A stretch of DNA of 64,000 nucleotides from a virus: the IMG/VR virus record IMGVR_UViG_3300034103_001788, positions 6,304 to 70,303 of that record, one strand, 5' to 3'. This document shows, one piece after another, positions 1 through 64,000 of the stretch. Both the position numbers and the translations under genes were made by a program. The stretch's first letter is position 1, and each line of letters starts with the position of its first letter. The notes under the pieces are model-generated. The model saw only the letters and a list, made by a program, of their open reading frames with translations. It ran no database searches and had not been told where the DNA came from.

Positions 1-204
1 GATGCTACGTTAATTGTTCCCTTAATTAAGGAATACATGGAAATTGGTATTAAAAACGATGAACATTTAATTAAATTAGCCGCTATTGTTCAACGCGCTA
101 TACAAAATAGTGCATCCAATAGTGATGGATCTGTAGCTATTAGTGATGAGGAAAAAAAACAACTAATGGATGAAATAAATAAAATCCAAAAACCTGAAAA
201 ATAA
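1..204 (+). CDS. partial (5'-truncated) phage hypothetical protein
   Basis: Open frame 1 from window start (DATLIVPLIKEYMEIGIKNDEHLIKLAAIVQR...) to TAA 202-204, which overlaps the next ATG (TAATG); absent from the ORF track. Confidence 0.75.
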   Translation, partial: DATLIVPLIKEYMEIGIKNDEHLIKLAAIVQRAIQNSASNSDGSVAISDEEKKQLMDEINKIQKPEK

Positions 205-1358
205 TGAATTACATCCCAGCAGTAGTAGTAGATATTGTTTTAAATGAAAACAGTACGTATTTTAATACTGTAGGAGGTTATAACGGGATTGGTACCGTTG
301 TATATAAAGAAATAAAAAATAATAAATATGGTGCTTTAGGATTTGCTAAATCGTATTTTTCTAATATTTCTAATTACCCTTTAAAAAATGAATTAATATA
401 CATTATCTTTTTACCTAATCCTGATACTCAGAATAATGTAAATAGACAAAGTGCATATTATGTTTCTCCTATAAATGTTTGGAATAGTCCTCACCATAAT
501 GCTATTCCTAATATATTTTCTGATACTAATATTCCGGATTCACAAAAACAGGATTACCAACAAACCTCTTTAGGATCGGTTAGGCGAGTACAAGATGGAT
601 CTACAGATATAAATTTAGGAAATACATTTACTGAACAATCAAATATTAAACCCTTAACTAAATACGAGGGTGATGTAATAATTGAAGGTAGATTTGGTAA
701 TTCTATTAGATTTGGTTCAACTGTTGTAAGTGGATCATTTTATAATAATTGGTCTAAAGATGGCATAAATGGTGATCCTATTATCATTATACGTAATGGT
801 CAACCCGTTAATGCTGGATCTGTTGGATTTTTACCTATAGAAGAAAATATTAACCGAGATAAATCATCTATTTATCTTACTACTACACAAAAATTACCTG
901 AGTTAGATGGATTTATTCGATCATCGTATAATAGTTATTCTGCTCCCCCTATAACTCCTTCTCAATATAATAAACCCCAAGTTATTTTAAAGTCTGGGAG
1001 ATTATTATTTGCTACTGATGATGACCATATTTTATTTAGTTCTAATAAATCTATCAATTTAAATGCATATGATTCTATAAATTTAGACACCCCAGGTGAT
1101 ATTATATTAGAATCATCTAAAGTATATTTAGGTAGTAAAAATGCTACTGAAAAAGTTGTATTGGGTAATACTTTAAAAGCTCAATTAGACACTCTAATAA
1201 CAGCATTAAATACCTTTGCATCTATATGCTCTTCTCAAATTTCTCAACCTTCGGGAACACAATTAGCCGCTATTGTAGCTGCTGCTGAAACTTTAAAAAA
1301 TGCTTTAGGGAAAGTTAATACCTCTAATATCTTGTCTGACGATATTTATACTGTATAA
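204..1358 (+). CDS. putative baseplate hub/spike protein (gp5-like)
   Basis: 384 aa; N-terminal OB-fold-like segment, GDVIIEGRFGNSIRFGST, beta-rich C-terminus; upstream of gp25/gp6-like genes. Confidence 0.5.
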   Translation: MNYIPAVVVDIVLNENSTYFNTVGGYNGIGTVVYKEIKNNKYGALGFAKSYFSNISNYPLKNELIYIIFLPNPDTQNNVNRQSAYYVSPINVWNSPHHNAIPNIFSDTNIPDSQKQDYQQTSLGSVRRVQDGSTDINLGNTFTEQSNIKPLTKYEGDVIIEGRFGNSIRFGSTVVSGSFYNNWSKDGINGDPIIIIRNGQPVNAGSVGFLPIEENINRDKSSIYLTTTQKLPELDGFIRSSYNSYSAPPITPSQYNKPQVILKSGRLLFATDDDHILFSSNKSINLNAYDSINLDTPGDIILESSKVYLGSKNATEKVVLGNTLKAQLDTLITALNTFASICSSQISQPSGTQLAAIVAAAETLKNALGKVNTSNILSDDIYTV

Positions 1359-2599
1359 TGCCAACTCCACAACCACCATATTATGAACTTTCTAATGGTA
1401 ATTATATTACTTTTAAAAGTGTTGGAATGGGTAAAACCATTGGTACTTTATTAGATTCTGATTTAAATATATTATTTCAAAGAGATCCATCTATATCTAA
1501 TCTTGATATGATAGCAGATGAAATAATTAATGGATATTATATCTCTCAAACAATTCCCACTATTATAAATAAAGTTTTACCTACTCCTAAAGAAACCCCT
1601 GAACAAATACAACAACGAAGACAAGAAAAAGCAGCTCAACGCGATAAAGAAAATATTGAATTAGTTAGAGAACAACAAAATCTAAAAGTTGTCGAACAAT
1701 CTGTACCTGAAAATCAAAAAGCTAAAGGATCGGCTAAATTTGGACAATTAATTTTAAAATTAGGATTAACCCTATTTAATCAATTTCAACCTCAAATAAT
1801 TTCATATATTAAAGACTTAGGATTAAAAAATGCTGATAGACTAGGTACTGATCCTGATTTTATTAAAAATATAGTAAATGGTACTGTTGATCCTAAAACT
1901 TTATTAGATTTATGCCCTCCTAAAGAAAAATTAGATCAAGTTATTATTTTACGAAACCGGTTAACAAATAATTTAAATGGTATAGGAAACCGTTTAGATT
2001 CGTTTAATACCTCGTTAAATGCCCAATTATCCACATATAATATTAGTTTAACTTTAGTTGAAACTTTAGATATTGCTAGTAAAGCAACCTCATTAGCCGC
2101 TAAATTTATACCTGCCCCGCCCGGTATTCCTGGTATTATTACTTCTACTTTAAACGACTTATTATCAACTAAATTATCTATATTATATACAACTGATGGC
2201 TCTCCAAGATTAGCTAAATTAAAAGCAATTTTTGATTCAGCCGCTATGCCTTTAACTATTACTAGTGGATATATTAAAACAGTTGTAAATTTATTAGCTA
2301 TATTAGATATTATAATCTTACTTTGTGATCCTAATGCTAATTTATTAAATGTATCTACTTCATTAACAGATGTTACTAAACAATTAAATAATGATAATAA
2401 TGATTCTACTTATAAAGGATTTACATTTGTAATAGAAGAGGTATCTTTTAGTAATAACTTAGTACGTAAACGAGCTTTGGGAATAAATAAAAGTGGAGTT
2501 AAATTGATTGAAACACAACTATCATTTACTTTAGATAACCAAACATTAATTGATGAATTAAAATTAGTAATTGATAGAGATAATTTAAAAGCAGATTAA
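1358..2599 (+). CDS. hypothetical virion-associated protein
   Basis: 413 aa in baseplate cluster; TATTTATA motif 7 nt upstream. Confidence 0.5.
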   Translation: MPTPQPPYYELSNGNYITFKSVGMGKTIGTLLDSDLNILFQRDPSISNLDMIADEIINGYYISQTIPTIINKVLPTPKETPEQIQQRRQEKAAQRDKENIELVREQQNLKVVEQSVPENQKAKGSAKFGQLILKLGLTLFNQFQPQIISYIKDLGLKNADRLGTDPDFIKNIVNGTVDPKTLLDLCPPKEKLDQVIILRNRLTNNLNGIGNRLDSFNTSLNAQLSTYNISLTLVETLDIASKATSLAAKFIPAPPGIPGIITSTLNDLLSTKLSILYTTDGSPRLAKLKAIFDSAAMPLTITSGYIKTVVNLLAILDIIILLCDPNANLLNVSTSLTDVTKQLNNDNNDSTYKGFTFVIEEVSFSNNLVRKRALGINKSGVKLIETQLSFTLDNQTLIDELKLVIDRDNLKAD

Positions 2600-2619
2600 A
2601 TAAATATTTATAATAAACA

Positions 2620-2988
2620 ATGAAACCAACAGATTTTAAAAAAATTATTAAAGATGCAGTAAGAGAAGCTATTCAAGAAGAATTAAAAGAAATTCTTTTA
2701 GAAGCTGTCCGTGCACCTAAAATGGCTCCCGTTGGAACAGGTTTTGGAACTGTAACTGAAGCCATCACCGGTACTTCTACCGCCTCACAAATCAACCAAT
2801 CTAGATCATTATACTCACAGATGATGAGTGATTTTAAACCGGGAACTGAAACTATTTCTATGAATACTTCAAACCCAATAACCCAAGGAACTTATGTACC
2901 TAGTGGAGTATCAGCAGGAATTGAAGGTACACTTCATCCTGGAGATTTAGGTTTAGATCAAATTATGGGATTAATAAATACTAAATAA
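2620..2988 (+). CDS. hypothetical protein with amphipathic N-terminal helix
   Basis: 122 aa starting MKPTDFKKIIKDAVREAIQEELKEILLE; TATTTATA at 2605-2612. Confidence 0.55.
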   Translation: MKPTDFKKIIKDAVREAIQEELKEILLEAVRAPKMAPVGTGFGTVTEAITGTSTASQINQSRSLYSQMMSDFKPGTETISMNTSNPITQGTYVPSGVSAGIEGTLHPGDLGLDQIMGLINTK

Positions 2989-3398
2989 TGGCTTTTGGTG
3001 CGAAGAAAATATTTCCAATAGACCAATATCCCCGTAAAGCGGTAGGTGTGGCTTTACCATTTAATGCCCCTTCGGTATTTTCTTCCACATATATTACTAA
3101 AGATGCTATTAGGAATAATCTAATTAATTACCTACTAACCAACCCAGGTGAAAGACTCTTTTATCCTACATTTGGTGCTGGGATTAGAAAATATATATTT
3201 GAACATATTGTTAATGATGATATTAATGATTTAGCCTCTAAAATTGAAAATGATATTGTTACTTATTTTCCTAGTATAAAAGCAATTGTTCAAATTATAC
3301 CTAGTTATGATTATAATACTGTTTTTGTAGATATTAACTATTCTATAATCAACACAGGTATCACTGATAATTTACAAATAAATTTAAGCAATGGCTGA
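2988..3398 (+). CDS. baseplate wedge subunit, gp25/GPW-like
   Basis: IRNNLINYLLTNPGERLFYPTFGAGI matches the gp25 family pattern (LLT..GER...P.FG). Confidence 0.85.
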   Translation: MAFGAKKIFPIDQYPRKAVGVALPFNAPSVFSSTYITKDAIRNNLINYLLTNPGERLFYPTFGAGIRKYIFEHIVNDDINDLASKIENDIVTYFPSIKAIVQIIPSYDYNTVFVDINYSIINTGITDNLQINLSNG

Positions 3399-5250
3399 GA
3401 CTAAAGATATAAAATATTTTAATAGGGATTTCCAAGGGTTAAAAAACTTATTGGTTGATTATGCTAAAACCTATTTCCCCACAACCTATAACGACTTCAG
3501 CCCTTCATCACCCGGGATGATGTTTATGGAGATGGCTGCTTACGTAGGAGATGTTATGTCTTTTTACTTAGACAATCAGATTCAAGAAACCTTTATTCAA
3601 TATGCTCGCCAATCTGAAAATATATATACTTTAGCTTATATGTTAGGTTACAGACCTAAAGTAACTAAAGCAGCAACTGTTGATATTGATTTTTACCAAC
3701 AATTACCCTCTGTATTAGATAATACAGTATATGTACCGGATTATAGTTATTGTTTACAATTTACTGAAAATACTCAAATCAGATCATCAACCAATAATAG
3801 TATTTTTTTCTTAGTTCAAGATAATATTAATTTTGCTGTTTCTAGTTCAACTGATCCTACTGAAATAACAGTATACCAAACATCCGGAGGAAATCCTCAG
3901 TATTTTCTTTTAAAGAAAACTAGACAAGCTATATCGGCTCAAATTAAATCTACTAGTTTTACATTCGGAACTCCTGAATCTTTTCAAACAGTTAATTTAG
4001 TTGATGATAATATTTTACAAATATTAGATATTACGGATACTGATGGTAATACATGGTATGAAGTACCTTATTTAGGTCAAGAAATGATTTATGAAAGTAT
4101 TAAAAATACTAATACTAATGATCCTAATACTTACCAAGATACCGATGCTCCTTATTTATTAAGATTAAGAAAAACACCAAGACGTTTTGTTACTCGCTTT
4201 ACCTCTACAGGTAATATGCAAATCCAATTTGGATCAGGAACTACATCAGATGTTGATGAGATAATTATACCTAATTCAAATAATGTTGGTTTAGGATTAC
4301 CATATAAACAAAGTAAATTATTTACAGCTTTTGATCCTACTAACTTCCTCCAAACAGATACTTATGGTATTGCCCCTGCAAATACCACGTTAACTGTAAG
4401 ATATTTAGTAGGTGGCGGGGTATCATCAAACATAGATTCTAATACGTTAAACGCGCTAATAAACACGAATAATGTATTATTTATCAATAATAATCTAAAC
4501 CAAACTACCGCAAATTATATTTTTAGTACTATTGCTGTTAATAATACTGAAGCCGCCTCAGGAGGATCAGATGGTGATAATTTAGAGGAAATTAGACAAA
4601 ATTCATTAATGTCTTTTCAAACACAATTACGTAACGTAACCCAAGCTGATTATTTAGTAAGAGCACTATCAATGCCTTCTAATTATGGTTCTATTGCTAA
4701 AGCATATGCTGAACCTGTAAAAATTGAAAACTTACAACCCGGAGAAACACCCTCAGTATTAGATATATATGTTTTAGGATATAATGCTAATAATAATTTA
4801 ACTACTGTTTCTAACACTGTTAAAAGTAATTTACAGACCTACTTATACGAATATAGAATGATTAATGATTCTATTCGTATTAGAGATGCTTATGTTATAA
4901 ATGTAGGTGTAAATTTTGATATTATAGTACTTCCTAATTTTAATAGCAATGAGGTATTAATTAACTGTGTAGAAGCATTAAAAACTTATTTTAATGTTGA
5001 TAAATGGTCTATTAACCAACCTATTATATTAAAAGACCTTTATGTTGAACTTAGTAAAATTCAAGGAGTTCAATCTGTAAAAAATATTGAAATATTAAAT
5101 AAATCGGGTATCATCAATGGTTACTCACAATATGCATATGATATTGTAGGAGCTAACCAAAATGGTATTATATATCCTTCTCTTGATCCATCTGTATTTG
5201 AAATAAAATACCCTAATAGTGATATTCAAGGAAGAGTAGTATCCTTTTAA
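3391..5250 (+). CDS. baseplate wedge subunit, gp6/baseplate J-like
   Basis: RDF..LK..L..Y.K.YFP..YNDFS.SSPGMMF.EM.AYVGDV.SFYLD, FGSG, SGGSDGD..EEIR, R.VT..DY motifs; follows gp25. Confidence 0.85.
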   Translation: MAETKDIKYFNRDFQGLKNLLVDYAKTYFPTTYNDFSPSSPGMMFMEMAAYVGDVMSFYLDNQIQETFIQYARQSENIYTLAYMLGYRPKVTKAATVDIDFYQQLPSVLDNTVYVPDYSYCLQFTENTQIRSSTNNSIFFLVQDNINFAVSSSTDPTEITVYQTSGGNPQYFLLKKTRQAISAQIKSTSFTFGTPESFQTVNLVDDNILQILDITDTDGNTWYEVPYLGQEMIYESIKNTNTNDPNTYQDTDAPYLLRLRKTPRRFVTRFTSTGNMQIQFGSGTTSDVDEIIIPNSNNVGLGLPYKQSKLFTAFDPTNFLQTDTYGIAPANTTLTVRYLVGGGVSSNIDSNTLNALINTNNVLFINNNLNQTTANYIFSTIAVNNTEAASGGSDGDNLEEIRQNSLMSFQTQLRNVTQADYLVRALSMPSNYGSIAKAYAEPVKIENLQPGETPSVLDIYVLGYNANNNLTTVSNTVKSNLQTYLYEYRMINDSIRIRDAYVINVGVNFDIIVLPNFNSNEVLINCVEALKTYFNVDKWSINQPIILKDLYVELSKIQGVQSVKNIEILNKSGIINGYSQYAYDIVGANQNGIIYPSLDPSVFEIKYPNSDIQGRVVSF

Positions 5251-5269
5251 TTCAAAATATTTATAATAA

Positions 5270-6382
5270 ATGGCTATCTACAAAATTTTCCCTGAAAAGG
5301 ATGCTACTTTGTATTCTCAATATTCTGGTTCAAATACTGGACTGGATGAAATTTTAGAAATTTCAACAATTGTTGATGACCAAACAGTATATGCTAGCCG
5401 TCCTGTACTAAAATTTTCACAAACTGAAATTACTGATATTATTAGTAATAAAATAACAGGAACCGCTTGGCAAGCAAATTTACGATTATTTTTAGCCTAC
5501 GCTTCTAACATTCCTTTAGATTACACCATATATGCTTATCCTATTTCAGGATCTTGGGACATGGGTACAGGGCACTATTTAGATAGTCCTATTAACGATA
5601 GTGGTGTTAGTTGGGTTAATAGATTAAGTGCTGGTACTTCTCCGTGGACAAGTGCTAGTTTTGCTACATACGTAACAGCTTCATTCCCATTAAATCAAAC
5701 AGGTGGAGGAACCTGGTATACCGGATCAGCTACTTTAAACCCGGTAACATCTCAATCTTTTAATTATATTACATCTAAAGATATAGATTTAAATGTAACT
5801 AATGCTGTACATTTATTTGTTAGCGGAACTATTAATAATAATGGATTCATCCTTAAAAAAGAAGATTCACTTGAATTTAGTACAGGATCAGCGTTTGAAT
5901 TAAAATATTTTTCTGTAGATACACACACTATTTATCCTCCATGTTTAGAGTTTAAATGGAATGATTTTGCAACTGTATTAACAGGATCATTAACAGCAAG
6001 TATAGTATCTACATCTGATTTTAAACTTACATTACCTAATAACTCTGGTTATTTTAATAATGGGAGTGTAGCTAAAATTAGAGTAAATGTTCGTCCTAAA
6101 TATCCTACACGTACTTTTCAAACAGCCTCTATATACACCACTAATTATTTCCTACCTACAGCATCATATTATGCTATTAAAGATTTAGATACTAATGAAT
6201 ATGTAGTTGATTTTGATACTACCTATACTAAGATTAGTGCCGATTCAACAAGTAACTATTTTACCATTTACATGAATGGTTTAGAACCTGAGAGATATTA
6301 TAAATTCTTGATTAAAACCGTAATTGATAGACAAACTGTAGTTTCTGATGATAGTTACTACTTTAAGGTAATAAATGGATAA
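5270..6382 (+). CDS. structural protein with DNRLRE-like beta domain
   Basis: EKDATLYSQ..NTGLDEILE, W..GTG, NNGFILK, YFS.DT..IYPP.LE; baseplate cluster. Confidence 0.5.
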   Translation: MAIYKIFPEKDATLYSQYSGSNTGLDEILEISTIVDDQTVYASRPVLKFSQTEITDIISNKITGTAWQANLRLFLAYASNIPLDYTIYAYPISGSWDMGTGHYLDSPINDSGVSWVNRLSAGTSPWTSASFATYVTASFPLNQTGGGTWYTGSATLNPVTSQSFNYITSKDIDLNVTNAVHLFVSGTINNNGFILKKEDSLEFSTGSAFELKYFSVDTHTIYPPCLEFKWNDFATVLTGSLTASIVSTSDFKLTLPNNSGYFNNGSVAKIRVNVRPKYPTRTFQTASIYTTNYFLPTASYYAIKDLDTNEYVVDFDTTYTKISADSTSNYFTIYMNGLEPERYYKFLIKTVIDRQTVVSDDSYYFKVING

Positions 6383-6915
6383 TGAGTGAAAAAATAATAA
6401 TTAGCAAAACCGTTTATAATAAAACCCAATTTGGGCAGGTTATTAATAACCAATTTAACCAATTTAATCCTGCTCCATCAGCATCTATAGCTTTAACTAT
6501 TGATGTTAATCAATTTTTTCAAGCATATGAAAATTTATTTTTTCAAATACCTAAAATAGGTGAAACTAATTCTCACCAATATTTAGTTAATAAAAGCGGT
6601 AACTATATAGATGAAAACGCTATAAGTGAAGAAGTACAAGCGTTATTAGAGGAAATCACTCAACTAAGACAAGAAAATTTGGATTTACAACGACAAGTTA
6701 TTACTATTCAAACCGAAGCTATAAATCCTACTGAAGAATCAAATGCAAATATTAATCAAATAGGAGCAACAACTACAGCAAGACCAATATCAAGTTCACC
6801 TTCTATTACTTCCACTAATACAACTGTATCTGGAGATACTACTGGAGGTAGTGGTAGTGGAGGAACAGGTGGAAGACGAGCAGGAACAGATAAAGCATCA
6901 TTAGTAACCGTATAA
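6382..6915 (+). CDS. hypothetical structural protein (coiled coil, S/T/G-rich tail)
   Basis: 177 aa; EVQALLEEITQLRQENLDLQ coiled coil; TAATG coupling. Confidence 0.55.
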   Translation: MSEKIIISKTVYNKTQFGQVINNQFNQFNPAPSASIALTIDVNQFFQAYENLFFQIPKIGETNSHQYLVNKSGNYIDENAISEEVQALLEEITQLRQENLDLQRQVITIQTEAINPTEESNANINQIGATTTARPISSSPSITSTNTTVSGDTTGGSGSGGTGGRRAGTDKASLVTV

Positions 6916-9900
6916 TGGCACAAAGTATAATTACTCAAATATCACCAATCAATCAACAAGATCAGTTATTAAATTCAACTGATAGTAGTTTAGTTAATAG
7001 TGTATCTACTAACACTAGTTTTAATGTTGAAACCGATGTAATTGAAACTTTTGTCTATAATATAAATAATGTATTAATTCAAGCTATTAGAACTAGTTAT
7101 ACGGTTCAAAATACTAGTGTTGATAATAATGAAATAAAAGAGTTATTTATTGACCCGGCTCGTGATCTAGAGGCAAATGCTTATATCACGGGTATATATA
7201 ATGTTAACTATAGTTTTTTAAGAAATAAACTTAATTCATCTGCTTTCAATCAGTATTACATTAAGGATATTTCTAATGATAGAACTGAATTACGAATCGA
7301 TAATATTAGTTTAACAAATAATGAAATACAAGAAGCCTTTGATAGTTTTAGTATTGACCTTAATACATCTCCCGTATTTAACGGTTTTTATTTAAACTTT
7401 GGTGATAATAATTTAGAATTAGCCACTAATATTGCTTTAGATGTAATCGATAGTAGAAATACTATATTAATCAAATTATATGAACCTTTAGCTTCTACTT
7501 ATGGTTTAAAAACTCAATTTTGGGTAGTAGAAAAAGTATCTGATCCTTTAGCTTATCAAGTAGAATTTATAAGTGATCAAGTGATATTTGATGATAGAAT
7601 ATTTTTAAAAGGTCCTAATTTTGATATATCTGTTAAGGATCAAGCAAATAACTCAACCGAATATAAAACATATAATAGTTTAACTACCTCTAATTCAACT
7701 TTAAATAACCAATTAAGTAGTATTCTATCTGAAAAAAGAGCTGAACTAAACACAGATTATTCAGAATACGAAAATTTTGTATTTTTTAGCTCAGCAGGAC
7801 AACGTTTATATAATTTTAAACAGAAATTATCATTAATTGAATCATACAATAATGATATTACAGTATTAAATACTTTACCTAATACTGTTCAAGTATCATC
7901 TAGTAAAGCAATTATACAAAATAAAATAGATACATTAATAACCAATTTTGATGGTTATGATTATTATCTGTACTTTGAAAGTAGTTCAACAACTTGGCCT
8001 AAGAGTGATGCCACTAAACCTTATAGTTTATATTCAACAGGATCAAATCAAGCCATTAACTGGTATAATATTCAAGAAGCATCAGCTTCATCATATGATA
8101 ACCAAAACCAAAATAACCTATATAACGTATTTCCTCAATATATTCAAGAAGACCCAGATAACGAACAATTTCAATTATTCGTTGAAATGGTTGCTCAGAT
8201 GTTTGATGATGTTTGGTTATATACCCAAGCTATTAAAAACCGCCAAGATGGTGATAATAGTTTAAGTGGTGGTATATCAAAAGATTTAGTTGCTGATGCT
8301 TTACGTTCATACGGTATAAACATTTATCAAAGTAGTTTCTCTACTAGTGATTTATTTACCTCATATTTAGGTATTGCCTCTAATGGATCATTATTACCCC
8401 CTACAGGAAGTGAAGTAATTAATAATTATGTTACTTCATCTGCGGAAATGATTCCTTTTGATGATGCTCAAAAATTAATTTATAAGCGTTTTTATCACAA
8501 TTTACCTTATATTTTAAAGAAAAAAGGTACAATTGAAGGATTAAGAACATTATTAACATGTTTTGGGGTTCCTGATACTATTTTACAAATTACTGAATTT
8601 GGTGGTAAAAATACAACCAATGTTAATGATTGGGATTATTTTGAAAATCATTTTAACTATGCCTTTACCACTAGCGGATCAGGATATGTAAATATTCCTT
8701 GGCAAAACTTAGGAACATCATCTAAATTTCCTAAAGCAGTTGAATTTAGATTCAAAACTTTCGGATTACCTCCTTCAGGAATACCTTATAGCCAATCATT
8801 AGTTAATACAAGTAATAAAGAATTTAATATATTACTTGAATACACAGGATCAGGATACGCTACTGGATCTTATTCAGCCTCTATAGCTAATCCATATAAC
8901 GAATATGCTACTTTAAAATTTTACCATAGTGCTAGTGCTGCTAGTGCAAGTATATATTTACCATTTTTTGATGGTGGTTGGTGGTCTATTTTAGTAAATG
9001 GTATTACTGGCTCGTCTTCAACATATACTGTATATGCTAAAAACAACATATATGATGGATATGAGGGAAATAAATTAGGATTCCAAGCATCAGCTAGTTT
9101 TACATCATCTAAATGGTGGGATAATAACTCAACTGGAGAATTATATTTAGGTAGCTCAGGTAGTGCGGTTATAGCTGGTAAAACTTATAACCCTATTTCT
9201 GCTTCATTCCAAGAATTTAGATATTATACTACTAATTTAAGTGAAAGTGTATTCAACGATTATGTAATGAATTCACTTTCTATTGAAGGAAACAATATAA
9301 GTGGTTCATACGATACTTTATTGTTTAGAGCATCATTAGGTGCTGAGCTTTATACTAATACAAGTTCAATTCATCCTGCCTATTCAAATACACCTTCATT
9401 CTCTAGTAGTAATTTATTTTCATATACTGGATCATATTCATTTAATCCTAATGTAGAAACAGTTTATTATGATGAACCTGGAGTAGGTATGTTGAATCGA
9501 GTAGCTAATAAAATTAAACTACAAGACAATAATATTCCTACAGGTAATGTATTATCTCCATTAGCACCTTTATCTCAAGCCTCACCTACCACAGGTAGTG
9601 TATCTCACAATAACAATTTACTAGAGGTTGGATTTTCACCTCAAAATGAAATTGATAAAGACATAATTAACCAGTTAGGTTATTTTAATATTGGTGAATA
9701 TATTGGTGATCCAAGACAAGTATCTAATAAATCGTATGTTGATTTAAAACCTTTAAGAGATGCTTACTTTAAAAAGTATTCATCATCTTATGATTATTCT
9801 GATTATGTTCGTTTAATAAAGTATTTTGATAATGCTTTATTTAAAATGGTTAAGGATTTTATTCCTGCTCGTACAAGTATTTCAACTGGTATCATTATTA

Positions 9901-11366
9901 AACCAACCATACTAGAAAGACCTAAATACCCAGAACCTCAAGTAAGTTGGTCTCGCCCTGAATATACAGCATCAGTACAACATTATTCTGGAAGCGATAC
10001 AATATATGGTTTTAGCAGTGATAATGGAGGAGTGTACTTAAACCAAACAAGTAGTTTCACTCAATCGTTTAATGGACCAACAGGATCTGTTAATATTATT
10101 CATAATGATAATAGAGAATTTTATAATGGTGAATTAAGTGGTACTATATTAACCGTTACTACTCAATCAATTTTAAATAACCCCTTACTAGAACCTAGAT
10201 ATAGAGAATCAATTAGTGATATACAAAATCTACAAGTAGCAATATCAGGAGCTTTTTTTGAAAGTGGTAGTAACAGTGAATTTAAAATAGGTACCCTACC
10301 CTTTAAAATAACAACCACCTCGCTTCCCATCTATAATACAACTACATACACATACACACCTGAATATAATGTAATAAGTGATATAGACATAGTGTTAGAA
10401 GGAGCATGGGCTGCACAAGCCGGTAATGCAAGACTGTATGTTTACTTTGTAGAAAACTCCAACAGTATATTAGGGTCAATCCAACTAAATACTATAGGTA
10501 CCTCAATAGAGATATTTAGCGAAACACTATCACTTAAAAACATCAATATAAACGCACAAAGTTCATATACAGTAGAGTATGTTTTCCAAAGTTTAAGTGT
10601 GTCTGAACGAACTGTATCCTTATCTAGTTTATCACAATGGATAATAAGTGTTGAAAATTTAGCAGCTCAATCAACTTACTATTTAGATCCTACAGTTTAT
10701 ACACAACAAAACTTCCCAGGTGATATAGGAGAATTTGATGATTATAATGCTATATATGGTAATGTTTACTCAAACAGAGTATCAAATAAATATTTTGATG
10801 TAGATTATTCAAATGGTATTTCATCACCTGTTAACTTAGAAGCTATAACAAGTGGATCCGCTATATATGCTCAAGTACAACAATCAAATTATACTTTAAA
10901 AAGACATATTAATCCAAGATATGAAGGAAGTAAGTTATATGGTGCTAATATAAATAAATTTACTACTGGTGATATTAGCTATGCTAACAAGCCTGTAATT
11001 GAAAGATATACAAATTATGTTGCTCAATATGATTACATCCAATCAGGAACAGATTCAATAATTCATATTTTAAGTCTAATTGATATTAATGGAAGTAAAA
11101 TAGCTTTAAATGGAAATACTAATTTCAATTTTGGAATGGTAAAAACTATTTTTCCCCAATCATCCTCGGTTTCATTAGTTGATTTACTAACCAACTCAGT
11201 AGGATCAAATACTTCAGGAAGTGCTACTATAAGTTCATCAATTGATGAAAATAATATTTTTATATATGAAACTATATCTAAAGCAAATACTGGATTGGTT
11301 GTTCCTTTAAATTTTAATCCGTATGTTGATATATATGAAATAGCTAGAAAAGCAGGACTAATATAA
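6915..11366 (+). CDS. large baseplate wedge protein (gp7/P2 gpI-like, LamG-like domain)
   Basis: 1483 aa; YHNLPYILKKKGTIEGLRTLL..FG motif; central beta-sandwich region (EFRYY); position in baseplate cluster. Confidence 0.6.
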   Translation: MAQSIITQISPINQQDQLLNSTDSSLVNSVSTNTSFNVETDVIETFVYNINNVLIQAIRTSYTVQNTSVDNNEIKELFIDPARDLEANAYITGIYNVNYSFLRNKLNSSAFNQYYIKDISNDRTELRIDNISLTNNEIQEAFDSFSIDLNTSPVFNGFYLNFGDNNLELATNIALDVIDSRNTILIKLYEPLASTYGLKTQFWVVEKVSDPLAYQVEFISDQVIFDDRIFLKGPNFDISVKDQANNSTEYKTYNSLTTSNSTLNNQLSSILSEKRAELNTDYSEYENFVFFSSAGQRLYNFKQKLSLIESYNNDITVLNTLPNTVQVSSSKAIIQNKIDTLITNFDGYDYYLYFESSSTTWPKSDATKPYSLYSTGSNQAINWYNIQEASASSYDNQNQNNLYNVFPQYIQEDPDNEQFQLFVEMVAQMFDDVWLYTQAIKNRQDGDNSLSGGISKDLVADALRSYGINIYQSSFSTSDLFTSYLGIASNGSLLPPTGSEVINNYVTSSAEMIPFDDAQKLIYKRFYHNLPYILKKKGTIEGLRTLLTCFGVPDTILQITEFGGKNTTNVNDWDYFENHFNYAFTTSGSGYVNIPWQNLGTSSKFPKAVEFRFKTFGLPPSGIPYSQSLVNTSNKEFNILLEYTGSGYATGSYSASIANPYNEYATLKFYHSASAASASIYLPFFDGGWWSILVNGITGSSSTYTVYAKNNIYDGYEGNKLGFQASASFTSSKWWDNNSTGELYLGSSGSAVIAGKTYNPISASFQEFRYYTTNLSESVFNDYVMNSLSIEGNNISGSYDTLLFRASLGAELYTNTSSIHPAYSNTPSFSSSNLFSYTGSYSFNPNVETVYYDEPGVGMLNRVANKIKLQDNNIPTGNVLSPLAPLSQASPTTGSVSHNNNLLEVGFSPQNEIDKDIINQLGYFNIGEYIGDPRQVSNKSYVDLKPLRDAYFKKYSSSYDYSDYVRLIKYFDNALFKMVKDFIPARTSISTGIIIKPTILERPKYPEPQVSWSRPEYTASVQHYSGSDTIYGFSSDNGGVYLNQTSSFTQSFNGPTGSVNIIHNDNREFYNGELSGTILTVTTQSILNNPLLEPRYRESISDIQNLQVAISGAFFESGSNSEFKIGTLPFKITTTSLPIYNTTTYTYTPEYNVISDIDIVLEGAWAAQAGNARLYVYFVENSNSILGSIQLNTIGTSIEIFSETLSLKNININAQSSYTVEYVFQSLSVSERTVSLSSLSQWIISVENLAAQSTYYLDPTVYTQQNFPGDIGEFDDYNAIYGNVYSNRVSNKYFDVDYSNGISSPVNLEAITSGSAIYAQVQQSNYTLKRHINPRYEGSKLYGANINKFTTGDISYANKPVIERYTNYVAQYDYIQSGTDSIIHILSLIDINGSKIALNGNTNFNFGMVKTIFPQSSSVSLVDLLTNSVGSNTSGSATISSSIDENNIFIYETISKANTGLVVPLNFNPYVDIYEIARKAGLI

Positions 11367-11400
11367 AAAACTTAAAAAATAAATATATTTATAATAAATT

Positions 11401-12054
11401 ATGGCATACTTAAATAATACAGCTGTAACCGTTGATGCAATATTAACTACCAAAGGTAGAGAATTGCTAGCACGCGGCGATGGTTCATTCGCAATCACTC
11501 AATTTGCATTATCCGATGATGAGATTGATTATACAATGTATAACCCAACTCACCCCTCAGGATCTGCTTTTTACGGACAGGCAATTGATAACATGCCTTT
11601 GTTAGAAGCATTCCCTAATGAAAACCAAATTATGAAATACAAATTAGCTACTTTGCCTCGTGGCACAGCTAAATTACCTGTATTGGATTTAGGAATTTCA
11701 ACTGTATTATTGAAACAAGGTGCTACATTAACCCTTACTCCACAAACATTAAACTACTTAGGTAATGGTAATATATTTGAAACTAGTGGTTATACTGCTA
11801 CTATTTCTGATGTTAGAACATTAGCTAATTTTACTGGAGTAGGAATTAATACTCCTGCTGTTGTTGCTCTTAATTCAACAACTACTGTAGGAACTAATGT
11901 ATCTAAAACTGTAATTGGTACTTCATTCCAATTAAGAGGTACTACTGTAAATACTTTATTTGGATCACAAACTTCAATTCAAGCTACATTAACTGTAGTT
12001 GGAAATGATAGTGGAGCCCGTTTAGTAATCCCCGTAACAATAACTAAAGCATAA
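11401..12054 (+). CDS. baseplate/tail structural protein
   Basis: DAILTTKGRELLA...ITQFALSDDEIDY resembles tail-collar/fibre-attachment N-termini. Confidence 0.55.
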   Translation: MAYLNNTAVTVDAILTTKGRELLARGDGSFAITQFALSDDEIDYTMYNPTHPSGSAFYGQAIDNMPLLEAFPNENQIMKYKLATLPRGTAKLPVLDLGISTVLLKQGATLTLTPQTLNYLGNGNIFETSGYTATISDVRTLANFTGVGINTPAVVALNSTTTVGTNVSKTVIGTSFQLRGTTVNTLFGSQTSIQATLTVVGNDSGARLVIPVTITKA

Positions 12055-12060
12055 TAGAAA

Positions 12061-13071
12061 ATGTCATTTAAACGTTTAGATCCTGAAGATTTCGTCATTA
12101 GTGCTGATGCAATTTCCTCTACATTGTGGACTGGAAATGTACCTACATTAAGCCAATTCTATACTTCATCAACCCAAGGTAGCTCAACTAATTACTACCT
12201 TGATGTATACAATACTGGATCATCATTAAGTGGTTCTGAAGTACAGTTTTCTATTGCTTATGGAAACAAATACGGAAGTGGAAGTTTATTATATAATTCA
12301 TCTGTAACTGCTTCTTCTTATTCTAGAACTGTATATGGTCAATACCGTACTTTGGTTTTGGGAGATGAAAATTCTGATTTTATATTTGGTGGATATACTG
12401 CTTCTGAATTTCATGCTATTTCATATGATAGATCTCGTTACAAAGAATCATTATTACCCGGTTCATTAACTTTATTATTAAGTAGCAGTGCTGGTAAATT
12501 ATACTTAACTGATAACAGCAAAGTAACATCTACCGTAACTTTCCTAGACTCAGGTCGCGTTTATCAATTAGTAAGTGGATCTGCAGGTACAGTAAATACT
12601 AAATACACTAATGGATACACACCAGGTTCAGGATCATATGGTTATTTGCTTCCTGATATTGGGGTAATTTTATTAAATACTAGAGCTATTTCTTGTCCTG
12701 TTGCCGATGGTGGTATTGCAACCAATATTACTGCCTCTAGTGGAAACTCAGACCAGTTATTGAACGGTAAAATGTATGAATTAATTAGATCTGGATCTTG
12801 TACTCTTAATTCACAAGAAACTATCACTTCTGATTATGTGTTTATTCGTGTAAGAAACAGTGAATTTAACTATACCGAAAACCCTAGCTTTATTTCAGGC
12901 TCAACTGGTGATATTATATATTCAGATTTTATTAATAATCCTGTGACATACGTTACAACTGTAGGTATGTACAATGATAATAATGAATTGTTAGCAGTAG
13001 CTAAATTAAGTAAACCTCTCCAGAAAGACTTTACAAAAGAAGCTTTAGTTCGTGTTAAGTTAGATTTCTAA
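12061..13071 (+). CDS. baseplate/tail-fibre attachment protein
   Basis: C-terminal YVTTVGMYNDNNELLAVAKLSKP; paralogous to the next gene. Confidence 0.55.
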   Translation: MSFKRLDPEDFVISADAISSTLWTGNVPTLSQFYTSSTQGSSTNYYLDVYNTGSSLSGSEVQFSIAYGNKYGSGSLLYNSSVTASSYSRTVYGQYRTLVLGDENSDFIFGGYTASEFHAISYDRSRYKESLLPGSLTLLLSSSAGKLYLTDNSKVTSTVTFLDSGRVYQLVSGSAGTVNTKYTNGYTPGSGSYGYLLPDIGVILLNTRAISCPVADGGIATNITASSGNSDQLLNGKMYELIRSGSCTLNSQETITSDYVFIRVRNSEFNYTENPSFISGSTGDIIYSDFINNPVTYVTTVGMYNDNNELLAVAKLSKPLQKDFTKEALVRVKLDF

Positions 13072-13076
13072 AATGA

Positions 13077-14063
13077 ATGGGTGCTTACAAATCACTAACT
13101 GTCCAGGATATAATCCTCAGTCCATTTGAGGTAAACAAGGGATTTTCCTTTACTGGGTCAGCAGCCTTAACAGGGTCTACTGTTTTAATTGATCGATTTT
13201 TTGGAAAAAATTTAACTGGTAGCTTTAACCCAGGAACTGACCCTACTACAGGGCAAGTATCAACAGGTAGCTACCAACGTTTAATTTATGATTCTGTAAA
13301 GCACCTCTATTATTCTAATTTTTTATCTTCTAGTTTAGGAGATAATGCTTCTACCTCTAGTATAGTCTATGGACTTGATACTGAGGGAGATGTAAGAGTA
13401 GGTGGACTAAACAATACTAACAATTACAACTACTTACAATCTACATTATCACAATCTAGATACTTTCCCACAGCTTCAGATTCTGTAGTTGGAGTAATAA
13501 CTATACCTCAAAGTTTATTTGGTGATCAAATTAAACCTGGATCATTTTATTTATCTACCCCTAGTGGAAGTATTATAGATGATGCTGAAGGCAATGTAAT
13601 GCTTACTCCGGGAAATGAAGTTGTAGGTAATATAATTTATCAACACGGATTAATAGTTTTAACTTCATCTGGAAGTAAAACAACTGGAGGTAATATCTAT
13701 GGACTAGCAACATATGGAACTTCAATATATGGTGGTGACATAGGAATAGATACTCTTAGTAGTTTTGTTACTTCATCAAATGTAACTTGCTCATTTTCAT
13801 CCTCGTACACTATATATGAAACATTATTTAAGTGTACTTTGAGAGAAAATGAATTTAACTTTACTCAAAACCCATCAGTAATAGAAGACCAAATCACAGG
13901 CAAATCGTATGACTTTACAACCGGTTCATTCTTTGCCCCGTACATTACAACTGTTGGTTTATATAGTGAAAATAGAGAATTATTAGCTGTAGGGAAATTA
14001 TCTCAACCGCTTCCATCCTCAAGAACAACAGATATGACGATATATGTCAAAATAGATAAATAA
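13077..14063 (+). CDS. baseplate/tail-fibre attachment protein (paralog of preceding gene)
   Basis: EFNFTQNPS and YITTVGLYSENRELLAVGKLSQP shared with 12061..13071. Confidence 0.55.
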   Translation: MGAYKSLTVQDIILSPFEVNKGFSFTGSAALTGSTVLIDRFFGKNLTGSFNPGTDPTTGQVSTGSYQRLIYDSVKHLYYSNFLSSSLGDNASTSSIVYGLDTEGDVRVGGLNNTNNYNYLQSTLSQSRYFPTASDSVVGVITIPQSLFGDQIKPGSFYLSTPSGSIIDDAEGNVMLTPGNEVVGNIIYQHGLIVLTSSGSKTTGGNIYGLATYGTSIYGGDIGIDTLSSFVTSSNVTCSFSSSYTIYETLFKCTLRENEFNFTQNPSVIEDQITGKSYDFTTGSFFAPYITTVGLYSENRELLAVGKLSQPLPSSRTTDMTIYVKIDK

Positions 14064-14064
14064 T

Positions 14065-14505
14065 ATGTGGTTATACAATGAACAAGTTATTAGCTCAATT
14101 GAGGATATGCCTCAAGGAACATTCGGTTTTATATACATAACTACTCACAATTCAAGTGGGATATCGTATATTGGAAAAAAATCGCTATATCACAACGTTA
14201 AACGTAAATTAACCAAAAAAGAACTGGCTGAACATACCGGAAGAGGACGTAAACCTACAACCGAGGTAGTTCAAAAGGAATCTGATTGGAAAACGTATTA
14301 CGGATCTGCAAAACCAATTGTAGAATTCATTAAAGAAGGTAAACAAGAGGACTTTACCCGTGAGATCATACAGTTTGTTTCTAGTAAAAAACTTCTTACT
14401 TACTATGAATGTAAGTACTTATTTAAATATGGGGTGTTAGAACATCCTTTAGAATACTTTAATGACAATATTCTTGGAAAGTTTTTCACCAAAGACTTTG
14501 AATAA
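14065..14505 (+). CDS. GIY-YIG family endonuclease
   Basis: GFIYITT...YIGKK, W..YYGS, F.REI, conserved E and terminal N. Confidence 0.7.
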   Translation: MWLYNEQVISSIEDMPQGTFGFIYITTHNSSGISYIGKKSLYHNVKRKLTKKELAEHTGRGRKPTTEVVQKESDWKTYYGSAKPIVEFIKEGKQEDFTREIIQFVSSKKLLTYYECKYLFKYGVLEHPLEYFNDNILGKFFTKDFE

Positions 14506-14516
14506 TATTTATAATT

Positions 14517-14849
14517 ATGGACAATTTTGACTTGAAACATTTTTTAGTAGAGAATAAAATAACTTCTAATTCTCATTTAAAAGAAATTAAAGCCATCCCT
14601 GGAAATACAGGAACTACAAGATTTATAACTTTAGAACAAATGCATTCTCTTTCAATTAATATTTTAAACCAATTAGAACAACTTCAACAAATAGTTAAAA
14701 AAATGGAAGATGGATCATCAACTGAAAATGAATTGGTAAAATTAAATACTATACCTGATAATGAATTTAGAGAATTAAGATTTATTTCAGATTATTTAAA
14801 GGAATTTTCTAGAACATTTGATGGTCTTAGAGATTATGGAATGGAATAA
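14517..14849 (+). CDS. MDNFDLK-leader protein with one tagged cargo module
   Basis: Leader MDNFDLKHFLVENKITSNSHLK then EIKAIPGNTG; TATTTATA 3 nt upstream. Confidence 0.75.
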   Translation: MDNFDLKHFLVENKITSNSHLKEIKAIPGNTGTTRFITLEQMHSLSINILNQLEQLQQIVKKMEDGSSTENELVKLNTIPDNEFRELRFISDYLKEFSRTFDGLRDYGME

Positions 14850-14860
14850 TATTTATAATT

Positions 14861-15619
14861 ATGGACAATTTTGACCTAAAGCAATTTTTAGTAAAAAACA
14901 AATTAACTGAAAATTCTCGTTTAGGTGAAATTAAAACCACCCCTGGAAATACAGGAACTACAAGATTCGTAGACCTAAAAGTTGGTGATATCATTACTCC
15001 TAAAATGTGGGACAAACAAAAATTTAAAGGTAATTATATGCCTTCACCTACAGATTATAATATTACAATACAAGACTCATATGTTATAAAAGACATGGAA
15101 TTTGACCATGAAGGGTCTGAGGAAGAAGGATTTGATGATTGGTTTGTAGATTTAAGATCAACAACTACAGGTAAACCCTATAATACAGACCCTGTTTCTT
15201 TTCCCTATAAAACACTAGAAACCCAATTTCATTTAAATAGTCTTTTAAAAGATGGATATAAAATTGTTAGTCCTGATACTTTAGAAGAAATTAAAGCCGT
15301 CCCTAAAAATACAGGAATGAAAATAGATTTATTATCTTTTATTAAACAAAACCAATATGAAATCGCTAAGAAGATGGGGGCAGTCCGTTTAGAAGATATT
15401 GAGATGGATACTTTAAATAATCCATCAGCAATAGCACGGGTTAATATTGATCTTGAGGATGAGGAGGATGAAGTAGAAGGTGGAGGAGAATATATGTATG
15501 GAGTATCATTTAGCTATCCTGAGGATGTAGATGATAATTTTAGAGGTGAAAATGGTGATGAACCAGAGGAAATAACAGTAGCAGGAAAAAAAATAATGTA
15601 TATTAATTATAATATTTAA
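14861..15619 (+). CDS. MDNFDLK-leader protein with two tagged acidic modules
   Basis: Leader plus EIKTTPGNTG (14927) and internal EIKAVPKNTG (15287). Confidence 0.75.
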   Translation: MDNFDLKQFLVKNKLTENSRLGEIKTTPGNTGTTRFVDLKVGDIITPKMWDKQKFKGNYMPSPTDYNITIQDSYVIKDMEFDHEGSEEEGFDDWFVDLRSTTTGKPYNTDPVSFPYKTLETQFHLNSLLKDGYKIVSPDTLEEIKAVPKNTGMKIDLLSFIKQNQYEIAKKMGAVRLEDIEMDTLNNPSAIARVNIDLEDEEDEVEGGGEYMYGVSFSYPEDVDDNFRGENGDEPEEITVAGKKIMYINYNI

Positions 15620-15624
15620 TAACT

Positions 15625-15909
15625 ATGGATAATTTTGACTTAAAACATTTTTTAGTAGAAAATAAATTAACTGAAAATTCTCGTTTAAAAGAAATTAAAG
15701 CCGTCCCTGGAAATACCGGGATAAAAAATGCATTAGACTTTACATTTGAAGAGGCAAAAGGTAAAATGGTTTTCATAGAAATAGATGAAGATGGGGATGA
15801 CTCTAAAGAATACATGCAAATTGATACTTTAGATGATTATAACAGCTTAAAAAATGTTATTGCTAGTTATTCCAAATCAGGAATTTTAAGTGATTATTAT
15901 ATTAACTAA
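15625..15909 (+). CDS. MDNFDLK-leader protein with one tagged acidic module
   Basis: Leader plus EIKAVPGNTG (15691). Confidence 0.75.
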   Translation: MDNFDLKHFLVENKLTENSRLKEIKAVPGNTGIKNALDFTFEEAKGKMVFIEIDEDGDDSKEYMQIDTLDDYNSLKNVIASYSKSGILSDYYIN

Positions 15910-15928
15910 TTTAATAAATATTTTAACT

Positions 15929-15955
15929 AAGGCTTGGGAAACCAAGCCTTTTTTT
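15929..15955 (+). terminator. Rho-independent terminator
   Basis: AAGGCTTGG-GAAA-CCAAGCCTT followed by T run. Confidence 0.85.
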
Positions 15956-15962
15956 GTATATT
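15934..15962 (+). promoter_or_regulatory. putative sigma70-type promoter overlapping the terminator
   Basis: TTGGGA-17 nt-TATATT; same spacing recurs at 23337, 33997 and 39433. Confidence 0.55.
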
Positions 15963-15968
15963 CACCAA

Positions 15969-16886
15969 GTGATAGATCAACTTTTAATATCGCTTGTAGA
16001 CTCGGTTCTAGGTAGTGGTAATAAAACTGCTCGAAATAATAAAGCATATAAATGTCCCTTTTGTAATCACCATAAGCTAAAATTAGAAATTAATTTTAGT
16101 GGTAATAATAAAGGTGAAAACCCATGGCATTGCTGGGTATGTGATAAAAAAGGTAAAAAATTATCTACCTTATTTAAACAAGTAGGAGCATCATCTGATA
16201 AAATAGCTGAATTAGGTAGCTTGGTGAAATCTAATAATACCGAAACAGTTATACAAAGTAACACTATAAAGTTACCTAAAGAATTTAAACCTATTTCTGA
16301 TGTATCATCTAAAGATGTTGTTGGTAAACATGCTTTAAAGTACTTAAAAGATAGAGGATTAACCAAAGCCGATATATTAAGATATAATGTTGGTTATTGT
16401 GAGGAAGGACGATATGCTAATATGGTTATTATACCTAGCTACGATGAATTAGGTAATTTAAATTATTTTGTTTCTCGCTCATTTATATCCTCAAATAAAC
16501 TAAATCCTCCAGTATCTAAAGATATAATTGGGTTTGAATTTTTTGTAAACTGGAAGTCACCTATTGTGTTGTGTGAGGGAGCATTCGATGCTATATCAAT
16601 TAAACGAAATGCTATACCTTTATTTGGTAAGATTATCTCTAAAACATTAATGAAAAAGATAGTAACTTCATCTGTAGAGAAAGTATATATTGCTTTGGAT
16701 AAAGATGCTATTAAGTCTGCTTTAGAGCATTGTAAAACATTAATGGATTATGGTAAAAAAGTTTATTTAGTTGAAATGGCTGATAAAGACCCAAATGAAC
16801 TAGGATTTTTAGAATTTACAAATATTATACAACAAACCCCAGCTTTAACTTACGATTTATTACTTAAGAAAAAAATAATGTTATGA
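15969..16886 (+). CDS. DNA primase (Zn finger + TOPRIM)
   Basis: CPFC..H and HCWVC Zn finger, LCEGAFD, ALDKDA, KDPNE TOPRIM motifs; GTG 15969 preferred because TTG 15954 lies inside the terminator/promoter. Confidence 0.85.
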   Translation: MIDQLLISLVDSVLGSGNKTARNNKAYKCPFCNHHKLKLEINFSGNNKGENPWHCWVCDKKGKKLSTLFKQVGASSDKIAELGSLVKSNNTETVIQSNTIKLPKEFKPISDVSSKDVVGKHALKYLKDRGLTKADILRYNVGYCEEGRYANMVIIPSYDELGNLNYFVSRSFISSNKLNPPVSKDIIGFEFFVNWKSPIVLCEGAFDAISIKRNAIPLFGKIISKTLMKKIVTSSVEKVYIALDKDAIKSALEHCKTLMDYGKKVYLVEMADKDPNELGFLEFTNIIQQTPALTYDLLLKKKIML

Positions 16887-17677
16887 TAGAACAAAATCAA
16901 AATGTAAAAAAAGACAAAAAACTTAATCGCATCGTTGAATTTACTGATGATGCTAAGCAAATTACCATTTTAGATACTCGTTATTACCAACGCAAAGAAG
17001 GCGTTTTTTACCCTTCAGTAACATATGTGCTGTCCTCTTTCCCTAAAGATAAATTTTTTGAAAGTTGGATTAAAGATGTAGGACATAACTCCGATATCAT
17101 CATGCGTAGAGCAGGAGATGAAGGTACTCAAGTACACAATGCTGTTGAGAACTTCTTAGCTGGAGAAGAAATTCAATGGTTAGATGATAATGGTAAAGCT
17201 AAATATTCTCTTGAGGTATGGAAAATGATTCTTAAATTTGCTGACTTTTGGAAAACACATAAACCAACATTGATTGCCTCTGAATGGCACTTACTTTCAG
17301 ATGAATTACAAGTAGCAGGTACAATCGATTTGGTAGTAGAATTAAATGACAAATTGTGGTTGCTAGATATTAAAACCTCAAATTCATTACATGATACTTA
17401 TGATTTGCAACTTGCTTGTTATAAACAAATGTGGAATGAATCATTCGATCAAAAGATTGAGAACGCTGGTATCTTATGGTTAAAAGCAGCTACCCGTGGT
17501 GCTGACAAATCAGGTAAGAAAATTCAAGGTGAGGGATGGCAACTTAAAGAAATGAACAACACCTTTGAAAACAACATCCAAGCATTTAAAAACTTATTTG
17601 AAATATTTAAATTCAAAAATCCAGATTTAAAACCATACTCAGAATTATTCCCTACATCTATTAAGTTAGATGTATAA
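16883..17677 (+). CDS. PD-(D/E)XK exonuclease (Cas4/RecB-like)
   Basis: YPSVT.VL, GTQVH, AGTIDL, LDIKTS, QLACY motifs. Confidence 0.85.
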   Translation: MIEQNQNVKKDKKLNRIVEFTDDAKQITILDTRYYQRKEGVFYPSVTYVLSSFPKDKFFESWIKDVGHNSDIIMRRAGDEGTQVHNAVENFLAGEEIQWLDDNGKAKYSLEVWKMILKFADFWKTHKPTLIASEWHLLSDELQVAGTIDLVVELNDKLWLLDIKTSNSLHDTYDLQLACYKQMWNESFDQKIENAGILWLKAATRGADKSGKKIQGEGWQLKEMNNTFENNIQAFKNLFEIFKFKNPDLKPYSELFPTSIKLDV

Positions 17678-17688
17678 TATTTATAAGT

Positions 17689-20190
17689 ATGGAATTATCC
17701 CTAGAAAATTTACTTAATGAACTTAATAAAGTACCCGGCGGATTAGCTAAAAATAAAACTTTAGATGATATTGCCGCTAAGCATGGAGTTGAAAAAGATA
17801 AATTAGAGAAACAACTTGAAAAAGGTATTAAAGTTGAAGCCGAACATACTACTAATAAATCAGCCGCTAAAGAAATAGCTATGGATCATCTGTTTGAAGA
17901 TCCTAAATATTACGATAAGTTATCTAAAATTGATGAAGGTACTTGTGGTTATAATGCTGATGTTAAAACAGGTAAAGAATTTAAAACTCCGGGTGGTATT
18001 AAAATGAGAAAAGACCCTTACGGGTTATCTGCTTTTGCTATTGAATTAGTTAAAGAATTTAATAATGATGTAAATGAAGTAGGAGAATTATCATCTACCC
18101 CTTATAATTATGTTAAACGTTTGGATGATTTAGAATTAGATGGAGATGAATTATTTGGTACTATAGTATATGATTTTTCGGCTGGGGATATTTTTTATGA
18201 TGTTATTTTTGAATATGATTATGATAATGAATTAGATAAAAACATTGTTAAAGTAGATTTTACCGCTAATGAGTCATATGAAATGACTAATGTAAATGAG
18301 CCATATAAAATAATGGCTACTATATTTTCAATTATCAAGAAAGAATTAGCTAAAGATATAGTTAAAAATAATTTAGATATTTTACTTTACACTCCAGCTG
18401 AAACTAAAACTAAAGGTAGTGAAGCAGTTAGATTAAGAGGTATTAATCAACGAAATGAATTATATAAAGCATTTTTTAAGAAAAATATACCTCATGTTAA
18501 AATGGAGGAAACACCGAATGAAACTCGTTTTTATTTAAAAGAAAATCAATTAAATGAGGCAGTTCGTTGTAAAGCACTCCATAACACACCCCAAAATGAA
18601 TTAATACCTTTTATCAAATCACTCACTCAGTTTATGGATAGTGATATTGAAATTCGTCCTTTACCTAAAGTAAAATTTGTTGACGATGAGGCTAATGCCT
18701 CTAAAGTATTGGGTAAAACAGCATATTATGATCCACAAAATTGCGCGATTACTTTGTATATAACCGATAGACACCCTAAGGACATACTCCGTTCGTTTGC
18801 TCATGAGATGATTCATCATATGCAAAATATGCAAGGAAGATTAGGTAATATTGGTACACAAAATGTAAATCAAGATGACAATTTAAAAGGATTAGAGGAA
18901 GAAGCGTACCAGTTAGGAAACATATTACTTCGTTGCTGGGAAAATTCTCAAGACCAACTTGATGAAATTAAACTCCAACCTAAAAATACAGGAGTAGGTA
19001 GCAAATTAAAAGTAAATTTTAAATTAGATCCTTCTTATTTTTTTTACCCTAAAGATATAAAATCAATAAATGATGTTAATGAAAGACACTTTGGTGGGTG
19101 GATAAGTTCTAAAGATTTACCTAAAATGCAAGGTATATTACATAGAGATGATTCATCTATAGTTATACTAACCATCATACTTACTAATACAGACACACCA
19201 TATGAGTATCTTGAGGCTTGGAAAAATAAACTAGATAATCTTAATATTCCATATATAGATAAAATTCTAACTCAGGGACGTAATTTTGGAATTACAGATA
19301 TAGATGTTAATAAGTATATAACTTTAAATATTGAGCAATCTACTAATGAAATTAAAGTCCAACCTAAAAACACAGGAGTGGCTGGTGCTCTAACCTCTGA
19401 AGAAAAAGAATGGATTGATAATCAAGCATATACTATTGATCGCTTTTACTCATCTAATAACACAGATTTAGATTCTGATGCTCCATTAGAATACAAATTT
19501 GTCAATAGAAAAGAGATAGAAGATGAGATACAAGGCGAATACAGGACCTCTAAAGACTTAGAACTTTTTGATTCTATTCATAGAAAATTAAAAAATAAAA
19601 TTTATACCTTTAATCGTGGGCACGATCCTAACATAAAAAAATACCCTGAAGATTATGATCTTCGAGATGCAGTAGTAAGAGCTGAATATAGCAATAATAA
19701 CCCAGAATTAACTATTACTATGTCTGATAGACTAGATGGTAGCTATGGCTCAGAATACGGTGCATTTGATAAAGATACAGGAGAATATCTTCAATATTCT
19801 GATCTGGATAAAATTGGTAAAGTTGATGAAATCAAAGTTCAACCTAAAAAAACGGGGATAAAAGGAAAAATAAATCTTGAATTTTTCCCTAATGACCTTA
19901 AAATCAAATCATATTCTGATATCTATGATTTTTTGAAACTTTCACCTAAGAATTTCCTACCAGGAATAATAAAACTTAAAAATTTCCCATTAATGTTTAC
20001 TGAAATATTTACAAATAATGAAGGTGAAATATCAATGGATTTAGAGGCTAATTCAAATTATCCTGAACGATATGATATATGGGTACAAAGATTAAAAGAT
20101 TTAGGTATTCCTTTTAAGATGAATCATCCATATATTGAGGATATAAATATAGAAAAAAATTTTAATATAGAAGTTAACCCTATAAGCTAG
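17689..20190 (+). CDS. multidomain putative head protein/polyprotein with HExxH zincin domain and three tagged modules
   Basis: GIKVE.EH...EIAMDHL.EDP.YY domain; AHEMIHHMQ at ~18800; tags at 18964, 19348 and 19828. Confidence 0.7.
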   Translation: MELSLENLLNELNKVPGGLAKNKTLDDIAAKHGVEKDKLEKQLEKGIKVEAEHTTNKSAAKEIAMDHLFEDPKYYDKLSKIDEGTCGYNADVKTGKEFKTPGGIKMRKDPYGLSAFAIELVKEFNNDVNEVGELSSTPYNYVKRLDDLELDGDELFGTIVYDFSAGDIFYDVIFEYDYDNELDKNIVKVDFTANESYEMTNVNEPYKIMATIFSIIKKELAKDIVKNNLDILLYTPAETKTKGSEAVRLRGINQRNELYKAFFKKNIPHVKMEETPNETRFYLKENQLNEAVRCKALHNTPQNELIPFIKSLTQFMDSDIEIRPLPKVKFVDDEANASKVLGKTAYYDPQNCAITLYITDRHPKDILRSFAHEMIHHMQNMQGRLGNIGTQNVNQDDNLKGLEEEAYQLGNILLRCWENSQDQLDEIKLQPKNTGVGSKLKVNFKLDPSYFFYPKDIKSINDVNERHFGGWISSKDLPKMQGILHRDDSSIVILTIILTNTDTPYEYLEAWKNKLDNLNIPYIDKILTQGRNFGITDIDVNKYITLNIEQSTNEIKVQPKNTGVAGALTSEEKEWIDNQAYTIDRFYSSNNTDLDSDAPLEYKFVNRKEIEDEIQGEYRTSKDLELFDSIHRKLKNKIYTFNRGHDPNIKKYPEDYDLRDAVVRAEYSNNNPELTITMSDRLDGSYGSEYGAFDKDTGEYLQYSDLDKIGKVDEIKVQPKKTGIKGKINLEFFPNDLKIKSYSDIYDFLKLSPKNFLPGIIKLKNFPLMFTEIFTNNEGEISMDLEANSNYPERYDIWVQRLKDLGIPFKMNHPYIEDINIEKNFNIEVNPIS

Positions 20191-20192
20191 TT

Positions 20193-20771
20193 ATGGATAA
20201 AAAAGAAAATGTTTTAAAAAAAGAGTTTAAACAAAAAGACGTACAACGATTAAGAAATTTATTAACTAAAAAATACGGTGATAAAACTACTGTAGGGGTT
20301 GGTTATACTAAACAACAAGAATTCCATAGTGAGGGAGATGTTTGGGAGGAGGATGGCCGTAAATGGACTATTAAAAATGGTATAAAACAAAATATCACTA
20401 AGATGGATGAGGCTAAAAAAGCCCACGTTATGCCTTTATTTTGCCCTACATGTAATAAGTTAATGGTAACTCATAGAGATAAAAACTATTATATGATTCA
20501 TAAAAAATGTCTTAATTGTGTTATTGATTTTGAAACTGAATTACGTCGTATAGGTGCTTGGGATGAATATGAAAGAAAAATTCAAAACCAAGAAATTGAT
20601 TCTTTTATTTCTGAATTTAAAGCTTGGATAGAAGACAGTTTAACTGAATCAAACCAAGGATTTATTTCTGAGGATGGTCATATAGAAAAATGGGTTGGTG
20701 GGCCTAATAAGCAACGAGTATTAGATGATTTACATAAAACTATCGAGTATTTGTCTTCCTTGAAGAAGTAA
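20193..20771 (+). CDS. hypothetical protein with CxxC...CxxC Zn finger
   Basis: CPTC and CLNC; EGDVWEEDGRKWTIKNG. Confidence 0.6.
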   Translation: MDKKENVLKKEFKQKDVQRLRNLLTKKYGDKTTVGVGYTKQQEFHSEGDVWEEDGRKWTIKNGIKQNITKMDEAKKAHVMPLFCPTCNKLMVTHRDKNYYMIHKKCLNCVIDFETELRRIGAWDEYERKIQNQEIDSFISEFKAWIEDSLTESNQGFISEDGHIEKWVGGPNKQRVLDDLHKTIEYLSSLKK

Positions 20772-20786
20772 ATATTTATAACGGAT

Positions 20787-21152
20787 ATGGACTTTGCCAA
20801 ATTTATTTCTTACTTACTTCATTCCAGAACTCAGGCTCACGTCTATCACCTTCAAACACCTTCTTATGCTGCTCACAAGGCATTAAATAAATATTATGAT
20901 GATATAATTGATTTAATTGATGGATTAGTTGAGTCATATCAAGGTAAGTATGGTATTATAAAAGGATACTCTAATTTTGGTTTGATGGAATATGAAAGCT
21001 GTGAAGAAATTCAAAACTATTTTAAAGCGCTTGCTAGTACTATTGAATCTGAAAAAGAAGAATTACCTCAAGACAGTTATATACAAAATCAAATTGATGA
21101 AGTGGTTACATTAATTAATTCAACTTTATATAAACTAACTTATTTAAAATAA
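20787..21152 (+). CDS. ferritin/Dps-like four-helix protein
   Basis: QAHVYHLQT.SYAAHKAL..YYD.I.D..DGLVESYQG resembles the Dps ferroxidase pattern. Confidence 0.6.
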   Translation: MDFAKFISYLLHSRTQAHVYHLQTPSYAAHKALNKYYDDIIDLIDGLVESYQGKYGIIKGYSNFGLMEYESCEEIQNYFKALASTIESEKEELPQDSYIQNQIDEVVTLINSTLYKLTYLK

Positions 21153-21153
21153 G

Positions 21154-22740
21154 ATGTATTACATGCCTATATATAAACCTAAAGTAAAAAATGTTTACGA
21201 TAGTTTAACCTTACCTAGAAAAGAATCTATGATGGATGAACTAAGATTTAATAAAATGTATGCTGTATACAATTATGGGGAATTACCTGCGGATATACAA
21301 AGAGAAGTTAATAAATATATTAGTGAATTAGACATAAAAGAAAGTGAAGATGATCAATCAATGCAACGCCAATTATTTGATCAAAATCCTTTAATTATTT
21401 TTAAATCCAAAGAAGATTTAAATAAAGCAATTGAAAGTCTCCAGGACCCTAATAACTATGGATCTTATCTAAAACAATTTAGGTCACAAGACCCTAAATT
21501 AGATAAATATATTAAAGGATTACTAGAACCTCCAGGCAATCCAGGCCAACGTAAAGCATTACTTAATAAACGCAGAGAGGAATTAAATGATCCTAATTTT
21601 GAATGGACTAAAAATACTACAGATAATCAAGTACAATTAATTAAAAAGTATTTTGAAACTAAACCTAGCCGTTCTATACTTGATTTTGAAAAAGTAGATG
21701 AAAACTCATTGATGTTTTCTTTATCTAAAAATACTTTAACTAAAATAAATATAGAAAAAATAGTATCTACTGTATTAAATAACGTTGGAATAACTAATTA
21801 TAAAATGACTACTAAAAAAACTCCCAAAGACATTACTAAAGAAAACTTATTAAAGGAATTAATAAGTAAAGTTGTTTCTGAGAAAAAAATGACTCCCGCT
21901 CAAAAGAAAAAACGTGGTGAAATATATGATGCGTTAATTGATAGTGGTATGCCTTCTAAAAAAGCAGGACCTATTGCTACCTCTCAAGCAATGAAAGAAG
22001 GTTTTCCTGACTTAAATGATGATGGTGAAACTACATACGCTGATGTTTTAATAGGTCGTGGAGTTAAAGCTAAAAATGAAGATATCGACTTAGGTCACGA
22101 GGATGATGAGCCTCATATGTTAAAAGCAAATGTATATCGTATAGCTAAGTATGCTATTGAATTATACAAAATGCTTGACAAATATGACAAGATGAATGTT
22201 GAAATTGACTTTCCTGATTGGTGGCAAGAAAAAATTCATTTGACTAAAGATTATTTAGTAAAAGCTAAACATTATCTAGATTTTGAAGAAAAAGAACCTT
22301 CACTAGATGCTATGTTGGGAGAGGAAGAAAAAAAAAAAGGTAAAAACTACGTCCCTAAAACATTTACTTTCCTTAAAAGTATAAAAGATACTTTTGGTGA
22401 GAATATTAAATATTATGGTGGTAAAATGTATATTGATCCACTAGTTAAAACTGCTTTAGATAAAATAAAAAGAGGTAGAAAAACAGACAATACTACTATA
22501 GGATATTCTGATTTGAATAAATTAATTGATACTAAAATGCCTCAACAAGTTGTAATGGCCTTTAAAAAAGGATTAGAAAATTCTAAATTAGTTGATATAA
22601 ATACTAAAAAAGGTACTAGACAAATGTTACCCCTTAATTTAAGTATTACTCAAGATGAAAATGGTAATTATCTAATCAAAAATCCACACTCAGATAAAAT
22701 ATCAGAAATTAAAGTTAAACCTGAAAATACAGGAATATAA
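21154..22740 (+). CDS. multidomain putative head protein ending in a bare tag
   Basis: FPDLNDDGETTYADVL EF-hand-like motif; helical HEDDEPHML...WWQEKI domain; ends EIKVKPENTGI*. Confidence 0.65.
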   Translation: MYYMPIYKPKVKNVYDSLTLPRKESMMDELRFNKMYAVYNYGELPADIQREVNKYISELDIKESEDDQSMQRQLFDQNPLIIFKSKEDLNKAIESLQDPNNYGSYLKQFRSQDPKLDKYIKGLLEPPGNPGQRKALLNKRREELNDPNFEWTKNTTDNQVQLIKKYFETKPSRSILDFEKVDENSLMFSLSKNTLTKINIEKIVSTVLNNVGITNYKMTTKKTPKDITKENLLKELISKVVSEKKMTPAQKKKRGEIYDALIDSGMPSKKAGPIATSQAMKEGFPDLNDDGETTYADVLIGRGVKAKNEDIDLGHEDDEPHMLKANVYRIAKYAIELYKMLDKYDKMNVEIDFPDWWQEKIHLTKDYLVKAKHYLDFEEKEPSLDAMLGEEEKKKGKNYVPKTFTFLKSIKDTFGENIKYYGGKMYIDPLVKTALDKIKRGRKTDNTTIGYSDLNKLIDTKMPQQVVMAFKKGLENSKLVDINTKKGTRQMLPLNLSITQDENGNYLIKNPHSDKISEIKVKPENTGI

Positions 22741-22750
22741 AATAATAACA

Positions 22751-23332
22751 ATGACACGCGCTGAAATAAAAGACTTAATTCGACAAGCATATACCAAAGC
22801 ATCAGACACTGCTACTCCTCCCCCTATACCTCAAGAGGAAAAACCAAGTGCTAATGTTTTAAAATTCCCTATTGTTGCTCGTTTTCCTGAAATAGATAAA
22901 GTACTAGTACAGTTAATGACTGATCAATATGGTGTATTTATTAAAGATGTAGAATGGGTAGCACCTAAACCTACAACTTTCCGTATTAAATTAGCTAATA
23001 ACCAATACTTTTATTTAACTTATAGTGATAAATCATGGACTGCTCAAGTTGAAGGTAAAAAATATTATTTGCTAAATATTCAAGAAGAAGAAAGAGCAAT
23101 GGAATCTTTAGCTCGAATTTTAAAATATGGTGGTGAAAAAACAGAAGAGGATAAAATGGTAAGTAAAGAACCGGATGCTACTCCCGTTACTGGTGATTCA
23201 CAAGCTATAAGTCCTTCCCCTGAAGTATTAGGTAGAGAACCAGAAGGTGTAGATGTTAACCCAGATGAATTTGAACCGGCACCTGAGGAAACACCTGCAC
23301 CTGAAGAAGAAACTCCTGAAGAAGAAGCATAA
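22751..23332 (+). CDS. hypothetical protein with acidic Pro-rich C-terminus
   Basis: 193 aa; leader-like N-terminus MTRAEIKDLIRQA. Confidence 0.6.
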   Translation: MTRAEIKDLIRQAYTKASDTATPPPIPQEEKPSANVLKFPIVARFPEIDKVLVQLMTDQYGVFIKDVEWVAPKPTTFRIKLANNQYFYLTYSDKSWTAQVEGKKYYLLNIQEEERAMESLARILKYGGEKTEEDKMVSKEPDATPVTGDSQAISPSPEVLGREPEGVDVNPDEFEPAPEETPAPEEETPEEEA

Positions 23333-23336
23333 AAGC

Positions 23337-23365
23337 TTGGAGGTATAAAATAAGTTTTGTATTTT
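23337..23365 (+). promoter_or_regulatory. putative sigma70-type promoter
   Basis: TTGGAG-17 nt-TATTTT upstream of the metallophosphoesterase. Confidence 0.45.
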
Positions 23366-23380
23366 AATGTATAAAAAATA

Positions 23381-24475
23381 ATGGCTGAAACTAAAGTTCT
23401 AACATCTGAAGTTGTAAGTAGAATTATAACCGTTGATGATCTTTTAAATGTATATAGTATATCTTTAGAAGAATGGGAAATTGAAAAACAAGTAGTTAAT
23501 ACTTGGGAAGTTGGAGCAAAAGGACCTGATGGTGCTATTGTAACTACTCCTTTATTTCAAGTTAAAGTATGGTTAAAGAAAAAACAAGTTGCTTATGACT
23601 TGAATATTCTAAGAAAACAATTTATTGAAGATATAAAAGCATTATCTCCAACTGTTAAAATTAATCCTAAAAACCTTACATTAGGTAAAGGTAAATTGTT
23701 AGAAGTTAATATTTTTGACTTACACTTTGGTAAAGTAGCATGGCATGAGGAAGTTGGTGAAAATTATAATATTGATATCGCAACTCAACGATTCAATGAT
23801 TGTATTGATTATTTTGCCGAAACATATAAAAACTTTAATATAGTACAGATTTTATTCCCTATATCAAACGATTTCTTTAACTCAGATCGTTCTCACCCAT
23901 TTAACAGTACAACATCAGGCACACCACAAGAGGAAGATACAAGATGGCAAAATACATTTAGAAAAGGTAGAGAATTACTCATACAGGGTATACAAAAATT
24001 ATCCCAATTAGCCCCAGTAGTGGTTAAAGTAATTCCTGGTAACCACGATTATGAACGCAGTTTTTATTTAGGTGATTCATTACAAGGATGGTTTCATAAT
24101 GATGAAAATGTAACTGTTGATAATGGAGCTAGTCCTCGTAAATATTTTGTGTTTGGTAAATGTTTAATTGGTTTAACACATGGTAACAATGAAAAAACTA
24201 CTGATTTACCTATGATTATGGCTCAAGAAAATCCTGTAGATTGGGCTATGACCTCTTATAGAGAATTTCATTTAGGTCATTTACACCATAAAAAAGAGAC
24301 ACAACTTAAATCAACTAATGAATACCAAGGCGTAATTATTAGACACATGAGCTCACTTTCAGGCACAGATAGTTGGCACCATAAAAAAGGATATATTGGT
24401 GCTCGTAAATCAGCTGAGGCATATTTGTGGGATTCTGAAACTGGTTTAATAAATCAGACATACTATAATATTTAA
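23381..24475 (+). CDS. calcineurin-like metallophosphoesterase
   Basis: DLHFG, NDFF, GNHD, THG and GHLHH motifs. Confidence 0.85.
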   Translation: MAETKVLTSEVVSRIITVDDLLNVYSISLEEWEIEKQVVNTWEVGAKGPDGAIVTTPLFQVKVWLKKKQVAYDLNILRKQFIEDIKALSPTVKINPKNLTLGKGKLLEVNIFDLHFGKVAWHEEVGENYNIDIATQRFNDCIDYFAETYKNFNIVQILFPISNDFFNSDRSHPFNSTTSGTPQEEDTRWQNTFRKGRELLIQGIQKLSQLAPVVVKVIPGNHDYERSFYLGDSLQGWFHNDENVTVDNGASPRKYFVFGKCLIGLTHGNNEKTTDLPMIMAQENPVDWAMTSYREFHLGHLHHKKETQLKSTNEYQGVIIRHMSSLSGTDSWHHKKGYIGARKSAEAYLWDSETGLINQTYYNI

Positions 24476-24501
24476 AGTAAGATCTTTGAATATTTATAAG
24501 T

Positions 24502-25047
24502 ATGATAACTAAAAATCTTTTAGTTGAGACTATATTACAACGAATTCTAAATGAAGAATTAACTGCACCTCAAAAAGTAGCTGTTGTTCAAATTGAACAC
24601 AAACCAACAAAGAAATTTTTTTATAGCTATACTACTGAACCTGCTAATTATATTAAGTATGTTTTAAAGTATAGAGAAGAAGAAGGAATTCAGAACAAAA
24701 AAGGTAGTATTTCTGATATCTTAAGAAAAGATAATAATCCATCCAATTGGAAATTAGACATTGCTGCCGTATTTGATGATTTAGAAACAGCAATAGAAAC
24801 TGCTAAGCGTTATAATAAGCGAAATAATATAATTTATCAACCTAAACGCCGTCCTGAAATTAAAAACGTTCCTGTAATTGTAATTAATAAGAATGATTCT
24901 AAATTCTTAAATGATACTGTTTATGTTAAATCCGGAGTTTTAAATCAACCTCAATATAAAGATTTAAAAGTTGATAAACTAAATAGTGTTCGTGTAGCCG
25001 GAATAGAATATTACCCTATATTAAGTTTAAATTATATAAGAAAGTAA
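24502..25047 (+). CDS. hypothetical protein with ..ILNE leader
   Basis: MITKNLLVETILQRILNE; TATTTATA 3 nt upstream. Confidence 0.6.
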   Translation: MITKNLLVETILQRILNEELTAPQKVAVVQIEHKPTKKFFYSYTTEPANYIKYVLKYREEEGIQNKKGSISDILRKDNNPSNWKLDIAAVFDDLETAIETAKRYNKRNNIIYQPKRRPEIKNVPVIVINKNDSKFLNDTVYVKSGVLNQPQYKDLKVDKLNSVRVAGIEYYPILSLNYIRK

Positions 25048-25048
25048 A

Positions 25049-25927
25049 ATGGAAAAATTATACCAATTAATTAAAGAAACATTGTCTTACAAATTAGACG
25101 ATTGTAATTGCAAGAATGATAAAACTACAGCTCCATTAATTAACGAGTCTAAAGTTACTGTTGCCCCTATATCTGAAAACCTTAGATATCACGTTGAACA
25201 CCAAATCCCTGTTACTGAAAATATTTTTAGAGCAGGAAGTAAATCACACGTTTCTTTAATTTTAGAAACTCGTATTCTACATGAATTAGGAGTTATAAAA
25301 CTTTCAGGCAAAGACAAATGGCTGTTTGAAAACACCGATTTAGGTAAATACGATGACTTTGAAGGTAAAATGGTACCTTTAGATTTACCGTTATTAGAAG
25401 AAGACGAACGTCCTCGTGATATACATGATGAGACAAGTTTATTTAATAATCTATTTATCTGGGCTGGAGATAAACCGTTTTATAGTATTAATGATGCAAA
25501 TGCTTTAATGCATGCCTTTAGGAAAGATCCTTCTGGTGTTGTAAATATTATGGTAAGAACAAAAGGCGGCCAAGACATCCCTGAAGCTTACTATAAATCT
25601 TTACAATTTTATGCTAAAAAATATGGTAAAACTCTTAATGAATCTGATGATAAAAAGAAAACACCCCCAATTGGTAAACCAAAACGTGGTGGTTCTAAAA
25701 AATTCTACGTTTATGTAAGAGATAAAGGTAAAGTTAAGAAAATATCATTTGGTGATACTACTGGTTTATCTGCTAAAATTAATAATTCAAAGGCAAGAGC
25801 TGCTTTTTCTAAAAGACATGATTGCCCAAATAAAAAAGATAGAACAAAAGCATCATATTGGTCATGTCGTTTACCAAGATATGCTAAATTATTAGGTTTA
25901 AAATCATCATTTAGCGGTTTCTGGTAA
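25049..25927 (+). CDS. putative head protein with basic Cys/His C-terminal domain
   Basis: KPKRGGSKKFYVYV...KISFGD...F.KRHDC...ASYWSC after an LNE site. Confidence 0.6.
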   Translation: MEKLYQLIKETLSYKLDDCNCKNDKTTAPLINESKVTVAPISENLRYHVEHQIPVTENIFRAGSKSHVSLILETRILHELGVIKLSGKDKWLFENTDLGKYDDFEGKMVPLDLPLLEEDERPRDIHDETSLFNNLFIWAGDKPFYSINDANALMHAFRKDPSGVVNIMVRTKGGQDIPEAYYKSLQFYAKKYGKTLNESDDKKKTPPIGKPKRGGSKKFYVYVRDKGKVKKISFGDTTGLSAKINNSKARAAFSKRHDCPNKKDRTKASYWSCRLPRYAKLLGLKSSFSGFW

Positions 25928-26541
25928 TGATAAAACTTATAGATATATTAAATGAGGTTACACTTCCTGCTCCTAAATTTCCCTTACCTTTTAAAAGTGG
26001 GGGGGTTAATTTAACCGGAGAAGCGGCTTGGAATAAGTGGAGAAGATGGGCTGATATAAATAGAAAAGATAAGTATATTGATGATGTATTAAATACTATT
26101 AAAAGAAATAATTATCAAACTACTCAACGACAACTAGATGTACTTGTAAGGTGGTTTAGTGGAGTACGAGAATCATTATTAGAGGCAAAGAAAAAACGAG
26201 ATAGATGTCTTCGTATTGCCGATCGCAAATACAAAGAACATGGTGCCTATAAATCCGGTGCTGCCGAAAGATGTCGTCAGGGTGATATTTGGAAAGATTT
26301 AAAAGAAGAAGATTTAAACGAGGCACAAAAAGAAACTCTCCGTACTTGGTTTAAACGTCAAGGTCCTAAAGGTAAAGAAGGTGGTTGGATAGATTGCAAT
26401 GCCCCTGATGGTAAAGGTGGATACAAAGCATGTGGTAGAAAGAAAGGTGAAGAACGAGCTAAATATCCTGCCTGTAAAGCAACAGCCGCACAATGTAAAG
26501 CACCAGGTAAAGGTAAAACATGGGGGAAAAAATCAAAATGA
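25927..26541 (+). CDS. MIKLIDILNE-leader protein with basic Cys-rich modules
   Basis: Leader; segments separated by LLE/LNE; LRTWFK...GWIDC...CGRK...YPAC. Confidence 0.65.
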   Translation: MIKLIDILNEVTLPAPKFPLPFKSGGVNLTGEAAWNKWRRWADINRKDKYIDDVLNTIKRNNYQTTQRQLDVLVRWFSGVRESLLEAKKKRDRCLRIADRKYKEHGAYKSGAAERCRQGDIWKDLKEEDLNEAQKETLRTWFKRQGPKGKEGGWIDCNAPDGKGGYKACGRKKGEERAKYPACKATAAQCKAPGKGKTWGKKSK

Positions 26542-27149
26542 TAAAATTTCTAGACATACTTGAAATAAACATCCAGAAAAAAACTAAATTAGGAGATGAA
26601 GAATCTGCAGAAGGAGAAACATACGATCTTAAATTTGCTCCTGATAAAGTTATAAAAAAATATACTATTACCAACCCAAAAACTAAAAAAGATCAATATG
26701 AGTTGATGAGTAAATACCCTGAATTTTTTGTTAAGATATATGATTATAGTCCTAAGTATGTTATTATGGAAAAAGTTCAAACACCTGTACCCGGATTAAA
26801 AGAATTACAAGATTTTACAAAAAATGAAGCGGGCATAGAATGGGTTAGAGGAGGTAATTCTCTAATGAATGTTTATTCCCAAGATATAGTATCGGGGATA
26901 GACATAGAATTAAAAAAAGATAAAAGCGATGTTTATAATCGTATTTTAAAAGAAGCAAAACAACTTAAAAAAACAGATTTAATACTATTATTAACTAAAA
27001 TATACAATTTTCTTGATAAACTATATAAAACTTTACCTAAATTAAAATCATATGATTTAGATATACACCGTAAAAACATAGGTTTAGATAAACAAGGAAA
27101 CTTAAAATTATTTGATATTATGTATGATGAAATGTACCGCGACCAATGA
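26538..27149 (+). CDS. protein-kinase-like fold enzyme with MIKFLDILE leader
   Basis: LG....EG.TY, VIKK, VIMEKV hinge, DIHRKNIG catalytic loop, LKLFD; ATG 26538 overlaps upstream TGA (ATGA). Confidence 0.75.
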   Translation: MIKFLDILEINIQKKTKLGDEESAEGETYDLKFAPDKVIKKYTITNPKTKKDQYELMSKYPEFFVKIYDYSPKYVIMEKVQTPVPGLKELQDFTKNEAGIEWVRGGNSLMNVYSQDIVSGIDIELKKDKSDVYNRILKEAKQLKKTDLILLLTKIYNFLDKLYKTLPKLKSYDLDIHRKNIGLDKQGNLKLFDIMYDEMYRDQ

Positions 27150-27787
27150 TAAAATTAATTGACATATTAAACGAAAGCTTAATTGAAGCTAAACAGTATG
27201 AAAGTAAACCAATTGTTTTTGTTGGCTCTGCAGGTGCCGGGAAATCAACAACTGCCGAAGCACTAGCAAAGAAATTAGGGATACCATATGTTAATGTAGA
27301 TGAAAGAGAAGGTAGTGAAGAGTATGAAAATGCATGTAAAGGTGAAAAAGGTGTTGAGGTAAATATTGTAAGAACTAAAGATGGACATAACTACGGCTCA
27401 TCAAATGATGCTTATAAAAGATGTGTCCTTTCTAAACTATTACAAAAATATGGCAATAAAAAAGTTGTTTTAGACATTGGTGGGGATAGTATAAAAAATC
27501 CCGATTTACTTAAGGATTTATCTAACATTTTTGTTTTAGGTGTTCCACCATCTCCTAATGATGATAAACCATATATTGAATTTTTGAAAAAAAGTAGACA
27601 AGATAGAGCAGATAAGATGGGACAATCTGGGTTAGAAGCAGGAATAAAGGATGATGATATACAACAATCTATTAGTAGTATTAGACAATATTATGAGGGT
27701 AAAAAAAATATAGGTTTATTTGATTTAAATAAGAAAAGAAAAACAACAGAAGAATTGGTAAATGAAATTATATTTAAACTTTCATAA
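27146..27787 (+). CDS. shikimate-kinase-like P-loop kinase with MIKLIDILNE leader
   Basis: IVFVGSAGAGKSTTAEALAKKLGIPYVNVD and VVLDIGG. Confidence 0.7.
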   Translation: MIKLIDILNESLIEAKQYESKPIVFVGSAGAGKSTTAEALAKKLGIPYVNVDEREGSEEYENACKGEKGVEVNIVRTKDGHNYGSSNDAYKRCVLSKLLQKYGNKKVVLDIGGDSIKNPDLLKDLSNIFVLGVPPSPNDDKPYIEFLKKSRQDRADKMGQSGLEAGIKDDDIQQSISSIRQYYEGKKNIGLFDLNKKRKTTEELVNEIIFKLS

Positions 27788-28392
27788 TGATAAAATTGAT
27801 TGACATATTAAACGAAATAGCTGATTCACCATATTCACTGTATTCTCCTAGTTATCATAAAGAAGGTAATTTTAATAATTATGTTGATTATGAGTTTACA
27901 ACCGATACTGGAAAAGAATATTATGTTCGATTTGATAGTAAATGGAACGGCCGAAGTAAAAAACAAGACCAAAAATATAACTGGGGAACTGAATTAACTT
28001 TTTTTCCTAAAGCATTTAAAACTACTCCTAAAACTGAAGAAGGTGGTGAGAATTTTGGAAAAATTTTAGCAACTGTAGGTAAAGCTCTTAAAGAATATAT
28101 TGCTACATACAAACCAGAGTACGTATTTTGGAAAGGAATTAAAGGTCATGAAGAACAAGTTACTGGAGATTCTACCAAAAGACAAAGAATTTATAACATG
28201 GTTATGGATAAAATGTCTAAAGGAATAACAGGGTATACTCCTATAAAAGGAGATAAACTTTCTGGTATCGTAACTAACAGTGAAATCCCAGTACCGGGGG
28301 CAAATAAAATATTTGCATATCCTGAAGAACCTTCATTTTATGATGAGGTAGAAGCTAAAGCTAGAGTATCAAGATTTAATTTACAACGATAA
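27787..28392 (+). CDS. MIKLIDILNE-leader hypothetical protein
   Basis: Leader; KILATV..ALKEYI...R.RIY domain similar to an internal domain of 17689..20190. Confidence 0.65.
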   Translation: MIKLIDILNEIADSPYSLYSPSYHKEGNFNNYVDYEFTTDTGKEYYVRFDSKWNGRSKKQDQKYNWGTELTFFPKAFKTTPKTEEGGENFGKILATVGKALKEYIATYKPEYVFWKGIKGHEEQVTGDSTKRQRIYNMVMDKMSKGITGYTPIKGDKLSGIVTNSEIPVPGANKIFAYPEEPSFYDEVEAKARVSRFNLQR

Positions 28393-28631
28393 TGATAAAA
28401 TTTTCAGACATATTAAACGAGGATAAAGAATACCCTCCATACATGTACTCACCAATAGGATTTGGTTGTCATGTTTGTAAGTACCATTACATTGAAGACG
28501 AAAAACATATGTGCTCAAATAAACAATATCAAGTATATATGGGTACTAAAGAATTAGTAGATAATGAAGGTAACCCAATTAAAGACCCTTCAAAGTGGTG
28601 TTCAAATTGGTTTATACCTAAAGGCAAATGA
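28392..28631 (+). CDS. small Cys-rich protein with MIKFSDILNE leader
   Basis: CHVCKYH, CSN, WCSNW. Confidence 0.6.
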   Translation: MIKFSDILNEDKEYPPYMYSPIGFGCHVCKYHYIEDEKHMCSNKQYQVYMGTKELVDNEGNPIKDPSKWCSNWFIPKGK

Positions 28632-28888
28632 GACCCTATACCGACATAGAAGTTACAGACGAATATATTATACGCGAATTTTGCGATAATATCGATCCAA
28701 TTGAACTTTTGTGGCATCGTGATGATGAACATAGGATAATTGAAATTATCGGCGCTACTGACTGGAAATTGCAATTAGAAAACCAGTTACCTACCTCTAT
28801 AAATCAACCTATACATATTCCTAGACACGAATGGCATCGTGTAATTAAAGGGACAGGTATATTAAAACTTAAAATACATAAGTCTTAA
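28628..28888 (+). CDS. small cupin-like protein
   Basis: WHRD.E.R.IEI and IPRHEWHRVIKG cupin-like motifs. Confidence 0.55.
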   Translation: MRPYTDIEVTDEYIIREFCDNIDPIELLWHRDDEHRIIEIIGATDWKLQLENQLPTSINQPIHIPRHEWHRVIKGTGILKLKIHKS

Positions 28889-28902
28889 CATATTTATTAT
28901 AT

Positions 28903-30900
28903 ATGGTTAAGTTCCATTCATTATTAAAAGAGTTTATATTATCTGAGTTTTCTGATAAGATACTTAAGCAAATGCTTGGTTTATACAAGCAACAAAAACC
29001 TAATTTAGATGATGAACAGATTCTTTACTACGTAAAACGGTTTGATCAAATCAAATCTGCATTAAAGAAAAAAGTTGAAGATAAAGATCCAACTGTGTTA
29101 GCGTTATTACCTAGAGATTTAAAATCTGATGATTCATTAAAAAAGAATTTTTATTTAGAAATTACTAGATATAAAAAATTTGATGAATTAGAAAAATTAA
29201 TTGATGGTGCTTTTTCTAAAGCTCAAGCTAAAAAAGAAAAAGAAGAATTAGTTAACAGTGCTGAAGCCGATGCTGATAAAATATATGATAAAGATAATTT
29301 AGAAATATATAGAGGTGATGCTGAACATAAATGTATTAAGTATGGTAGAAACCAATACTATTCTTGGTGTATAGCTCGTACTCAAGGAAGTATGTACTCT
29401 GGATATCGCTTCCAGGGTGTAGGTGGAAAAAGTAGAATGTTCTATTTTGTTTTTGATAGAACACGTCCTGATAGAAAAGACGGAGGTCGTTTTGATGATC
29501 CTTACCATGCTGTAGTAATACATGCTATGGAAAACGGAGAATATGCTGTTACGGATGCCACTAACATGGGAGATAAACCCGCCAAAACGTGGGATGATGT
29601 AATAAAATTATTACCTGCTGAATTAGGTAGTAAATTAAAAGGATTAGAATCTATATTTAAATATATTCCTCCAAGTAGTGAGGAAATTGCTCAAGCGGCA
29701 ATGAAAGGTAAAAGATTATCTTTTGAACAATTTGCTGAATTATCATATGCTGATAAAAAAACATATGTTCAAGCAAACGCTAGTAACAGAAATATAATTG
29801 ATTCTAATATATTTAAATCTTTAGATTTAGATTTAAAAAATGAATGTATTAACTTTGGTAGAATATGTACTTTTGATGAATTAAAATCAAATGTTGGTCT
29901 TTTAAAAAGATATCCTGATTTTAGATTTACTAGATACCCTAAAGAACCATTACCATATCCTTTTATTCCTTATTTAAAAGATGATTTACAACAAAAATAT
30001 CTAGCGGAATTTGAAGATGAATACCTGACATTTGATGAGATTGAAAAATATTTTTCTGATACTGTAGTTAAGAATTATATTGATAAGCAAATTAAAAAGT
30101 TTGGATTTTTACCTCCCGAGGCTGAAAAATTCATGAGTTCATCTCAAAAACAAGTATACAACTTATATAGTATATCTTTTAAAGACATCAGTTATAGTAC
30201 TAATCCAGATATTGAAAATAGTACAATGGCTCCCTTACGTTTAGTAAGTGTTGCCCCTATTTCAGCACAAACATACAATGATTTATCTACTCAAGAACGT
30301 AAATTATATCTTGAATTAGTTGATAAATTATTTGAACAAGGTAACGGTGTAGAAAGACATAGTGATTTCTTCATGGGTGTACCTCAAATGATACAAATTA
30401 ACAATAAAGTATTTATGCTTTGCCCTACATCTACCAACTCAGATATATTTTCATTAATAGATGAAAATGGTAAAGTAGTTAAAGACAATATCTATACTTT
30501 AGAAATTTATAAAAATGGACGTGAAATAGAATATGATTCTACACCTGCTGGACCCATATATAAAATTTCAGGACAAAGAACATGGTATTTACCTCAAACC
30601 GAATATGATAGATTAAAACTATTAGATGAGGATGGGGACGAAATTAGATTTGATATGAACAACTTAGAAGAAAATAACGAATTAGTTAAAAAATTCCAAA
30701 AATTAGCAGGTATACAGACAGAAAATGAGGTTAAACCAGCTGTTGCTCCTCCAACAACTAAACCTAAACCTGGAACTAAAAATCCTTTAATTCCTCCTCC
30801 ATCAGCACCTAAAAAAAGACCAGCTAAAGCTCTTAGTGAGGAAGATACACAAGAAATAATTGGAAAAATAATTCAACGTTTTAAAAAACTACGCCAATGA
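28903..30900 (+). CDS. large putative head protein
   Basis: 665 aa; leader MVKFHSLLKEFILSE; YG....SWCI; C-terminal KKFQKLAGI motif like the scaffold. Confidence 0.65.
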   Translation: MVKFHSLLKEFILSEFSDKILKQMLGLYKQQKPNLDDEQILYYVKRFDQIKSALKKKVEDKDPTVLALLPRDLKSDDSLKKNFYLEITRYKKFDELEKLIDGAFSKAQAKKEKEELVNSAEADADKIYDKDNLEIYRGDAEHKCIKYGRNQYYSWCIARTQGSMYSGYRFQGVGGKSRMFYFVFDRTRPDRKDGGRFDDPYHAVVIHAMENGEYAVTDATNMGDKPAKTWDDVIKLLPAELGSKLKGLESIFKYIPPSSEEIAQAAMKGKRLSFEQFAELSYADKKTYVQANASNRNIIDSNIFKSLDLDLKNECINFGRICTFDELKSNVGLLKRYPDFRFTRYPKEPLPYPFIPYLKDDLQQKYLAEFEDEYLTFDEIEKYFSDTVVKNYIDKQIKKFGFLPPEAEKFMSSSQKQVYNLYSISFKDISYSTNPDIENSTMAPLRLVSVAPISAQTYNDLSTQERKLYLELVDKLFEQGNGVERHSDFFMGVPQMIQINNKVFMLCPTSTNSDIFSLIDENGKVVKDNIYTLEIYKNGREIEYDSTPAGPIYKISGQRTWYLPQTEYDRLKLLDEDGDEIRFDMNNLEENNELVKKFQKLAGIQTENEVKPAVAPPTTKPKPGTKNPLIPPPSAPKKRPAKALSEEDTQEIIGKIIQRFKKLRQ

Positions 30901-32909
30901 AATTAACACAATTAGCTAAACAAGTAATTGAGGAAAAAATCCAACGTTTGAGTGAGGTAGATTACGAGGAAATATTTTCTCCTGAAACTATGTCTTTATT
31001 AAAAAAACAATCTAAAGACGAATTAGTAAAACTAGGAAAAAATTTAAGACAAATGATGAGTACAGCTAGTACATTACTTCCTGAACTTATTGAAGCTGAA
31101 CAACCTCATATTGATTTACTTGAGGAAATAGCTAAAGAAATTGTTACCCAAGCTTATCCTATCATTAAGTACTCAAAAATAAAAATCAATGCTAGTATAG
31201 GTAAAGGTGAACTTCCCAAAGGAGCTCCGGGTGGTGAAGAAGAGGAAGAACAACCTGATGTTAATTTACCTCAACCTACTTTAACTGGTGAGAAAAAACG
31301 CCGTATCATAAACGGAATTACTCAAGGTGCCTCTATCCGTGGCACTTTTGCATTCCTACTATTTAGAGAATATCTAGATGATCTAGGTGATGATATGATT
31401 AACCGTTACAATGAGTTAATGAAATCTGTATTTGGTATTTATGATGATGAAAATGCTATTGCTCAGATGCTAGCCCTATTAGCTCAAGGTCAAAAATCAC
31501 AAGGAGGTGAATCTGAAGCTTACTATGATGAAGAAACAGAAACTCTTGTAATTAATGCTACAGCTATCTGTTTTCCAATGTTAGTTCACGAAATTGTAAA
31601 AGGATTATATGAAATATTATCTTTACAAGGATTTGGAGCCGATGCTGAACAAAATAAAAAGATTGTAAGTAAAGTAGATAAATTATCTAATGAACCCAAT
31701 GATATACGTTTTGGTAAAATTATGTTTGATGCTATTAATAAAGTATATATTAAAAGTGAAATTAATGATACTAGAGTAAGAGATCTTTTTTTTCCTGAAA
31801 TGTATAAAATAGATGATGAAACTGAATTTGTTAATTTTGTTGTAAATGCACTTGAAAATAAACTAACACCTACTCAAGAAAAATGGGCAATGGATACTAT
31901 GAGGGATATTGAGCGTAATTTAAAAGCTAATGATGCTAAAATTAACAAAGATATCCCTAATGATGAAGATGATAAAGACGTATTTACTGAAATTAAAGTT
32001 CAACCTAAAAACACAGGAGTAAGTAGTAAAATTAAAAAATTAGGTATAACTTTAGGAAAATACAATCTTAGTGGAAATGAAATAGGTAGCAAATATCCTT
32101 GGGTTTATGCCCAAGAAAAATTAAATCCTACTACTAAAAAGAATGCTGAATATTTTTTTAACAAACTAAATATAACACCTACAAAAATATCTATTGGTTT
32201 AGTATATAGAGGATCATTATCTGATGAAGAATTTAATAATTTGTCTGATATAGAAAAAATAAATAAATTAGAAATTGAATATAAAGCCAAATCATTTTAT
32301 ATTGAAGGAAACTATAAAGGTACTCCTATTATCATAGCTAGAAAAGAAACAAGATCTCCGATGGCCGGACAAACTTATTTAGTTTCCCCTTATACTAAAT
32401 TAAAATTTAACCATATTAAAGACCTACCAGCTAATGAAATTTTAGCTGCTTTAAAAATACCTAATGATGGGAATGTTGATGAAATTAAAGTTCAACCTGG
32501 AAACACAGGAACCACCCCTCCTCTTACTCCAGAAGAAAAAGAATGGATTAAAAAACAATTAATGGGTTTTGATCCGGGACACACACCTGAAGGAAACCCT
32601 GATGAACCTTTAATCTATACTTTTATTGATAGAGATAATATAGAAGATGATATAGAAAATGAATATATGACCTCTAAAGACTTAGAACTTTTTGATTCTA
32701 TTTATAGAAAATTAAAAGGCAGAATTTATACTCTTAATATCGGTAGTAACGATCAAGTAGATGATTACCCCCAACTACGAGATAGTGTGGTAAAATCGGA
32801 GGATGGACCTGGATTAACTGTAACTTGGTCTGATTGGGATGATGATGGAAATCTTTTTGGCGCTTTTGATAAAACTACAGGAAAATATATTAAATACTCT
32901 GATTTATAA
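30897..32909 (+). CDS. putative head protein (HEIVK zincin-like segment) with two tagged modules
   Basis: PMLVHEIVKGLYE; tags at 31989 and 32481. Confidence 0.65.
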   Translation: MKLTQLAKQVIEEKIQRLSEVDYEEIFSPETMSLLKKQSKDELVKLGKNLRQMMSTASTLLPELIEAEQPHIDLLEEIAKEIVTQAYPIIKYSKIKINASIGKGELPKGAPGGEEEEEQPDVNLPQPTLTGEKKRRIINGITQGASIRGTFAFLLFREYLDDLGDDMINRYNELMKSVFGIYDDENAIAQMLALLAQGQKSQGGESEAYYDEETETLVINATAICFPMLVHEIVKGLYEILSLQGFGADAEQNKKIVSKVDKLSNEPNDIRFGKIMFDAINKVYIKSEINDTRVRDLFFPEMYKIDDETEFVNFVVNALENKLTPTQEKWAMDTMRDIERNLKANDAKINKDIPNDEDDKDVFTEIKVQPKNTGVSSKIKKLGITLGKYNLSGNEIGSKYPWVYAQEKLNPTTKKNAEYFFNKLNITPTKISIGLVYRGSLSDEEFNNLSDIEKINKLEIEYKAKSFYIEGNYKGTPIIIARKETRSPMAGQTYLVSPYTKLKFNHIKDLPANEILAALKIPNDGNVDEIKVQPGNTGTTPPLTPEEKEWIKKQLMGFDPGHTPEGNPDEPLIYTFIDRDNIEDDIENEYMTSKDLELFDSIYRKLKGRIYTLNIGSNDQVDDYPQLRDSVVKSEDGPGLTVTWSDWDDDGNLFGAFDKTTGKYIKYSDL

Positions 32910-32911
32910 TA

Positions 32912-33916
32912 ATGATTAAAAAATCACAAATAAAAGAAGTATTACTTAAATATATTGTTCCTTTACAAAAACAATACCCCGATTTTTACTTAGGTGGAAG
33001 TCTTGCTTTAATATTACAAAAACATATTCCTGCTCGTGATGTTAAAGATTTAGATATAATATCTCCCGTTTCTTTTGGTGATTTACATGAAACAAAATTC
33101 CCTTACAAGGGTATGGTGACTAGTAAAAAAACTTACCATATACGCGAAATAAAAACATGTTTAGATTTTTTTCACAATCCTAAAGCAAAATATGTTACCG
33201 CTAATATTCAAGGACATACTATAAAATTATCTCCTATAGATGAAATAGTTCATGCTAAAGAAAATAAAATTTGGAGTCCTGTATATAAGAACAAACAAAA
33301 AGATTTAAAACAAATTATTAAAGAAATTTTTAGTGAAATTAAAGCTCAACCCGTTAATAGATTAATTAAACCTACCAAAAAAAAAACCATAACTGATGAA
33401 CCATATATAGATATAGATACTTCTTTTATAGAAGACTACATTTTAGATTATGGTGAAATTAGTTATGATACTATTCAATTTTTTAATTTTATTAATGTTA
33501 AAGCGAATGAAAACACAATACGCGACGCCGAATATATTAATCATATTTTAAATGGAGACTATAAGCTTTATTTTAATGAAGATAAAAAAGAAATTGATTA
33601 TATTCTAACATTAAATGATCCTTTAAATATAAAAGATTATGCTCGAGATAGAGCAGAAATGTTATCTGATAATCCTGAAGACATAGACTTTCTTGCAGAA
33701 GAAATTATGTTGGCTATAGAAACTATCCAAGACAATATTCCTAAATATATTGCCGCTAAAAAAATATTAAAAGATAAGTTTACCATTATTAGTAATGATG
33801 AATTTAGTGTTATACTAACTTCTGATTCTAATGGCCATTCATTTCTTTATACTATGATAGAAAAACAAGATGGTTATTTTAATAAAAATGGAGAAATAGT
33901 AATTTATACTACATAA
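32912..33916 (+). CDS. nucleotidyltransferase-domain protein fused to a tagged acidic module
   Basis: FYLGGSLAL...RDVKDLDII Pol-beta-type GS/DxD motif; EIKAQPVN at 33335. Confidence 0.65.
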   Translation: MIKKSQIKEVLLKYIVPLQKQYPDFYLGGSLALILQKHIPARDVKDLDIISPVSFGDLHETKFPYKGMVTSKKTYHIREIKTCLDFFHNPKAKYVTANIQGHTIKLSPIDEIVHAKENKIWSPVYKNKQKDLKQIIKEIFSEIKAQPVNRLIKPTKKKTITDEPYIDIDTSFIEDYILDYGEISYDTIQFFNFINVKANENTIRDAEYINHILNGDYKLYFNEDKKEIDYILTLNDPLNIKDYARDRAEMLSDNPEDIDFLAEEIMLAIETIQDNIPKYIAAKKILKDKFTIISNDEFSVILTSDSNGHSFLYTMIEKQDGYFNKNGEIVIYTT

Positions 33917-33930
33917 CCTAATATTTATAA

Positions 33931-34014
33931 CCATACAGACTGATTCATAGCCAGTCGACTTAAAAATAAAAATTTTTTGAGATCTGTGGCCTCTATTTGG
34001 AGGTCACTTTTTTT
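33931..34014 (+). ncRNA. candidate small structured RNA
   Basis: TATTTATA at 33922-33929 followed by no ORF; hairpin GACTG/CAGTC, AU-rich hairpin, then terminator. Confidence 0.4.
33986..34014 (+). terminator. Rho-independent terminator
   Basis: GTGGCCTC-TATTTG-GAGGTCAC followed by T7. Confidence 0.8.
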
Positions 34015-34025
34015 ATACGTACATT
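33997..34025 (+). promoter_or_regulatory. putative sigma70-type promoter overlapping the terminator
   Basis: TTGGAG-17 nt-TACATT. Confidence 0.5.
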
Positions 34026-34040
34026 TATAACACAGAGGAT

Positions 34041-35414
34041 ATGAATAAGAGAATTGTAATTGTAGGAGCAGGGGTTGCGGGTATCAATGCGGCAACCAAA
34101 CTTGTAGATAACAACTACCCAGGCGAATTAATCACTATTATTGATATGGGAAAAGACCCATACAATCGCAAACCCGAGGAAGTAATGACAGGTATGTTAG
34201 GTGCTGGAGGATGGTCTGATGGTAAATTGACTTACCATACAGCAATTGGAGGTCAATTATCTAAGTATTGTGGTGAGGATAAAGCAATGGAACTAATGGA
34301 TCAAGTTATTACTAACTTTAAACGTTTCCATCCTAAACCAGAAGAAGTACAATGTTCAAATCCTGTAGCTGAACCCGATTTTATTAAACCACATTTTGGT
34401 TTACGATTATTCCCAGTATGGCACGTAGGTACAGATTATTTATCCGAAATTGCTAAAAATTGGTATGATTATTTAGTGTCTAAAGGTGTTGAATTTCAAT
34501 GGGAAACTAAAGTTATTAGTATTGATTTTGAAAAACAAGATTTAATAGCAGTATGTGAAAATCCTAAATTAGTAGAATATTATAATTACGATGAACTTAT
34601 CTTTGCAGTAGGCAAATCAGGTATTGATTTTGCTCAACAATTAGCAAACGAATACGCATTACCCGATGAACCTAAATCAGTACAAATTGGAGTTCGATTT
34701 GAAGCACCACAACATCACTTCCAGAAACTAATCGATATTAGCTACGATTTTAAATTATATCGTAAGTTTGAAGATAAAGGAGTATCATTACGTTCATTTT
34801 GTACAAACAATAATGCCGCTTATGTTGCTGTGGAAGAAACTTATGGTGATGTTACTTACAATGGTCATGCTAAAAAAGATCCTAAATATTTAAATGGGAT
34901 GACTAATTTTGGTATTATTATGGAATTAAATAACATTAAAGACCCATTTAAATGGTCGCGTAATGTTGTAAATAAAATACAATCAAATGAAACTGGTTTA
35001 TATTATAGTCCATCTCGTACTCCTTCAACAACATCAGAAGGTAATGGTGTAAGTGCAACCCAAATTAGTTGGTTAGGATTAATAGAAGTAATGGATGCGT
35101 TTGAAGGATATTTTGAATATATTGTTAATTTTATTGATGATATGAAGAAAGTATTCCCAACACTAGAAGATGATTGGGGTATTTATATTCCTGAAGTAAA
35201 ATATCTTTCACCTGAACCTTTAGTAAGTTACAAAGATCTTAGTTTAACTAAATTTTCTAACGTACATTTCGTGGGTGATGCTTTAAGTGCAAGAGGAATT
35301 ACAGTTTCTGGAGCACAAGCAATTTATGTTGCTGAATCTTTATTAGAGCAAAGCTCAATTTTAAATTACCATGATGAAACATGGTACGATGGTGATATAA
35401 TCAATTTTATATAA
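34041..35414 (+). CDS. FAD-dependent oxidoreductase
   Basis: IVIVGAGVAG Rossmann motif, GAGGWSDGKL, IGVRFE, VRSFC-like LRSFC, HFVGD...RGI. Confidence 0.85.
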   Translation: MNKRIVIVGAGVAGINAATKLVDNNYPGELITIIDMGKDPYNRKPEEVMTGMLGAGGWSDGKLTYHTAIGGQLSKYCGEDKAMELMDQVITNFKRFHPKPEEVQCSNPVAEPDFIKPHFGLRLFPVWHVGTDYLSEIAKNWYDYLVSKGVEFQWETKVISIDFEKQDLIAVCENPKLVEYYNYDELIFAVGKSGIDFAQQLANEYALPDEPKSVQIGVRFEAPQHHFQKLIDISYDFKLYRKFEDKGVSLRSFCTNNNAAYVAVEETYGDVTYNGHAKKDPKYLNGMTNFGIIMELNNIKDPFKWSRNVVNKIQSNETGLYYSPSRTPSTTSEGNGVSATQISWLGLIEVMDAFEGYFEYIVNFIDDMKKVFPTLEDDWGIYIPEVKYLSPEPLVSYKDLSLTKFSNVHFVGDALSARGITVSGAQAIYVAESLLEQSSILNYHDETWYDGDIINFI

Positions 35415-35415
35415 T

Positions 35416-35649
35416 ATGACAACAAAATACGAATTTACAAAGAAATTGAAAAAAGCAGATGGTACAGTTGCTTATGTGTGGGAAGGTAAACTTCACAATT
35501 GGGAAGGTCCTGCTTTAATCACTCCTGAAGGTAAAAAAGAATATTATATTCATGGAATCCAGTATACTGAGGAAAACTATAAAGAAGCATTGCGAAATAG
35601 AACTGGTATCCCTCCTATGAAAGATCCACGATTTAAAACTAAGTTTTAG
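35416..35649 (+). CDS. small protein with MORN-variant-like motif
   Basis: GKLHNWEGPALITPEGKKEYYIHG. Confidence 0.6.
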   Translation: MTTKYEFTKKLKKADGTVAYVWEGKLHNWEGPALITPEGKKEYYIHGIQYTEENYKEALRNRTGIPPMKDPRFKTKF

Positions 35650-35688
35650 TTTTCTGTAATTAGGTAATATTTATAACAAAATATTATA

Positions 35689-36687
35689 ATGGATAACTTT
35701 GATTTACACAAGTATTTAAGAAATAACCCTTTATTAACTGAGTCAGTTGATAATAAACTAACCAAAAAGAAAGTAAAAGAAATGGTTAGAGAGATGGCTA
35801 AAGGAACTATAAATACTCCTGATGAAACTAACTTAAATAAAGCTATTGGAAATGCTCCTAACGTAGTAGCAAAATTATCTTTTATTAATCAACCTACGGA
35901 ATTAGATGGCGCTTTTAAAGTTGCATTAGACTTTTCAGAACTTAAAAATGTTTCTAAATCTACAGTAATAGCTGCCCTTAAACGAGCTATGGATGAGTTA
36001 TCTCCTGATTCTCAAGCTATTAATACTGTTGGTGATCCTATTGGACCTAATTCTAAAAACTTTAACACAGCACCTTCTCAAAGACCTGATAAAACCTATG
36101 ATGTAGGTAATATGAAGCCTATCCAAACTATGAAAGAAGAAATGGTTGATGAAATGGCTTTAGATGAAATGGCTCGTATTGCTAAACCTTCTAAATTAGC
36201 TGATGATTGGGAAGAAAAAATGGCTAACTTACCTGACCGTTTTAAGAAAAGTACTCGTTTCGATCGTGTAATTAAGTATTTCCAAAAATATAAAGATAAA
36301 ATTGGTCAACCTATTAACCCTAATACTGATCCTCTTACAGCAAAAGCAATTGATTTTTATGGTACTTTAGCCCATATTGCCGACGAGGAATTCCAATCAT
36401 CAGATACAGCTAGTGCTGCACCTATCGTTTCTGCTTTGAAAGATGCTGGTGTTGTAGTTTCAGGTGATTTCGTAACTGAACCAGCTAAATACAGTAAAGA
36501 ACCATCAGTACCTGGTGCTAAAGGAAGACCTAAAACCGAAACCGGTTACTTCCAAAATGCTATGGCTAAGTTTAAAGAAGGCAACTATGAATTTTCTCCT
36601 GAAGAGCAAAACGCTTTAGAAAACATGGTTAAAGCATTACAAGCTGCCTTGACTAAAAAACCTGAGCCAAAAGCTAAAAAGAAGTAA
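35689..36687 (+). CDS. MDNFDL-leader putative head protein
   Basis: MDNFDLHKYLRNNPLLTE; internal VDEMALDEMAR. Confidence 0.7.
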   Translation: MDNFDLHKYLRNNPLLTESVDNKLTKKKVKEMVREMAKGTINTPDETNLNKAIGNAPNVVAKLSFINQPTELDGAFKVALDFSELKNVSKSTVIAALKRAMDELSPDSQAINTVGDPIGPNSKNFNTAPSQRPDKTYDVGNMKPIQTMKEEMVDEMALDEMARIAKPSKLADDWEEKMANLPDRFKKSTRFDRVIKYFQKYKDKIGQPINPNTDPLTAKAIDFYGTLAHIADEEFQSSDTASAAPIVSALKDAGVVVSGDFVTEPAKYSKEPSVPGAKGRPKTETGYFQNAMAKFKEGNYEFSPEEQNALENMVKALQAALTKKPEPKAKKK

Positions 36688-36691
36688 AGTA

Positions 36692-37615
36692 ATGGATTCA
36701 TTTGATTTAAAGCAATTTCTAGTTAAGAACAAACTTACTGAAAACAGCAAGTTAAATGACGTAAAAATCTACCCTGGAAATACAGGACAATTTCATAGTT
36801 TGAACCCGTTTACCTTATTAACTAAGAAAACATTATTTGCTGATTTCATCTATCGTGTAGGTGGTAACAATAGTGACGATATAAATTCAAGATTTGCTAG
36901 AAGTATAAGCGAACTTTTAAATTTATTAAAACGTACAAATACACTCCAGGGAACCCATACAATAGATGATATATTTGAATATGAAGAAATGAATGATGTT
37001 GAGGATGGAGATGAATCTTATGCGAGCTCTGCAGAATCATTAGCATTTTTTCAAAAATTACCCCTTCATTTTAAATTTATTGTTACACATAATATTAATG
37101 GTTATAATGAAAGTTTTGAGATTACTAAAATAGGATCTAATAGTTTTACTACAGAAGAAATAGATAATGAATTAGATGAAATTACTATCAATCCTCAAAG
37201 TACGGGAATAAAGTTAGGAGGAGATTCACCGTTTTTTTCTTTTGTAAAAAATAATAAACAAGAAATAGCATCTCTTAATCCTGTATTTACTGATATCATA
37301 ATGAATAGTGGAGAGGAAAAACTTGATAGAAAATCAATATACTTAGAAGACATAGCATATCCTGATTATACTTATGAAGACTTTATCAAAGATTGGAAAT
37401 TATATAATCCTGAAGTAATAGTATTAGGAGACGAATTAATGTCTGTTTTTGTTGTAAATATGTCTCTTCCTTTAAAGTTTGCTAATGTTTTAACATCAAA
37501 TGATTATACATTTTTTGGTACTAGACCTAATTCTGAAAATGCACTTAAACCTTACACTGTAGCTAATAAAAAAATATATATAACTTGGGGTATTCCTGAC
37601 CCAGGATCAAATTAG
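36692..37615 (+). CDS. MDSFDLK-leader protein with two tagged modules
   Basis: DVKIYPGNTG (36758) and EITINPQSTG (37178). Confidence 0.75.
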   Translation: MDSFDLKQFLVKNKLTENSKLNDVKIYPGNTGQFHSLNPFTLLTKKTLFADFIYRVGGNNSDDINSRFARSISELLNLLKRTNTLQGTHTIDDIFEYEEMNDVEDGDESYASSAESLAFFQKLPLHFKFIVTHNINGYNESFEITKIGSNSFTTEEIDNELDEITINPQSTGIKLGGDSPFFSFVKNNKQEIASLNPVFTDIIMNSGEEKLDRKSIYLEDIAYPDYTYEDFIKDWKLYNPEVIVLGDELMSVFVVNMSLPLKFANVLTSNDYTFFGTRPNSENALKPYTVANKKIYITWGIPDPGSN

Positions 37616-37621
37616 GAAATT

Positions 37622-38683
37622 ATGGATAACTTTGACTTAAAGCAATTTTTAATTGAGAACAAACTTACTGAAAACAGCAAGGTAAATGAAGCTTGGACTA
37701 AAGAACGTAGAGAACAAGATCCTGAAGGTTATGCTAAGTACTTAGAAAAAGCTAAACAAGCTCAAAAACAATACTACGAAAAAAATCGAGAAAAAGCTAA
37801 ACAATACTACGAAAAAAATCGAGAAAAAAATCGAGAGTACGCTAAACAATCTGCTAAACAATACTACGAAAAAAACCCAGAAAAAGTTAAACAACGTACT
37901 AACCAGTATAATAAACAACATAGAGAAAAACTTAAACAAGCTGCTAAGCAATACAAAGAAAAAAACCTAGAAAAATTAAAACAAGCAGCTAACCAGTATG
38001 CTAAACAACATAGAAAAAAATTAAAACAAGATCCTGAAGCCTATGCTAAGTATTTAGAAAAAGCTAACCAGTATAATAAACAACATAGAGAAAAATTAAA
38101 ACAAGATCCTGAAGTATATGCTAAGTATTTAGATTATCAAAAACAATATGCTAAACAAAACAAAGAAAAATATGATTCTTATGTAAAACAATCATCTGAT
38201 TTTTTCTATAATACTATCACTAACAACCCAAGTCCTGAATTAAAAAACATTAAAGATAACCCTAAACTTTTAACTAAACTTTACTCTGAGTTTATTAAAA
38301 AAGCTAAACAACAATATAAATCTAAAAATAAAGACTTTTCATTTATGGTTACTGAAAACAGCAAGTTAAATGAAATTAAAGCTACTCCTAAAAATACGGG
38401 GGTAGGTAAACAAAGATTTTCACTAGAAAAATGGGAAAATTTAGGCGAAGATTTTGAGTACGATAGTGATGATGATATCTATATTTACTACGGTATATTA
38501 TTTTTTAATGATCCTGAACTTAAAGAACTAAGCTCCGAAATTCAGTACAATGACTATACAGAGGAAGAATGGGAAACTATAGAGGAAAAAATAGAAACTT
38601 TAATAGAAATTCTAAATAAAAATAATATAGAGTGGAGTCAACGTACAACTAGTAATTGGATTAACTTTACTATCTATTATTAA
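37622..38683 (+). CDS. MDNFDLK-leader protein with K/Q/Y/E repeat insertion and one tagged acidic module
   Basis: KQYYEKNREK-type repeats; second TENSKLNE then EIKATPKNTG (38372). Confidence 0.75.
   Translation: MDNFDLKQFLIENKLTENSKVNEAWTKERREQDPEGYAKYLEKAKQAQKQYYEKNREKAKQYYEKNREKNREYAKQSAKQYYEKNPEKVKQRTNQYNKQHREKLKQAAKQYKEKNLEKLKQAANQYAKQHRKKLKQDPEAYAKYLEKANQYNKQHREKLKQDPEVYAKYLDYQKQYAKQNKEKYDSYVKQSSDFFYNTITNNPSPELKNIKDNPKLLTKLYSEFIKKAKQQYKSKNKDFSFMVTENSKLNEIKATPKNTGVGKQRFSLEKWENLGEDFEYDSDDDIYIYYGILFFNDPELKELSSEIQYNDYTEEEWETIEEKIETLIEILNKNNIEWSQRTTSNWINFTIYY
37715..38170 (+). repeat. imperfect coding tandem repeats (KQYYEKNREK / QDPE.YAKYL)
   Basis: Repeated aaacaatactacgaaaaaaa and acaagatcctgaag...tatgctaagta units. 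Confidence 0.8.
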
Positions 38684-38693
38684 AAGATAAAAT

Positions 38694-38993
38694 ATGAAAC
38701 TTCAACCAGGTAATACCGGCTTATCTAATTTAAATAGACCCGTTGATATTGTATCTCCTGGGGAAGATGGTGAAGATGGTTTTTATTATGTTGATTTAGA
38801 TAAATTAAAAAAAGAATTACAATTTAAATACTTTAAAGATTTATTTGATTCACCTAAAACATTTAATGATGGTTTAATTAATTATTTAAATGATATTATA
38901 GATTTTGATGGGCCTGACAGTTATAAAAATATGACTTTAAAAGAATTAATAACAGATTTTAAAGCATGGCTTCAAAATTTTACTACAGATTAG
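38694..38993 (+). CDS. acidic module starting directly with the tag (MKLQPGNTG)
   Basis: 99 aa; paralogous to the module of 39039..39398. Confidence 0.65.
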   Translation: MKLQPGNTGLSNLNRPVDIVSPGEDGEDGFYYVDLDKLKKELQFKYFKDLFDSPKTFNDGLINYLNDIIDFDGPDSYKNMTLKELITDFKAWLQNFTTD

Positions 38994-39038
38994 GAAAGCT
39001 AATCTTTCTTTTGTATATTTATAATTAAAATATAAACT

Positions 39039-39398
39039 ATGGATAATTTTGATTTAAAGCAATTTTTAGTTGAGAATAAATTAACTGAAAATTCTCGTTT
39101 AATTGAGATTAAAGCTATCCCCCGAAATACAGTAATAGACAAATTTAAAAATTGGTCACCTTATAAAAACATGAGCAATAAAAAATATTATGAAAGTTTT
39201 AAAAAATTTGTTAGATTTAATTTAAAACAACACAACGTTATAGATGAACACATTGAAATATATTTAGATGAAATTTTGAAGGCGGATGATGTAAAAGCAT
39301 ATGAAGGAATTAGTGATGAAAATTTATATAAAGATTTTCTTGAATATAAAAATGATCAAATTGAGCAAGATGAGGATTTATATGATTTCGATTTTTAA
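39039..39398 (+). CDS. MDNFDLK-leader protein with one tagged module
   Basis: Leader plus EIKAIPRNTV (39105). Confidence 0.75.
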   Translation: MDNFDLKQFLVENKLTENSRLIEIKAIPRNTVIDKFKNWSPYKNMSNKKYYESFKKFVRFNLKQHNVIDEHIEIYLDEILKADDVKAYEGISDENLYKDFLEYKNDQIEQDEDLYDFDF

Positions 39399-39427
39399 TT
39401 TATAAAATAATAAAATACATTTAGATT

Positions 39428-39454
39428 AAGGCTTGGGAAACTAAGCCTTTTTTT
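39428..39454 (+). terminator. Rho-independent terminator (near copy of 15929)
   Basis: AAGGCTTGG-GAAA-CTAAGCCTT plus T run. Confidence 0.85.
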
Positions 39455-39461
39455 GTATATT
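39433..39461 (+). promoter_or_regulatory. putative sigma70-type promoter overlapping the terminator
   Basis: TTGGGA-17 nt-TATATT; ATG 7 nt downstream. Confidence 0.55.
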
Positions 39462-39468
39462 ATAGATT

Positions 39469-39999
39469 ATGAAAATAGGTTTTTGTGGAACAATGAGTGT
39501 TGGTAAATCAACATTAGTAAATGCATTAAGTGAATTACCACAATTTGAAGGTTATCATTTTGCAACTGAACGTTCAAAATACTTACGTGATTTAGGTATT
39601 CCGTTGAATACTGATTCAACATTAAAAGGTCAAACAATATTTTTAGCTGAACGTTGTACTGAATTACTTTATGATAAAGTTATTACTGATAGAACAGTAA
39701 TTGATGTTATGGCATTTACATTAAATGCTTCTTCTATTTTTTATAATGATAAACACAAATTTGAAAACTATGCCAAGTTACTCATTTCAGAGTATGATTA
39801 CATATTTTATGTATCACCTGAAGGTGTTGAAATAGAAGATAATGGTGTTCGTGAAACAAATTCTGAATATAGACAAACAATTGATAAAACAATTAACTAT
39901 ATTATTAATGCATATAAACCACTAATTAACAAATTTACCATTATTTCAGGTACAACAGATGAACGTGTACAAAAAGTATTAGAAACAATAAAGTTCTAA
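39469..39999 (+). CDS. P-loop nucleoside/nucleotide kinase-like ATPase (AAA_28/NadR-like)
   Basis: GFCGTMSVGKST, ITDRT.ID, YDYIFY, EDNGVRE. Confidence 0.75.
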   Translation: MKIGFCGTMSVGKSTLVNALSELPQFEGYHFATERSKYLRDLGIPLNTDSTLKGQTIFLAERCTELLYDKVITDRTVIDVMAFTLNASSIFYNDKHKFENYAKLLISEYDYIFYVSPEGVEIEDNGVRETNSEYRQTIDKTINYIINAYKPLINKFTIISGTTDERVQKVLETIKF

Positions 40000-40010
40000 T
40001 ATTTATAAGT

Positions 40011-40367
40011 ATGAAATTATCTGATTTACGTAAATTGATCATTGAATCTGTCAATGAAGAAGTATTAGAGGAAGTAAAACCCGTAGATGAAGTTGGTTCA
40101 TTCTACGTTGTAGAAAAACCTAAAAAAGGTTCAACCAAAGCCGGTATTGTAAAAGAAATGACTGTATTTGATAACATTGACCCTAAAAGTGTATTAGGTG
40201 TTTATGCAAAACGTCCTGCCGCTAACCAAAAAGCTTCTGAAGCTATTAAAGAAATGGAAGCAAGTATTAAAGACTTAGAAGCATCTATGAATGAATTCCG
40301 TGATGCTAAAAAAGGCATTAATGAAAAGAAGAAAAGAGCTGCTGATATTATTAAAAAATTAAGATAA
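40011..40367 (+). CDS. hypothetical protein with leader and coiled coil
   Basis: MKLSDLRKLIIESVNE; TATTTATA 3 nt upstream. Confidence 0.65.
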   Translation: MKLSDLRKLIIESVNEEVLEEVKPVDEVGSFYVVEKPKKGSTKAGIVKEMTVFDNIDPKSVLGVYAKRPAANQKASEAIKEMEASIKDLEASMNEFRDAKKGINEKKKRAADIIKKLR

Positions 40368-40543
40368 TGACACGCAAAGAATTAAGAGAAATCATCAAAA
40401 AAGCTCTTAAAGAAACCACAATTGATGTCCCCAATCCGGATAAATTAACACCTCAACAAAAACAACAAGCTATAAATACGGCTAGACAAACAACTCGTAA
40501 ACCTAATTTAGGTACAGCTAAAGATCCTGTAGACTTTATTTAA
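40367..40543 (+). CDS. small protein (58 aa) with leader-like N-terminus, below the ORF-track cutoff
   Basis: TAATG coupling; MTRKELREIIKKALKETTIDVPNPDK...PVDFI*. Confidence 0.65.
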   Translation: MTRKELREIIKKALKETTIDVPNPDKLTPQQKQQAINTARQTTRKPNLGTAKDPVDFI

Positions 40544-40562
40544 ACCAATTAAAACTAGTTAT

Positions 40563-40907
40563 ATGAAAAAAAGTATTATTACCCTAACCATTGTTGTATC
40601 TATCATCCTAATCCTTATTAATCTAGGACTTAGACATGATAAAACCAACTTCCAATCTCAAATAGACTCGTTAAACCGAGCTAATGATTCTTTATTAGCT
40701 AAAGTTGAAGACAATCAAAAACTCATCCATCGTATTGATTCATTAAATGCTGTGTTGGATAATGAGATTCAAAACACTAAATTTAAAATGGGTGAGTTAA
40801 ACGGTAAAGCAAATATTTATAAAAAATTGTACAATGAAGAACATAATCGTGTTGACACTATGTCTAATCCTATCCTCGTTCGCGAATTCACAAACGCTTT
40901 CGATTGA
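40563..40907 (+). CDS. putative spanin-like membrane protein (N-terminal TM + coiled coil)
   Basis: IITLTIVVSIILILINLGL hydrophobic anchor then coiled coil; overlaps next gene. Confidence 0.45.
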   Translation: MKKSIITLTIVVSIILILINLGLRHDKTNFQSQIDSLNRANDSLLAKVEDNQKLIHRIDSLNAVLDNEIQNTKFKMGELNGKANIYKKLYNEEHNRVDTMSNPILVREFTNAFD

Positions 40908-41238
40908 TACCCAATGTTGTGTACCTTGTGCTACTTTAAAAAAAGCACTACTGGTTAAAACCGAAAGAGATTATTTAAAGAATCAAATTGGAATCACTCG
41001 TGATTCTGTAACTCTTTTAAATGTTATTGTATCTCAACAAGATACATTGATTAAAAATAAAAACAATCAAATTGATTTATATAAAAAGAATGAATTGAAT
41101 TACGTTCAAATCATTGATAATAAAAATAAACAAGTTGAGTTATATGATAAAGCGTTAAAAACAGCTAAAAAAGGTATAAAAGTAGCATATGGTGTTGCTG
41201 TAGTATCTATTATTAGTGGTTTGCTAGTTGCACTATGA
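40834..41238 (+). CDS. putative secreted/membrane spanin-partner-like protein
   Basis: Signal peptide ending SFANS-Q, coiled coil, C-terminal TM VAYGVAVVSIISGLLVAL. Confidence 0.45.
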   Translation: MKNIIVLTLCLILSSFANSQTLSIDTQCCVPCATLKKALLVKTERDYLKNQIGITRDSVTLLNVIVSQQDTLIKNKNNQIDLYKKNELNYVQIIDNKNKQVELYDKALKTAKKGIKVAYGVAVVSIISGLLVAL

Positions 41239-42827
41239 GTGAAAATGTAGACTATAGAGAAATTATCAAGCAGGAATACATTAAATGTGTTCAGGATCCT
41301 GCTCATTTCATGAAAAAATACTGCCACATCCAGCATCCGCAACGTGGTAGAGTATTGTTTAATTTATATCCCTTCCAATCTAAGGTATTACATTTATGGA
41401 GAGATAATCCATATTCTATTATCTTAAAATCAAGACAGTTAGGTATATCAACATTAGCCGCAGGTTATTCTTTATGGTTAATGTTATTTCATAAAGATAA
41501 AAACGTTCTTTGTATTGCAACTAAGCAGGATACTGCTAAAAACATGGTTACAAAAGTACGTTTTATGTATGATAGTTTACCTTCATGGTTAAAAGAAAAA
41601 GATAAACCACTAGAAGATAGTAAATTAACATTAAGATTAAACAATGGTTCCCAAATCAAAGCAACATCAGCAAGTTCAGATGCAGGTCGATCAGAAGCCG
41701 TTTCTATGCTGCTTGTAGATGAGGCAGCGTTCATTGAAAATATTGGAGAAATATGGGCATCAGCACAACAAACACTAGCCACAGGTGGTGGAGCAATTGT
41801 ACTTTCAACACCTTATGGAACTGGAAACTGGTTCCATCAAACATGGACTCGAGCAGAAGCAAAGGAAAATGATTTTCTTCCTATTAGATTACCCTGGTTC
41901 GTTCACCCTGAACGAGATGAGGCATGGAGGAAAAAACAAGATGAATTACTAGGTGATCCTAGATTAGCAGCACAGGAATGTGATTGCGATTTTAGTACTT
42001 CAGGTGAAGTAGTATTTTACCCTGAATGGTTAGATTTCATTAAAGAAACAACAATACGAGAACCACTCGAAAGAAGAGGAGTTGACCAAAATTTATGGAT
42101 ATGGGAACCTGCAGACTATACAAGAGATTATATGGTAGTAGCAGACGTAGCTAGAGGTGATGGTAAAGACTTTTCAACTTTTCACATTATGGATGTAGCA
42201 ACTAATGTACAAGTTGCTGAATATAAAGGACAAATGTCTACTAAAGAATTTGGATATTTTCTAGTAGGTATTGCTACTGAATACAATCAGGCTTTATTGG
42301 TGGTTGAAAACTCATCTATTGGGTGGTCAACCATAGAAGCTATTTTGGAAAGAGGATATAGAAATTTGTATTATTCTCCCAAAGGAGGTGATACTTTAAC
42401 AGTTGAGTCGTATTTTCAAAGATATGAAAATAATCCTAATCTAACTCCTGGTTTTACTATGTCATTAAAATCACGCCCCCTAGTTATAAATAAATTTAGA
42501 GAATACATCGGAGATCGTTCTGTAATAATCCAATCAAAACGGTTATTAGAGGAAATGAAAGTGTTTATCTGGAAAAATGGACGAGCTGAAGCTCAAGGAG
42601 GATACAACGATGACTTAGTAATGGCTTTTGGTATTGGAATGTATCTAAGAGATACATCATTACGTTTTCAACAACAATCACAAGACTTAACAAGAGCCTC
42701 TCTTAATTCGTTTAAAGCAACCCAAATGAATACCTCAGGAGTATACTCACCTAAAACAGCTTATGGTGGTAATCCCTGGAGTATGGATATAGGAACTGAT
42801 AACGAAGATATTACTTGGCTTCTCTAA
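41235..42827 (+). CDS. terL: terminase large subunit (T4 gp17-like)
   Basis: LYPFQ, KSRQLGIST Walker A, LLVDEAAF Walker B, STPYG, ADVARGDGKD nuclease, NDDLVMA. Confidence 0.95.
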   Translation: MSENVDYREIIKQEYIKCVQDPAHFMKKYCHIQHPQRGRVLFNLYPFQSKVLHLWRDNPYSIILKSRQLGISTLAAGYSLWLMLFHKDKNVLCIATKQDTAKNMVTKVRFMYDSLPSWLKEKDKPLEDSKLTLRLNNGSQIKATSASSDAGRSEAVSMLLVDEAAFIENIGEIWASAQQTLATGGGAIVLSTPYGTGNWFHQTWTRAEAKENDFLPIRLPWFVHPERDEAWRKKQDELLGDPRLAAQECDCDFSTSGEVVFYPEWLDFIKETTIREPLERRGVDQNLWIWEPADYTRDYMVVADVARGDGKDFSTFHIMDVATNVQVAEYKGQMSTKEFGYFLVGIATEYNQALLVVENSSIGWSTIEAILERGYRNLYYSPKGGDTLTVESYFQRYENNPNLTPGFTMSLKSRPLVINKFREYIGDRSVIIQSKRLLEEMKVFIWKNGRAEAQGGYNDDLVMAFGIGMYLRDTSLRFQQQSQDLTRASLNSFKATQMNTSGVYSPKTAYGGNPWSMDIGTDNEDITWLL

Positions 42828-42846
42828 ATATTTATAACAAACACAA

Positions 42847-44718
42847 ATGGCAGATACCAGTTTATTCACGCGACTTAAACGATTATTTTCAACGGATGTT
42901 ATCGTAAGAAACATTGGTGGAGATGAACTTAAGATTATAGATGTTAACAAAATTCAACAAGCAGGACAGGTTGAAACCAACTCATTAATTGATCGATTTA
43001 CTCGATTACACTTAACAGGAGCAGCCCCTATTTATAACCCTGCTCTTAATTATCAAACATTAAGAACTCAACTATACTCTGATTATGAGGCTATGGATAC
43101 AGATTCTATTATTGCCTCTACATTAGATATTATTTGTGATGAATGTACTTTAAAGAACGATATGGGAGAAGTACTTCAAATTCGTTCTAGTGATGATGAT
43201 ATTCAAAAAATTCTCTACAATTTATTCTATGATGTATTAAATATTGAATTTAACTTATGGGCATGGATTCGCCAAATGTGTAAGTATGGTGATTTTTTCT
43301 TAAAGCTAGAAATTGCTGAAAAATTTGGTGTATACAATATTATTCCCTATACCGCATATAATATTAGCCGAGAAGAAGGATACGATGTTAAAAACCCGGC
43401 ATCAGTAAGATTTAAATTTGACCCCGATGGATTATCAGGCGGTGGCTCTACTGCTTCAGGATATGCATATACAAACAGGATAGATAATGCTATCTATTTT
43501 GATAACTATGAAATAGCTCACTTCCGTTTATTAACAGATGTTAACTATTTACCTTATGGTCGTTCATATATTGAACCTGCGCGTAAATCGTATAAACAGA
43601 TGGTATTAATGGAGGACGCGATGCTTGTACATCGTATTGTTAGAGCGCCTGAAAAGCGCGTTTTCTACATGAATGTTGGTAATATTCCACCAAATGAGAT
43701 AGATGCATTTATGGAAAAAACAGTTTCTAAAATGAAACGTACTCCATACATTGATCCTCAAACAGGCCAATACAACTTAAAATTCAACATGCAAAACATG
43801 ATGGAGGATTTTTATATTCCTGTTCGTGGTAATGATGCAACAACCAAAATTGAAACTACAAAAGGATTAGAATACGATGGTATTCAAGATGTTACATATT
43901 TAAGAGATAAAATGATTGCTGCTCTTAAAGTACCTAAAGCATTCTTTGGATATGAAAAAGATTTAACAGGTAAAGCAACATTAGCGGCTGAAGATATTCG
44001 TTTTGCTCGTACAATTGAACGTATTCAAAAGATTATTTTATCTGAATTATATAAAATTGCTTTAGTACATTTATATTCTCAAGGATACAATAATGAAGGG
44101 TTAACTAATTTTGAATTAGGATTAACTACACCTTCTATTATTTATGATCAAGAAAGAATTAACTTACTTAAAGAGAAAGTAGAATTAGCTCGTAACATTA
44201 TTGATACTAAACTTTTACCTACAGACTGGATTTATGATAATATTTTCCACTTTAGTGAAGATGAATATGATAGCTATAGAGATTTAATGCGCGAAGATAT
44301 GAAACGCACATTCCGTTTAACTCAGCTTGAAAGTGAAGGTAACGATCCTATTGAAACTGGTAAATCATATGGTACACCACACGACTTAGCTGCTTTATAT
44401 GGTACGGGTCGTTATGAAGCATCTAAAAATGTTCCTGGTGGATATAATGAGGATGAGCCATTATTAGGACGCCCTAAAGAAAAAGTATCAGATATTAATA
44501 CTCAAAATAATGCTTTGGGTAGGGATAGATTAGGAGTTAAAGCTACAAAGGTAGATGACCAGGAAAACTATAGTCCTACCCGACCACAGGTATCATATGA
44601 GGCTAAAACAGCATTATTAAAAAATAAATCATTATTTGAAAGTTTAAATAAAAAATTATCATTTGATGATGAACAAAGAGCTGCCTCTTTATTAGATGAA
44701 TCTAAAATTAAGGAATAA
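42847..44718 (+). CDS. portal protein (T4 gp20-like)
   Basis: LMEDAMLVHRIVRAPEKRVFY..VGN, MEDFYIPVRG, ALKVPK, EDIRF. Confidence 0.95.
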   Translation: MADTSLFTRLKRLFSTDVIVRNIGGDELKIIDVNKIQQAGQVETNSLIDRFTRLHLTGAAPIYNPALNYQTLRTQLYSDYEAMDTDSIIASTLDIICDECTLKNDMGEVLQIRSSDDDIQKILYNLFYDVLNIEFNLWAWIRQMCKYGDFFLKLEIAEKFGVYNIIPYTAYNISREEGYDVKNPASVRFKFDPDGLSGGGSTASGYAYTNRIDNAIYFDNYEIAHFRLLTDVNYLPYGRSYIEPARKSYKQMVLMEDAMLVHRIVRAPEKRVFYMNVGNIPPNEIDAFMEKTVSKMKRTPYIDPQTGQYNLKFNMQNMMEDFYIPVRGNDATTKIETTKGLEYDGIQDVTYLRDKMIAALKVPKAFFGYEKDLTGKATLAAEDIRFARTIERIQKIILSELYKIALVHLYSQGYNNEGLTNFELGLTTPSIIYDQERINLLKEKVELARNIIDTKLLPTDWIYDNIFHFSEDEYDSYRDLMREDMKRTFRLTQLESEGNDPIETGKSYGTPHDLAALYGTGRYEASKNVPGGYNEDEPLLGRPKEKVSDINTQNNALGRDRLGVKATKVDDQENYSPTRPQVSYEAKTALLKNKSLFESLNKKLSFDDEQRAASLLDESKIKE

Positions 44719-44742
44719 TTTTTTTAATCATATTTATAATAA

Positions 44743-45603
44743 ATGACTAAGCTTAAGCATAGCAAATATAAAAATTCTGGGTTAATTTTTGAATTGCTTA
44801 TTAGACAGGTAACCGCAGATACTATTTCGGGAAAACAATCACCCGCGCTTGATATTATTAAAAAGTATTTTCTTAAAAGTGAATTAAGTAAAGAATATAA
44901 ATTATACGAATCATTGTTAAAAAAATTACCTTTAACTGAATCAACTGCTAATATTGTTATTAATACTATTTTAGAAACTTCTAAAAAATTAAATCGAGGT
45001 AATCTACGTAGAGAAAAATATAACTTAATTAAAGAAATTCGTGATAATTATAATTTAGATGAATTTTTTAAAATTAAATTACCTAACTATAAGGCATATG
45101 CTGCTTTATATTCATTAATGGAAGTTTACAATAATGATAACTTGGTTAATCCTGATGCTATTATTACTAATAAAGTAACATTACTTGAAATTTTAACCAC
45201 ATCTAAAATTAATAAAAAAGAGGTTAAAGACGAGGTAATTGAGGAATTTAAAAAATACGATAAAGATTTACGTATTTTAACTTATCGTATACTGTTAGAA
45301 AAATTCAACGATAAGTACGATGGTTTAAATGAAAAACAAAAAGCCGTACTAAAGCAATTCATTACTGAAGTAGATTCAACACCTAAACTAAAAGAATTTT
45401 ATAATAACCAAATCAGCGAAATTAAAACTGAATTAAAAACATTAATTAAATCAGTTGATGATAAAGTTACAGTAATTAAATTAAATGAAATAGTAAATAT
45501 TATTTCTGAATTATCTAAAGAATCTTCAATTAATAACGAGGATATAGTTAATCTTTTACAATATTATCAATTGATCGATGAAATTAGAACAGTTAGTAAA
45601 TAA
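44743..45603 (+). CDS. head-cluster hypothetical protein
   Basis: KHSKYKNSGLIFELLIRQ; directly downstream of the portal. Confidence 0.6.
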   Translation: MTKLKHSKYKNSGLIFELLIRQVTADTISGKQSPALDIIKKYFLKSELSKEYKLYESLLKKLPLTESTANIVINTILETSKKLNRGNLRREKYNLIKEIRDNYNLDEFFKIKLPNYKAYAALYSLMEVYNNDNLVNPDAIITNKVTLLEILTTSKINKKEVKDEVIEEFKKYDKDLRILTYRILLEKFNDKYDGLNEKQKAVLKQFITEVDSTPKLKEFYNNQISEIKTELKTLIKSVDDKVTVIKLNEIVNIISELSKESSINNEDIVNLLQYYQLIDEIRTVSK

Positions 45604-45892
45604 GATATTAAGTGAGGTAGAACCTACTCCTCGTAAGTTTACTGTTGAACCTGGAGAAGTTGACCCTGAAGCTCGTAGTGTTGTATCTAAAGTAACATAT
45701 ACTCCTAACTTTGAAAAACTTCTTAAAGATGCTTTGCAATTAGAGTCTACCTCTAGAGCAGTAATGTTACAAGCTGAAGAAGATCAAGAATTTGAAGATA
45801 TTTTTAAAGAAATACAATACATTAAAAATAGAATTAGAGGTCATCTCCGCAACAATTATCGTAAAGAATACGAAAAAATGAAAGGCAAATGA
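45578..45892 (+). CDS. small putative head protein
   Basis: MKLEQLVNKILSE leader. Confidence 0.6.
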   Translation: MKLEQLVNKILSEVEPTPRKFTVEPGEVDPEARSVVSKVTYTPNFEKLLKDALQLESTSRAVMLQAEEDQEFEDIFKEIQYIKNRIRGHLRNNYRKEYEKMKGK

Positions 45893-46143
45893 AAAAGAAA
45901 CAACTTAAAGAAATTATAAGAAAAGTTGTTACTGAAATATCTGCCACTGGAGGCGGAGTAGCAGGAGCAGGTATGTCTACTGGAGCTGGAGAGCAATATG
46001 CTACTCCATTTGCTTTTAACCCTAATAAAAAAGCTAAAGGTACTTCCCGTAATTACTACTTAAAGATGGGTTGGAAACCTGTTAATAAGGAACAGATGAG
46101 AAAACAGGCCAAAGGTATGGAATATAAAGACTTGTGGAAATAA
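45889..46143 (+). CDS. small putative head protein
   Basis: MKKKQLKEIIRKVVTE leader; GEQYATPFAF. Confidence 0.65.
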   Translation: MKKKQLKEIIRKVVTEISATGGGVAGAGMSTGAGEQYATPFAFNPNKKAKGTSRNYYLKMGWKPVNKEQMRKQAKGMEYKDLWK

Positions 46144-46159
46144 TACATATTTATAACAT

Positions 46160-46612
46160 ATGAATAACAAACGCTACCTAAAAGTAAAAATGCTAAACCT
46201 CCAACAAGAGGTACAAGCACTTTTATCTAAAGGTGAAAATTTAGGACCTGGTGTTTTTGACGCTATTGCAGACGATATAGAAAAGTTAACAACTCAAATT
46301 ATTGACTTACGTAAAAAATCTCAACCTACAACAGCAGCTGATACTGAATCTCCTGAAGCTGAAGTTAAAGAATCTACCCCTCTTAGCTTAGAAGGTTTAT
46401 ATAAAGAAATTAAAGCTATACCAGGTAGTACGGGATTAGGGAATAAAGATAATGAAGATGTAGAAATGTATTATTTTGTAGATGAAGATGGTAATGTTAA
46501 TAAATTAGGTAAATTAAATCCTGATGAACTTAAAAAAGCCGAAGCTGAATTACAAAATGATGGATTTATAATGTCTGAAGAAGATTTTAGAGAATTAAAT
46601 AATATAGAATAA
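46160..46612 (+). CDS. head-cluster protein with one tagged acidic module
   Basis: EIKAIPGSTG at 46406; TATTTATA 4 nt upstream. Confidence 0.65.
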   Translation: MNNKRYLKVKMLNLQQEVQALLSKGENLGPGVFDAIADDIEKLTTQIIDLRKKSQPTTAADTESPEAEVKESTPLSLEGLYKEIKAIPGSTGLGNKDNEDVEMYYFVDEDGNVNKLGKLNPDELKKAEAELQNDGFIMSEEDFRELNNIE

Positions 46613-46613
46613 A

Positions 46614-47468
46614 ATGAGACAACAAACTCTACAAGAACAATACAATTTAATAGTTGAAGGAAAAGGTAATGCAACTGCTTTTCATAAGCAAGCATTAAAA
46701 CAATTCCCTCATTTATTTACTGCTCAATCTTCATTTGACCAAGTAGTAAATGTATTAAAACAAAAATCAATCATCAGCGAAATGGTAGCTCAAGGATTAG
46801 TATCTAATTCAAGTGGACCTAATTTCTTTGAAATCTTCAACACTAATATGGCTAAATTGAATGAGGAAGCTAAAGCTGAAGAAAAGAAACCAACTAAAGA
46901 TGTAACTGATTTAGAAACTAAAGGATTTGATTATAAAAATAAGAAAAATATTGATAACCAAAGTGGTGCTGAATTCTTATTAGGATTTTATGTTGAGTCA
47001 AGAAACGCTAAAAACGTTGATAAAACAGTAGAAGAAATTAGAGATATCGTAGTTAAAAACTTAGCTAAAGACCAATTACACTATGTTAAATCAGGTCAAT
47101 TTGGTGTTGAAGGTTTAGGCTATACTGAGGAAGCTCCAGGCTTAGGTAAAACTAAAGAAGTAAAAGGCAAATATGCCTCTTCGGGAATGGAACCAGTTAA
47201 ATTAAAAGAATCATACGGTAATGAAATTGATGTTCCTACTCCCTCTATGTTACTCCAAATGGATAAAGAAAGGCTTGGGAAAGTTATAGATAAAATGGAT
47301 AATAATGATATGCAAGCCTTTAAACGCAAATTTGACCAGGCCGAAGTATCTATTAAAAATGCTCTTAAAGCTAAATTAGAATCATTTGGCCTTGATAAAG
47401 CATTTAATTTAGGCGAATCTAAAGACACTTTAGTTAAAGAAATCTTAAAACGATTAACCGGAAAATAA
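46614..47468 (+). CDS. putative prohead core protein
   Basis: TLQEQYNLIVEGKG; LNE/LKE sites; G..VE...V.KNL.KD..HY domain; just upstream of the protease. Confidence 0.55.
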   Translation: MRQQTLQEQYNLIVEGKGNATAFHKQALKQFPHLFTAQSSFDQVVNVLKQKSIISEMVAQGLVSNSSGPNFFEIFNTNMAKLNEEAKAEEKKPTKDVTDLETKGFDYKNKKNIDNQSGAEFLLGFYVESRNAKNVDKTVEEIRDIVVKNLAKDQLHYVKSGQFGVEGLGYTEEAPGLGKTKEVKGKYASSGMEPVKLKESYGNEIDVPTPSMLLQMDKERLGKVIDKMDNNDMQAFKRKFDQAEVSIKNALKAKLESFGLDKAFNLGESKDTLVKEILKRLTGK

Positions 47469-48085
47469 TGAGTAAAACCCTCCTTATAGAAACCATTACC
47501 TTTGTGCCTCAACCTGTTAAACTAACAGAAGGGTTAAAGTCCAAATCCGGCAACATGATTGTTGAAGGTATTTTGGCTACCCCTGAGGTAAAAAATGGAA
47601 ATGGTCGCTATTATTCTAAAGATTTATGGGATCGGGAAATTAAAAAATACATGAACCTGATTAAAGACCGTCGTGCATGTGGTGAATTAGATCACCCCGA
47701 AACTCAAGTTATTAACTTAAAAAACGTATCTCACAACATTATTGATATCTGGTGGGATGGAGGTAACGTGATGGGCAAATTAGAAATACTACCTACCCCA
47801 TCAGGTAATATTGTTAAAGCATTAATTGATTCAGGTATTTCCGTTGGTGTATCTTCTCGTGGTATGGGAAGTTTAAAACCAATGGGTGAAAATATGATGG
47901 AAGTACAAGATGATTTTGAATTATTGTGTTGGGACTTTGTATCAACTCCTTCTAATCCTGGTTCATATATGATGACTGTTGGATTAAACGAAAGTATACA
48001 ACATAATCCTACTAAAAATTACTCTAGAGTAAATAATATAATTAGAGATATTTTATGCTCTAATGGAACTTGCCCCGTATTTTAA
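47468..48085 (+). CDS. prohead protease (T4 gp21-like)
   Basis: KNGNGRYY, GELDHP, VSHNI, ILPTPSG, GVSSRGMGS, DFVSTPS. Confidence 0.95.
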   Translation: MSKTLLIETITFVPQPVKLTEGLKSKSGNMIVEGILATPEVKNGNGRYYSKDLWDREIKKYMNLIKDRRACGELDHPETQVINLKNVSHNIIDIWWDGGNVMGKLEILPTPSGNIVKALIDSGISVGVSSRGMGSLKPMGENMMEVQDDFELLCWDFVSTPSNPGSYMMTVGLNESIQHNPTKNYSRVNNIIRDILCSNGTCPVF

Positions 48086-48113
48086 CCCCCCCTTGGATAG
48101 TCTCCTTGGACCG

Positions 48114-48143
48114 ACCCTCCCCTAAAAAGGAGGGTTTCTTTTT
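48114..48143 (+). terminator. Rho-independent terminator
   Basis: ACCCTCC-8 nt-GGAGGGT then TTCTTTTT. Confidence 0.7.
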
Positions 48144-48184
48144 CTCGTGTTTTTAGAAATATCGATATACGTATACGGGACAAT

Positions 48185-48245
48185 ATGCTATCTCTATATA
48201 GCATCCTTATTAAAAAAATCACATTACGCTTCTCTAATAAGCGTA
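48185..48245 (+). promoter_or_regulatory. twin-hairpin 5' leader of the scaffold/capsid operon
   Basis: ATGCTAT-CTCTAT-ATAGCAT and TACGCTT-CTCTAAT-AAGCGTA, both perfect 7-bp stems with CTCTA loops. Confidence 0.6.
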
Positions 48246-48287
48246 CTTCCCAAACAAAAAAACTTATTATAAAAAAATTTTAGGAAA

Positions 48288-49388
48288 ATGAACAATCGAG
48301 AATTATTCAAAGAAGCTATTGCTGATGCAAAAGCTGTCAAAGAAGCAGCTATTGCGAACGCAAAAGTTGCCCTTGAGGAAGCCTTCGCTCCATTTTTGAG
48401 AGAAAAGCTTACTCAAAAACTTTCAGAAATGGAAGAAGAAACCTATGAATCTAAAGACGAAATGTATGAAGACGAATATGGCGACTCTACAGACAAAGAC
48501 TTTTTACAAAATGAAATGTCTTATGATGAAGAAACTATAGAAGCCCCAGTAGATGAGGTGGATATGATGGGCGACGAAACTATTGACGAACTTAACCTTG
48601 ACGAATTGTTAGCTGAATTGGAATTAGAAGAAGAAGCATCTGAAGAAGTATCTGAAGAAGAATTAAACGAAGCTAAAGAAGACGAAGAGGAAAAGGAAGA
48701 AGAAGAAGAAGAAGACGAGGACGAAGAAATTGACATTACCGACGTTGAATCATTGAAAAAAATCATCGAAGATGAAATTGAAAAAATGATCGAATCAGGT
48801 GAATTGCAAGCTGGTCCTGAGTACGAAGGTGAAGAAGAAGAAATGATGGGTGATGAAGAAGAGATGATGGGTGACGAAGAAGTAGTAGATGGTGAGGAAA
48901 TGATGGGTGATGAAGAAGAAATTGAAGAAGATTTTAGCATCGACGAATTATTAGCTGAACTTAAGAAAAAAGGTAAAAAAGAAATGCCTAAAAAAGAAGA
49001 AGCTAAGAAAAAAGAAGATGATAAAGCTAAAAAAGAACTTGATGAAGCTGTTAAAGTAATCAAAGCTCTTAAAGGTGAACTTCAAGAAATGAAACTCTTC
49101 AACGCTAAATTGCTTTACACTAACAAAATCTTCAAAGCTCGTAGCTTAAACGAATCACAAAAAGTAAAAGTTTTATCAACTTTTGATAAAGCTACCACTA
49201 TTAAAGAAGTAGAACTTGTATATGAAACTTTATCTAGTTCTTTCTCAACTGCTAAGAAACAAGTAGTTAAAGAATCATTAGGATTTGCTTCTAAACCTAC
49301 TGGAGTGTCTCAACACCAACAAAAACAAATGATTGTTGAAGAAGATGCAATGGTAACAAGATTTAAAAAATTAGCAGGATTAATTTAA
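48288..49388 (+). CDS. prohead scaffolding protein (gp22-like)
   Basis: Very acidic, EEEMMGD repeats, LFNAKLLYTNK, C-terminal RFKKLAGLI; between protease and capsid. Confidence 0.85.
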   Translation: MNNRELFKEAIADAKAVKEAAIANAKVALEEAFAPFLREKLTQKLSEMEEETYESKDEMYEDEYGDSTDKDFLQNEMSYDEETIEAPVDEVDMMGDETIDELNLDELLAELELEEEASEEVSEEELNEAKEDEEEKEEEEEEDEDEEIDITDVESLKKIIEDEIEKMIESGELQAGPEYEGEEEEMMGDEEEMMGDEEVVDGEEMMGDEEEIEEDFSIDELLAELKKKGKKEMPKKEEAKKKEDDKAKKELDEAVKVIKALKGELQEMKLFNAKLLYTNKIFKARSLNESQKVKVLSTFDKATTIKEVELVYETLSSSFSTAKKQVVKESLGFASKPTGVSQHQQKQMIVEEDAMVTRFKKLAGLI

Positions 49389-49425
49389 ATAAAACAAAAA
49401 CCTTAAAACAAACAACAAATAAAAA

Positions 49426-51063
49426 ATGGAATTACAATCTTTATTGGAAAGCGCCTCTCCTTATAAGGCAGTCCAAAACGATGCAGCTCGTTTAGCTAAC
49501 AAATGGTCTAAGACCGGCCTTTTAGAAGGTATTAGCTCTGATCACGAGAAAAACAACATGTCTATGATTCTTGAAAACCAAGCTAAACAGTTGGTTAACG
49601 AATCATCTCTTTCTGGCGCAGGTGTAGCTGGAGGTTCATTTACAACAGGTGCTGGTGAACAGTGGGCTGGTGTGGCTTTGCCTTTGGTTCGTAAGGTGTT
49701 CGGTCAGATCGCTTCTAAAGAATTAGTAAGCGTTCAACCTATGAACTTGCCTTCAGGTCTTGTATTCTACTTGGATTTCCAATACGGTACTACTAAGACT
49801 CCTTTCACCGCTGGTCAATCTATGTACGGTGACAGTGGATCTGCTCTTCCTTTCGGTAACACTAATACTGGTGGTACTTACGGGGCTGGCCGTTTCGGTT
49901 ACTCTATTAACAATACTGGATCAGTAATGTCTGCAACTGTAACTGCTTCTGGTAGTGGTATGAGTTGGGCTGACTTCCGCTTTGATGATAATTTTAGTTC
50001 ATCATTTGCTGGTTATGCTAAGTTGCAAGTTACCTTGCCTTCAACTACTGACTTCACTGCTGCTCGTGCTTTCACTATTGCCTCTGGTTCAACTTTGTTA
50101 GTATCTAACAACGTACCTGCTTTCACAACTGATAACGGTACTAGTACAGTTACTTTCATTGTTCCTACTTCTTCAATAGCTAACAACATTAACTTAACCC
50201 ACACTAACTGTTCTGTATCTTACAGTTTAGCTCCTGCTGATAACAAGCGTGGTGATTTCGAAGATGGTAACACTGCTTTGAACGCTGGTAACAGCTCTAT
50301 TTCAATTCCTGAAATCAACGTACAAATGAAATCAGATTCTATCGTTGCTAAAACTCGTAAGTTGAAAGCCGTATGGACTCCTGAATTCGCTCAAGATTTG
50401 AACGCTTACCATTCATTGGATGCTGAAGCTGAATTGACTTCAGTTATGAGTGAGTACATTTCTTTGGAAATTGATTTGGAAATCTTGGATATGTTGATCG
50501 ACGGTGCTGCCGCTGGTACTGAGTACTGGTCAGCTGCTAACAACCAAGTAATCAACACTGCTGGTACTGCTTTCGTAGCTAACTCTTCAGCATTCTTCAA
50601 CACTCAAGGTGGTTGGTTCCAAACTTTGGGAACTAAAATCCAAAAATTATCTAACATCATCCACCAGAAAACATTGCGTGGTGGTGCTAACTTCATGGTA
50701 GTTGCTCCTCAAGTTGCTACTGTGTTGGAATCAATTCCAGGATACGCTGCTGACACTAACGGTGATGTAACCAAAATGAATTACAACTTCGGTGTAATGA
50801 AAGCTGGTTCTATTAACAGCCACTTGAAAGTTTACAAGAACCCATACATGACCGAAAACACTATTTTGTTAGGTTTCCGTGGTAGCCAATTCTTAGAAAC
50901 TGGTGCTGTGTTTGCTCCTTACATTCCTTTGATCATGACTCCTTTGATCTACGATCCTAACACCTTCACTCCTCGTAAAGGTTTGTTGACTCGTTATGCC
51001 AAGAAAATGGTTCGTCCTGAATTCTATGGTAAGATCTATGTTAGTGGCTTGAACACTATCTAA
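49426..51063 (+). CDS. major capsid protein (T4 gp23-like)
   Basis: LENQ, LPLVRKVF, VSVQPM..PSGLVF, AKTRKLKA.WTPE.AQDL.AYH..DAE.EL, FAPYIPL, TRYA; strong high-expression codon bias. Confidence 0.95.
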   Translation: MELQSLLESASPYKAVQNDAARLANKWSKTGLLEGISSDHEKNNMSMILENQAKQLVNESSLSGAGVAGGSFTTGAGEQWAGVALPLVRKVFGQIASKELVSVQPMNLPSGLVFYLDFQYGTTKTPFTAGQSMYGDSGSALPFGNTNTGGTYGAGRFGYSINNTGSVMSATVTASGSGMSWADFRFDDNFSSSFAGYAKLQVTLPSTTDFTAARAFTIASGSTLLVSNNVPAFTTDNGTSTVTFIVPTSSIANNINLTHTNCSVSYSLAPADNKRGDFEDGNTALNAGNSSISIPEINVQMKSDSIVAKTRKLKAVWTPEFAQDLNAYHSLDAEAELTSVMSEYISLEIDLEILDMLIDGAAAGTEYWSAANNQVINTAGTAFVANSSAFFNTQGGWFQTLGTKIQKLSNIIHQKTLRGGANFMVVAPQVATVLESIPGYAADTNGDVTKMNYNFGVMKAGSINSHLKVYKNPYMTENTILLGFRGSQFLETGAVFAPYIPLIMTPLIYDPNTFTPRKGLLTRYAKKMVRPEFYGKIYVSGLNTI

Positions 51064-51097
51064 TCTTAAAAGGAATAGATTAAAAAACCTTATAAAG

Positions 51098-51124
51098 AGA
51101 CCCGGGCTTTGCTCGGGTCTTTTT
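51098..51124 (+). terminator. Rho-independent terminator after the capsid gene
   Basis: AGACCCGGGC-TTT-GCTCGGGTCT plus T run. Confidence 0.85.
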
Positions 51125-51156
51125 GTATATTAATATGTATCATAGAACAAGTTATC

Positions 51157-51843
51157 ATGACAAGCAACCATCACACTGATGAGGTTTTTAAAGAAAAAAG
51201 AAGACCTAAAACTCCTATTAAGTTTGGAATTGTATTAAATCCTGAACAAAAACAAGCCAAAGCCGCTATACTAACTAATACCGTAATTGCTATTAAAGGT
51301 AAAGCAGGTTCAGGTAAAACCTCATTAGCCATACAGGCTGCTTTAGATTTATTATTCAATCGTGAGATTGAAAAAATAATTATAGCTCGTCCATTCGTAA
51401 CAGCAGGGGAGGACATTGGATTCCTTCCGGGTAACGTTGACGAGAAACTATCTTACCTTACCTCCCCCATTTATAATATCATGCACGAGCTGATTGGTAA
51501 GGAAAAAAGCGACAAGTTAGTACAAGAGGGGAAAGTAACTGTCGCCCCATTTGGGTTTTTGAGGGGTAATACCTTCACTAACTGCTTTATCCTAATTGAT
51601 GAGGCCCAAAACGCTACTATGAAACAAACCGAATTAATGATTGGTCGATTAGGTTTAAATTCAAGAATGGTATTTTGTGGCGATATGACACAATGTGACT
51701 TAAAAAACAAAAAAGACACAGGATTTGATTTCTTCCTAAGACTAGAGGAAGTACCTAACGTAAAAGTAATTACATTAACATCTAACCACAGACATCCTAT
51801 AGTTGAGCCCATTCTTTCAGTCTACGAGAAATACAAAGACTAA
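51157..51843 (+). CDS. phoH: PhoH-like ATPase
   Basis: GKAGSGKT, ARP, GFLPG...EK, LRG.TF, DEAQN, GD..QCD, NHRHP; ATG 51157 preferred (TTG 51109 lies in the terminator). Confidence 0.9.
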   Translation: MTSNHHTDEVFKEKRRPKTPIKFGIVLNPEQKQAKAAILTNTVIAIKGKAGSGKTSLAIQAALDLLFNREIEKIIIARPFVTAGEDIGFLPGNVDEKLSYLTSPIYNIMHELIGKEKSDKLVQEGKVTVAPFGFLRGNTFTNCFILIDEAQNATMKQTELMIGRLGLNSRMVFCGDMTQCDLKNKKDTGFDFFLRLEEVPNVKVITLTSNHRHPIVEPILSVYEKYKD

Positions 51844-51856
51844 ATATTTATAATAA

Positions 51857-53023
51857 ATGGCTACTACCTATCAAAATATTCCCATATGGCCAGGATCTAG
51901 TTCATTCTTTCCTGGAATGACTCCTTTTGGATTTTATGACTATGATTTTACTTTTCAAACAGATGCTGATAAAATGGCTCAGTTTTGTGCAACTCGTTTA
52001 GGTTATCCTATAATGGAAGTTGAATTACAAGATATACATTTTTATGCTGCTTTTGAGGAAGCTGTTACTACATATGGAAATCAATTGTATTCATTTAAAA
52101 TTAGAGATAATTACTTGTCTTTAGAAGGTAATAGTACGGGATCAATTGCTCAAAATAATACATTATCCCGCCCTAACTTAGGAAATATTATCCGTATTGC
52201 TCGTCAGTATGGTACTGAAGCAGGAACTGGAGGGGATGTTGATTGGTATACAGGATCTATTACATTAAATCATAATCAACAAGTATATGATTTAGATGAC
52301 TGGGCTGTATCTCAAAGTATTACAGGTGGTATTGAAATTAAAAGAGTATTCTATGAAGCCCCCCCAGCTATTGTTCGTTATTTTGATCCATATGCTGGTA
52401 CAGGTACCGGTGTTCAATCACTATTAGAAACATTTGGTTTTGGTAACTATTCACCTGGTATTAACTTTTTATTAATGCCCGTATATGCAGATTTAGAAAA
52501 AATTCAAGCAATTGAATTTAACGACCAAATTCGAAAATCAAATTATTCATTTGAAATTCAAAATAATAAATTAAGACTATTCCCTATCCCTACAGGTGAT
52601 GTAAGTAGTTTATTATTTCAATATATTAAATTAGATGAAAGAAATTCTGGTTTTGTTTCTGGAAGTGAAGGTAATGGAAAAATATCTAATATATCAAATG
52701 TTCCTATGAACAACCCAGTTTATTCACAAATTAATTCTGTGGGTAGGCAATGGATATTTGAATATACTTTAGCTATAGCTAAAGAAATGTTAGGATTAAT
52801 TCGTAATAAATACGAACAAATTCCTATTCCTGGAGCTGAAATTAGGTTAAATGGTCCTGATTTAATTACTCAAGCTAAAGAAGAAAAAACAGCATTAATT
52901 GAAAGAATTAGAGGATTTTTGGATGATACTTCTCGTAAGGCTTTACTAGAACGAAAAAAAGACGAAAGTGATTTTATTAAACAAGAATTAAGTAATATAC
53001 CCTTTGTAATATATGTAGGATAA
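51857..53023 (+). CDS. neck/head-tail adaptor (gp13-like)
   Basis: RLGYPIMEVEL, WIFEYTLA.AKEMLG..R.KY..IP.PG....LNG. Confidence 0.8.
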   Translation: MATTYQNIPIWPGSSSFFPGMTPFGFYDYDFTFQTDADKMAQFCATRLGYPIMEVELQDIHFYAAFEEAVTTYGNQLYSFKIRDNYLSLEGNSTGSIAQNNTLSRPNLGNIIRIARQYGTEAGTGGDVDWYTGSITLNHNQQVYDLDDWAVSQSITGGIEIKRVFYEAPPAIVRYFDPYAGTGTGVQSLLETFGFGNYSPGINFLLMPVYADLEKIQAIEFNDQIRKSNYSFEIQNNKLRLFPIPTGDVSSLLFQYIKLDERNSGFVSGSEGNGKISNISNVPMNNPVYSQINSVGRQWIFEYTLAIAKEMLGLIRNKYEQIPIPGAEIRLNGPDLITQAKEEKTALIERIRGFLDDTSRKALLERKKDESDFIKQELSNIPFVIYVG

Positions 53024-53367
53024 TGGCACGTAAAGAAATAACAGAAAAATATAATAAATATAAAGTATTTTATTTAGTTAAAATAACTAAAAGTACTAAT
53101 TTAACTTACGTTGTCGATCGAATTCGCGGTGTAAAAAACGTGATTGTTGCTATGCCCGAACATAGTGATAGACTAGTAGATCTTTCTAAGAAAAATAATG
53201 ATTATGAATTTTACCTAATTAAAGTTAAATTCATGACTGATAAATCCCCTTTAGAGGTAGCTAAAAAAATTAGAAATAATATTGTTCAAGGTGATAGTTT
53301 TGATGGAAAAATAAAAGGAGTTGTATTTGTTAAACCTAAATTGGAAACTATAACTCCTACCACCTAA
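53023..53367 (+). CDS. hypothetical protein
   Basis: 114 aa; TAATG coupling at both ends. Confidence 0.6.
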   Translation: MARKEITEKYNKYKVFYLVKITKSTNLTYVVDRIRGVKNVIVAMPEHSDRLVDLSKKNNDYEFYLIKVKFMTDKSPLEVAKKIRNNIVQGDSFDGKIKGVVFVKPKLETITPTT

Positions 53368-53855
53368 TGGCTTTATTTGGAACTCAGCGTGATATTTCAA
53401 TGTTTAGACACGTATCACGTGAGCTAATGGGAGATATTATTACCCAACAAGTAGGTTATTATACACTAAAACTAGATCAAAGTACCACCAACATGTATGG
53501 TGAGGCTTTAAACAAATATTATAATGGTCCTTTACTATTAAATTGTTTAATTACTCGAGGTGATCAACAGTGGGGAGTAAGTGAATTAGGTCCTGATGTA
53601 GATCGTGAGTTAGGATTTGCATTCTTAAGAGATGATTTAATTGATTTTGATTTAACTTTATCTGTTGGTGATATAATCATGTGGTATGAAAATTACTATG
53701 AGGTAGACTCTGTAACAGAAAACCAACTATTCTCAGGTAAAAATGCTGAATATCCTTATTTAAGTTTAGGTGACTTTGGCCGTTCTATTTCACTTATATG
53801 TCAAACTCACCTTGTTCCAAGTGACAAGGTACAAATAACTAAAGAACGTGGCTAA
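53367..53855 (+). CDS. head-closure/neck protein (gp14-like)
   Basis: N.YGEA, GDII.W...YYEVD; follows the gp13-like gene. Confidence 0.6.
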   Translation: MALFGTQRDISMFRHVSRELMGDIITQQVGYYTLKLDQSTTNMYGEALNKYYNGPLLLNCLITRGDQQWGVSELGPDVDRELGFAFLRDDLIDFDLTLSVGDIIMWYENYYEVDSVTENQLFSGKNAEYPYLSLGDFGRSISLICQTHLVPSDKVQITKERG

Positions 53856-54705
53856 AAATAAACCAACTAGAGAGGTAAGACCTGAAAGTCAAAGGGAAAT
53901 AAGCGATAGCTTTGTTGATCCCTATTTGCCTAATCAAGGTAACCCAAACTCAACTACTGTTATAAACAGGGGGGAACACCGTTCATTTAAAGGGGATGAT
54001 GTAAAACCGTTTAGTATTGGTTTAAAAGATTTAGATGAAACTATTATTTACTATTTTGATAATGTTATTCGTCCTTTTGTAGTACAAAATGGAGAAAGAA
54101 TAGCTGTACCCGTAGTATACGGTGATGCTGAAAAATGGAAAATGATGCAAAAAGATGGTTATTACCGTGATAAAAACGGTAAGTTAATGGCACCATTAAT
54201 TTCATTCAAACGTACAAGTTTTGATCAAGTAAATAGCCTAGGTAATAAATTATTGGATAGTGCTTACCCTTATAACTTTGGTATCTTTCAGAAAAAATTT
54301 AACCAAAGAAACGTATATGATAATTTTAGCGTTTTAAACAACAGAAAACCTCAAGTCCAATATTATGGTGTAATATACCCAGACTTTGTAAATTTAACGT
54401 ATACAATTACGGTTTACACGTATTATATTGAGCAAATGAACCGTATACTTGAGTCAATTAACTATGCTGCAAATTCTTATTGGGGTGATCCAGAAAGGTT
54501 TAAGTTCAAAACAACTATTGCTAACTATACTACAGCAGTTGAATTACAACAAAACACAGATCGTGTTGTAAAATCAACATTTGATTTAAAATTATATGGA
54601 CATTTAATACCAGATGCTATTAATAAAGATATTGCTAACGGTATAGGTACATTTTTTAATAAAACCAAAGTTGTATTTGGATTAGAAACAACAGGAAGTT
54701 TATAA
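53848..54705 (+). CDS. tail terminator/completion protein (gp15-like)
   Basis: VPVVYG..EKW, P.ISF.R, P.FV...Y......Y.EQMN...E; position. Confidence 0.65.
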   Translation: MAKNKPTREVRPESQREISDSFVDPYLPNQGNPNSTTVINRGEHRSFKGDDVKPFSIGLKDLDETIIYYFDNVIRPFVVQNGERIAVPVVYGDAEKWKMMQKDGYYRDKNGKLMAPLISFKRTSFDQVNSLGNKLLDSAYPYNFGIFQKKFNQRNVYDNFSVLNNRKPQVQYYGVIYPDFVNLTYTITVYTYYIEQMNRILESINYAANSYWGDPERFKFKTTIANYTTAVELQQNTDRVVKSTFDLKLYGHLIPDAINKDIANGIGTFFNKTKVVFGLETTGSL

Positions 54706-54738
54706 TTTAATTTAAATTAATATTTATAATAAACTAAT

Positions 54739-55128
54739 ATGTCTGCTGGAAAATATTCTTTTATAATAGAACAAGGTGCTACATTATCTTTTGAGATACA
54801 ATATAAAGACAGCACTAATACCCCTATTAGCTTATCGGGGTATAGTGGAAGAATGCAAATTCGACCAACTGTAGATTCATCTCAAGTATACTTAACCTTA
54901 TCTAGCTCATTAAATCCTGATGGAACAGGATTAAACTTTTCTGGATCTAATGGATCTACAACTCCTGCCTCTGGAGCTATTGGAATTTATATCTCATCTA
55001 CAACTAGTTCATTACTTGATTTTAATCAAGCTGTATATGATTTAGAAATATATAGCAGTGCAACTCCACCGGTAGTTACAAGACTTATTGAGGGAAACAT
55101 TAAATTAAGTAAAGAAGTAACTAGGTAA
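54739..55128 (+). CDS. BppU-like/Ig-like virion protein
   Basis: IEQGAT...I.YKD, LSGYSGRMQIR, VYDLEI, VTRLIEG....S.EVTR. Confidence 0.6.
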   Translation: MSAGKYSFIIEQGATLSFEIQYKDSTNTPISLSGYSGRMQIRPTVDSSQVYLTLSSSLNPDGTGLNFSGSNGSTTPASGAIGIYISSTTSSLLDFNQAVYDLEIYSSATPPVVTRLIEGNIKLSKEVTR

Positions 55129-55664
55129 TGAGTAATAATATTAACTTAATCCCAAACAATAATGAAATTAATCTTGTAAACCAAGATAGGGCTATTATTG
55201 TTTCAGATCAAGATAATTTTACTCAAATTGAAGTTACACAACCTATAACCTCGGTTGTTCAAATTCTTACAGGTCCTATGGGTCCTGAAGGACCAGCAGG
55301 TAAAGGTACATTTCCATTTTCTGGATCCGCAGATATTTCAGGGTCATTTAACTTACAAGGAAATGCAACCATAACAGGATCATTGTTTTTATTTAGCGGA
55401 TCTTATTCAGGTTCGGGTGCTAATTTATTCAATATACCTGCTTCGGCCATTGTTGGATTAAATTTATCTCAAATTGCTACTGGATCAGTAACAGCATCAG
55501 TAAATACAGTTAATGATATATTTTTAATACGATCTGCTTCTGTAGAAATTTTTAAAGTAAATAATGAAGGAGTAGTTGTTTTACAAGAAAAAACAGCACC
55601 TCCTACAGTAGTTGCTGGTGGAATATTTTATTCATCATCTGGTGACTTTTTCTTTGGATCATAA
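55128..55664 (+). CDS. short fibre-associated structural protein
   Basis: GPMGPEGPAG collagen-like stretch; SGS/TGS-rich. Confidence 0.55.
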   Translation: MSNNINLIPNNNEINLVNQDRAIIVSDQDNFTQIEVTQPITSVVQILTGPMGPEGPAGKGTFPFSGSADISGSFNLQGNATITGSLFLFSGSYSGSGANLFNIPASAIVGLNLSQIATGSVTASVNTVNDIFLIRSASVEIFKVNNEGVVVLQEKTAPPTVVAGGIFYSSSGDFFFGS

Positions 55665-55689
55665 TATTTATAATAGATAATATCATACA

Positions 55690-56901
55690 ATGGCAACTTG
55701 GAAGAAACTCATAGTATCGGGATCAGCAGCCGAACTATTAAACGTAACCGCTAGTGCGGGTTTATTTAGTACCCAACTTAATGTAGGTACAACCCAACAA
55801 ATTACAACTAACCCTGCAACTACTTTTTTAAGTGGTTCATTTAGTGGTTCATTTACCGGTAACGTAAATATTAACTTAGCTGACTTAACTCAAGGAAATG
55901 GTATAGTTGCTTTTTCTTATGATGGTAATTCTGCCCAAACTGTTACTTTAGATACAGGATCAACACATTTTACCGAAGGTGTAAGAGGAAAATTATCTGC
56001 TGCTGCATATTTAGGGTATGATTCTGCAACAGGCGGTTTTACTTTTGATAGTGGATCTTATGGAACCTTTGCAGCAGGTGATGGTTTAACTTCAACTAAT
56101 GGTATTTTTGCAGTAGGTGCTGGAACAGGTATTACTGTAAATGCTAATGATGTTCAATTAAAGAATGCTGGTTCTTTAACTACTAACTTTTTAACCAAAT
56201 GGGACGGAACTCAATTAGTTAACTCTGTTGTAAGCGATAACGGTACTGTTGTTTCATCTACATTACCTTTAAATGTTACTGGTGGTATATTTGCAACTAG
56301 TGCAATTACAGGATCAGCAATATCTGGTTCAGGAGCTGTTTCGGGTTTAACTCTTAGTTCTGCAACTACTGTAACTGCTGGTAGTAATATTTTAGCTAGC
56401 TCCGGATATATTAAAGCAGGTACTCCTGCTGGTGCTCCTGATTCACCAGGAGCTGTTGAGGGTGTATTAGGTTACTTTACTAACTTAATGATCCCTGGAA
56501 GTGCCTCTATTTCAGGTGATGCAATAATTACAGGTAACTTAACAGTTGCCGGTACAGCTTCATTCAATAACTCAACTAGCTTATTAATTGCTGATAAATT
56601 TGCTTTATTAGCCTCTGGTTCTACTTCATTAACCGATGGTGGTTTAATTATACAACACACTGCCGGAGGTATTGGTACCGCATTCTACTTAGAAGCTAGT
56701 TCAACAGGAACATACGGTCGTTTTGCTGTAACTGGAAGTTTACATGCTGGTGCTTCAACAGCAACCGTAGATGAATATATGGTTACTGTTAAACAAGCAG
56801 CTGGTATTCCATCTGCTGCCCCTACTTTTGGAGATACAGGAAACGGATACGGTAACATGTATATCGACTCAGGAAACAGTGATATTTATATTTATGCCTA
56901 A
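55690..56901 (+). CDS. tail fibre-like protein
   Basis: MATWKKLIVSGS; G/S/T-rich; GNLTVAGT. Confidence 0.65.
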   Translation: MATWKKLIVSGSAAELLNVTASAGLFSTQLNVGTTQQITTNPATTFLSGSFSGSFTGNVNINLADLTQGNGIVAFSYDGNSAQTVTLDTGSTHFTEGVRGKLSAAAYLGYDSATGGFTFDSGSYGTFAAGDGLTSTNGIFAVGAGTGITVNANDVQLKNAGSLTTNFLTKWDGTQLVNSVVSDNGTVVSSTLPLNVTGGIFATSAITGSAISGSGAVSGLTLSSATTVTAGSNILASSGYIKAGTPAGAPDSPGAVEGVLGYFTNLMIPGSASISGDAIITGNLTVAGTASFNNSTSLLIADKFALLASGSTSLTDGGLIIQHTAGGIGTAFYLEASSTGTYGRFAVTGSLHAGASTATVDEYMVTVKQAAGIPSAAPTFGDTGNGYGNMYIDSGNSDIYIYA

Positions 56902-56907
56902 TAAATA

Positions 56908-57129
56908 ATGACTTTATTCAAAAAAGTTATGAGTCTAATAAACAAAATACAGGGAAATACCCAATCTAATTCTAACGTACCCGTTACAACTCAAAGCATC
57001 TTCACTAAGGAAGAAATTGAATTCTTGCTAATTACCTTAAAAGATGGTACATTTAAAGGGGCTCAATTAGAAATGATGTACAATACTGTAGTAAAACTAC
57101 AACAAGAATACGCAAAAATAAATCAGTAA
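56908..57129 (+). CDS. small hypothetical protein (possible fibre chaperone)
   Basis: 73 aa; alternative ATG at 56929. Confidence 0.55.
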   Translation: MTLFKKVMSLINKIQGNTQSNSNVPVTTQSIFTKEEIEFLLITLKDGTFKGAQLEMMYNTVVKLQQEYAKINQ

Positions 57130-57132
57130 GTT

Positions 57133-57384
57133 ATGATAGAACAAATGTTTTCAGAGGCCGAATACCAGGTCTTAATGGTAGCCTTAAGTGGCCTTCAAGT
57201 TACAGGAAGAGATGCTAGATTACTAGTATCAACAATGGACAAAGTACAAGAATGTTTAGACATGTTTGAACATGCCCGTAAAGAGGCTGAACAAGCCCGA
57301 TTAGAGGCTGAAAAACAGAAACACGAAGAACTTCAAAATCTACTCGCCGCTGAGGACAAAAAAGCGGGAAGAACTAGGAATTAA
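57133..57384 (+). CDS. small coiled-coil protein (possible fibre chaperone)
   Basis: 83 aa between fibre genes. Confidence 0.55.
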   Translation: MIEQMFSEAEYQVLMVALSGLQVTGRDARLLVSTMDKVQECLDMFEHARKEAEQARLEAEKQKHEELQNLLAAEDKKAGRTRN

Positions 57385-57415
57385 TCCATTTCTTACTTAT
57401 ATTTATAACAAACCT

Positions 57416-57475
57416 ATTGTAGGCCCGCAAGGGAAGTAGGCAGCAACGTCGCTGTTTCTAACCGCAGAAGGAGAG
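57416..57475 (+). promoter_or_regulatory. GC-rich structured 5' leader of a tail fibre gene
   Basis: CCC-GCAA-GGG hairpin, TAG-GCAGC/GCTGT-TT-CTA stem, AAGGAG 8 nt before the ATG. Confidence 0.55.
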
Positions 57476-57481
57476 TAAAAT

Positions 57482-60400
57482 ATGCCAAACTGGAAAAAAC
57501 TGATTGTATCGGGGTCGGATGCCTCATTAAATTCACTAAATGTTACAAATAATGTAACCGCTCAATCATTCACAGGTTCTTTTTCGGGATCTTTTACTGC
57601 TCCTGGAGCAACAACACAGGTAGTTTACAATAATGGCGGTGTATTAGCCGCAAATTCTGGATTTGTTTATAGCGGATCAAACGTTGGTATTGGAACTACC
57701 AATCCAAGTTACAAACTCAATGTATACGAATCAAATACTGCTGAATACATAAGTGCTAAGTTTCAAACCACCCATCCTAATCTCAACTACATTTTACTAC
57801 AGAATGGTGGAGGTTCTTTCAACCATTATATACAAACCAACTCTGGAACTTTAGGACTTTCAGCGGACGAAAATGGAAGTAGTGGAGTAATACAATTAAA
57901 GACTAACAATGTTATAGCAGTAACAGTAAATACTTCTCAAAATGTTGGTATTGGTACTACAAGTCCTACTTATAAATTAGACTTAGTTGGATCTTATAAA
58001 CAGACTCAAGGTAGTGGAGGAATAGGTTTATACCACATAACAACAGCTAATGCTGACCAAGTAAAAGGAGTATGGGACTTCTACACAAACACAGCTGTTG
58101 CTGCTGATTTCTTTGGAAGATTTGGATTTAAGTTTGAGGGAGGAGTAACTGATGCTGTTAAACAATTTCAAGTACATGTAGCAGATGCCACCACACCTAA
58201 ATTAGTAGTTGCAGGAAGTGGTAACGTAGGTATTGGTACTATTAGTCCGACAGTAAAACTTGATGTTAGCGGAAGTGTAAATATCCGTACTGCAGCCCCA
58301 ACTATTACATTTGACAGAAACGGATCCTATACTTGGAGATTAGTTAATGGGGATGGAGGTACATATCCTGTTTCAACATTCAATATTGCAAACAATGCCG
58401 GAACCGCATCAGCAACATTCTTAGATAACGGAAATGTTGGTATTGGTACTACAACCCCAGCATCTGCTTTACATATTATTGGAAGTAATATTGTTAATAT
58501 TGTTGAAAGCACCAGTAGCGTTTCATATACACAGTACTATAACTCTTCTACAGGTGCTGGAGGTACAAGTGACGGGCTTACTGTAGGTGTTAATGGAACT
58601 AGCGGTGTTATATACTTAAGAGAAAACGCAGATCTCTTTTTCGGTACAGCTGATACTGAAAGAATGCGTATTACTTCTACAGGTAACGTTGGTATTGGTA
58701 CTTCTACCCCAACTAGTAAACTAGACGTTATTGGTAATTCCTACATTAGTGGAAGTTTAAGTGTTAAAACAAATTCAACAGCCGGTACAGGTTTAACAGT
58801 AGGGGGAAGTACAGTACTGTTAAGTTTTGCTGAAATACAGCAGGGAAATACACTTTACCTTTTTAGCTCAGGAAATACTTACTATTCCACTATCCGCCAA
58901 GATAGTCAAAATTTAATTCTTACCCCAGATACAAACGTTGGTATTGGTACTGTTAGTCCTACAGCTAAACTAGAAGTCGCCGGTAACGTTAAAGCAACCT
59001 CATTTACAGGTTCATTCTCCGGATCATTTACAGCACCAGGTTCAACTACTCAGATAGTTTATAATGATAATGGTGTATTAGCTGCAAATAGCGGACTAGT
59101 TTACAGCGGATCAAACGTTGGTATTGGCATTTCATCACCAACAGAAAAATTACACATTGTAAGTTCTGCAACAGGAAACCAGTTTGGACGTATAACTGCT
59201 ACAGATTCAAATTCATCAGCAGCCTGGGTTGCACAAAACGATAGTGGTGATAACGTAGTTTACCGTGTATTTAGTTCCGGAGTAAGTGGAACTCAAATGG
59301 GAGCTGCACTCGGAAGAAGTGCTTCTTTACTTGCTAACCTAGGAGGTTCAGGAGTATTCTTACTTGGTACTTTCTCAAATACAAACTTTGTTCTTGGTAC
59401 AAATAATACCGAGAGAATGCGTATTACGACTGCTGGTGATGTTGGTATTGGTACTACTAGTCCAGAAACAAAACTACACGTTGCTAGTGGAGATGTTTTA
59501 ATAAGTAATGGACAGTATTACTCCGCTGAAGGAAACACAGGAGGAAACTACAAACTGGCCGGAATAACCTCAGGAAACGTTGTAGTTATTGGAGCAATAG
59601 ATTACACAACCGCTGGAACTATTTTTGCCGGTGGAGATAATATTAGTATAACTACAGGAGGTGTTGCTGGAACATCCAGATTAAATATAAATTCAGCAGG
59701 TAACGTTGGTATTGGAACTACTAGTCCGGGATATAAATTAGATGTAGCAGGGTATACAAATACAGCAGGATTTTTCTCTAGAGGGGCTAATATTGGGTTA
59801 GAAACTCAAATAGCTGCATTAGGTACAAACGGGGCATATCAAGCAGGTTATTATTTAGGAGCAACTAATACTGTTTATGCTGCTAGATTGGGGATGGATG
59901 TAAATTCGGGTGATGTTTTAATAAGTGCTGGAAATACGGGTTCATTATCTACATTAGCATACTTTAAAGCAAACGGTAACATAGGTATCGGTACTAGTAG
60001 TCCCGGCTATAAACTAGAAGTAGTAGGTGCAGTTTCTGCCTCAACATACTACGGAGACGGTTCTAACTTAACTAACATTGGATCAGGCTCAGTATCAGCA
60101 GCAGGTTCTGATGGTCAACTACAGTACAATAACAGCGGACTATTTGGAGGTGCATCACGCCTTTATTATAACGATACAACCAACAAAGTTGGTATTGGAA
60201 CATCAAGTCCTGGATATGATTTAGACGTTTCTGGATCCGTAAGAGTACAAGACAAACTTAGAGTAGGTCCTATAAATACAGGTAACGGTGTAATTCATCA
60301 ATCATCAGACGCAACTATTAATGCATCAAGTTCAACTATTGTTTGGTCAGTTCCAGGATCATCAGGAGCTGTAGCCTTTATTGAATATTATATTATTAAC

Positions 60401-60622
60401 ACAGTCACTAGTACCTCTCAACGTGGAGGTAACATTGTAGTAACTTGGAATTCAGCAGGAACTCCTCAAATTACTCATACTGAAACCACAACCCCGGACA
60501 TAGGAACTACAGCTCTTGTTACGTTTACTACCTCGATGGCACTAGGAGGTGACCCACAATTAGTTGCAACAAACACTAGTATAAATCCATTTTATATAGT
60601 TTTAAATTACAGATACTTTTAA
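57482..60622 (+). CDS. long tail fibre with GNVGIGT repeats
   Basis: 1046 aa; ~11 (N/D/K)VGIGT..P..KL.V units; MPNWKKLIVSGS N-terminus. Confidence 0.8.
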   Translation: MPNWKKLIVSGSDASLNSLNVTNNVTAQSFTGSFSGSFTAPGATTQVVYNNGGVLAANSGFVYSGSNVGIGTTNPSYKLNVYESNTAEYISAKFQTTHPNLNYILLQNGGGSFNHYIQTNSGTLGLSADENGSSGVIQLKTNNVIAVTVNTSQNVGIGTTSPTYKLDLVGSYKQTQGSGGIGLYHITTANADQVKGVWDFYTNTAVAADFFGRFGFKFEGGVTDAVKQFQVHVADATTPKLVVAGSGNVGIGTISPTVKLDVSGSVNIRTAAPTITFDRNGSYTWRLVNGDGGTYPVSTFNIANNAGTASATFLDNGNVGIGTTTPASALHIIGSNIVNIVESTSSVSYTQYYNSSTGAGGTSDGLTVGVNGTSGVIYLRENADLFFGTADTERMRITSTGNVGIGTSTPTSKLDVIGNSYISGSLSVKTNSTAGTGLTVGGSTVLLSFAEIQQGNTLYLFSSGNTYYSTIRQDSQNLILTPDTNVGIGTVSPTAKLEVAGNVKATSFTGSFSGSFTAPGSTTQIVYNDNGVLAANSGLVYSGSNVGIGISSPTEKLHIVSSATGNQFGRITATDSNSSAAWVAQNDSGDNVVYRVFSSGVSGTQMGAALGRSASLLANLGGSGVFLLGTFSNTNFVLGTNNTERMRITTAGDVGIGTTSPETKLHVASGDVLISNGQYYSAEGNTGGNYKLAGITSGNVVVIGAIDYTTAGTIFAGGDNISITTGGVAGTSRLNINSAGNVGIGTTSPGYKLDVAGYTNTAGFFSRGANIGLETQIAALGTNGAYQAGYYLGATNTVYAARLGMDVNSGDVLISAGNTGSLSTLAYFKANGNIGIGTSSPGYKLEVVGAVSASTYYGDGSNLTNIGSGSVSAAGSDGQLQYNNSGLFGGASRLYYNDTTNKVGIGTSSPGYDLDVSGSVRVQDKLRVGPINTGNGVIHQSSDATINASSSTIVWSVPGSSGAVAFIEYYIINTVTSTSQRGGNIVVTWNSAGTPQITHTETTTPDIGTTALVTFTTSMALGGDPQLVATNTSINPFYIVLNYRYF

Positions 60623-60669
60623 TATTTATCATTAAACGTCTACCCTGGACAGTGAAAGGGTGAGAAAAT

Positions 60670-63600
60670 ATGGCAAACGAATTTATAGTAAGAAATGGAC
60701 TTATTGTATCAGGATCAGTAAATGTATCTGGATCAGTAATAGCAACATCCTTTACAGGATCATTCTCAGGATCAATCAACCAAGCAGTCTCTGCCTCATA
60801 TGCAGTAACCGCCTCGTATGCCTTCTTTGCCCAAACCCCAACATCACAAGGTGCAACAGGTGCTCAAGGTGCTAATGGTACTCAAGGAACAACAGGTCCA
60901 CAAGGTGGGACTGGTGCTCAAGGAGGAACCGGTGCTCAAGGAGGAACCGGTGCTCAAGGTGGAACCGGATCACAAGGTGGAACTGGACCACAGGGAGGAA
61001 CAGGTGCTCAAGGTGGTACTGGTGCTCAAGGAGGTACGGGACCACAGGGAGGAACAGGACCTCAAGGTGGAACAGGACCTCAAGGTGGAACGGGTACTCA
61101 AGGAACTACAGGTACCCAAGGTATAACAGGACCTCAAGGTACTTCTGCCGCTACCTCAATAACAAATAACACAAATAACTTTGTAGTAACAGCTACCGGA
61201 AACGGTCCAACTCCATTTAATGGAGAGGCAAATCTACAGTTTGATGGAAATAAATTAATGGTTTCCGGATCCGGATCAACATTGTTTGATGTTTTAGGAT
61301 CTCAAGGTCAATTATTCTCTGTAACAGATGATTTAACAGGAACTTTATTTACCGTAAGTGACATTTCAGGTCTACCTATTTTACAAGTGGATGATACTGA
61401 TAAAGTTACTATGGGTACTTTTGGTTTAAACACCTTAGTAGTTTCAGGATCTAACATCTTCACTAACCAATTAGCAAGTACTGCTGATACAACTGTTGTT
61501 ACGTTTAATACAACAACTAAAAAATTAGGTTATAATACAGTAGCAGGTCCACAAGGTTCAACTGGACCACAAGGTGGAACTGGTGCTCAAGGAGGTACTG
61601 GAGCTCAAGGTGGAACTGGAGCCCAAGGAGGTACAGGTCCACAGGGTGGAACAGGTCCTCAAGGCACAACAGGTACACAAGGTGGAACTGGAGCCCAAGG
61701 AGGTACAGGCGCTCAAGGTGGTACTGGTCCTCAAGGAACTACAGGTACTCAAGGTACAACAGGTACTCAAGGAATTACAGGTTCTCAAGGAACAGATGGT
61801 ACTCAAGGTATAACAGGTACACAGGGTGGAACTGGTGCTCAAGGTGGCACTGGTCCTCAAGGTACAACAGGTACCCAAGGCGGAACTGGTGCTCAAGGAG
61901 GTACAGGTTCACAAGGTGGTACTGGTGCTCAAGGTGGCACTGGTCCTCAAGGTACAACTGGTACTCAAGGTACTACTGGTACACAAGGTACACAGGGTAT
62001 CTTCGGACCAGTTGCCGGTTCAGCTAATCAAGTAGTTTATAAAGATGGATCAAACAACCCTGCCGGTTCAAATAACTTTGTGTTTGATGGAACTAATGTA
62101 GGTATTGGTACTGCTAGTCCAAGTGGAAAACTTCACGTAGAAGGTCCTAGCTCAGATGGTGTTCCAGTCTTTAGAATGAACGGTACTACTGCACCAAATA
62201 CATTTAACTATGCTGGTTCACTAATGAATTCCAGTTTAGGATCTAGTCGTAACACAATTTTATTAATTGGTAAAGCAGAAAGCAATAGAGATTCTGGATA
62301 TATTGGATTTAATCATAGTGGAACAAATAGTTCAAATAGTAACTTTTTAACATTTGGCTTATTTGCTAATGATAACATTTTAAATATTACTGGAGCTGGT
62401 AATGTAGGTATTGGTACTACTAGTCCTAATTATAAATTATCAGTGTCAACATCAGGGACATTAGGATTTTCTTTACTTACGTATAATTCAACACCTGGAG
62501 GTCCGCAAATAGACTTGTATGATGCCACTAGATCCCAAGAGACAGTAATTTCATCTACAGATGGAACTACAACAGGTGCTTACGTAGCATCTTATACAAA
62601 TCATCCTTTATTATTTGGAACAAATGCTGCTTCTACACCAACAGCTAAAATGCGCCTTACACCAGGAGGTACCTTAATAGTAGGTGACTCTGCAGTCCCT
62701 TCAGAAAATCCATGGTATGGAACTGCGGTATTTGGTAAAAGCGGAACTGATAAAGTTATAGCCGGTTATTTAACATCGAGTACTAATGGTGCTGTAATTG
62801 GAGGACATAACTCAGGATTAAGCGCTTGGGCGCCTTTTAATATAGTTGGTTCAGAATTAAGATTTAGCATCCAAGAAAATAGAGCCGTAACAATTGATGC
62901 TGCTAGAAACGTAGGTATTGGTACTACTAGTCCTGCTGCACCCCTACACGTATACTCCGCAGGCTCAGGAACAACAATGGTTGTCGGAAGAGCAAGTGGT
63001 AATTCTAGTATTAAAGCTAGTGCAGATGCAAATGGCGGATTTTTATCTTTAGATTCAACAAGTGGTGCCACTATTATAAATCATTATGTAACCGATAATG
63101 TATGGTTAGCAACCGGCGGTGGTAATGTAGGTGTTGGAACCCCATCCCCTACCTCAAAACTCCACGTAGTAGGAAATACAAATATTTCAGGATCAGCAGG
63201 AACCAGTCCAGGCTTACTAGTATACAAATCAGGTTCAACAGTAGTAGATATTCAAGGTTCACAAGGTCAATTATTTTCAATTACAGATGATTTAACCGGA
63301 ACTTTATTCTCAGTAAATAACATTACTGGTTTGCCAGTATTAGAAGTTGATGCAACCAACAAAATAACTATGGGTACTTATGGTGCCAATACTTTAGTTG
63401 TTTCTGGTTCTCAAATTTATGCAAATCAATTAACAAATGATAGTGAAACGGCAGTTGTAACATATAACACAACAACTAAAAAGTTAAGTTATAATACTAT
63501 TGCTGGCCCTCAAGGATCAACCGGACCTCAAGGGGGAACGGGAGCTCAAGGAACAACAGGTACACAAGGTGGAACTGGTGCTCAAGGCGGAACAGGTCCT

Positions 63601-64000
63601 CAAGGAGGTACAGGTCCGCAGGGAGGCACAGGTCCACAAGGTGGTACTGGTCCACAAGGAGGAACCGGACCCCAAGGTGGCACTGGCCCTCAAGGAGGTA
63701 CAGGTCCCCAAGGTACAACAGGTACACAAGGATCAACGGGTCCACAAGGTGGTACTGGTGCTCAAGGAGGTACAGGACCACAGGGTGGTACTGGTCCTCA
63801 AGGAGGTACTGGCCCTCAAGGAACTACCGGAACTCAAGGATCAATAGGACCACAAGGTGGAACTGGACCACAAGGTGGAACTGGACCACAAGGCGGAACA
63901 GGTCCTCAAGGCGGAACAGGTCCTCAAGGAGGTACAGGACCACAGGGTGGTACTGGCCCTCAGGGTGGCACTGGTCCTCAAGGTGGAACAGGACCACAGG
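60670..64000 (+). CDS. collagen-like tail fibre protein (3'-truncated by window end)
   Basis: ATG 60670 [16 protein letters not shown]...; frame 1 appears open to window end; three Gly-X-Y blocks plus NVGIGT units; absent from the track because it has no stop. Confidence 0.85.
60850..61140 (+). repeat. collagen Gly-X-Y repeat block 1
   Basis: ([12 protein letters not shown])n, 18-bp degenerate units. Confidence 0.9.
61546..62010 (+). repeat. collagen Gly-X-Y repeat block 2
   Basis: ([12 protein letters not shown])n. Confidence 0.9.
63505..64000 (+). repeat. collagen Gly-X-Y repeat block 3 (continues past window)
   Basis: (GGTGPQ)n. Confidence 0.9.

Follow-up and report, generated by a model that had tools for sequence, protein, structure and literature searches.

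In a contig of an uncultured, aquatic T4-like phage, a ten-residue peptide with the consensus [hydrophobic]-x-E|IKxxPxNTG is repeated between protein modules. This raises the question of whether the peptide (hereafter the tag) is a processing site in proteins destined for the phage head, a signal, or a trace of recombination between modules. The window analysed here is the whole stretch of 64,000 nucleotides, and all positions refer to it. A sequence-only reading had listed 17 tags in 12 ORFs and had proposed that head-packaged polyproteins are cut there; all 17 copies were recovered at the positions it gave, in 12 ORFs of the plus strand. With moderate confidence, we read the tag as a junction cassette with a prohead-protease site in head-targeted cargo, the DNA of which provides microhomology for module exchange.

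Tagged ORFs and the leader of six of them

The ORFs and tags are given below, with tag coordinates starting at the Glu codon, apart from the copy at 38694, which has M in place of I; breaks refer to collinearity with relatives.

14517..14849 (+), ORF of 110 aa: leader (aa 1-23), tag, 87-aa acidic module A
14583..14612 (+), tag HLKE|IKAIPGNTG
14861..15619 (+), ORF of 252 aa: leader, tag, module B, tag, module C
14927..14956 (+), tag RLGE|IKTTPGNTG
15287..15316 (+), internal tag TLEE|IKAVPKNTG; break vs relative L082 at 15280
15625..15909 (+), ORF of 94 aa: leader, tag, module D
15691..15720 (+), tag RLKE|IKAVPGNTG; breaks at 15684 and 15719
17689..20190 (+), ORF of 833 aa: N-part with DUF5661 and zincin-like HEMIHH (aa 1-426), then modules X, Y and Z parted by three tags
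18964..18993 (+), tag QLDE|IKLQPKNTG
19348..19377 (+), tag STNE|IKVQPKNTG (P3 = T)
19828..19857 (+), tag KVDE|IKVQPKKTG
21154..22740 (+), ORF of 528 aa with the tag at its far C-terminus (10-residue stub)
22705..22734 (+), tag KISE|IKVKPENTG, followed by I and stop; break at 22735
30897..32909 (+), ORF of 670 aa: N-domain (365 aa), tag, basic module W, tag, module Y2
31989..32018 (+), tag VFTE|IKVQPKNTG
32481..32510 (+), tag NVDE|IKVQPGNTG; left end of an 836-nt tag-to-tag indel vs relative L112 (break at 32497)
32912..33916 (+), ORF of 334 aa: basic 142-aa N-part, degenerate tag, acidic 192-aa module
33335..33364 (+), degenerate tag IFSE|IKAQPVNRL; right end of the 836-nt indel vs L112 (break at 33334)
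35689..36687 (+), ORF of 332 aa, tagless, with a weak leader-like start (MDNFDLHKYL..)
36692..37615 (+), ORF of 307 aa: leader, tag (P1 = Asp), module, degenerate tag, module
36758..36787 (+), tag KLND|VKIYPGNTG; break vs L112 at 36766
37178..37207 (+), degenerate tag ELDE|ITINPQSTG
37622..38683 (+), ORF of 353 aa: tagless leader (KVNE end), about 225 aa of basic repeats, truncated leader (TENSKLNE), tag, acidic module
38372..38401 (+), tag KLNE|IKATPKNTG; break at 38400
38694..38993 (+), ORF of 99 aa starting MKLQPGNTG, i.e., with the tag at its encoded N-terminus; break at 38688
39039..39398 (+), ORF of 119 aa: leader, degenerate tag (IKAIPRNTV), module
39105..39134 (+), tag RLIE|IKAIPRNTV
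46160..46612 (+), ORF of 150 aa in the head cluster, in the portal/protease interval: 83-aa N-part, tag, 67-aa acidic module
46406..46435 (+), tag LYKE|IKAIPGSTG

The strict peptide pattern [IV]K..P.[NKS]TG had 13 matches on the plus strand of the whole 70,303-base contig and none on the minus strand, and for the back-translated tag DNA pattern the window has 10 exact matches, whereas 100 dinucleotide-preserving shuffles averaged 0.00. A tag profile search of the contig returned 18 copies, every one on the plus strand, the 18th lying upstream of the window at G000:2736. The tag was said to follow [LVIF]-x-E in most cases, and it does: among the 16 window copies with a P side, P3 is L in nine, V in two, F in two, and I, Y or T in one each (hydrophobic or aromatic in 15/16), and P1 is E in 15 and D in one. 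The modules are also mostly acidic, as had been noted (pI ≤ 5.0 in 13/17 segments after the tag), the remainder having pI values of 6.9, 6.8 and 9.4 or, once, being the 10-residue stub. Degenerate or relic tags occur in the window (NRL and NTV endings, and the stub).

The tagged ORFs are not otherwise unrelated, as had been supposed, since six of them have a common 23-residue N-terminal leader (MDNFDLKQFLVENKLTENSRLxE) and one module type recurs; module Y2 of ORF 30897 is a paralogue of module Y of ORF 17689 (50% identity). Window leaders end in L-x-E (once L-x-D), with the exception of ORF 37622 (V-N-E). In the contig, seven strong leader copies (the six window ORFs and one upstream ORF) and one weak copy were found. 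With the leader+tag profile, 734 clusters (at 50% identity) out of 1.84 billion representatives scored E ≤ 1e-3. The best 150 of the 734 clusters contain 159 leader instances, 117 N-terminal, 31 internal and 11 C-terminal; in the same 150, the first Glu lies 3-4 residues past the leader core in 145/159 instances, P3 at the leader end is L/I/V/M in 145/157, and 149/159 leader-adjacent sites are without the tag motif. As [LIV]-x-E also stands before most internal leaders (judged by eye in 42 upstream stretches), the leader is flanked by it on both sides, which is the pattern expected for a propeptide excised by a Glu-specific protease. By analogy, the leader resembles the capsid targeting sequence (CTS) of T4.

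Pfam and PHROG searches with eight leader- or tag-bearing ORFs gave no family linking them to known internal head proteins (0 PHROG and 0 relevant Pfam families for homology to T4 IPs, Alt or CTS). In ORF 17689, DUF5661 was matched above the Pfam cut-off (3.1e-13) and HEMIHH lies about 50 residues before the first tag; SprT-like (0.048) and DUF6647 (3.8e-4) were under the cut-off, an LPD23 lead in Atlas (score 0.86) was under the reliable range, and the fold matches of the model in BFVD were long multidomain phage proteins at low TM.

Genome context and head cluster

The head genes keep the T4 order, i.e., portal, five small ORFs, S77 protease, an acidic scaffold-like ORF and the Gp23-family capsid protein:

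41235..42827 (+), large terminase
42847..44718 (+), portal, gp20-like
47468..48085 (+), prohead protease, Peptidase_S77 / T4 gp21 family; presumed tag-cutting enzyme
48288..49388 (+), putative scaffold gene in the place of gp22, very acidic; assignment by position and composition only
49426..51063 (+), major capsid protein, Gp23 family; Pfam match from aa 78

The gp21-like protease reported at 47468 was confirmed by phrog_207 (3.7e-57) and Pfam Peptidase_S77 (1.1e-28; 100.5 bits vs a cut-off of 27). The predicted propeptide site of the capsid protein (..QLVNE59|SS..) is tagless. Confinement of the tags to late or head-cargo genes, which the sequence-only reading had set as a check, was not supported: the tagged ORFs are scattered through genes of replication and nucleotide metabolism, and primase, exonuclease, Dps-like and kinase genes lie between them; the ip and alt genes of T4 are likewise scattered. 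T4-type late promoter boxes were not enriched upstream of ORFs. A single tagged ORF (46160) sits within the T4-ordered head cluster.

Module exchange and constraint on the tag

The tag was found in a narrow lineage only: it is absent from 80 TerL-related loci with the same head genes, and it was not found in the scanned 47-kb stretch of phage immuto. In this stretch, the zincin region known from ORF 17689 is present within a larger protein. In 37 homologues of ORF 17689, 98 tags were collected, which have Glu at P1 in 98/98 and, on the P' side, P in 98/98, G in 97/98 and T in 94/98. The second junction, with Thr at P3, is conserved in relatives (STNE or PTNE), and a diverged lineage retains E|A[IKR]IxPxx[TI]G; the x positions of the tag vary freely.

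That tags delimit exchangeable modules was well supported by the comparison of four tag-bearing stretches with a relative 92-96% identical, in which 9/9 collinearity breaks lie ≤ 15 nt from a tag. The 37 homologues of ORF 17689 have 11 architectures of 1-4 modules, every boundary being at a tag. Between close relatives, modules after the tag are swapped and the flanking sequence is conserved; for instance, ORF 46160 and its counterpart in L105 have 85.5% identity before the tag and 35.8% after it (the 67-aa module was replaced), and the homologue of ORF 21154 in L082 retains an additional module of about 100 aa after the tag.

Synonymous tag codons do vary, which had been taken as a mark of selection on the peptide, yet they are more alike than codon usage predicts. 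At conserved positions, ACT is used in 0/16 cases (background.49), GGT in 0/15 (.50) and ATT in 14/15 (.56), and the summed codon-similarity statistic was reached in 0/5000 simulations. The DNA recombination site that the sequence-only reading had named as the alternative is thus half borne out: synonymous sites are more alike than codon usage predicts and tags coincide with breakpoints, so that a DNA-level role exists beside the peptide-level one. About 20 of the 30 tag bases are fixed, broken up by free codons, and the conserved positions track the reading frame and the amino acids. An attC-like integron cassette hairpin was considered and rejected, the mean MFE in 70-nt windows being -7.2 for the 17 tags and -8.3 for 300 random windows.

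Readings of the tag and known systems

In the junction-cassette reading, the leader would bring the protein into the prohead, in analogy with the T4 CTS, and the S77 (gp21-type) protease would, judging by the sequence, cut after the Glu of [hydrophobic]-x-E and remove the leader. Cuts at internal tags would free mostly acidic modules of 60-190 residues beginning with IKxxPxNTG. The genome comparison shows tag DNA acting as a short homology at which whole modules are inserted, deleted, replaced and reordered in frame, so that close relatives differ in their module sets. The IKxxPxNTG part may hold the junction extended, exposed and efficiently cut, whichever module comes next, and is perhaps kept alike through its use in recombination. 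We infer packaging of the cargo by analogy, and cleavage at E|I from the same analogy together with the residues at the junction, which fits a gp21-type site (P3 hydrophobic in 15/16, P1 Glu in 15/16). Two junctions speak against cleavage, with Thr at P3 in one conserved case and Asp at P1 in one copy; Asp at P1 stops processing of the T4 CTS (PMC9026906). Against packaged cargo, acidic proteins are no obvious partners for packed DNA.

The predicted capsid site and 149/159 leader-adjacent sites of relatives (best 150 of 734 clusters) do without IKxxPxNTG, so that nothing supports the sorting or ejection signal earlier suggested for it, and we do not favour one; since the protease evidently needs no P' motif, cleavage leaves the best-conserved residues of the tag unexplained. 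The same N-terminus, proposed for every module, fails in ORF 21154 (stub), at the first site of ORF 37622 (tagless leader) and perhaps at 36758 (Asp at P1). It is in our judgement unlikely that leader and tag form a plug-in system for injected effectors, with a common N-terminus recognised in ejection or in the host. There, the leader would load any protein into the prohead, the tag would be a standard connector for adding, dropping and reordering modules in frame, and each effector module would be released bearing the common N-terminus. If this were true, searching for leader and tag would reveal, from sequence directly, which effectors uncultured T4-like phages inject.

Somewhat less unlikely is an uncleaved flexible linker, conserved mainly since its coding DNA allows in-frame module recombination, the proteins staying intact like beads on a string, packaged or not. 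This would agree with the location of 9/9 breakpoints, the codon likeness at conserved positions, the relic tag that persists without a downstream module in ORF 21154, and the AlphaFold2 models, in which 3/3 tags of ORF 17689 and 2/2 of ORF 14861 are coil of pLDDT < 50 between better-modelled domains. However, the fixed bases with free codons between them make poor homology for recombination alone, conservation follows frame and amino acids (the diverged lineage retains E, P and TG), and a DNA junction needs neither the invariant Glu nor the hydrophobic P3, the same site ending 145/159 leaders of relatives (best 150 of 734 clusters).

We regard it as decidedly unlikely that the tags are cut, before packaging or after injection, by another protease, either a host enzyme or the zincin-like HExxH domain just before the first tag of ORF 17689, in the way put forward for metallopeptidase domains of polyvalent proteins. 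A thermolysin-like zincin could well use Ile at P1'. The position of HEMIHH, the sub-threshold SprT-like and DUF6647 matches, DUF5661 and the multidomain fold matches point the same way, and autoprocessing of polyvalent proteins by embedded zincins was predicted by Iyer et al. (PMC5512222); but the domain is present in only 1/12 tagged ORFs, no curated peptidase family reached the cut-off, the same region occurs in the tagless immuto stretch, and leaders in hundreds of clusters end in the P-side pattern of the tag. Equally doubtful is a short linear motif for one common partner (scaffold, capsid interior, portal or a host protein), uncut or as a new N-terminus, acting as a sorting or ejection signal. 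Conservation on the P' side does exceed the needs of a gp21-type site, and ORF 38694 opens with the tag, so the motif is retained at an encoded N-terminus needing no cut, but this start may be a recent remnant, some copies are relic or degenerate, and the absence of the tag from the 80 loci and the immuto stretch means that in this phage group neither head assembly nor ejection needs it.

The tag/leader system is a variation on the CTS/internal-protein theme of T4, where a CTS of 10 residues is enough to get a protein packaged, gp21 removing it, and where various proteins of relatives begin with CTS-like sequences (PMC9026906, PMC5694885). As with the CTS, IPI-III and Alt, a short N-terminal peptide ending in hydrophobic-x-Glu is common to unrelated proteins, and the cargo set varies between relatives (PMC9026906, PMC5694885); the phage also has its own S77 protease gene, in a T4-ordered head cluster. 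In contrast, the leader here has 23 residues instead of 10-20, it is also internal and C-terminal, and the cargo consists of multi-module chains. The modules are mostly acidic whereas T4 IPs are basic, and the tag has a nine-residue conserved P' motif whereas gp21 cleavage has 'very few apparent determinants' (PMC9026906). If the leader is a capsid targeting peptide, the 734 clusters in aquatic T4-like phages are candidate head-packaged, injected proteins, a repertoire otherwise invisible in metagenomes and to which anti-defence functions such as T4 IPI belong. The tag would show a route by which such cargo diversifies, a fixed, putatively protease-cuttable connector making any module exchangeable in frame, and exchange is visible between genomes 92-96% identical. 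A defined leader together with a cut-and-join peptide could also be used to load phage heads with foreign proteins, as has been done with the T4 CTS.

In polyvalent proteins, a single phage polypeptide comprises between two and 15 distinct domains (Iyer et al. 2017, PMC5512222). They are similar in having several unrelated domains in one chain, with predicted DNA co-travel and proteolytic release (PMC5512222), and ORF 17689 comes close to them with its N-part and three separately modelled modules; the zincin-like HExxH of the N-part, and perhaps DUF5661, may correspond to their hallmark domains (zincin-like metallopeptidase, LPD families). However, the junctions here have one defined repeated peptide, cutting is probably done in trans by the prohead protease, most tagged ORFs consist of 1-3 small modules without recognisable enzyme domains, and no curated polyvalent-protein domain reached the cut-off. 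The giant phages phiKZ, 201phi2-1 and SPN3US differ in their propeptides, often > 100 residues, and in a small P3 residue (AXE and SXE), and the passages drawn on here describe neither a block of conserved P' residues nor a shuffling of modules at these sites (PMC5694885). They are alike in that cleavage follows the Glu of a short motif in many head or ejection proteins, propeptides have several such sites, and there are paralogues whose N-termini are identical (PMC5694885).

Tag copies and their genomic setting

The tag, a hydrophobic residue and any residue followed by E/IKxxPxNTG (the slash marks the presumed cut after the P1 Glu, and IKxxPxNTG is the P′ block), was found at all 17 places listed in the sequence-only reading, in 12 plus-strand ORFs (named here by their start in the window), and a tag profile recovered 18 copies in the contig, including one that precedes the window. 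The strict peptide pattern gave 13 matches on the plus strand of the whole contig and 0 on the minus strand, and the back-translated DNA pattern gave 10 exact matches in the window vs. 0.00 expected. Glu occupied P1 in 15 of 16 copies, P3 was L9, V2, F2, I1, Y1, or T1, and the segments after the tags had a pI ≤ 5.0 in 13 of 17 cases.

The head genes of the window are arranged in T4 order, as listed below.

Source of the window and its head gene cluster
Source: positions 6304-70303 of one virus record 70,303 bases long, G+C ~30%
41235-42827: large terminase
42847-44718: gp20-like portal
Between portal and prohead protease: five small ORFs
47468-48085: prohead protease (phrog_207, 3.7e-57; Pfam Peptidase_S77, 1.1e-28)
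48288-49388: scaffold-like ORF, very acidic
49426-51063: Gp23-family capsid protein (Pfam, 6.6e-72)

Among named phages, Flavobacterium phage vB_FspM_immuto (~69% identical nucleotides across 30% of an 8-kb query) and Microcystis phage Mel-JY01 came closest. With TerL as query, at least 599 relatives were confirmed in IMG/VR, so the phage group is common in environmental data. The tagged ORFs do not form one late block but are scattered among a primase (15954), exonucleases (16883, 23381), a Dps-like gene (20787), and kinase-like genes. The T4-type late promoter, TATAAATA, was dropped as gene-timing evidence, since it had fewer matches on the plus strand than on the minus strand (10 vs. 25) and only 1 of the 10 was intergenic.

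A recurrent leader peptide

The sequence-only reading had overlooked a leader: the same 23 N-terminal residues, MDNFDLKQFLVENKLTENSRLxE, occur on six tagged ORFs (14517, 14861, 15625, 36692, 37622, and 39039) and on one ORF upstream of the window, and the tag stands directly after the leader in all leader-bearing tagged ORFs except 37622. The upstream ORF (G000:2679-2765, same contig) carries leader plus tag as ..NSRLNE/IKVVPGNVG. ORF 37622-38683 carries ~225 residues of basic KQYYEKNREK-type repeats between leader and tag (pI 9.7), the sole strongly basic segment of such size among the tagged ORFs.

Scoring of the leader-plus-tag profile (A1) against representative proteins, 1.84 billion in all, yielded 734 clusters at E ≤ 1e-3, of which 29 reached E ≤ 1e-10. 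Among the best 150 of these 734 clusters, from which all leader statistics were drawn, 129 matched the leader expression, with 159 instances in N-terminal (117), internal (31), or C-terminal (11) position. In this set, the first Glu stood 3–4 residues past the leader core in 145 of 159 instances, the residue two positions before this Glu was L113, I24, V5, or M3 (of 157), P1′ was diverse (A30, E27, I24, N15, G12, others), and the tag followed the leader in only 10 of 159 instances. Inspection by eye of 42 upstream stretches placed [LIV]-x-E within ~10 residues upstream of most internal leaders (e.g., TLNE/NKMQDFDLK). The cleavage consensus of T4 gp21 is (L/I)-x-E, and hydrophobic-x-Glu on both sides of a conserved leader is how a propeptide excised by a Glu-specific protease should look.

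The leader was found in the cultured phage immuto too, for instance on immuto26A_195. An acidic, coiled-coil-rich family has it at both ends (immuto26A_194 at L001:32632-33633, and the proteins P0071, P0073, P0080, and P0083); the cob(I)alamin adenosyltransferase annotation of immuto26A_194 looks doubtful, and a search for a homologue of this family (P0080 type, immuto26A_194) in the window found none.

The tag itself is narrow in distribution. Neither the 47-kb immuto stretch nor 80 TerL-related loci (L002-L081, TerL identity 73–95%) contained a true tag by the tag expression; outside the related locus L082, the expression matched only in the immuto stretch, at an unrelated TITVxPxNTV repeat present there in three copies. 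The exact tag DNA pattern, searched IMG/VR-wide, occurred in 31 stretches, ten of which (L090, L092, L093, L098, L099, L100, L105, L108, L112, and L115) have 30–33% G+C together with the leader or the context of ORF 46160; the other 21 had single matches in unrelated contexts. A complete 170-kb relative had two weak leader matches only and no tag, while ten matches were found in a fragment of 29 kb from the tagged lineage, hence the lineage of the window has expanded leader and tag.

Module exchange at the tags

Four tag-bearing stretches of the window were compared with one close contig (L082/L093 and L112), the flanks being 92–96% identical. The window has the order [leader-A][leader-B-C][leader-D], the relative [leader-C][leader-B'-D] plus an extra leader ORF (letters denote modules, i.e., protein segments after tags). 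The relative lacks an 836-nt piece with a tag at each end (32498-33333), keeps a 305-nt module after the tag of ORF 21154, which in the window stops one codon past the tag, and has an unrelated module of similar length between tags 38372 and 38694. Collinearity broke ≤ 15 nt from a tag in 9 of 9 cases, a count for tag-bearing stretches only and not a genome-wide rate, and a tenth break, at the extra leader ORF, fell at an ORF boundary.

Independently of this comparison, with residues 400–833 of ORF 17689 we recovered 37 homologues of 500–975 residues (4 of them at visibly truncated contig ends), in which 98 tags kept E in 98/98, P in 98/98, G in 97/98, and T in 94/98. The homologues fell into 11 architectures, among them N-X-Y-Z (16), N-X-Y (6), N-Y-X-Z (3), N-Y (3), and N-X-Y-Y-Z (2), with every boundary at a tag, and some joined the N-domain of ORF 30897 to 17689 modules. 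The homologue of ORF 46160 in the related stretch L105 was 85.5% identical before the tag and 35.8% after it.

The AlphaFold2 model of ORF 17689 (14 sequences) was poor overall (mean pLDDT 57.7), with modules X (440–549), Y (566–706), and Z (728–829) folded at pLDDT ~70–88 and all three tags in coil of pLDDT < 50 (283–437, 552–564, 708–725). In the model of ORF 14861 (mean 58.5), both tags lay in segments of pLDDT < 50 (19–34, 139–155) and the leader formed a short helix (residues 6–12). The models thus indicate that tags are linkers outside the domain folds (5/5 modelled). The tagged ORFs had no match in Pfam and PHROGs beyond DUF5661 and phrog_33731 (unknown function), PDB sequence searches gave 0 and 3 insignificant matches, and Foldseek of the 17689 model against PDB gave none at E ≤ 0.001, the best rows being weak and GNAT-like. 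In BFVD the same model had 35 matches at E ≤ 0.001, all of low TM and to long uncharacterised multidomain phage proteins, the scores of an Atlas search with the 30897 N-domain were all below 0.9, and tblastn with ORFs 21154 and 30897 as queries retrieved, from 50,697 phage records, only a single unannotated metagenomic phage and, at 16% coverage, immuto. The 142 residues before the tag of ORF 32912 (32912-33337) match phrog_33731 (7.2e-5), have no Pfam match, and contain G-G-S followed 15 residues on by D-L-D, by eye resembling a pol-beta-type nucleotidyltransferase motif.

Codon variation in the tags had been taken as a sign of selection on the peptide, which applies in part: the three x positions are free to vary at all codon positions, but the conserved codons are alike beyond the codon usage of the window. 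Tag Thr codons were ACA 10, ACG 4, ACC 2, and ACT 0 (background ACT.49), Gly codons GGA 11, GGG 3, GGC 1, and GGT 0 (background GGT.50), Ile was ATT in 14/15 (background.56), and none of 5000 simulations drawn from that usage attained the summed same-codon statistic. The tag was in the reading frame of its ORF without exception, and a diverged lineage (P0028-P0030) retains E/A[IKR]IxPxx[TI]G. The tag thus appears constrained at both the peptide and the DNA level, and the codon likeness is consistent with common descent plus recurrent recombination or gene conversion at tags. Across all 17 tags, Thr is nowhere encoded by ACT nor Gly by GGT, a likely, if unproven, result of shared descent or gene conversion. 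An attC-like or hairpin element was rejected, and no nucleic-acid structure was found at the tags.

Proposed cleavage and packaging, and alternative readings

In T4, the internal proteins start with a 10-residue capsid targeting sequence (CTS), which gp21 removes and which by itself suffices for packaging, and other proteins of T4 relatives carry CTS-like sequences (PMC9026906 sections 2.6–3.1; PMC5694885); for the T4 CTS, PMC9026906 gives 'LIE-9', names 8 and 10 as the processing residues, and puts the cut on the C-terminal side of Glu. The leader/tag system would work alike and overlaps conceptually with polyvalent proteins, but belongs to neither by sequence. What is new is threefold: the leader is long, very widespread, and used N-terminally, internally, and C-terminally; the cargo is built as multi-module chains; and one lineage has a fixed connector peptide whose P′ block is conserved and which doubles as module-exchange breakpoint. 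The open-access text searched contained no description of such a system, and a search for papers on immuto found none on its virion proteins.

The sequence-only reading took the tags for cuts in packaged polyproteins that give every module the same N-terminus as a possible signal. That reading is partly supported. A combined mechanism, in which the tag is both a prohead-protease junction in head-targeted cargo and a DNA site of module exchange, has in our judgement an even chance of being correct; we are much surer that tags are real, peptide-constrained module-exchange junctions, and much less sure that the new N-terminus acts as a signal. Under the combined mechanism, tagged proteins would enter the head and be cut, presumably by the S77 protease of the window. 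Co-folding of this enzyme (A3) with the 38-residue leader plus tag (A1) gave 0.00 vs. a mark of 0.32, without controls, and weighs neither way. Cleavage fails to explain the conservation of IKxxPxNTG, because the predicted maturation site of the capsid protein (QLVNE59/SS, placed from where the Pfam Gp23 match begins, residue 78, and by analogy with gp23) and nearly all leader-adjacent sites of relatives (best 150 of 734 clusters) are without the P′ block. That the tag is an uncleaved recombination linker seems unlikely to us, and that it is a partner-binding motif less likely still.

A common N-terminus would also meet exceptions in ORF 21154 (a 10-residue stub), the first site of 37622 (no tag), copy 36758 (Asp at P1), and the degenerate copies NRL, NTV, and ITINPQSTG. 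ORF 38694 begins MKLQPGNTG, which hints at an N-terminal role for the motif, or at a remnant. A cut made by the HExxH domain in ORF 17689, along the lines of a proposal for polyvalent proteins (PMC5512222), is improbable, as only 1 of 12 tagged ORFs has the domain and immuto has it too, inside the 47-kb stretch without the tag.

An 84-aa ORF of the head cluster (45889-46143) contains TGGGVAGAGMSTGAGEQYATPFAF, closely similar to SGAGVAGGSFTTGAGEQWAGVALP, the predicted mature N-terminus of the capsid protein (49426-51063), and ORF and motif are kept in relatives (L006:14350-14667; L099:4550-4819). The more distant relative L084 has a second recurrent N-terminal peptide, ..LRMQ.LAG.ITES.Y, on several ORFs (8786, 13117, 17560), to which the C-terminus of the scaffold-like protein (48288-49388), ..FKKLAGLI, is similar. 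Two very large fibre-like ORFs are located at 57482-60622 and 60670-63999 (3′ open), the latter with long collagen-like runs.
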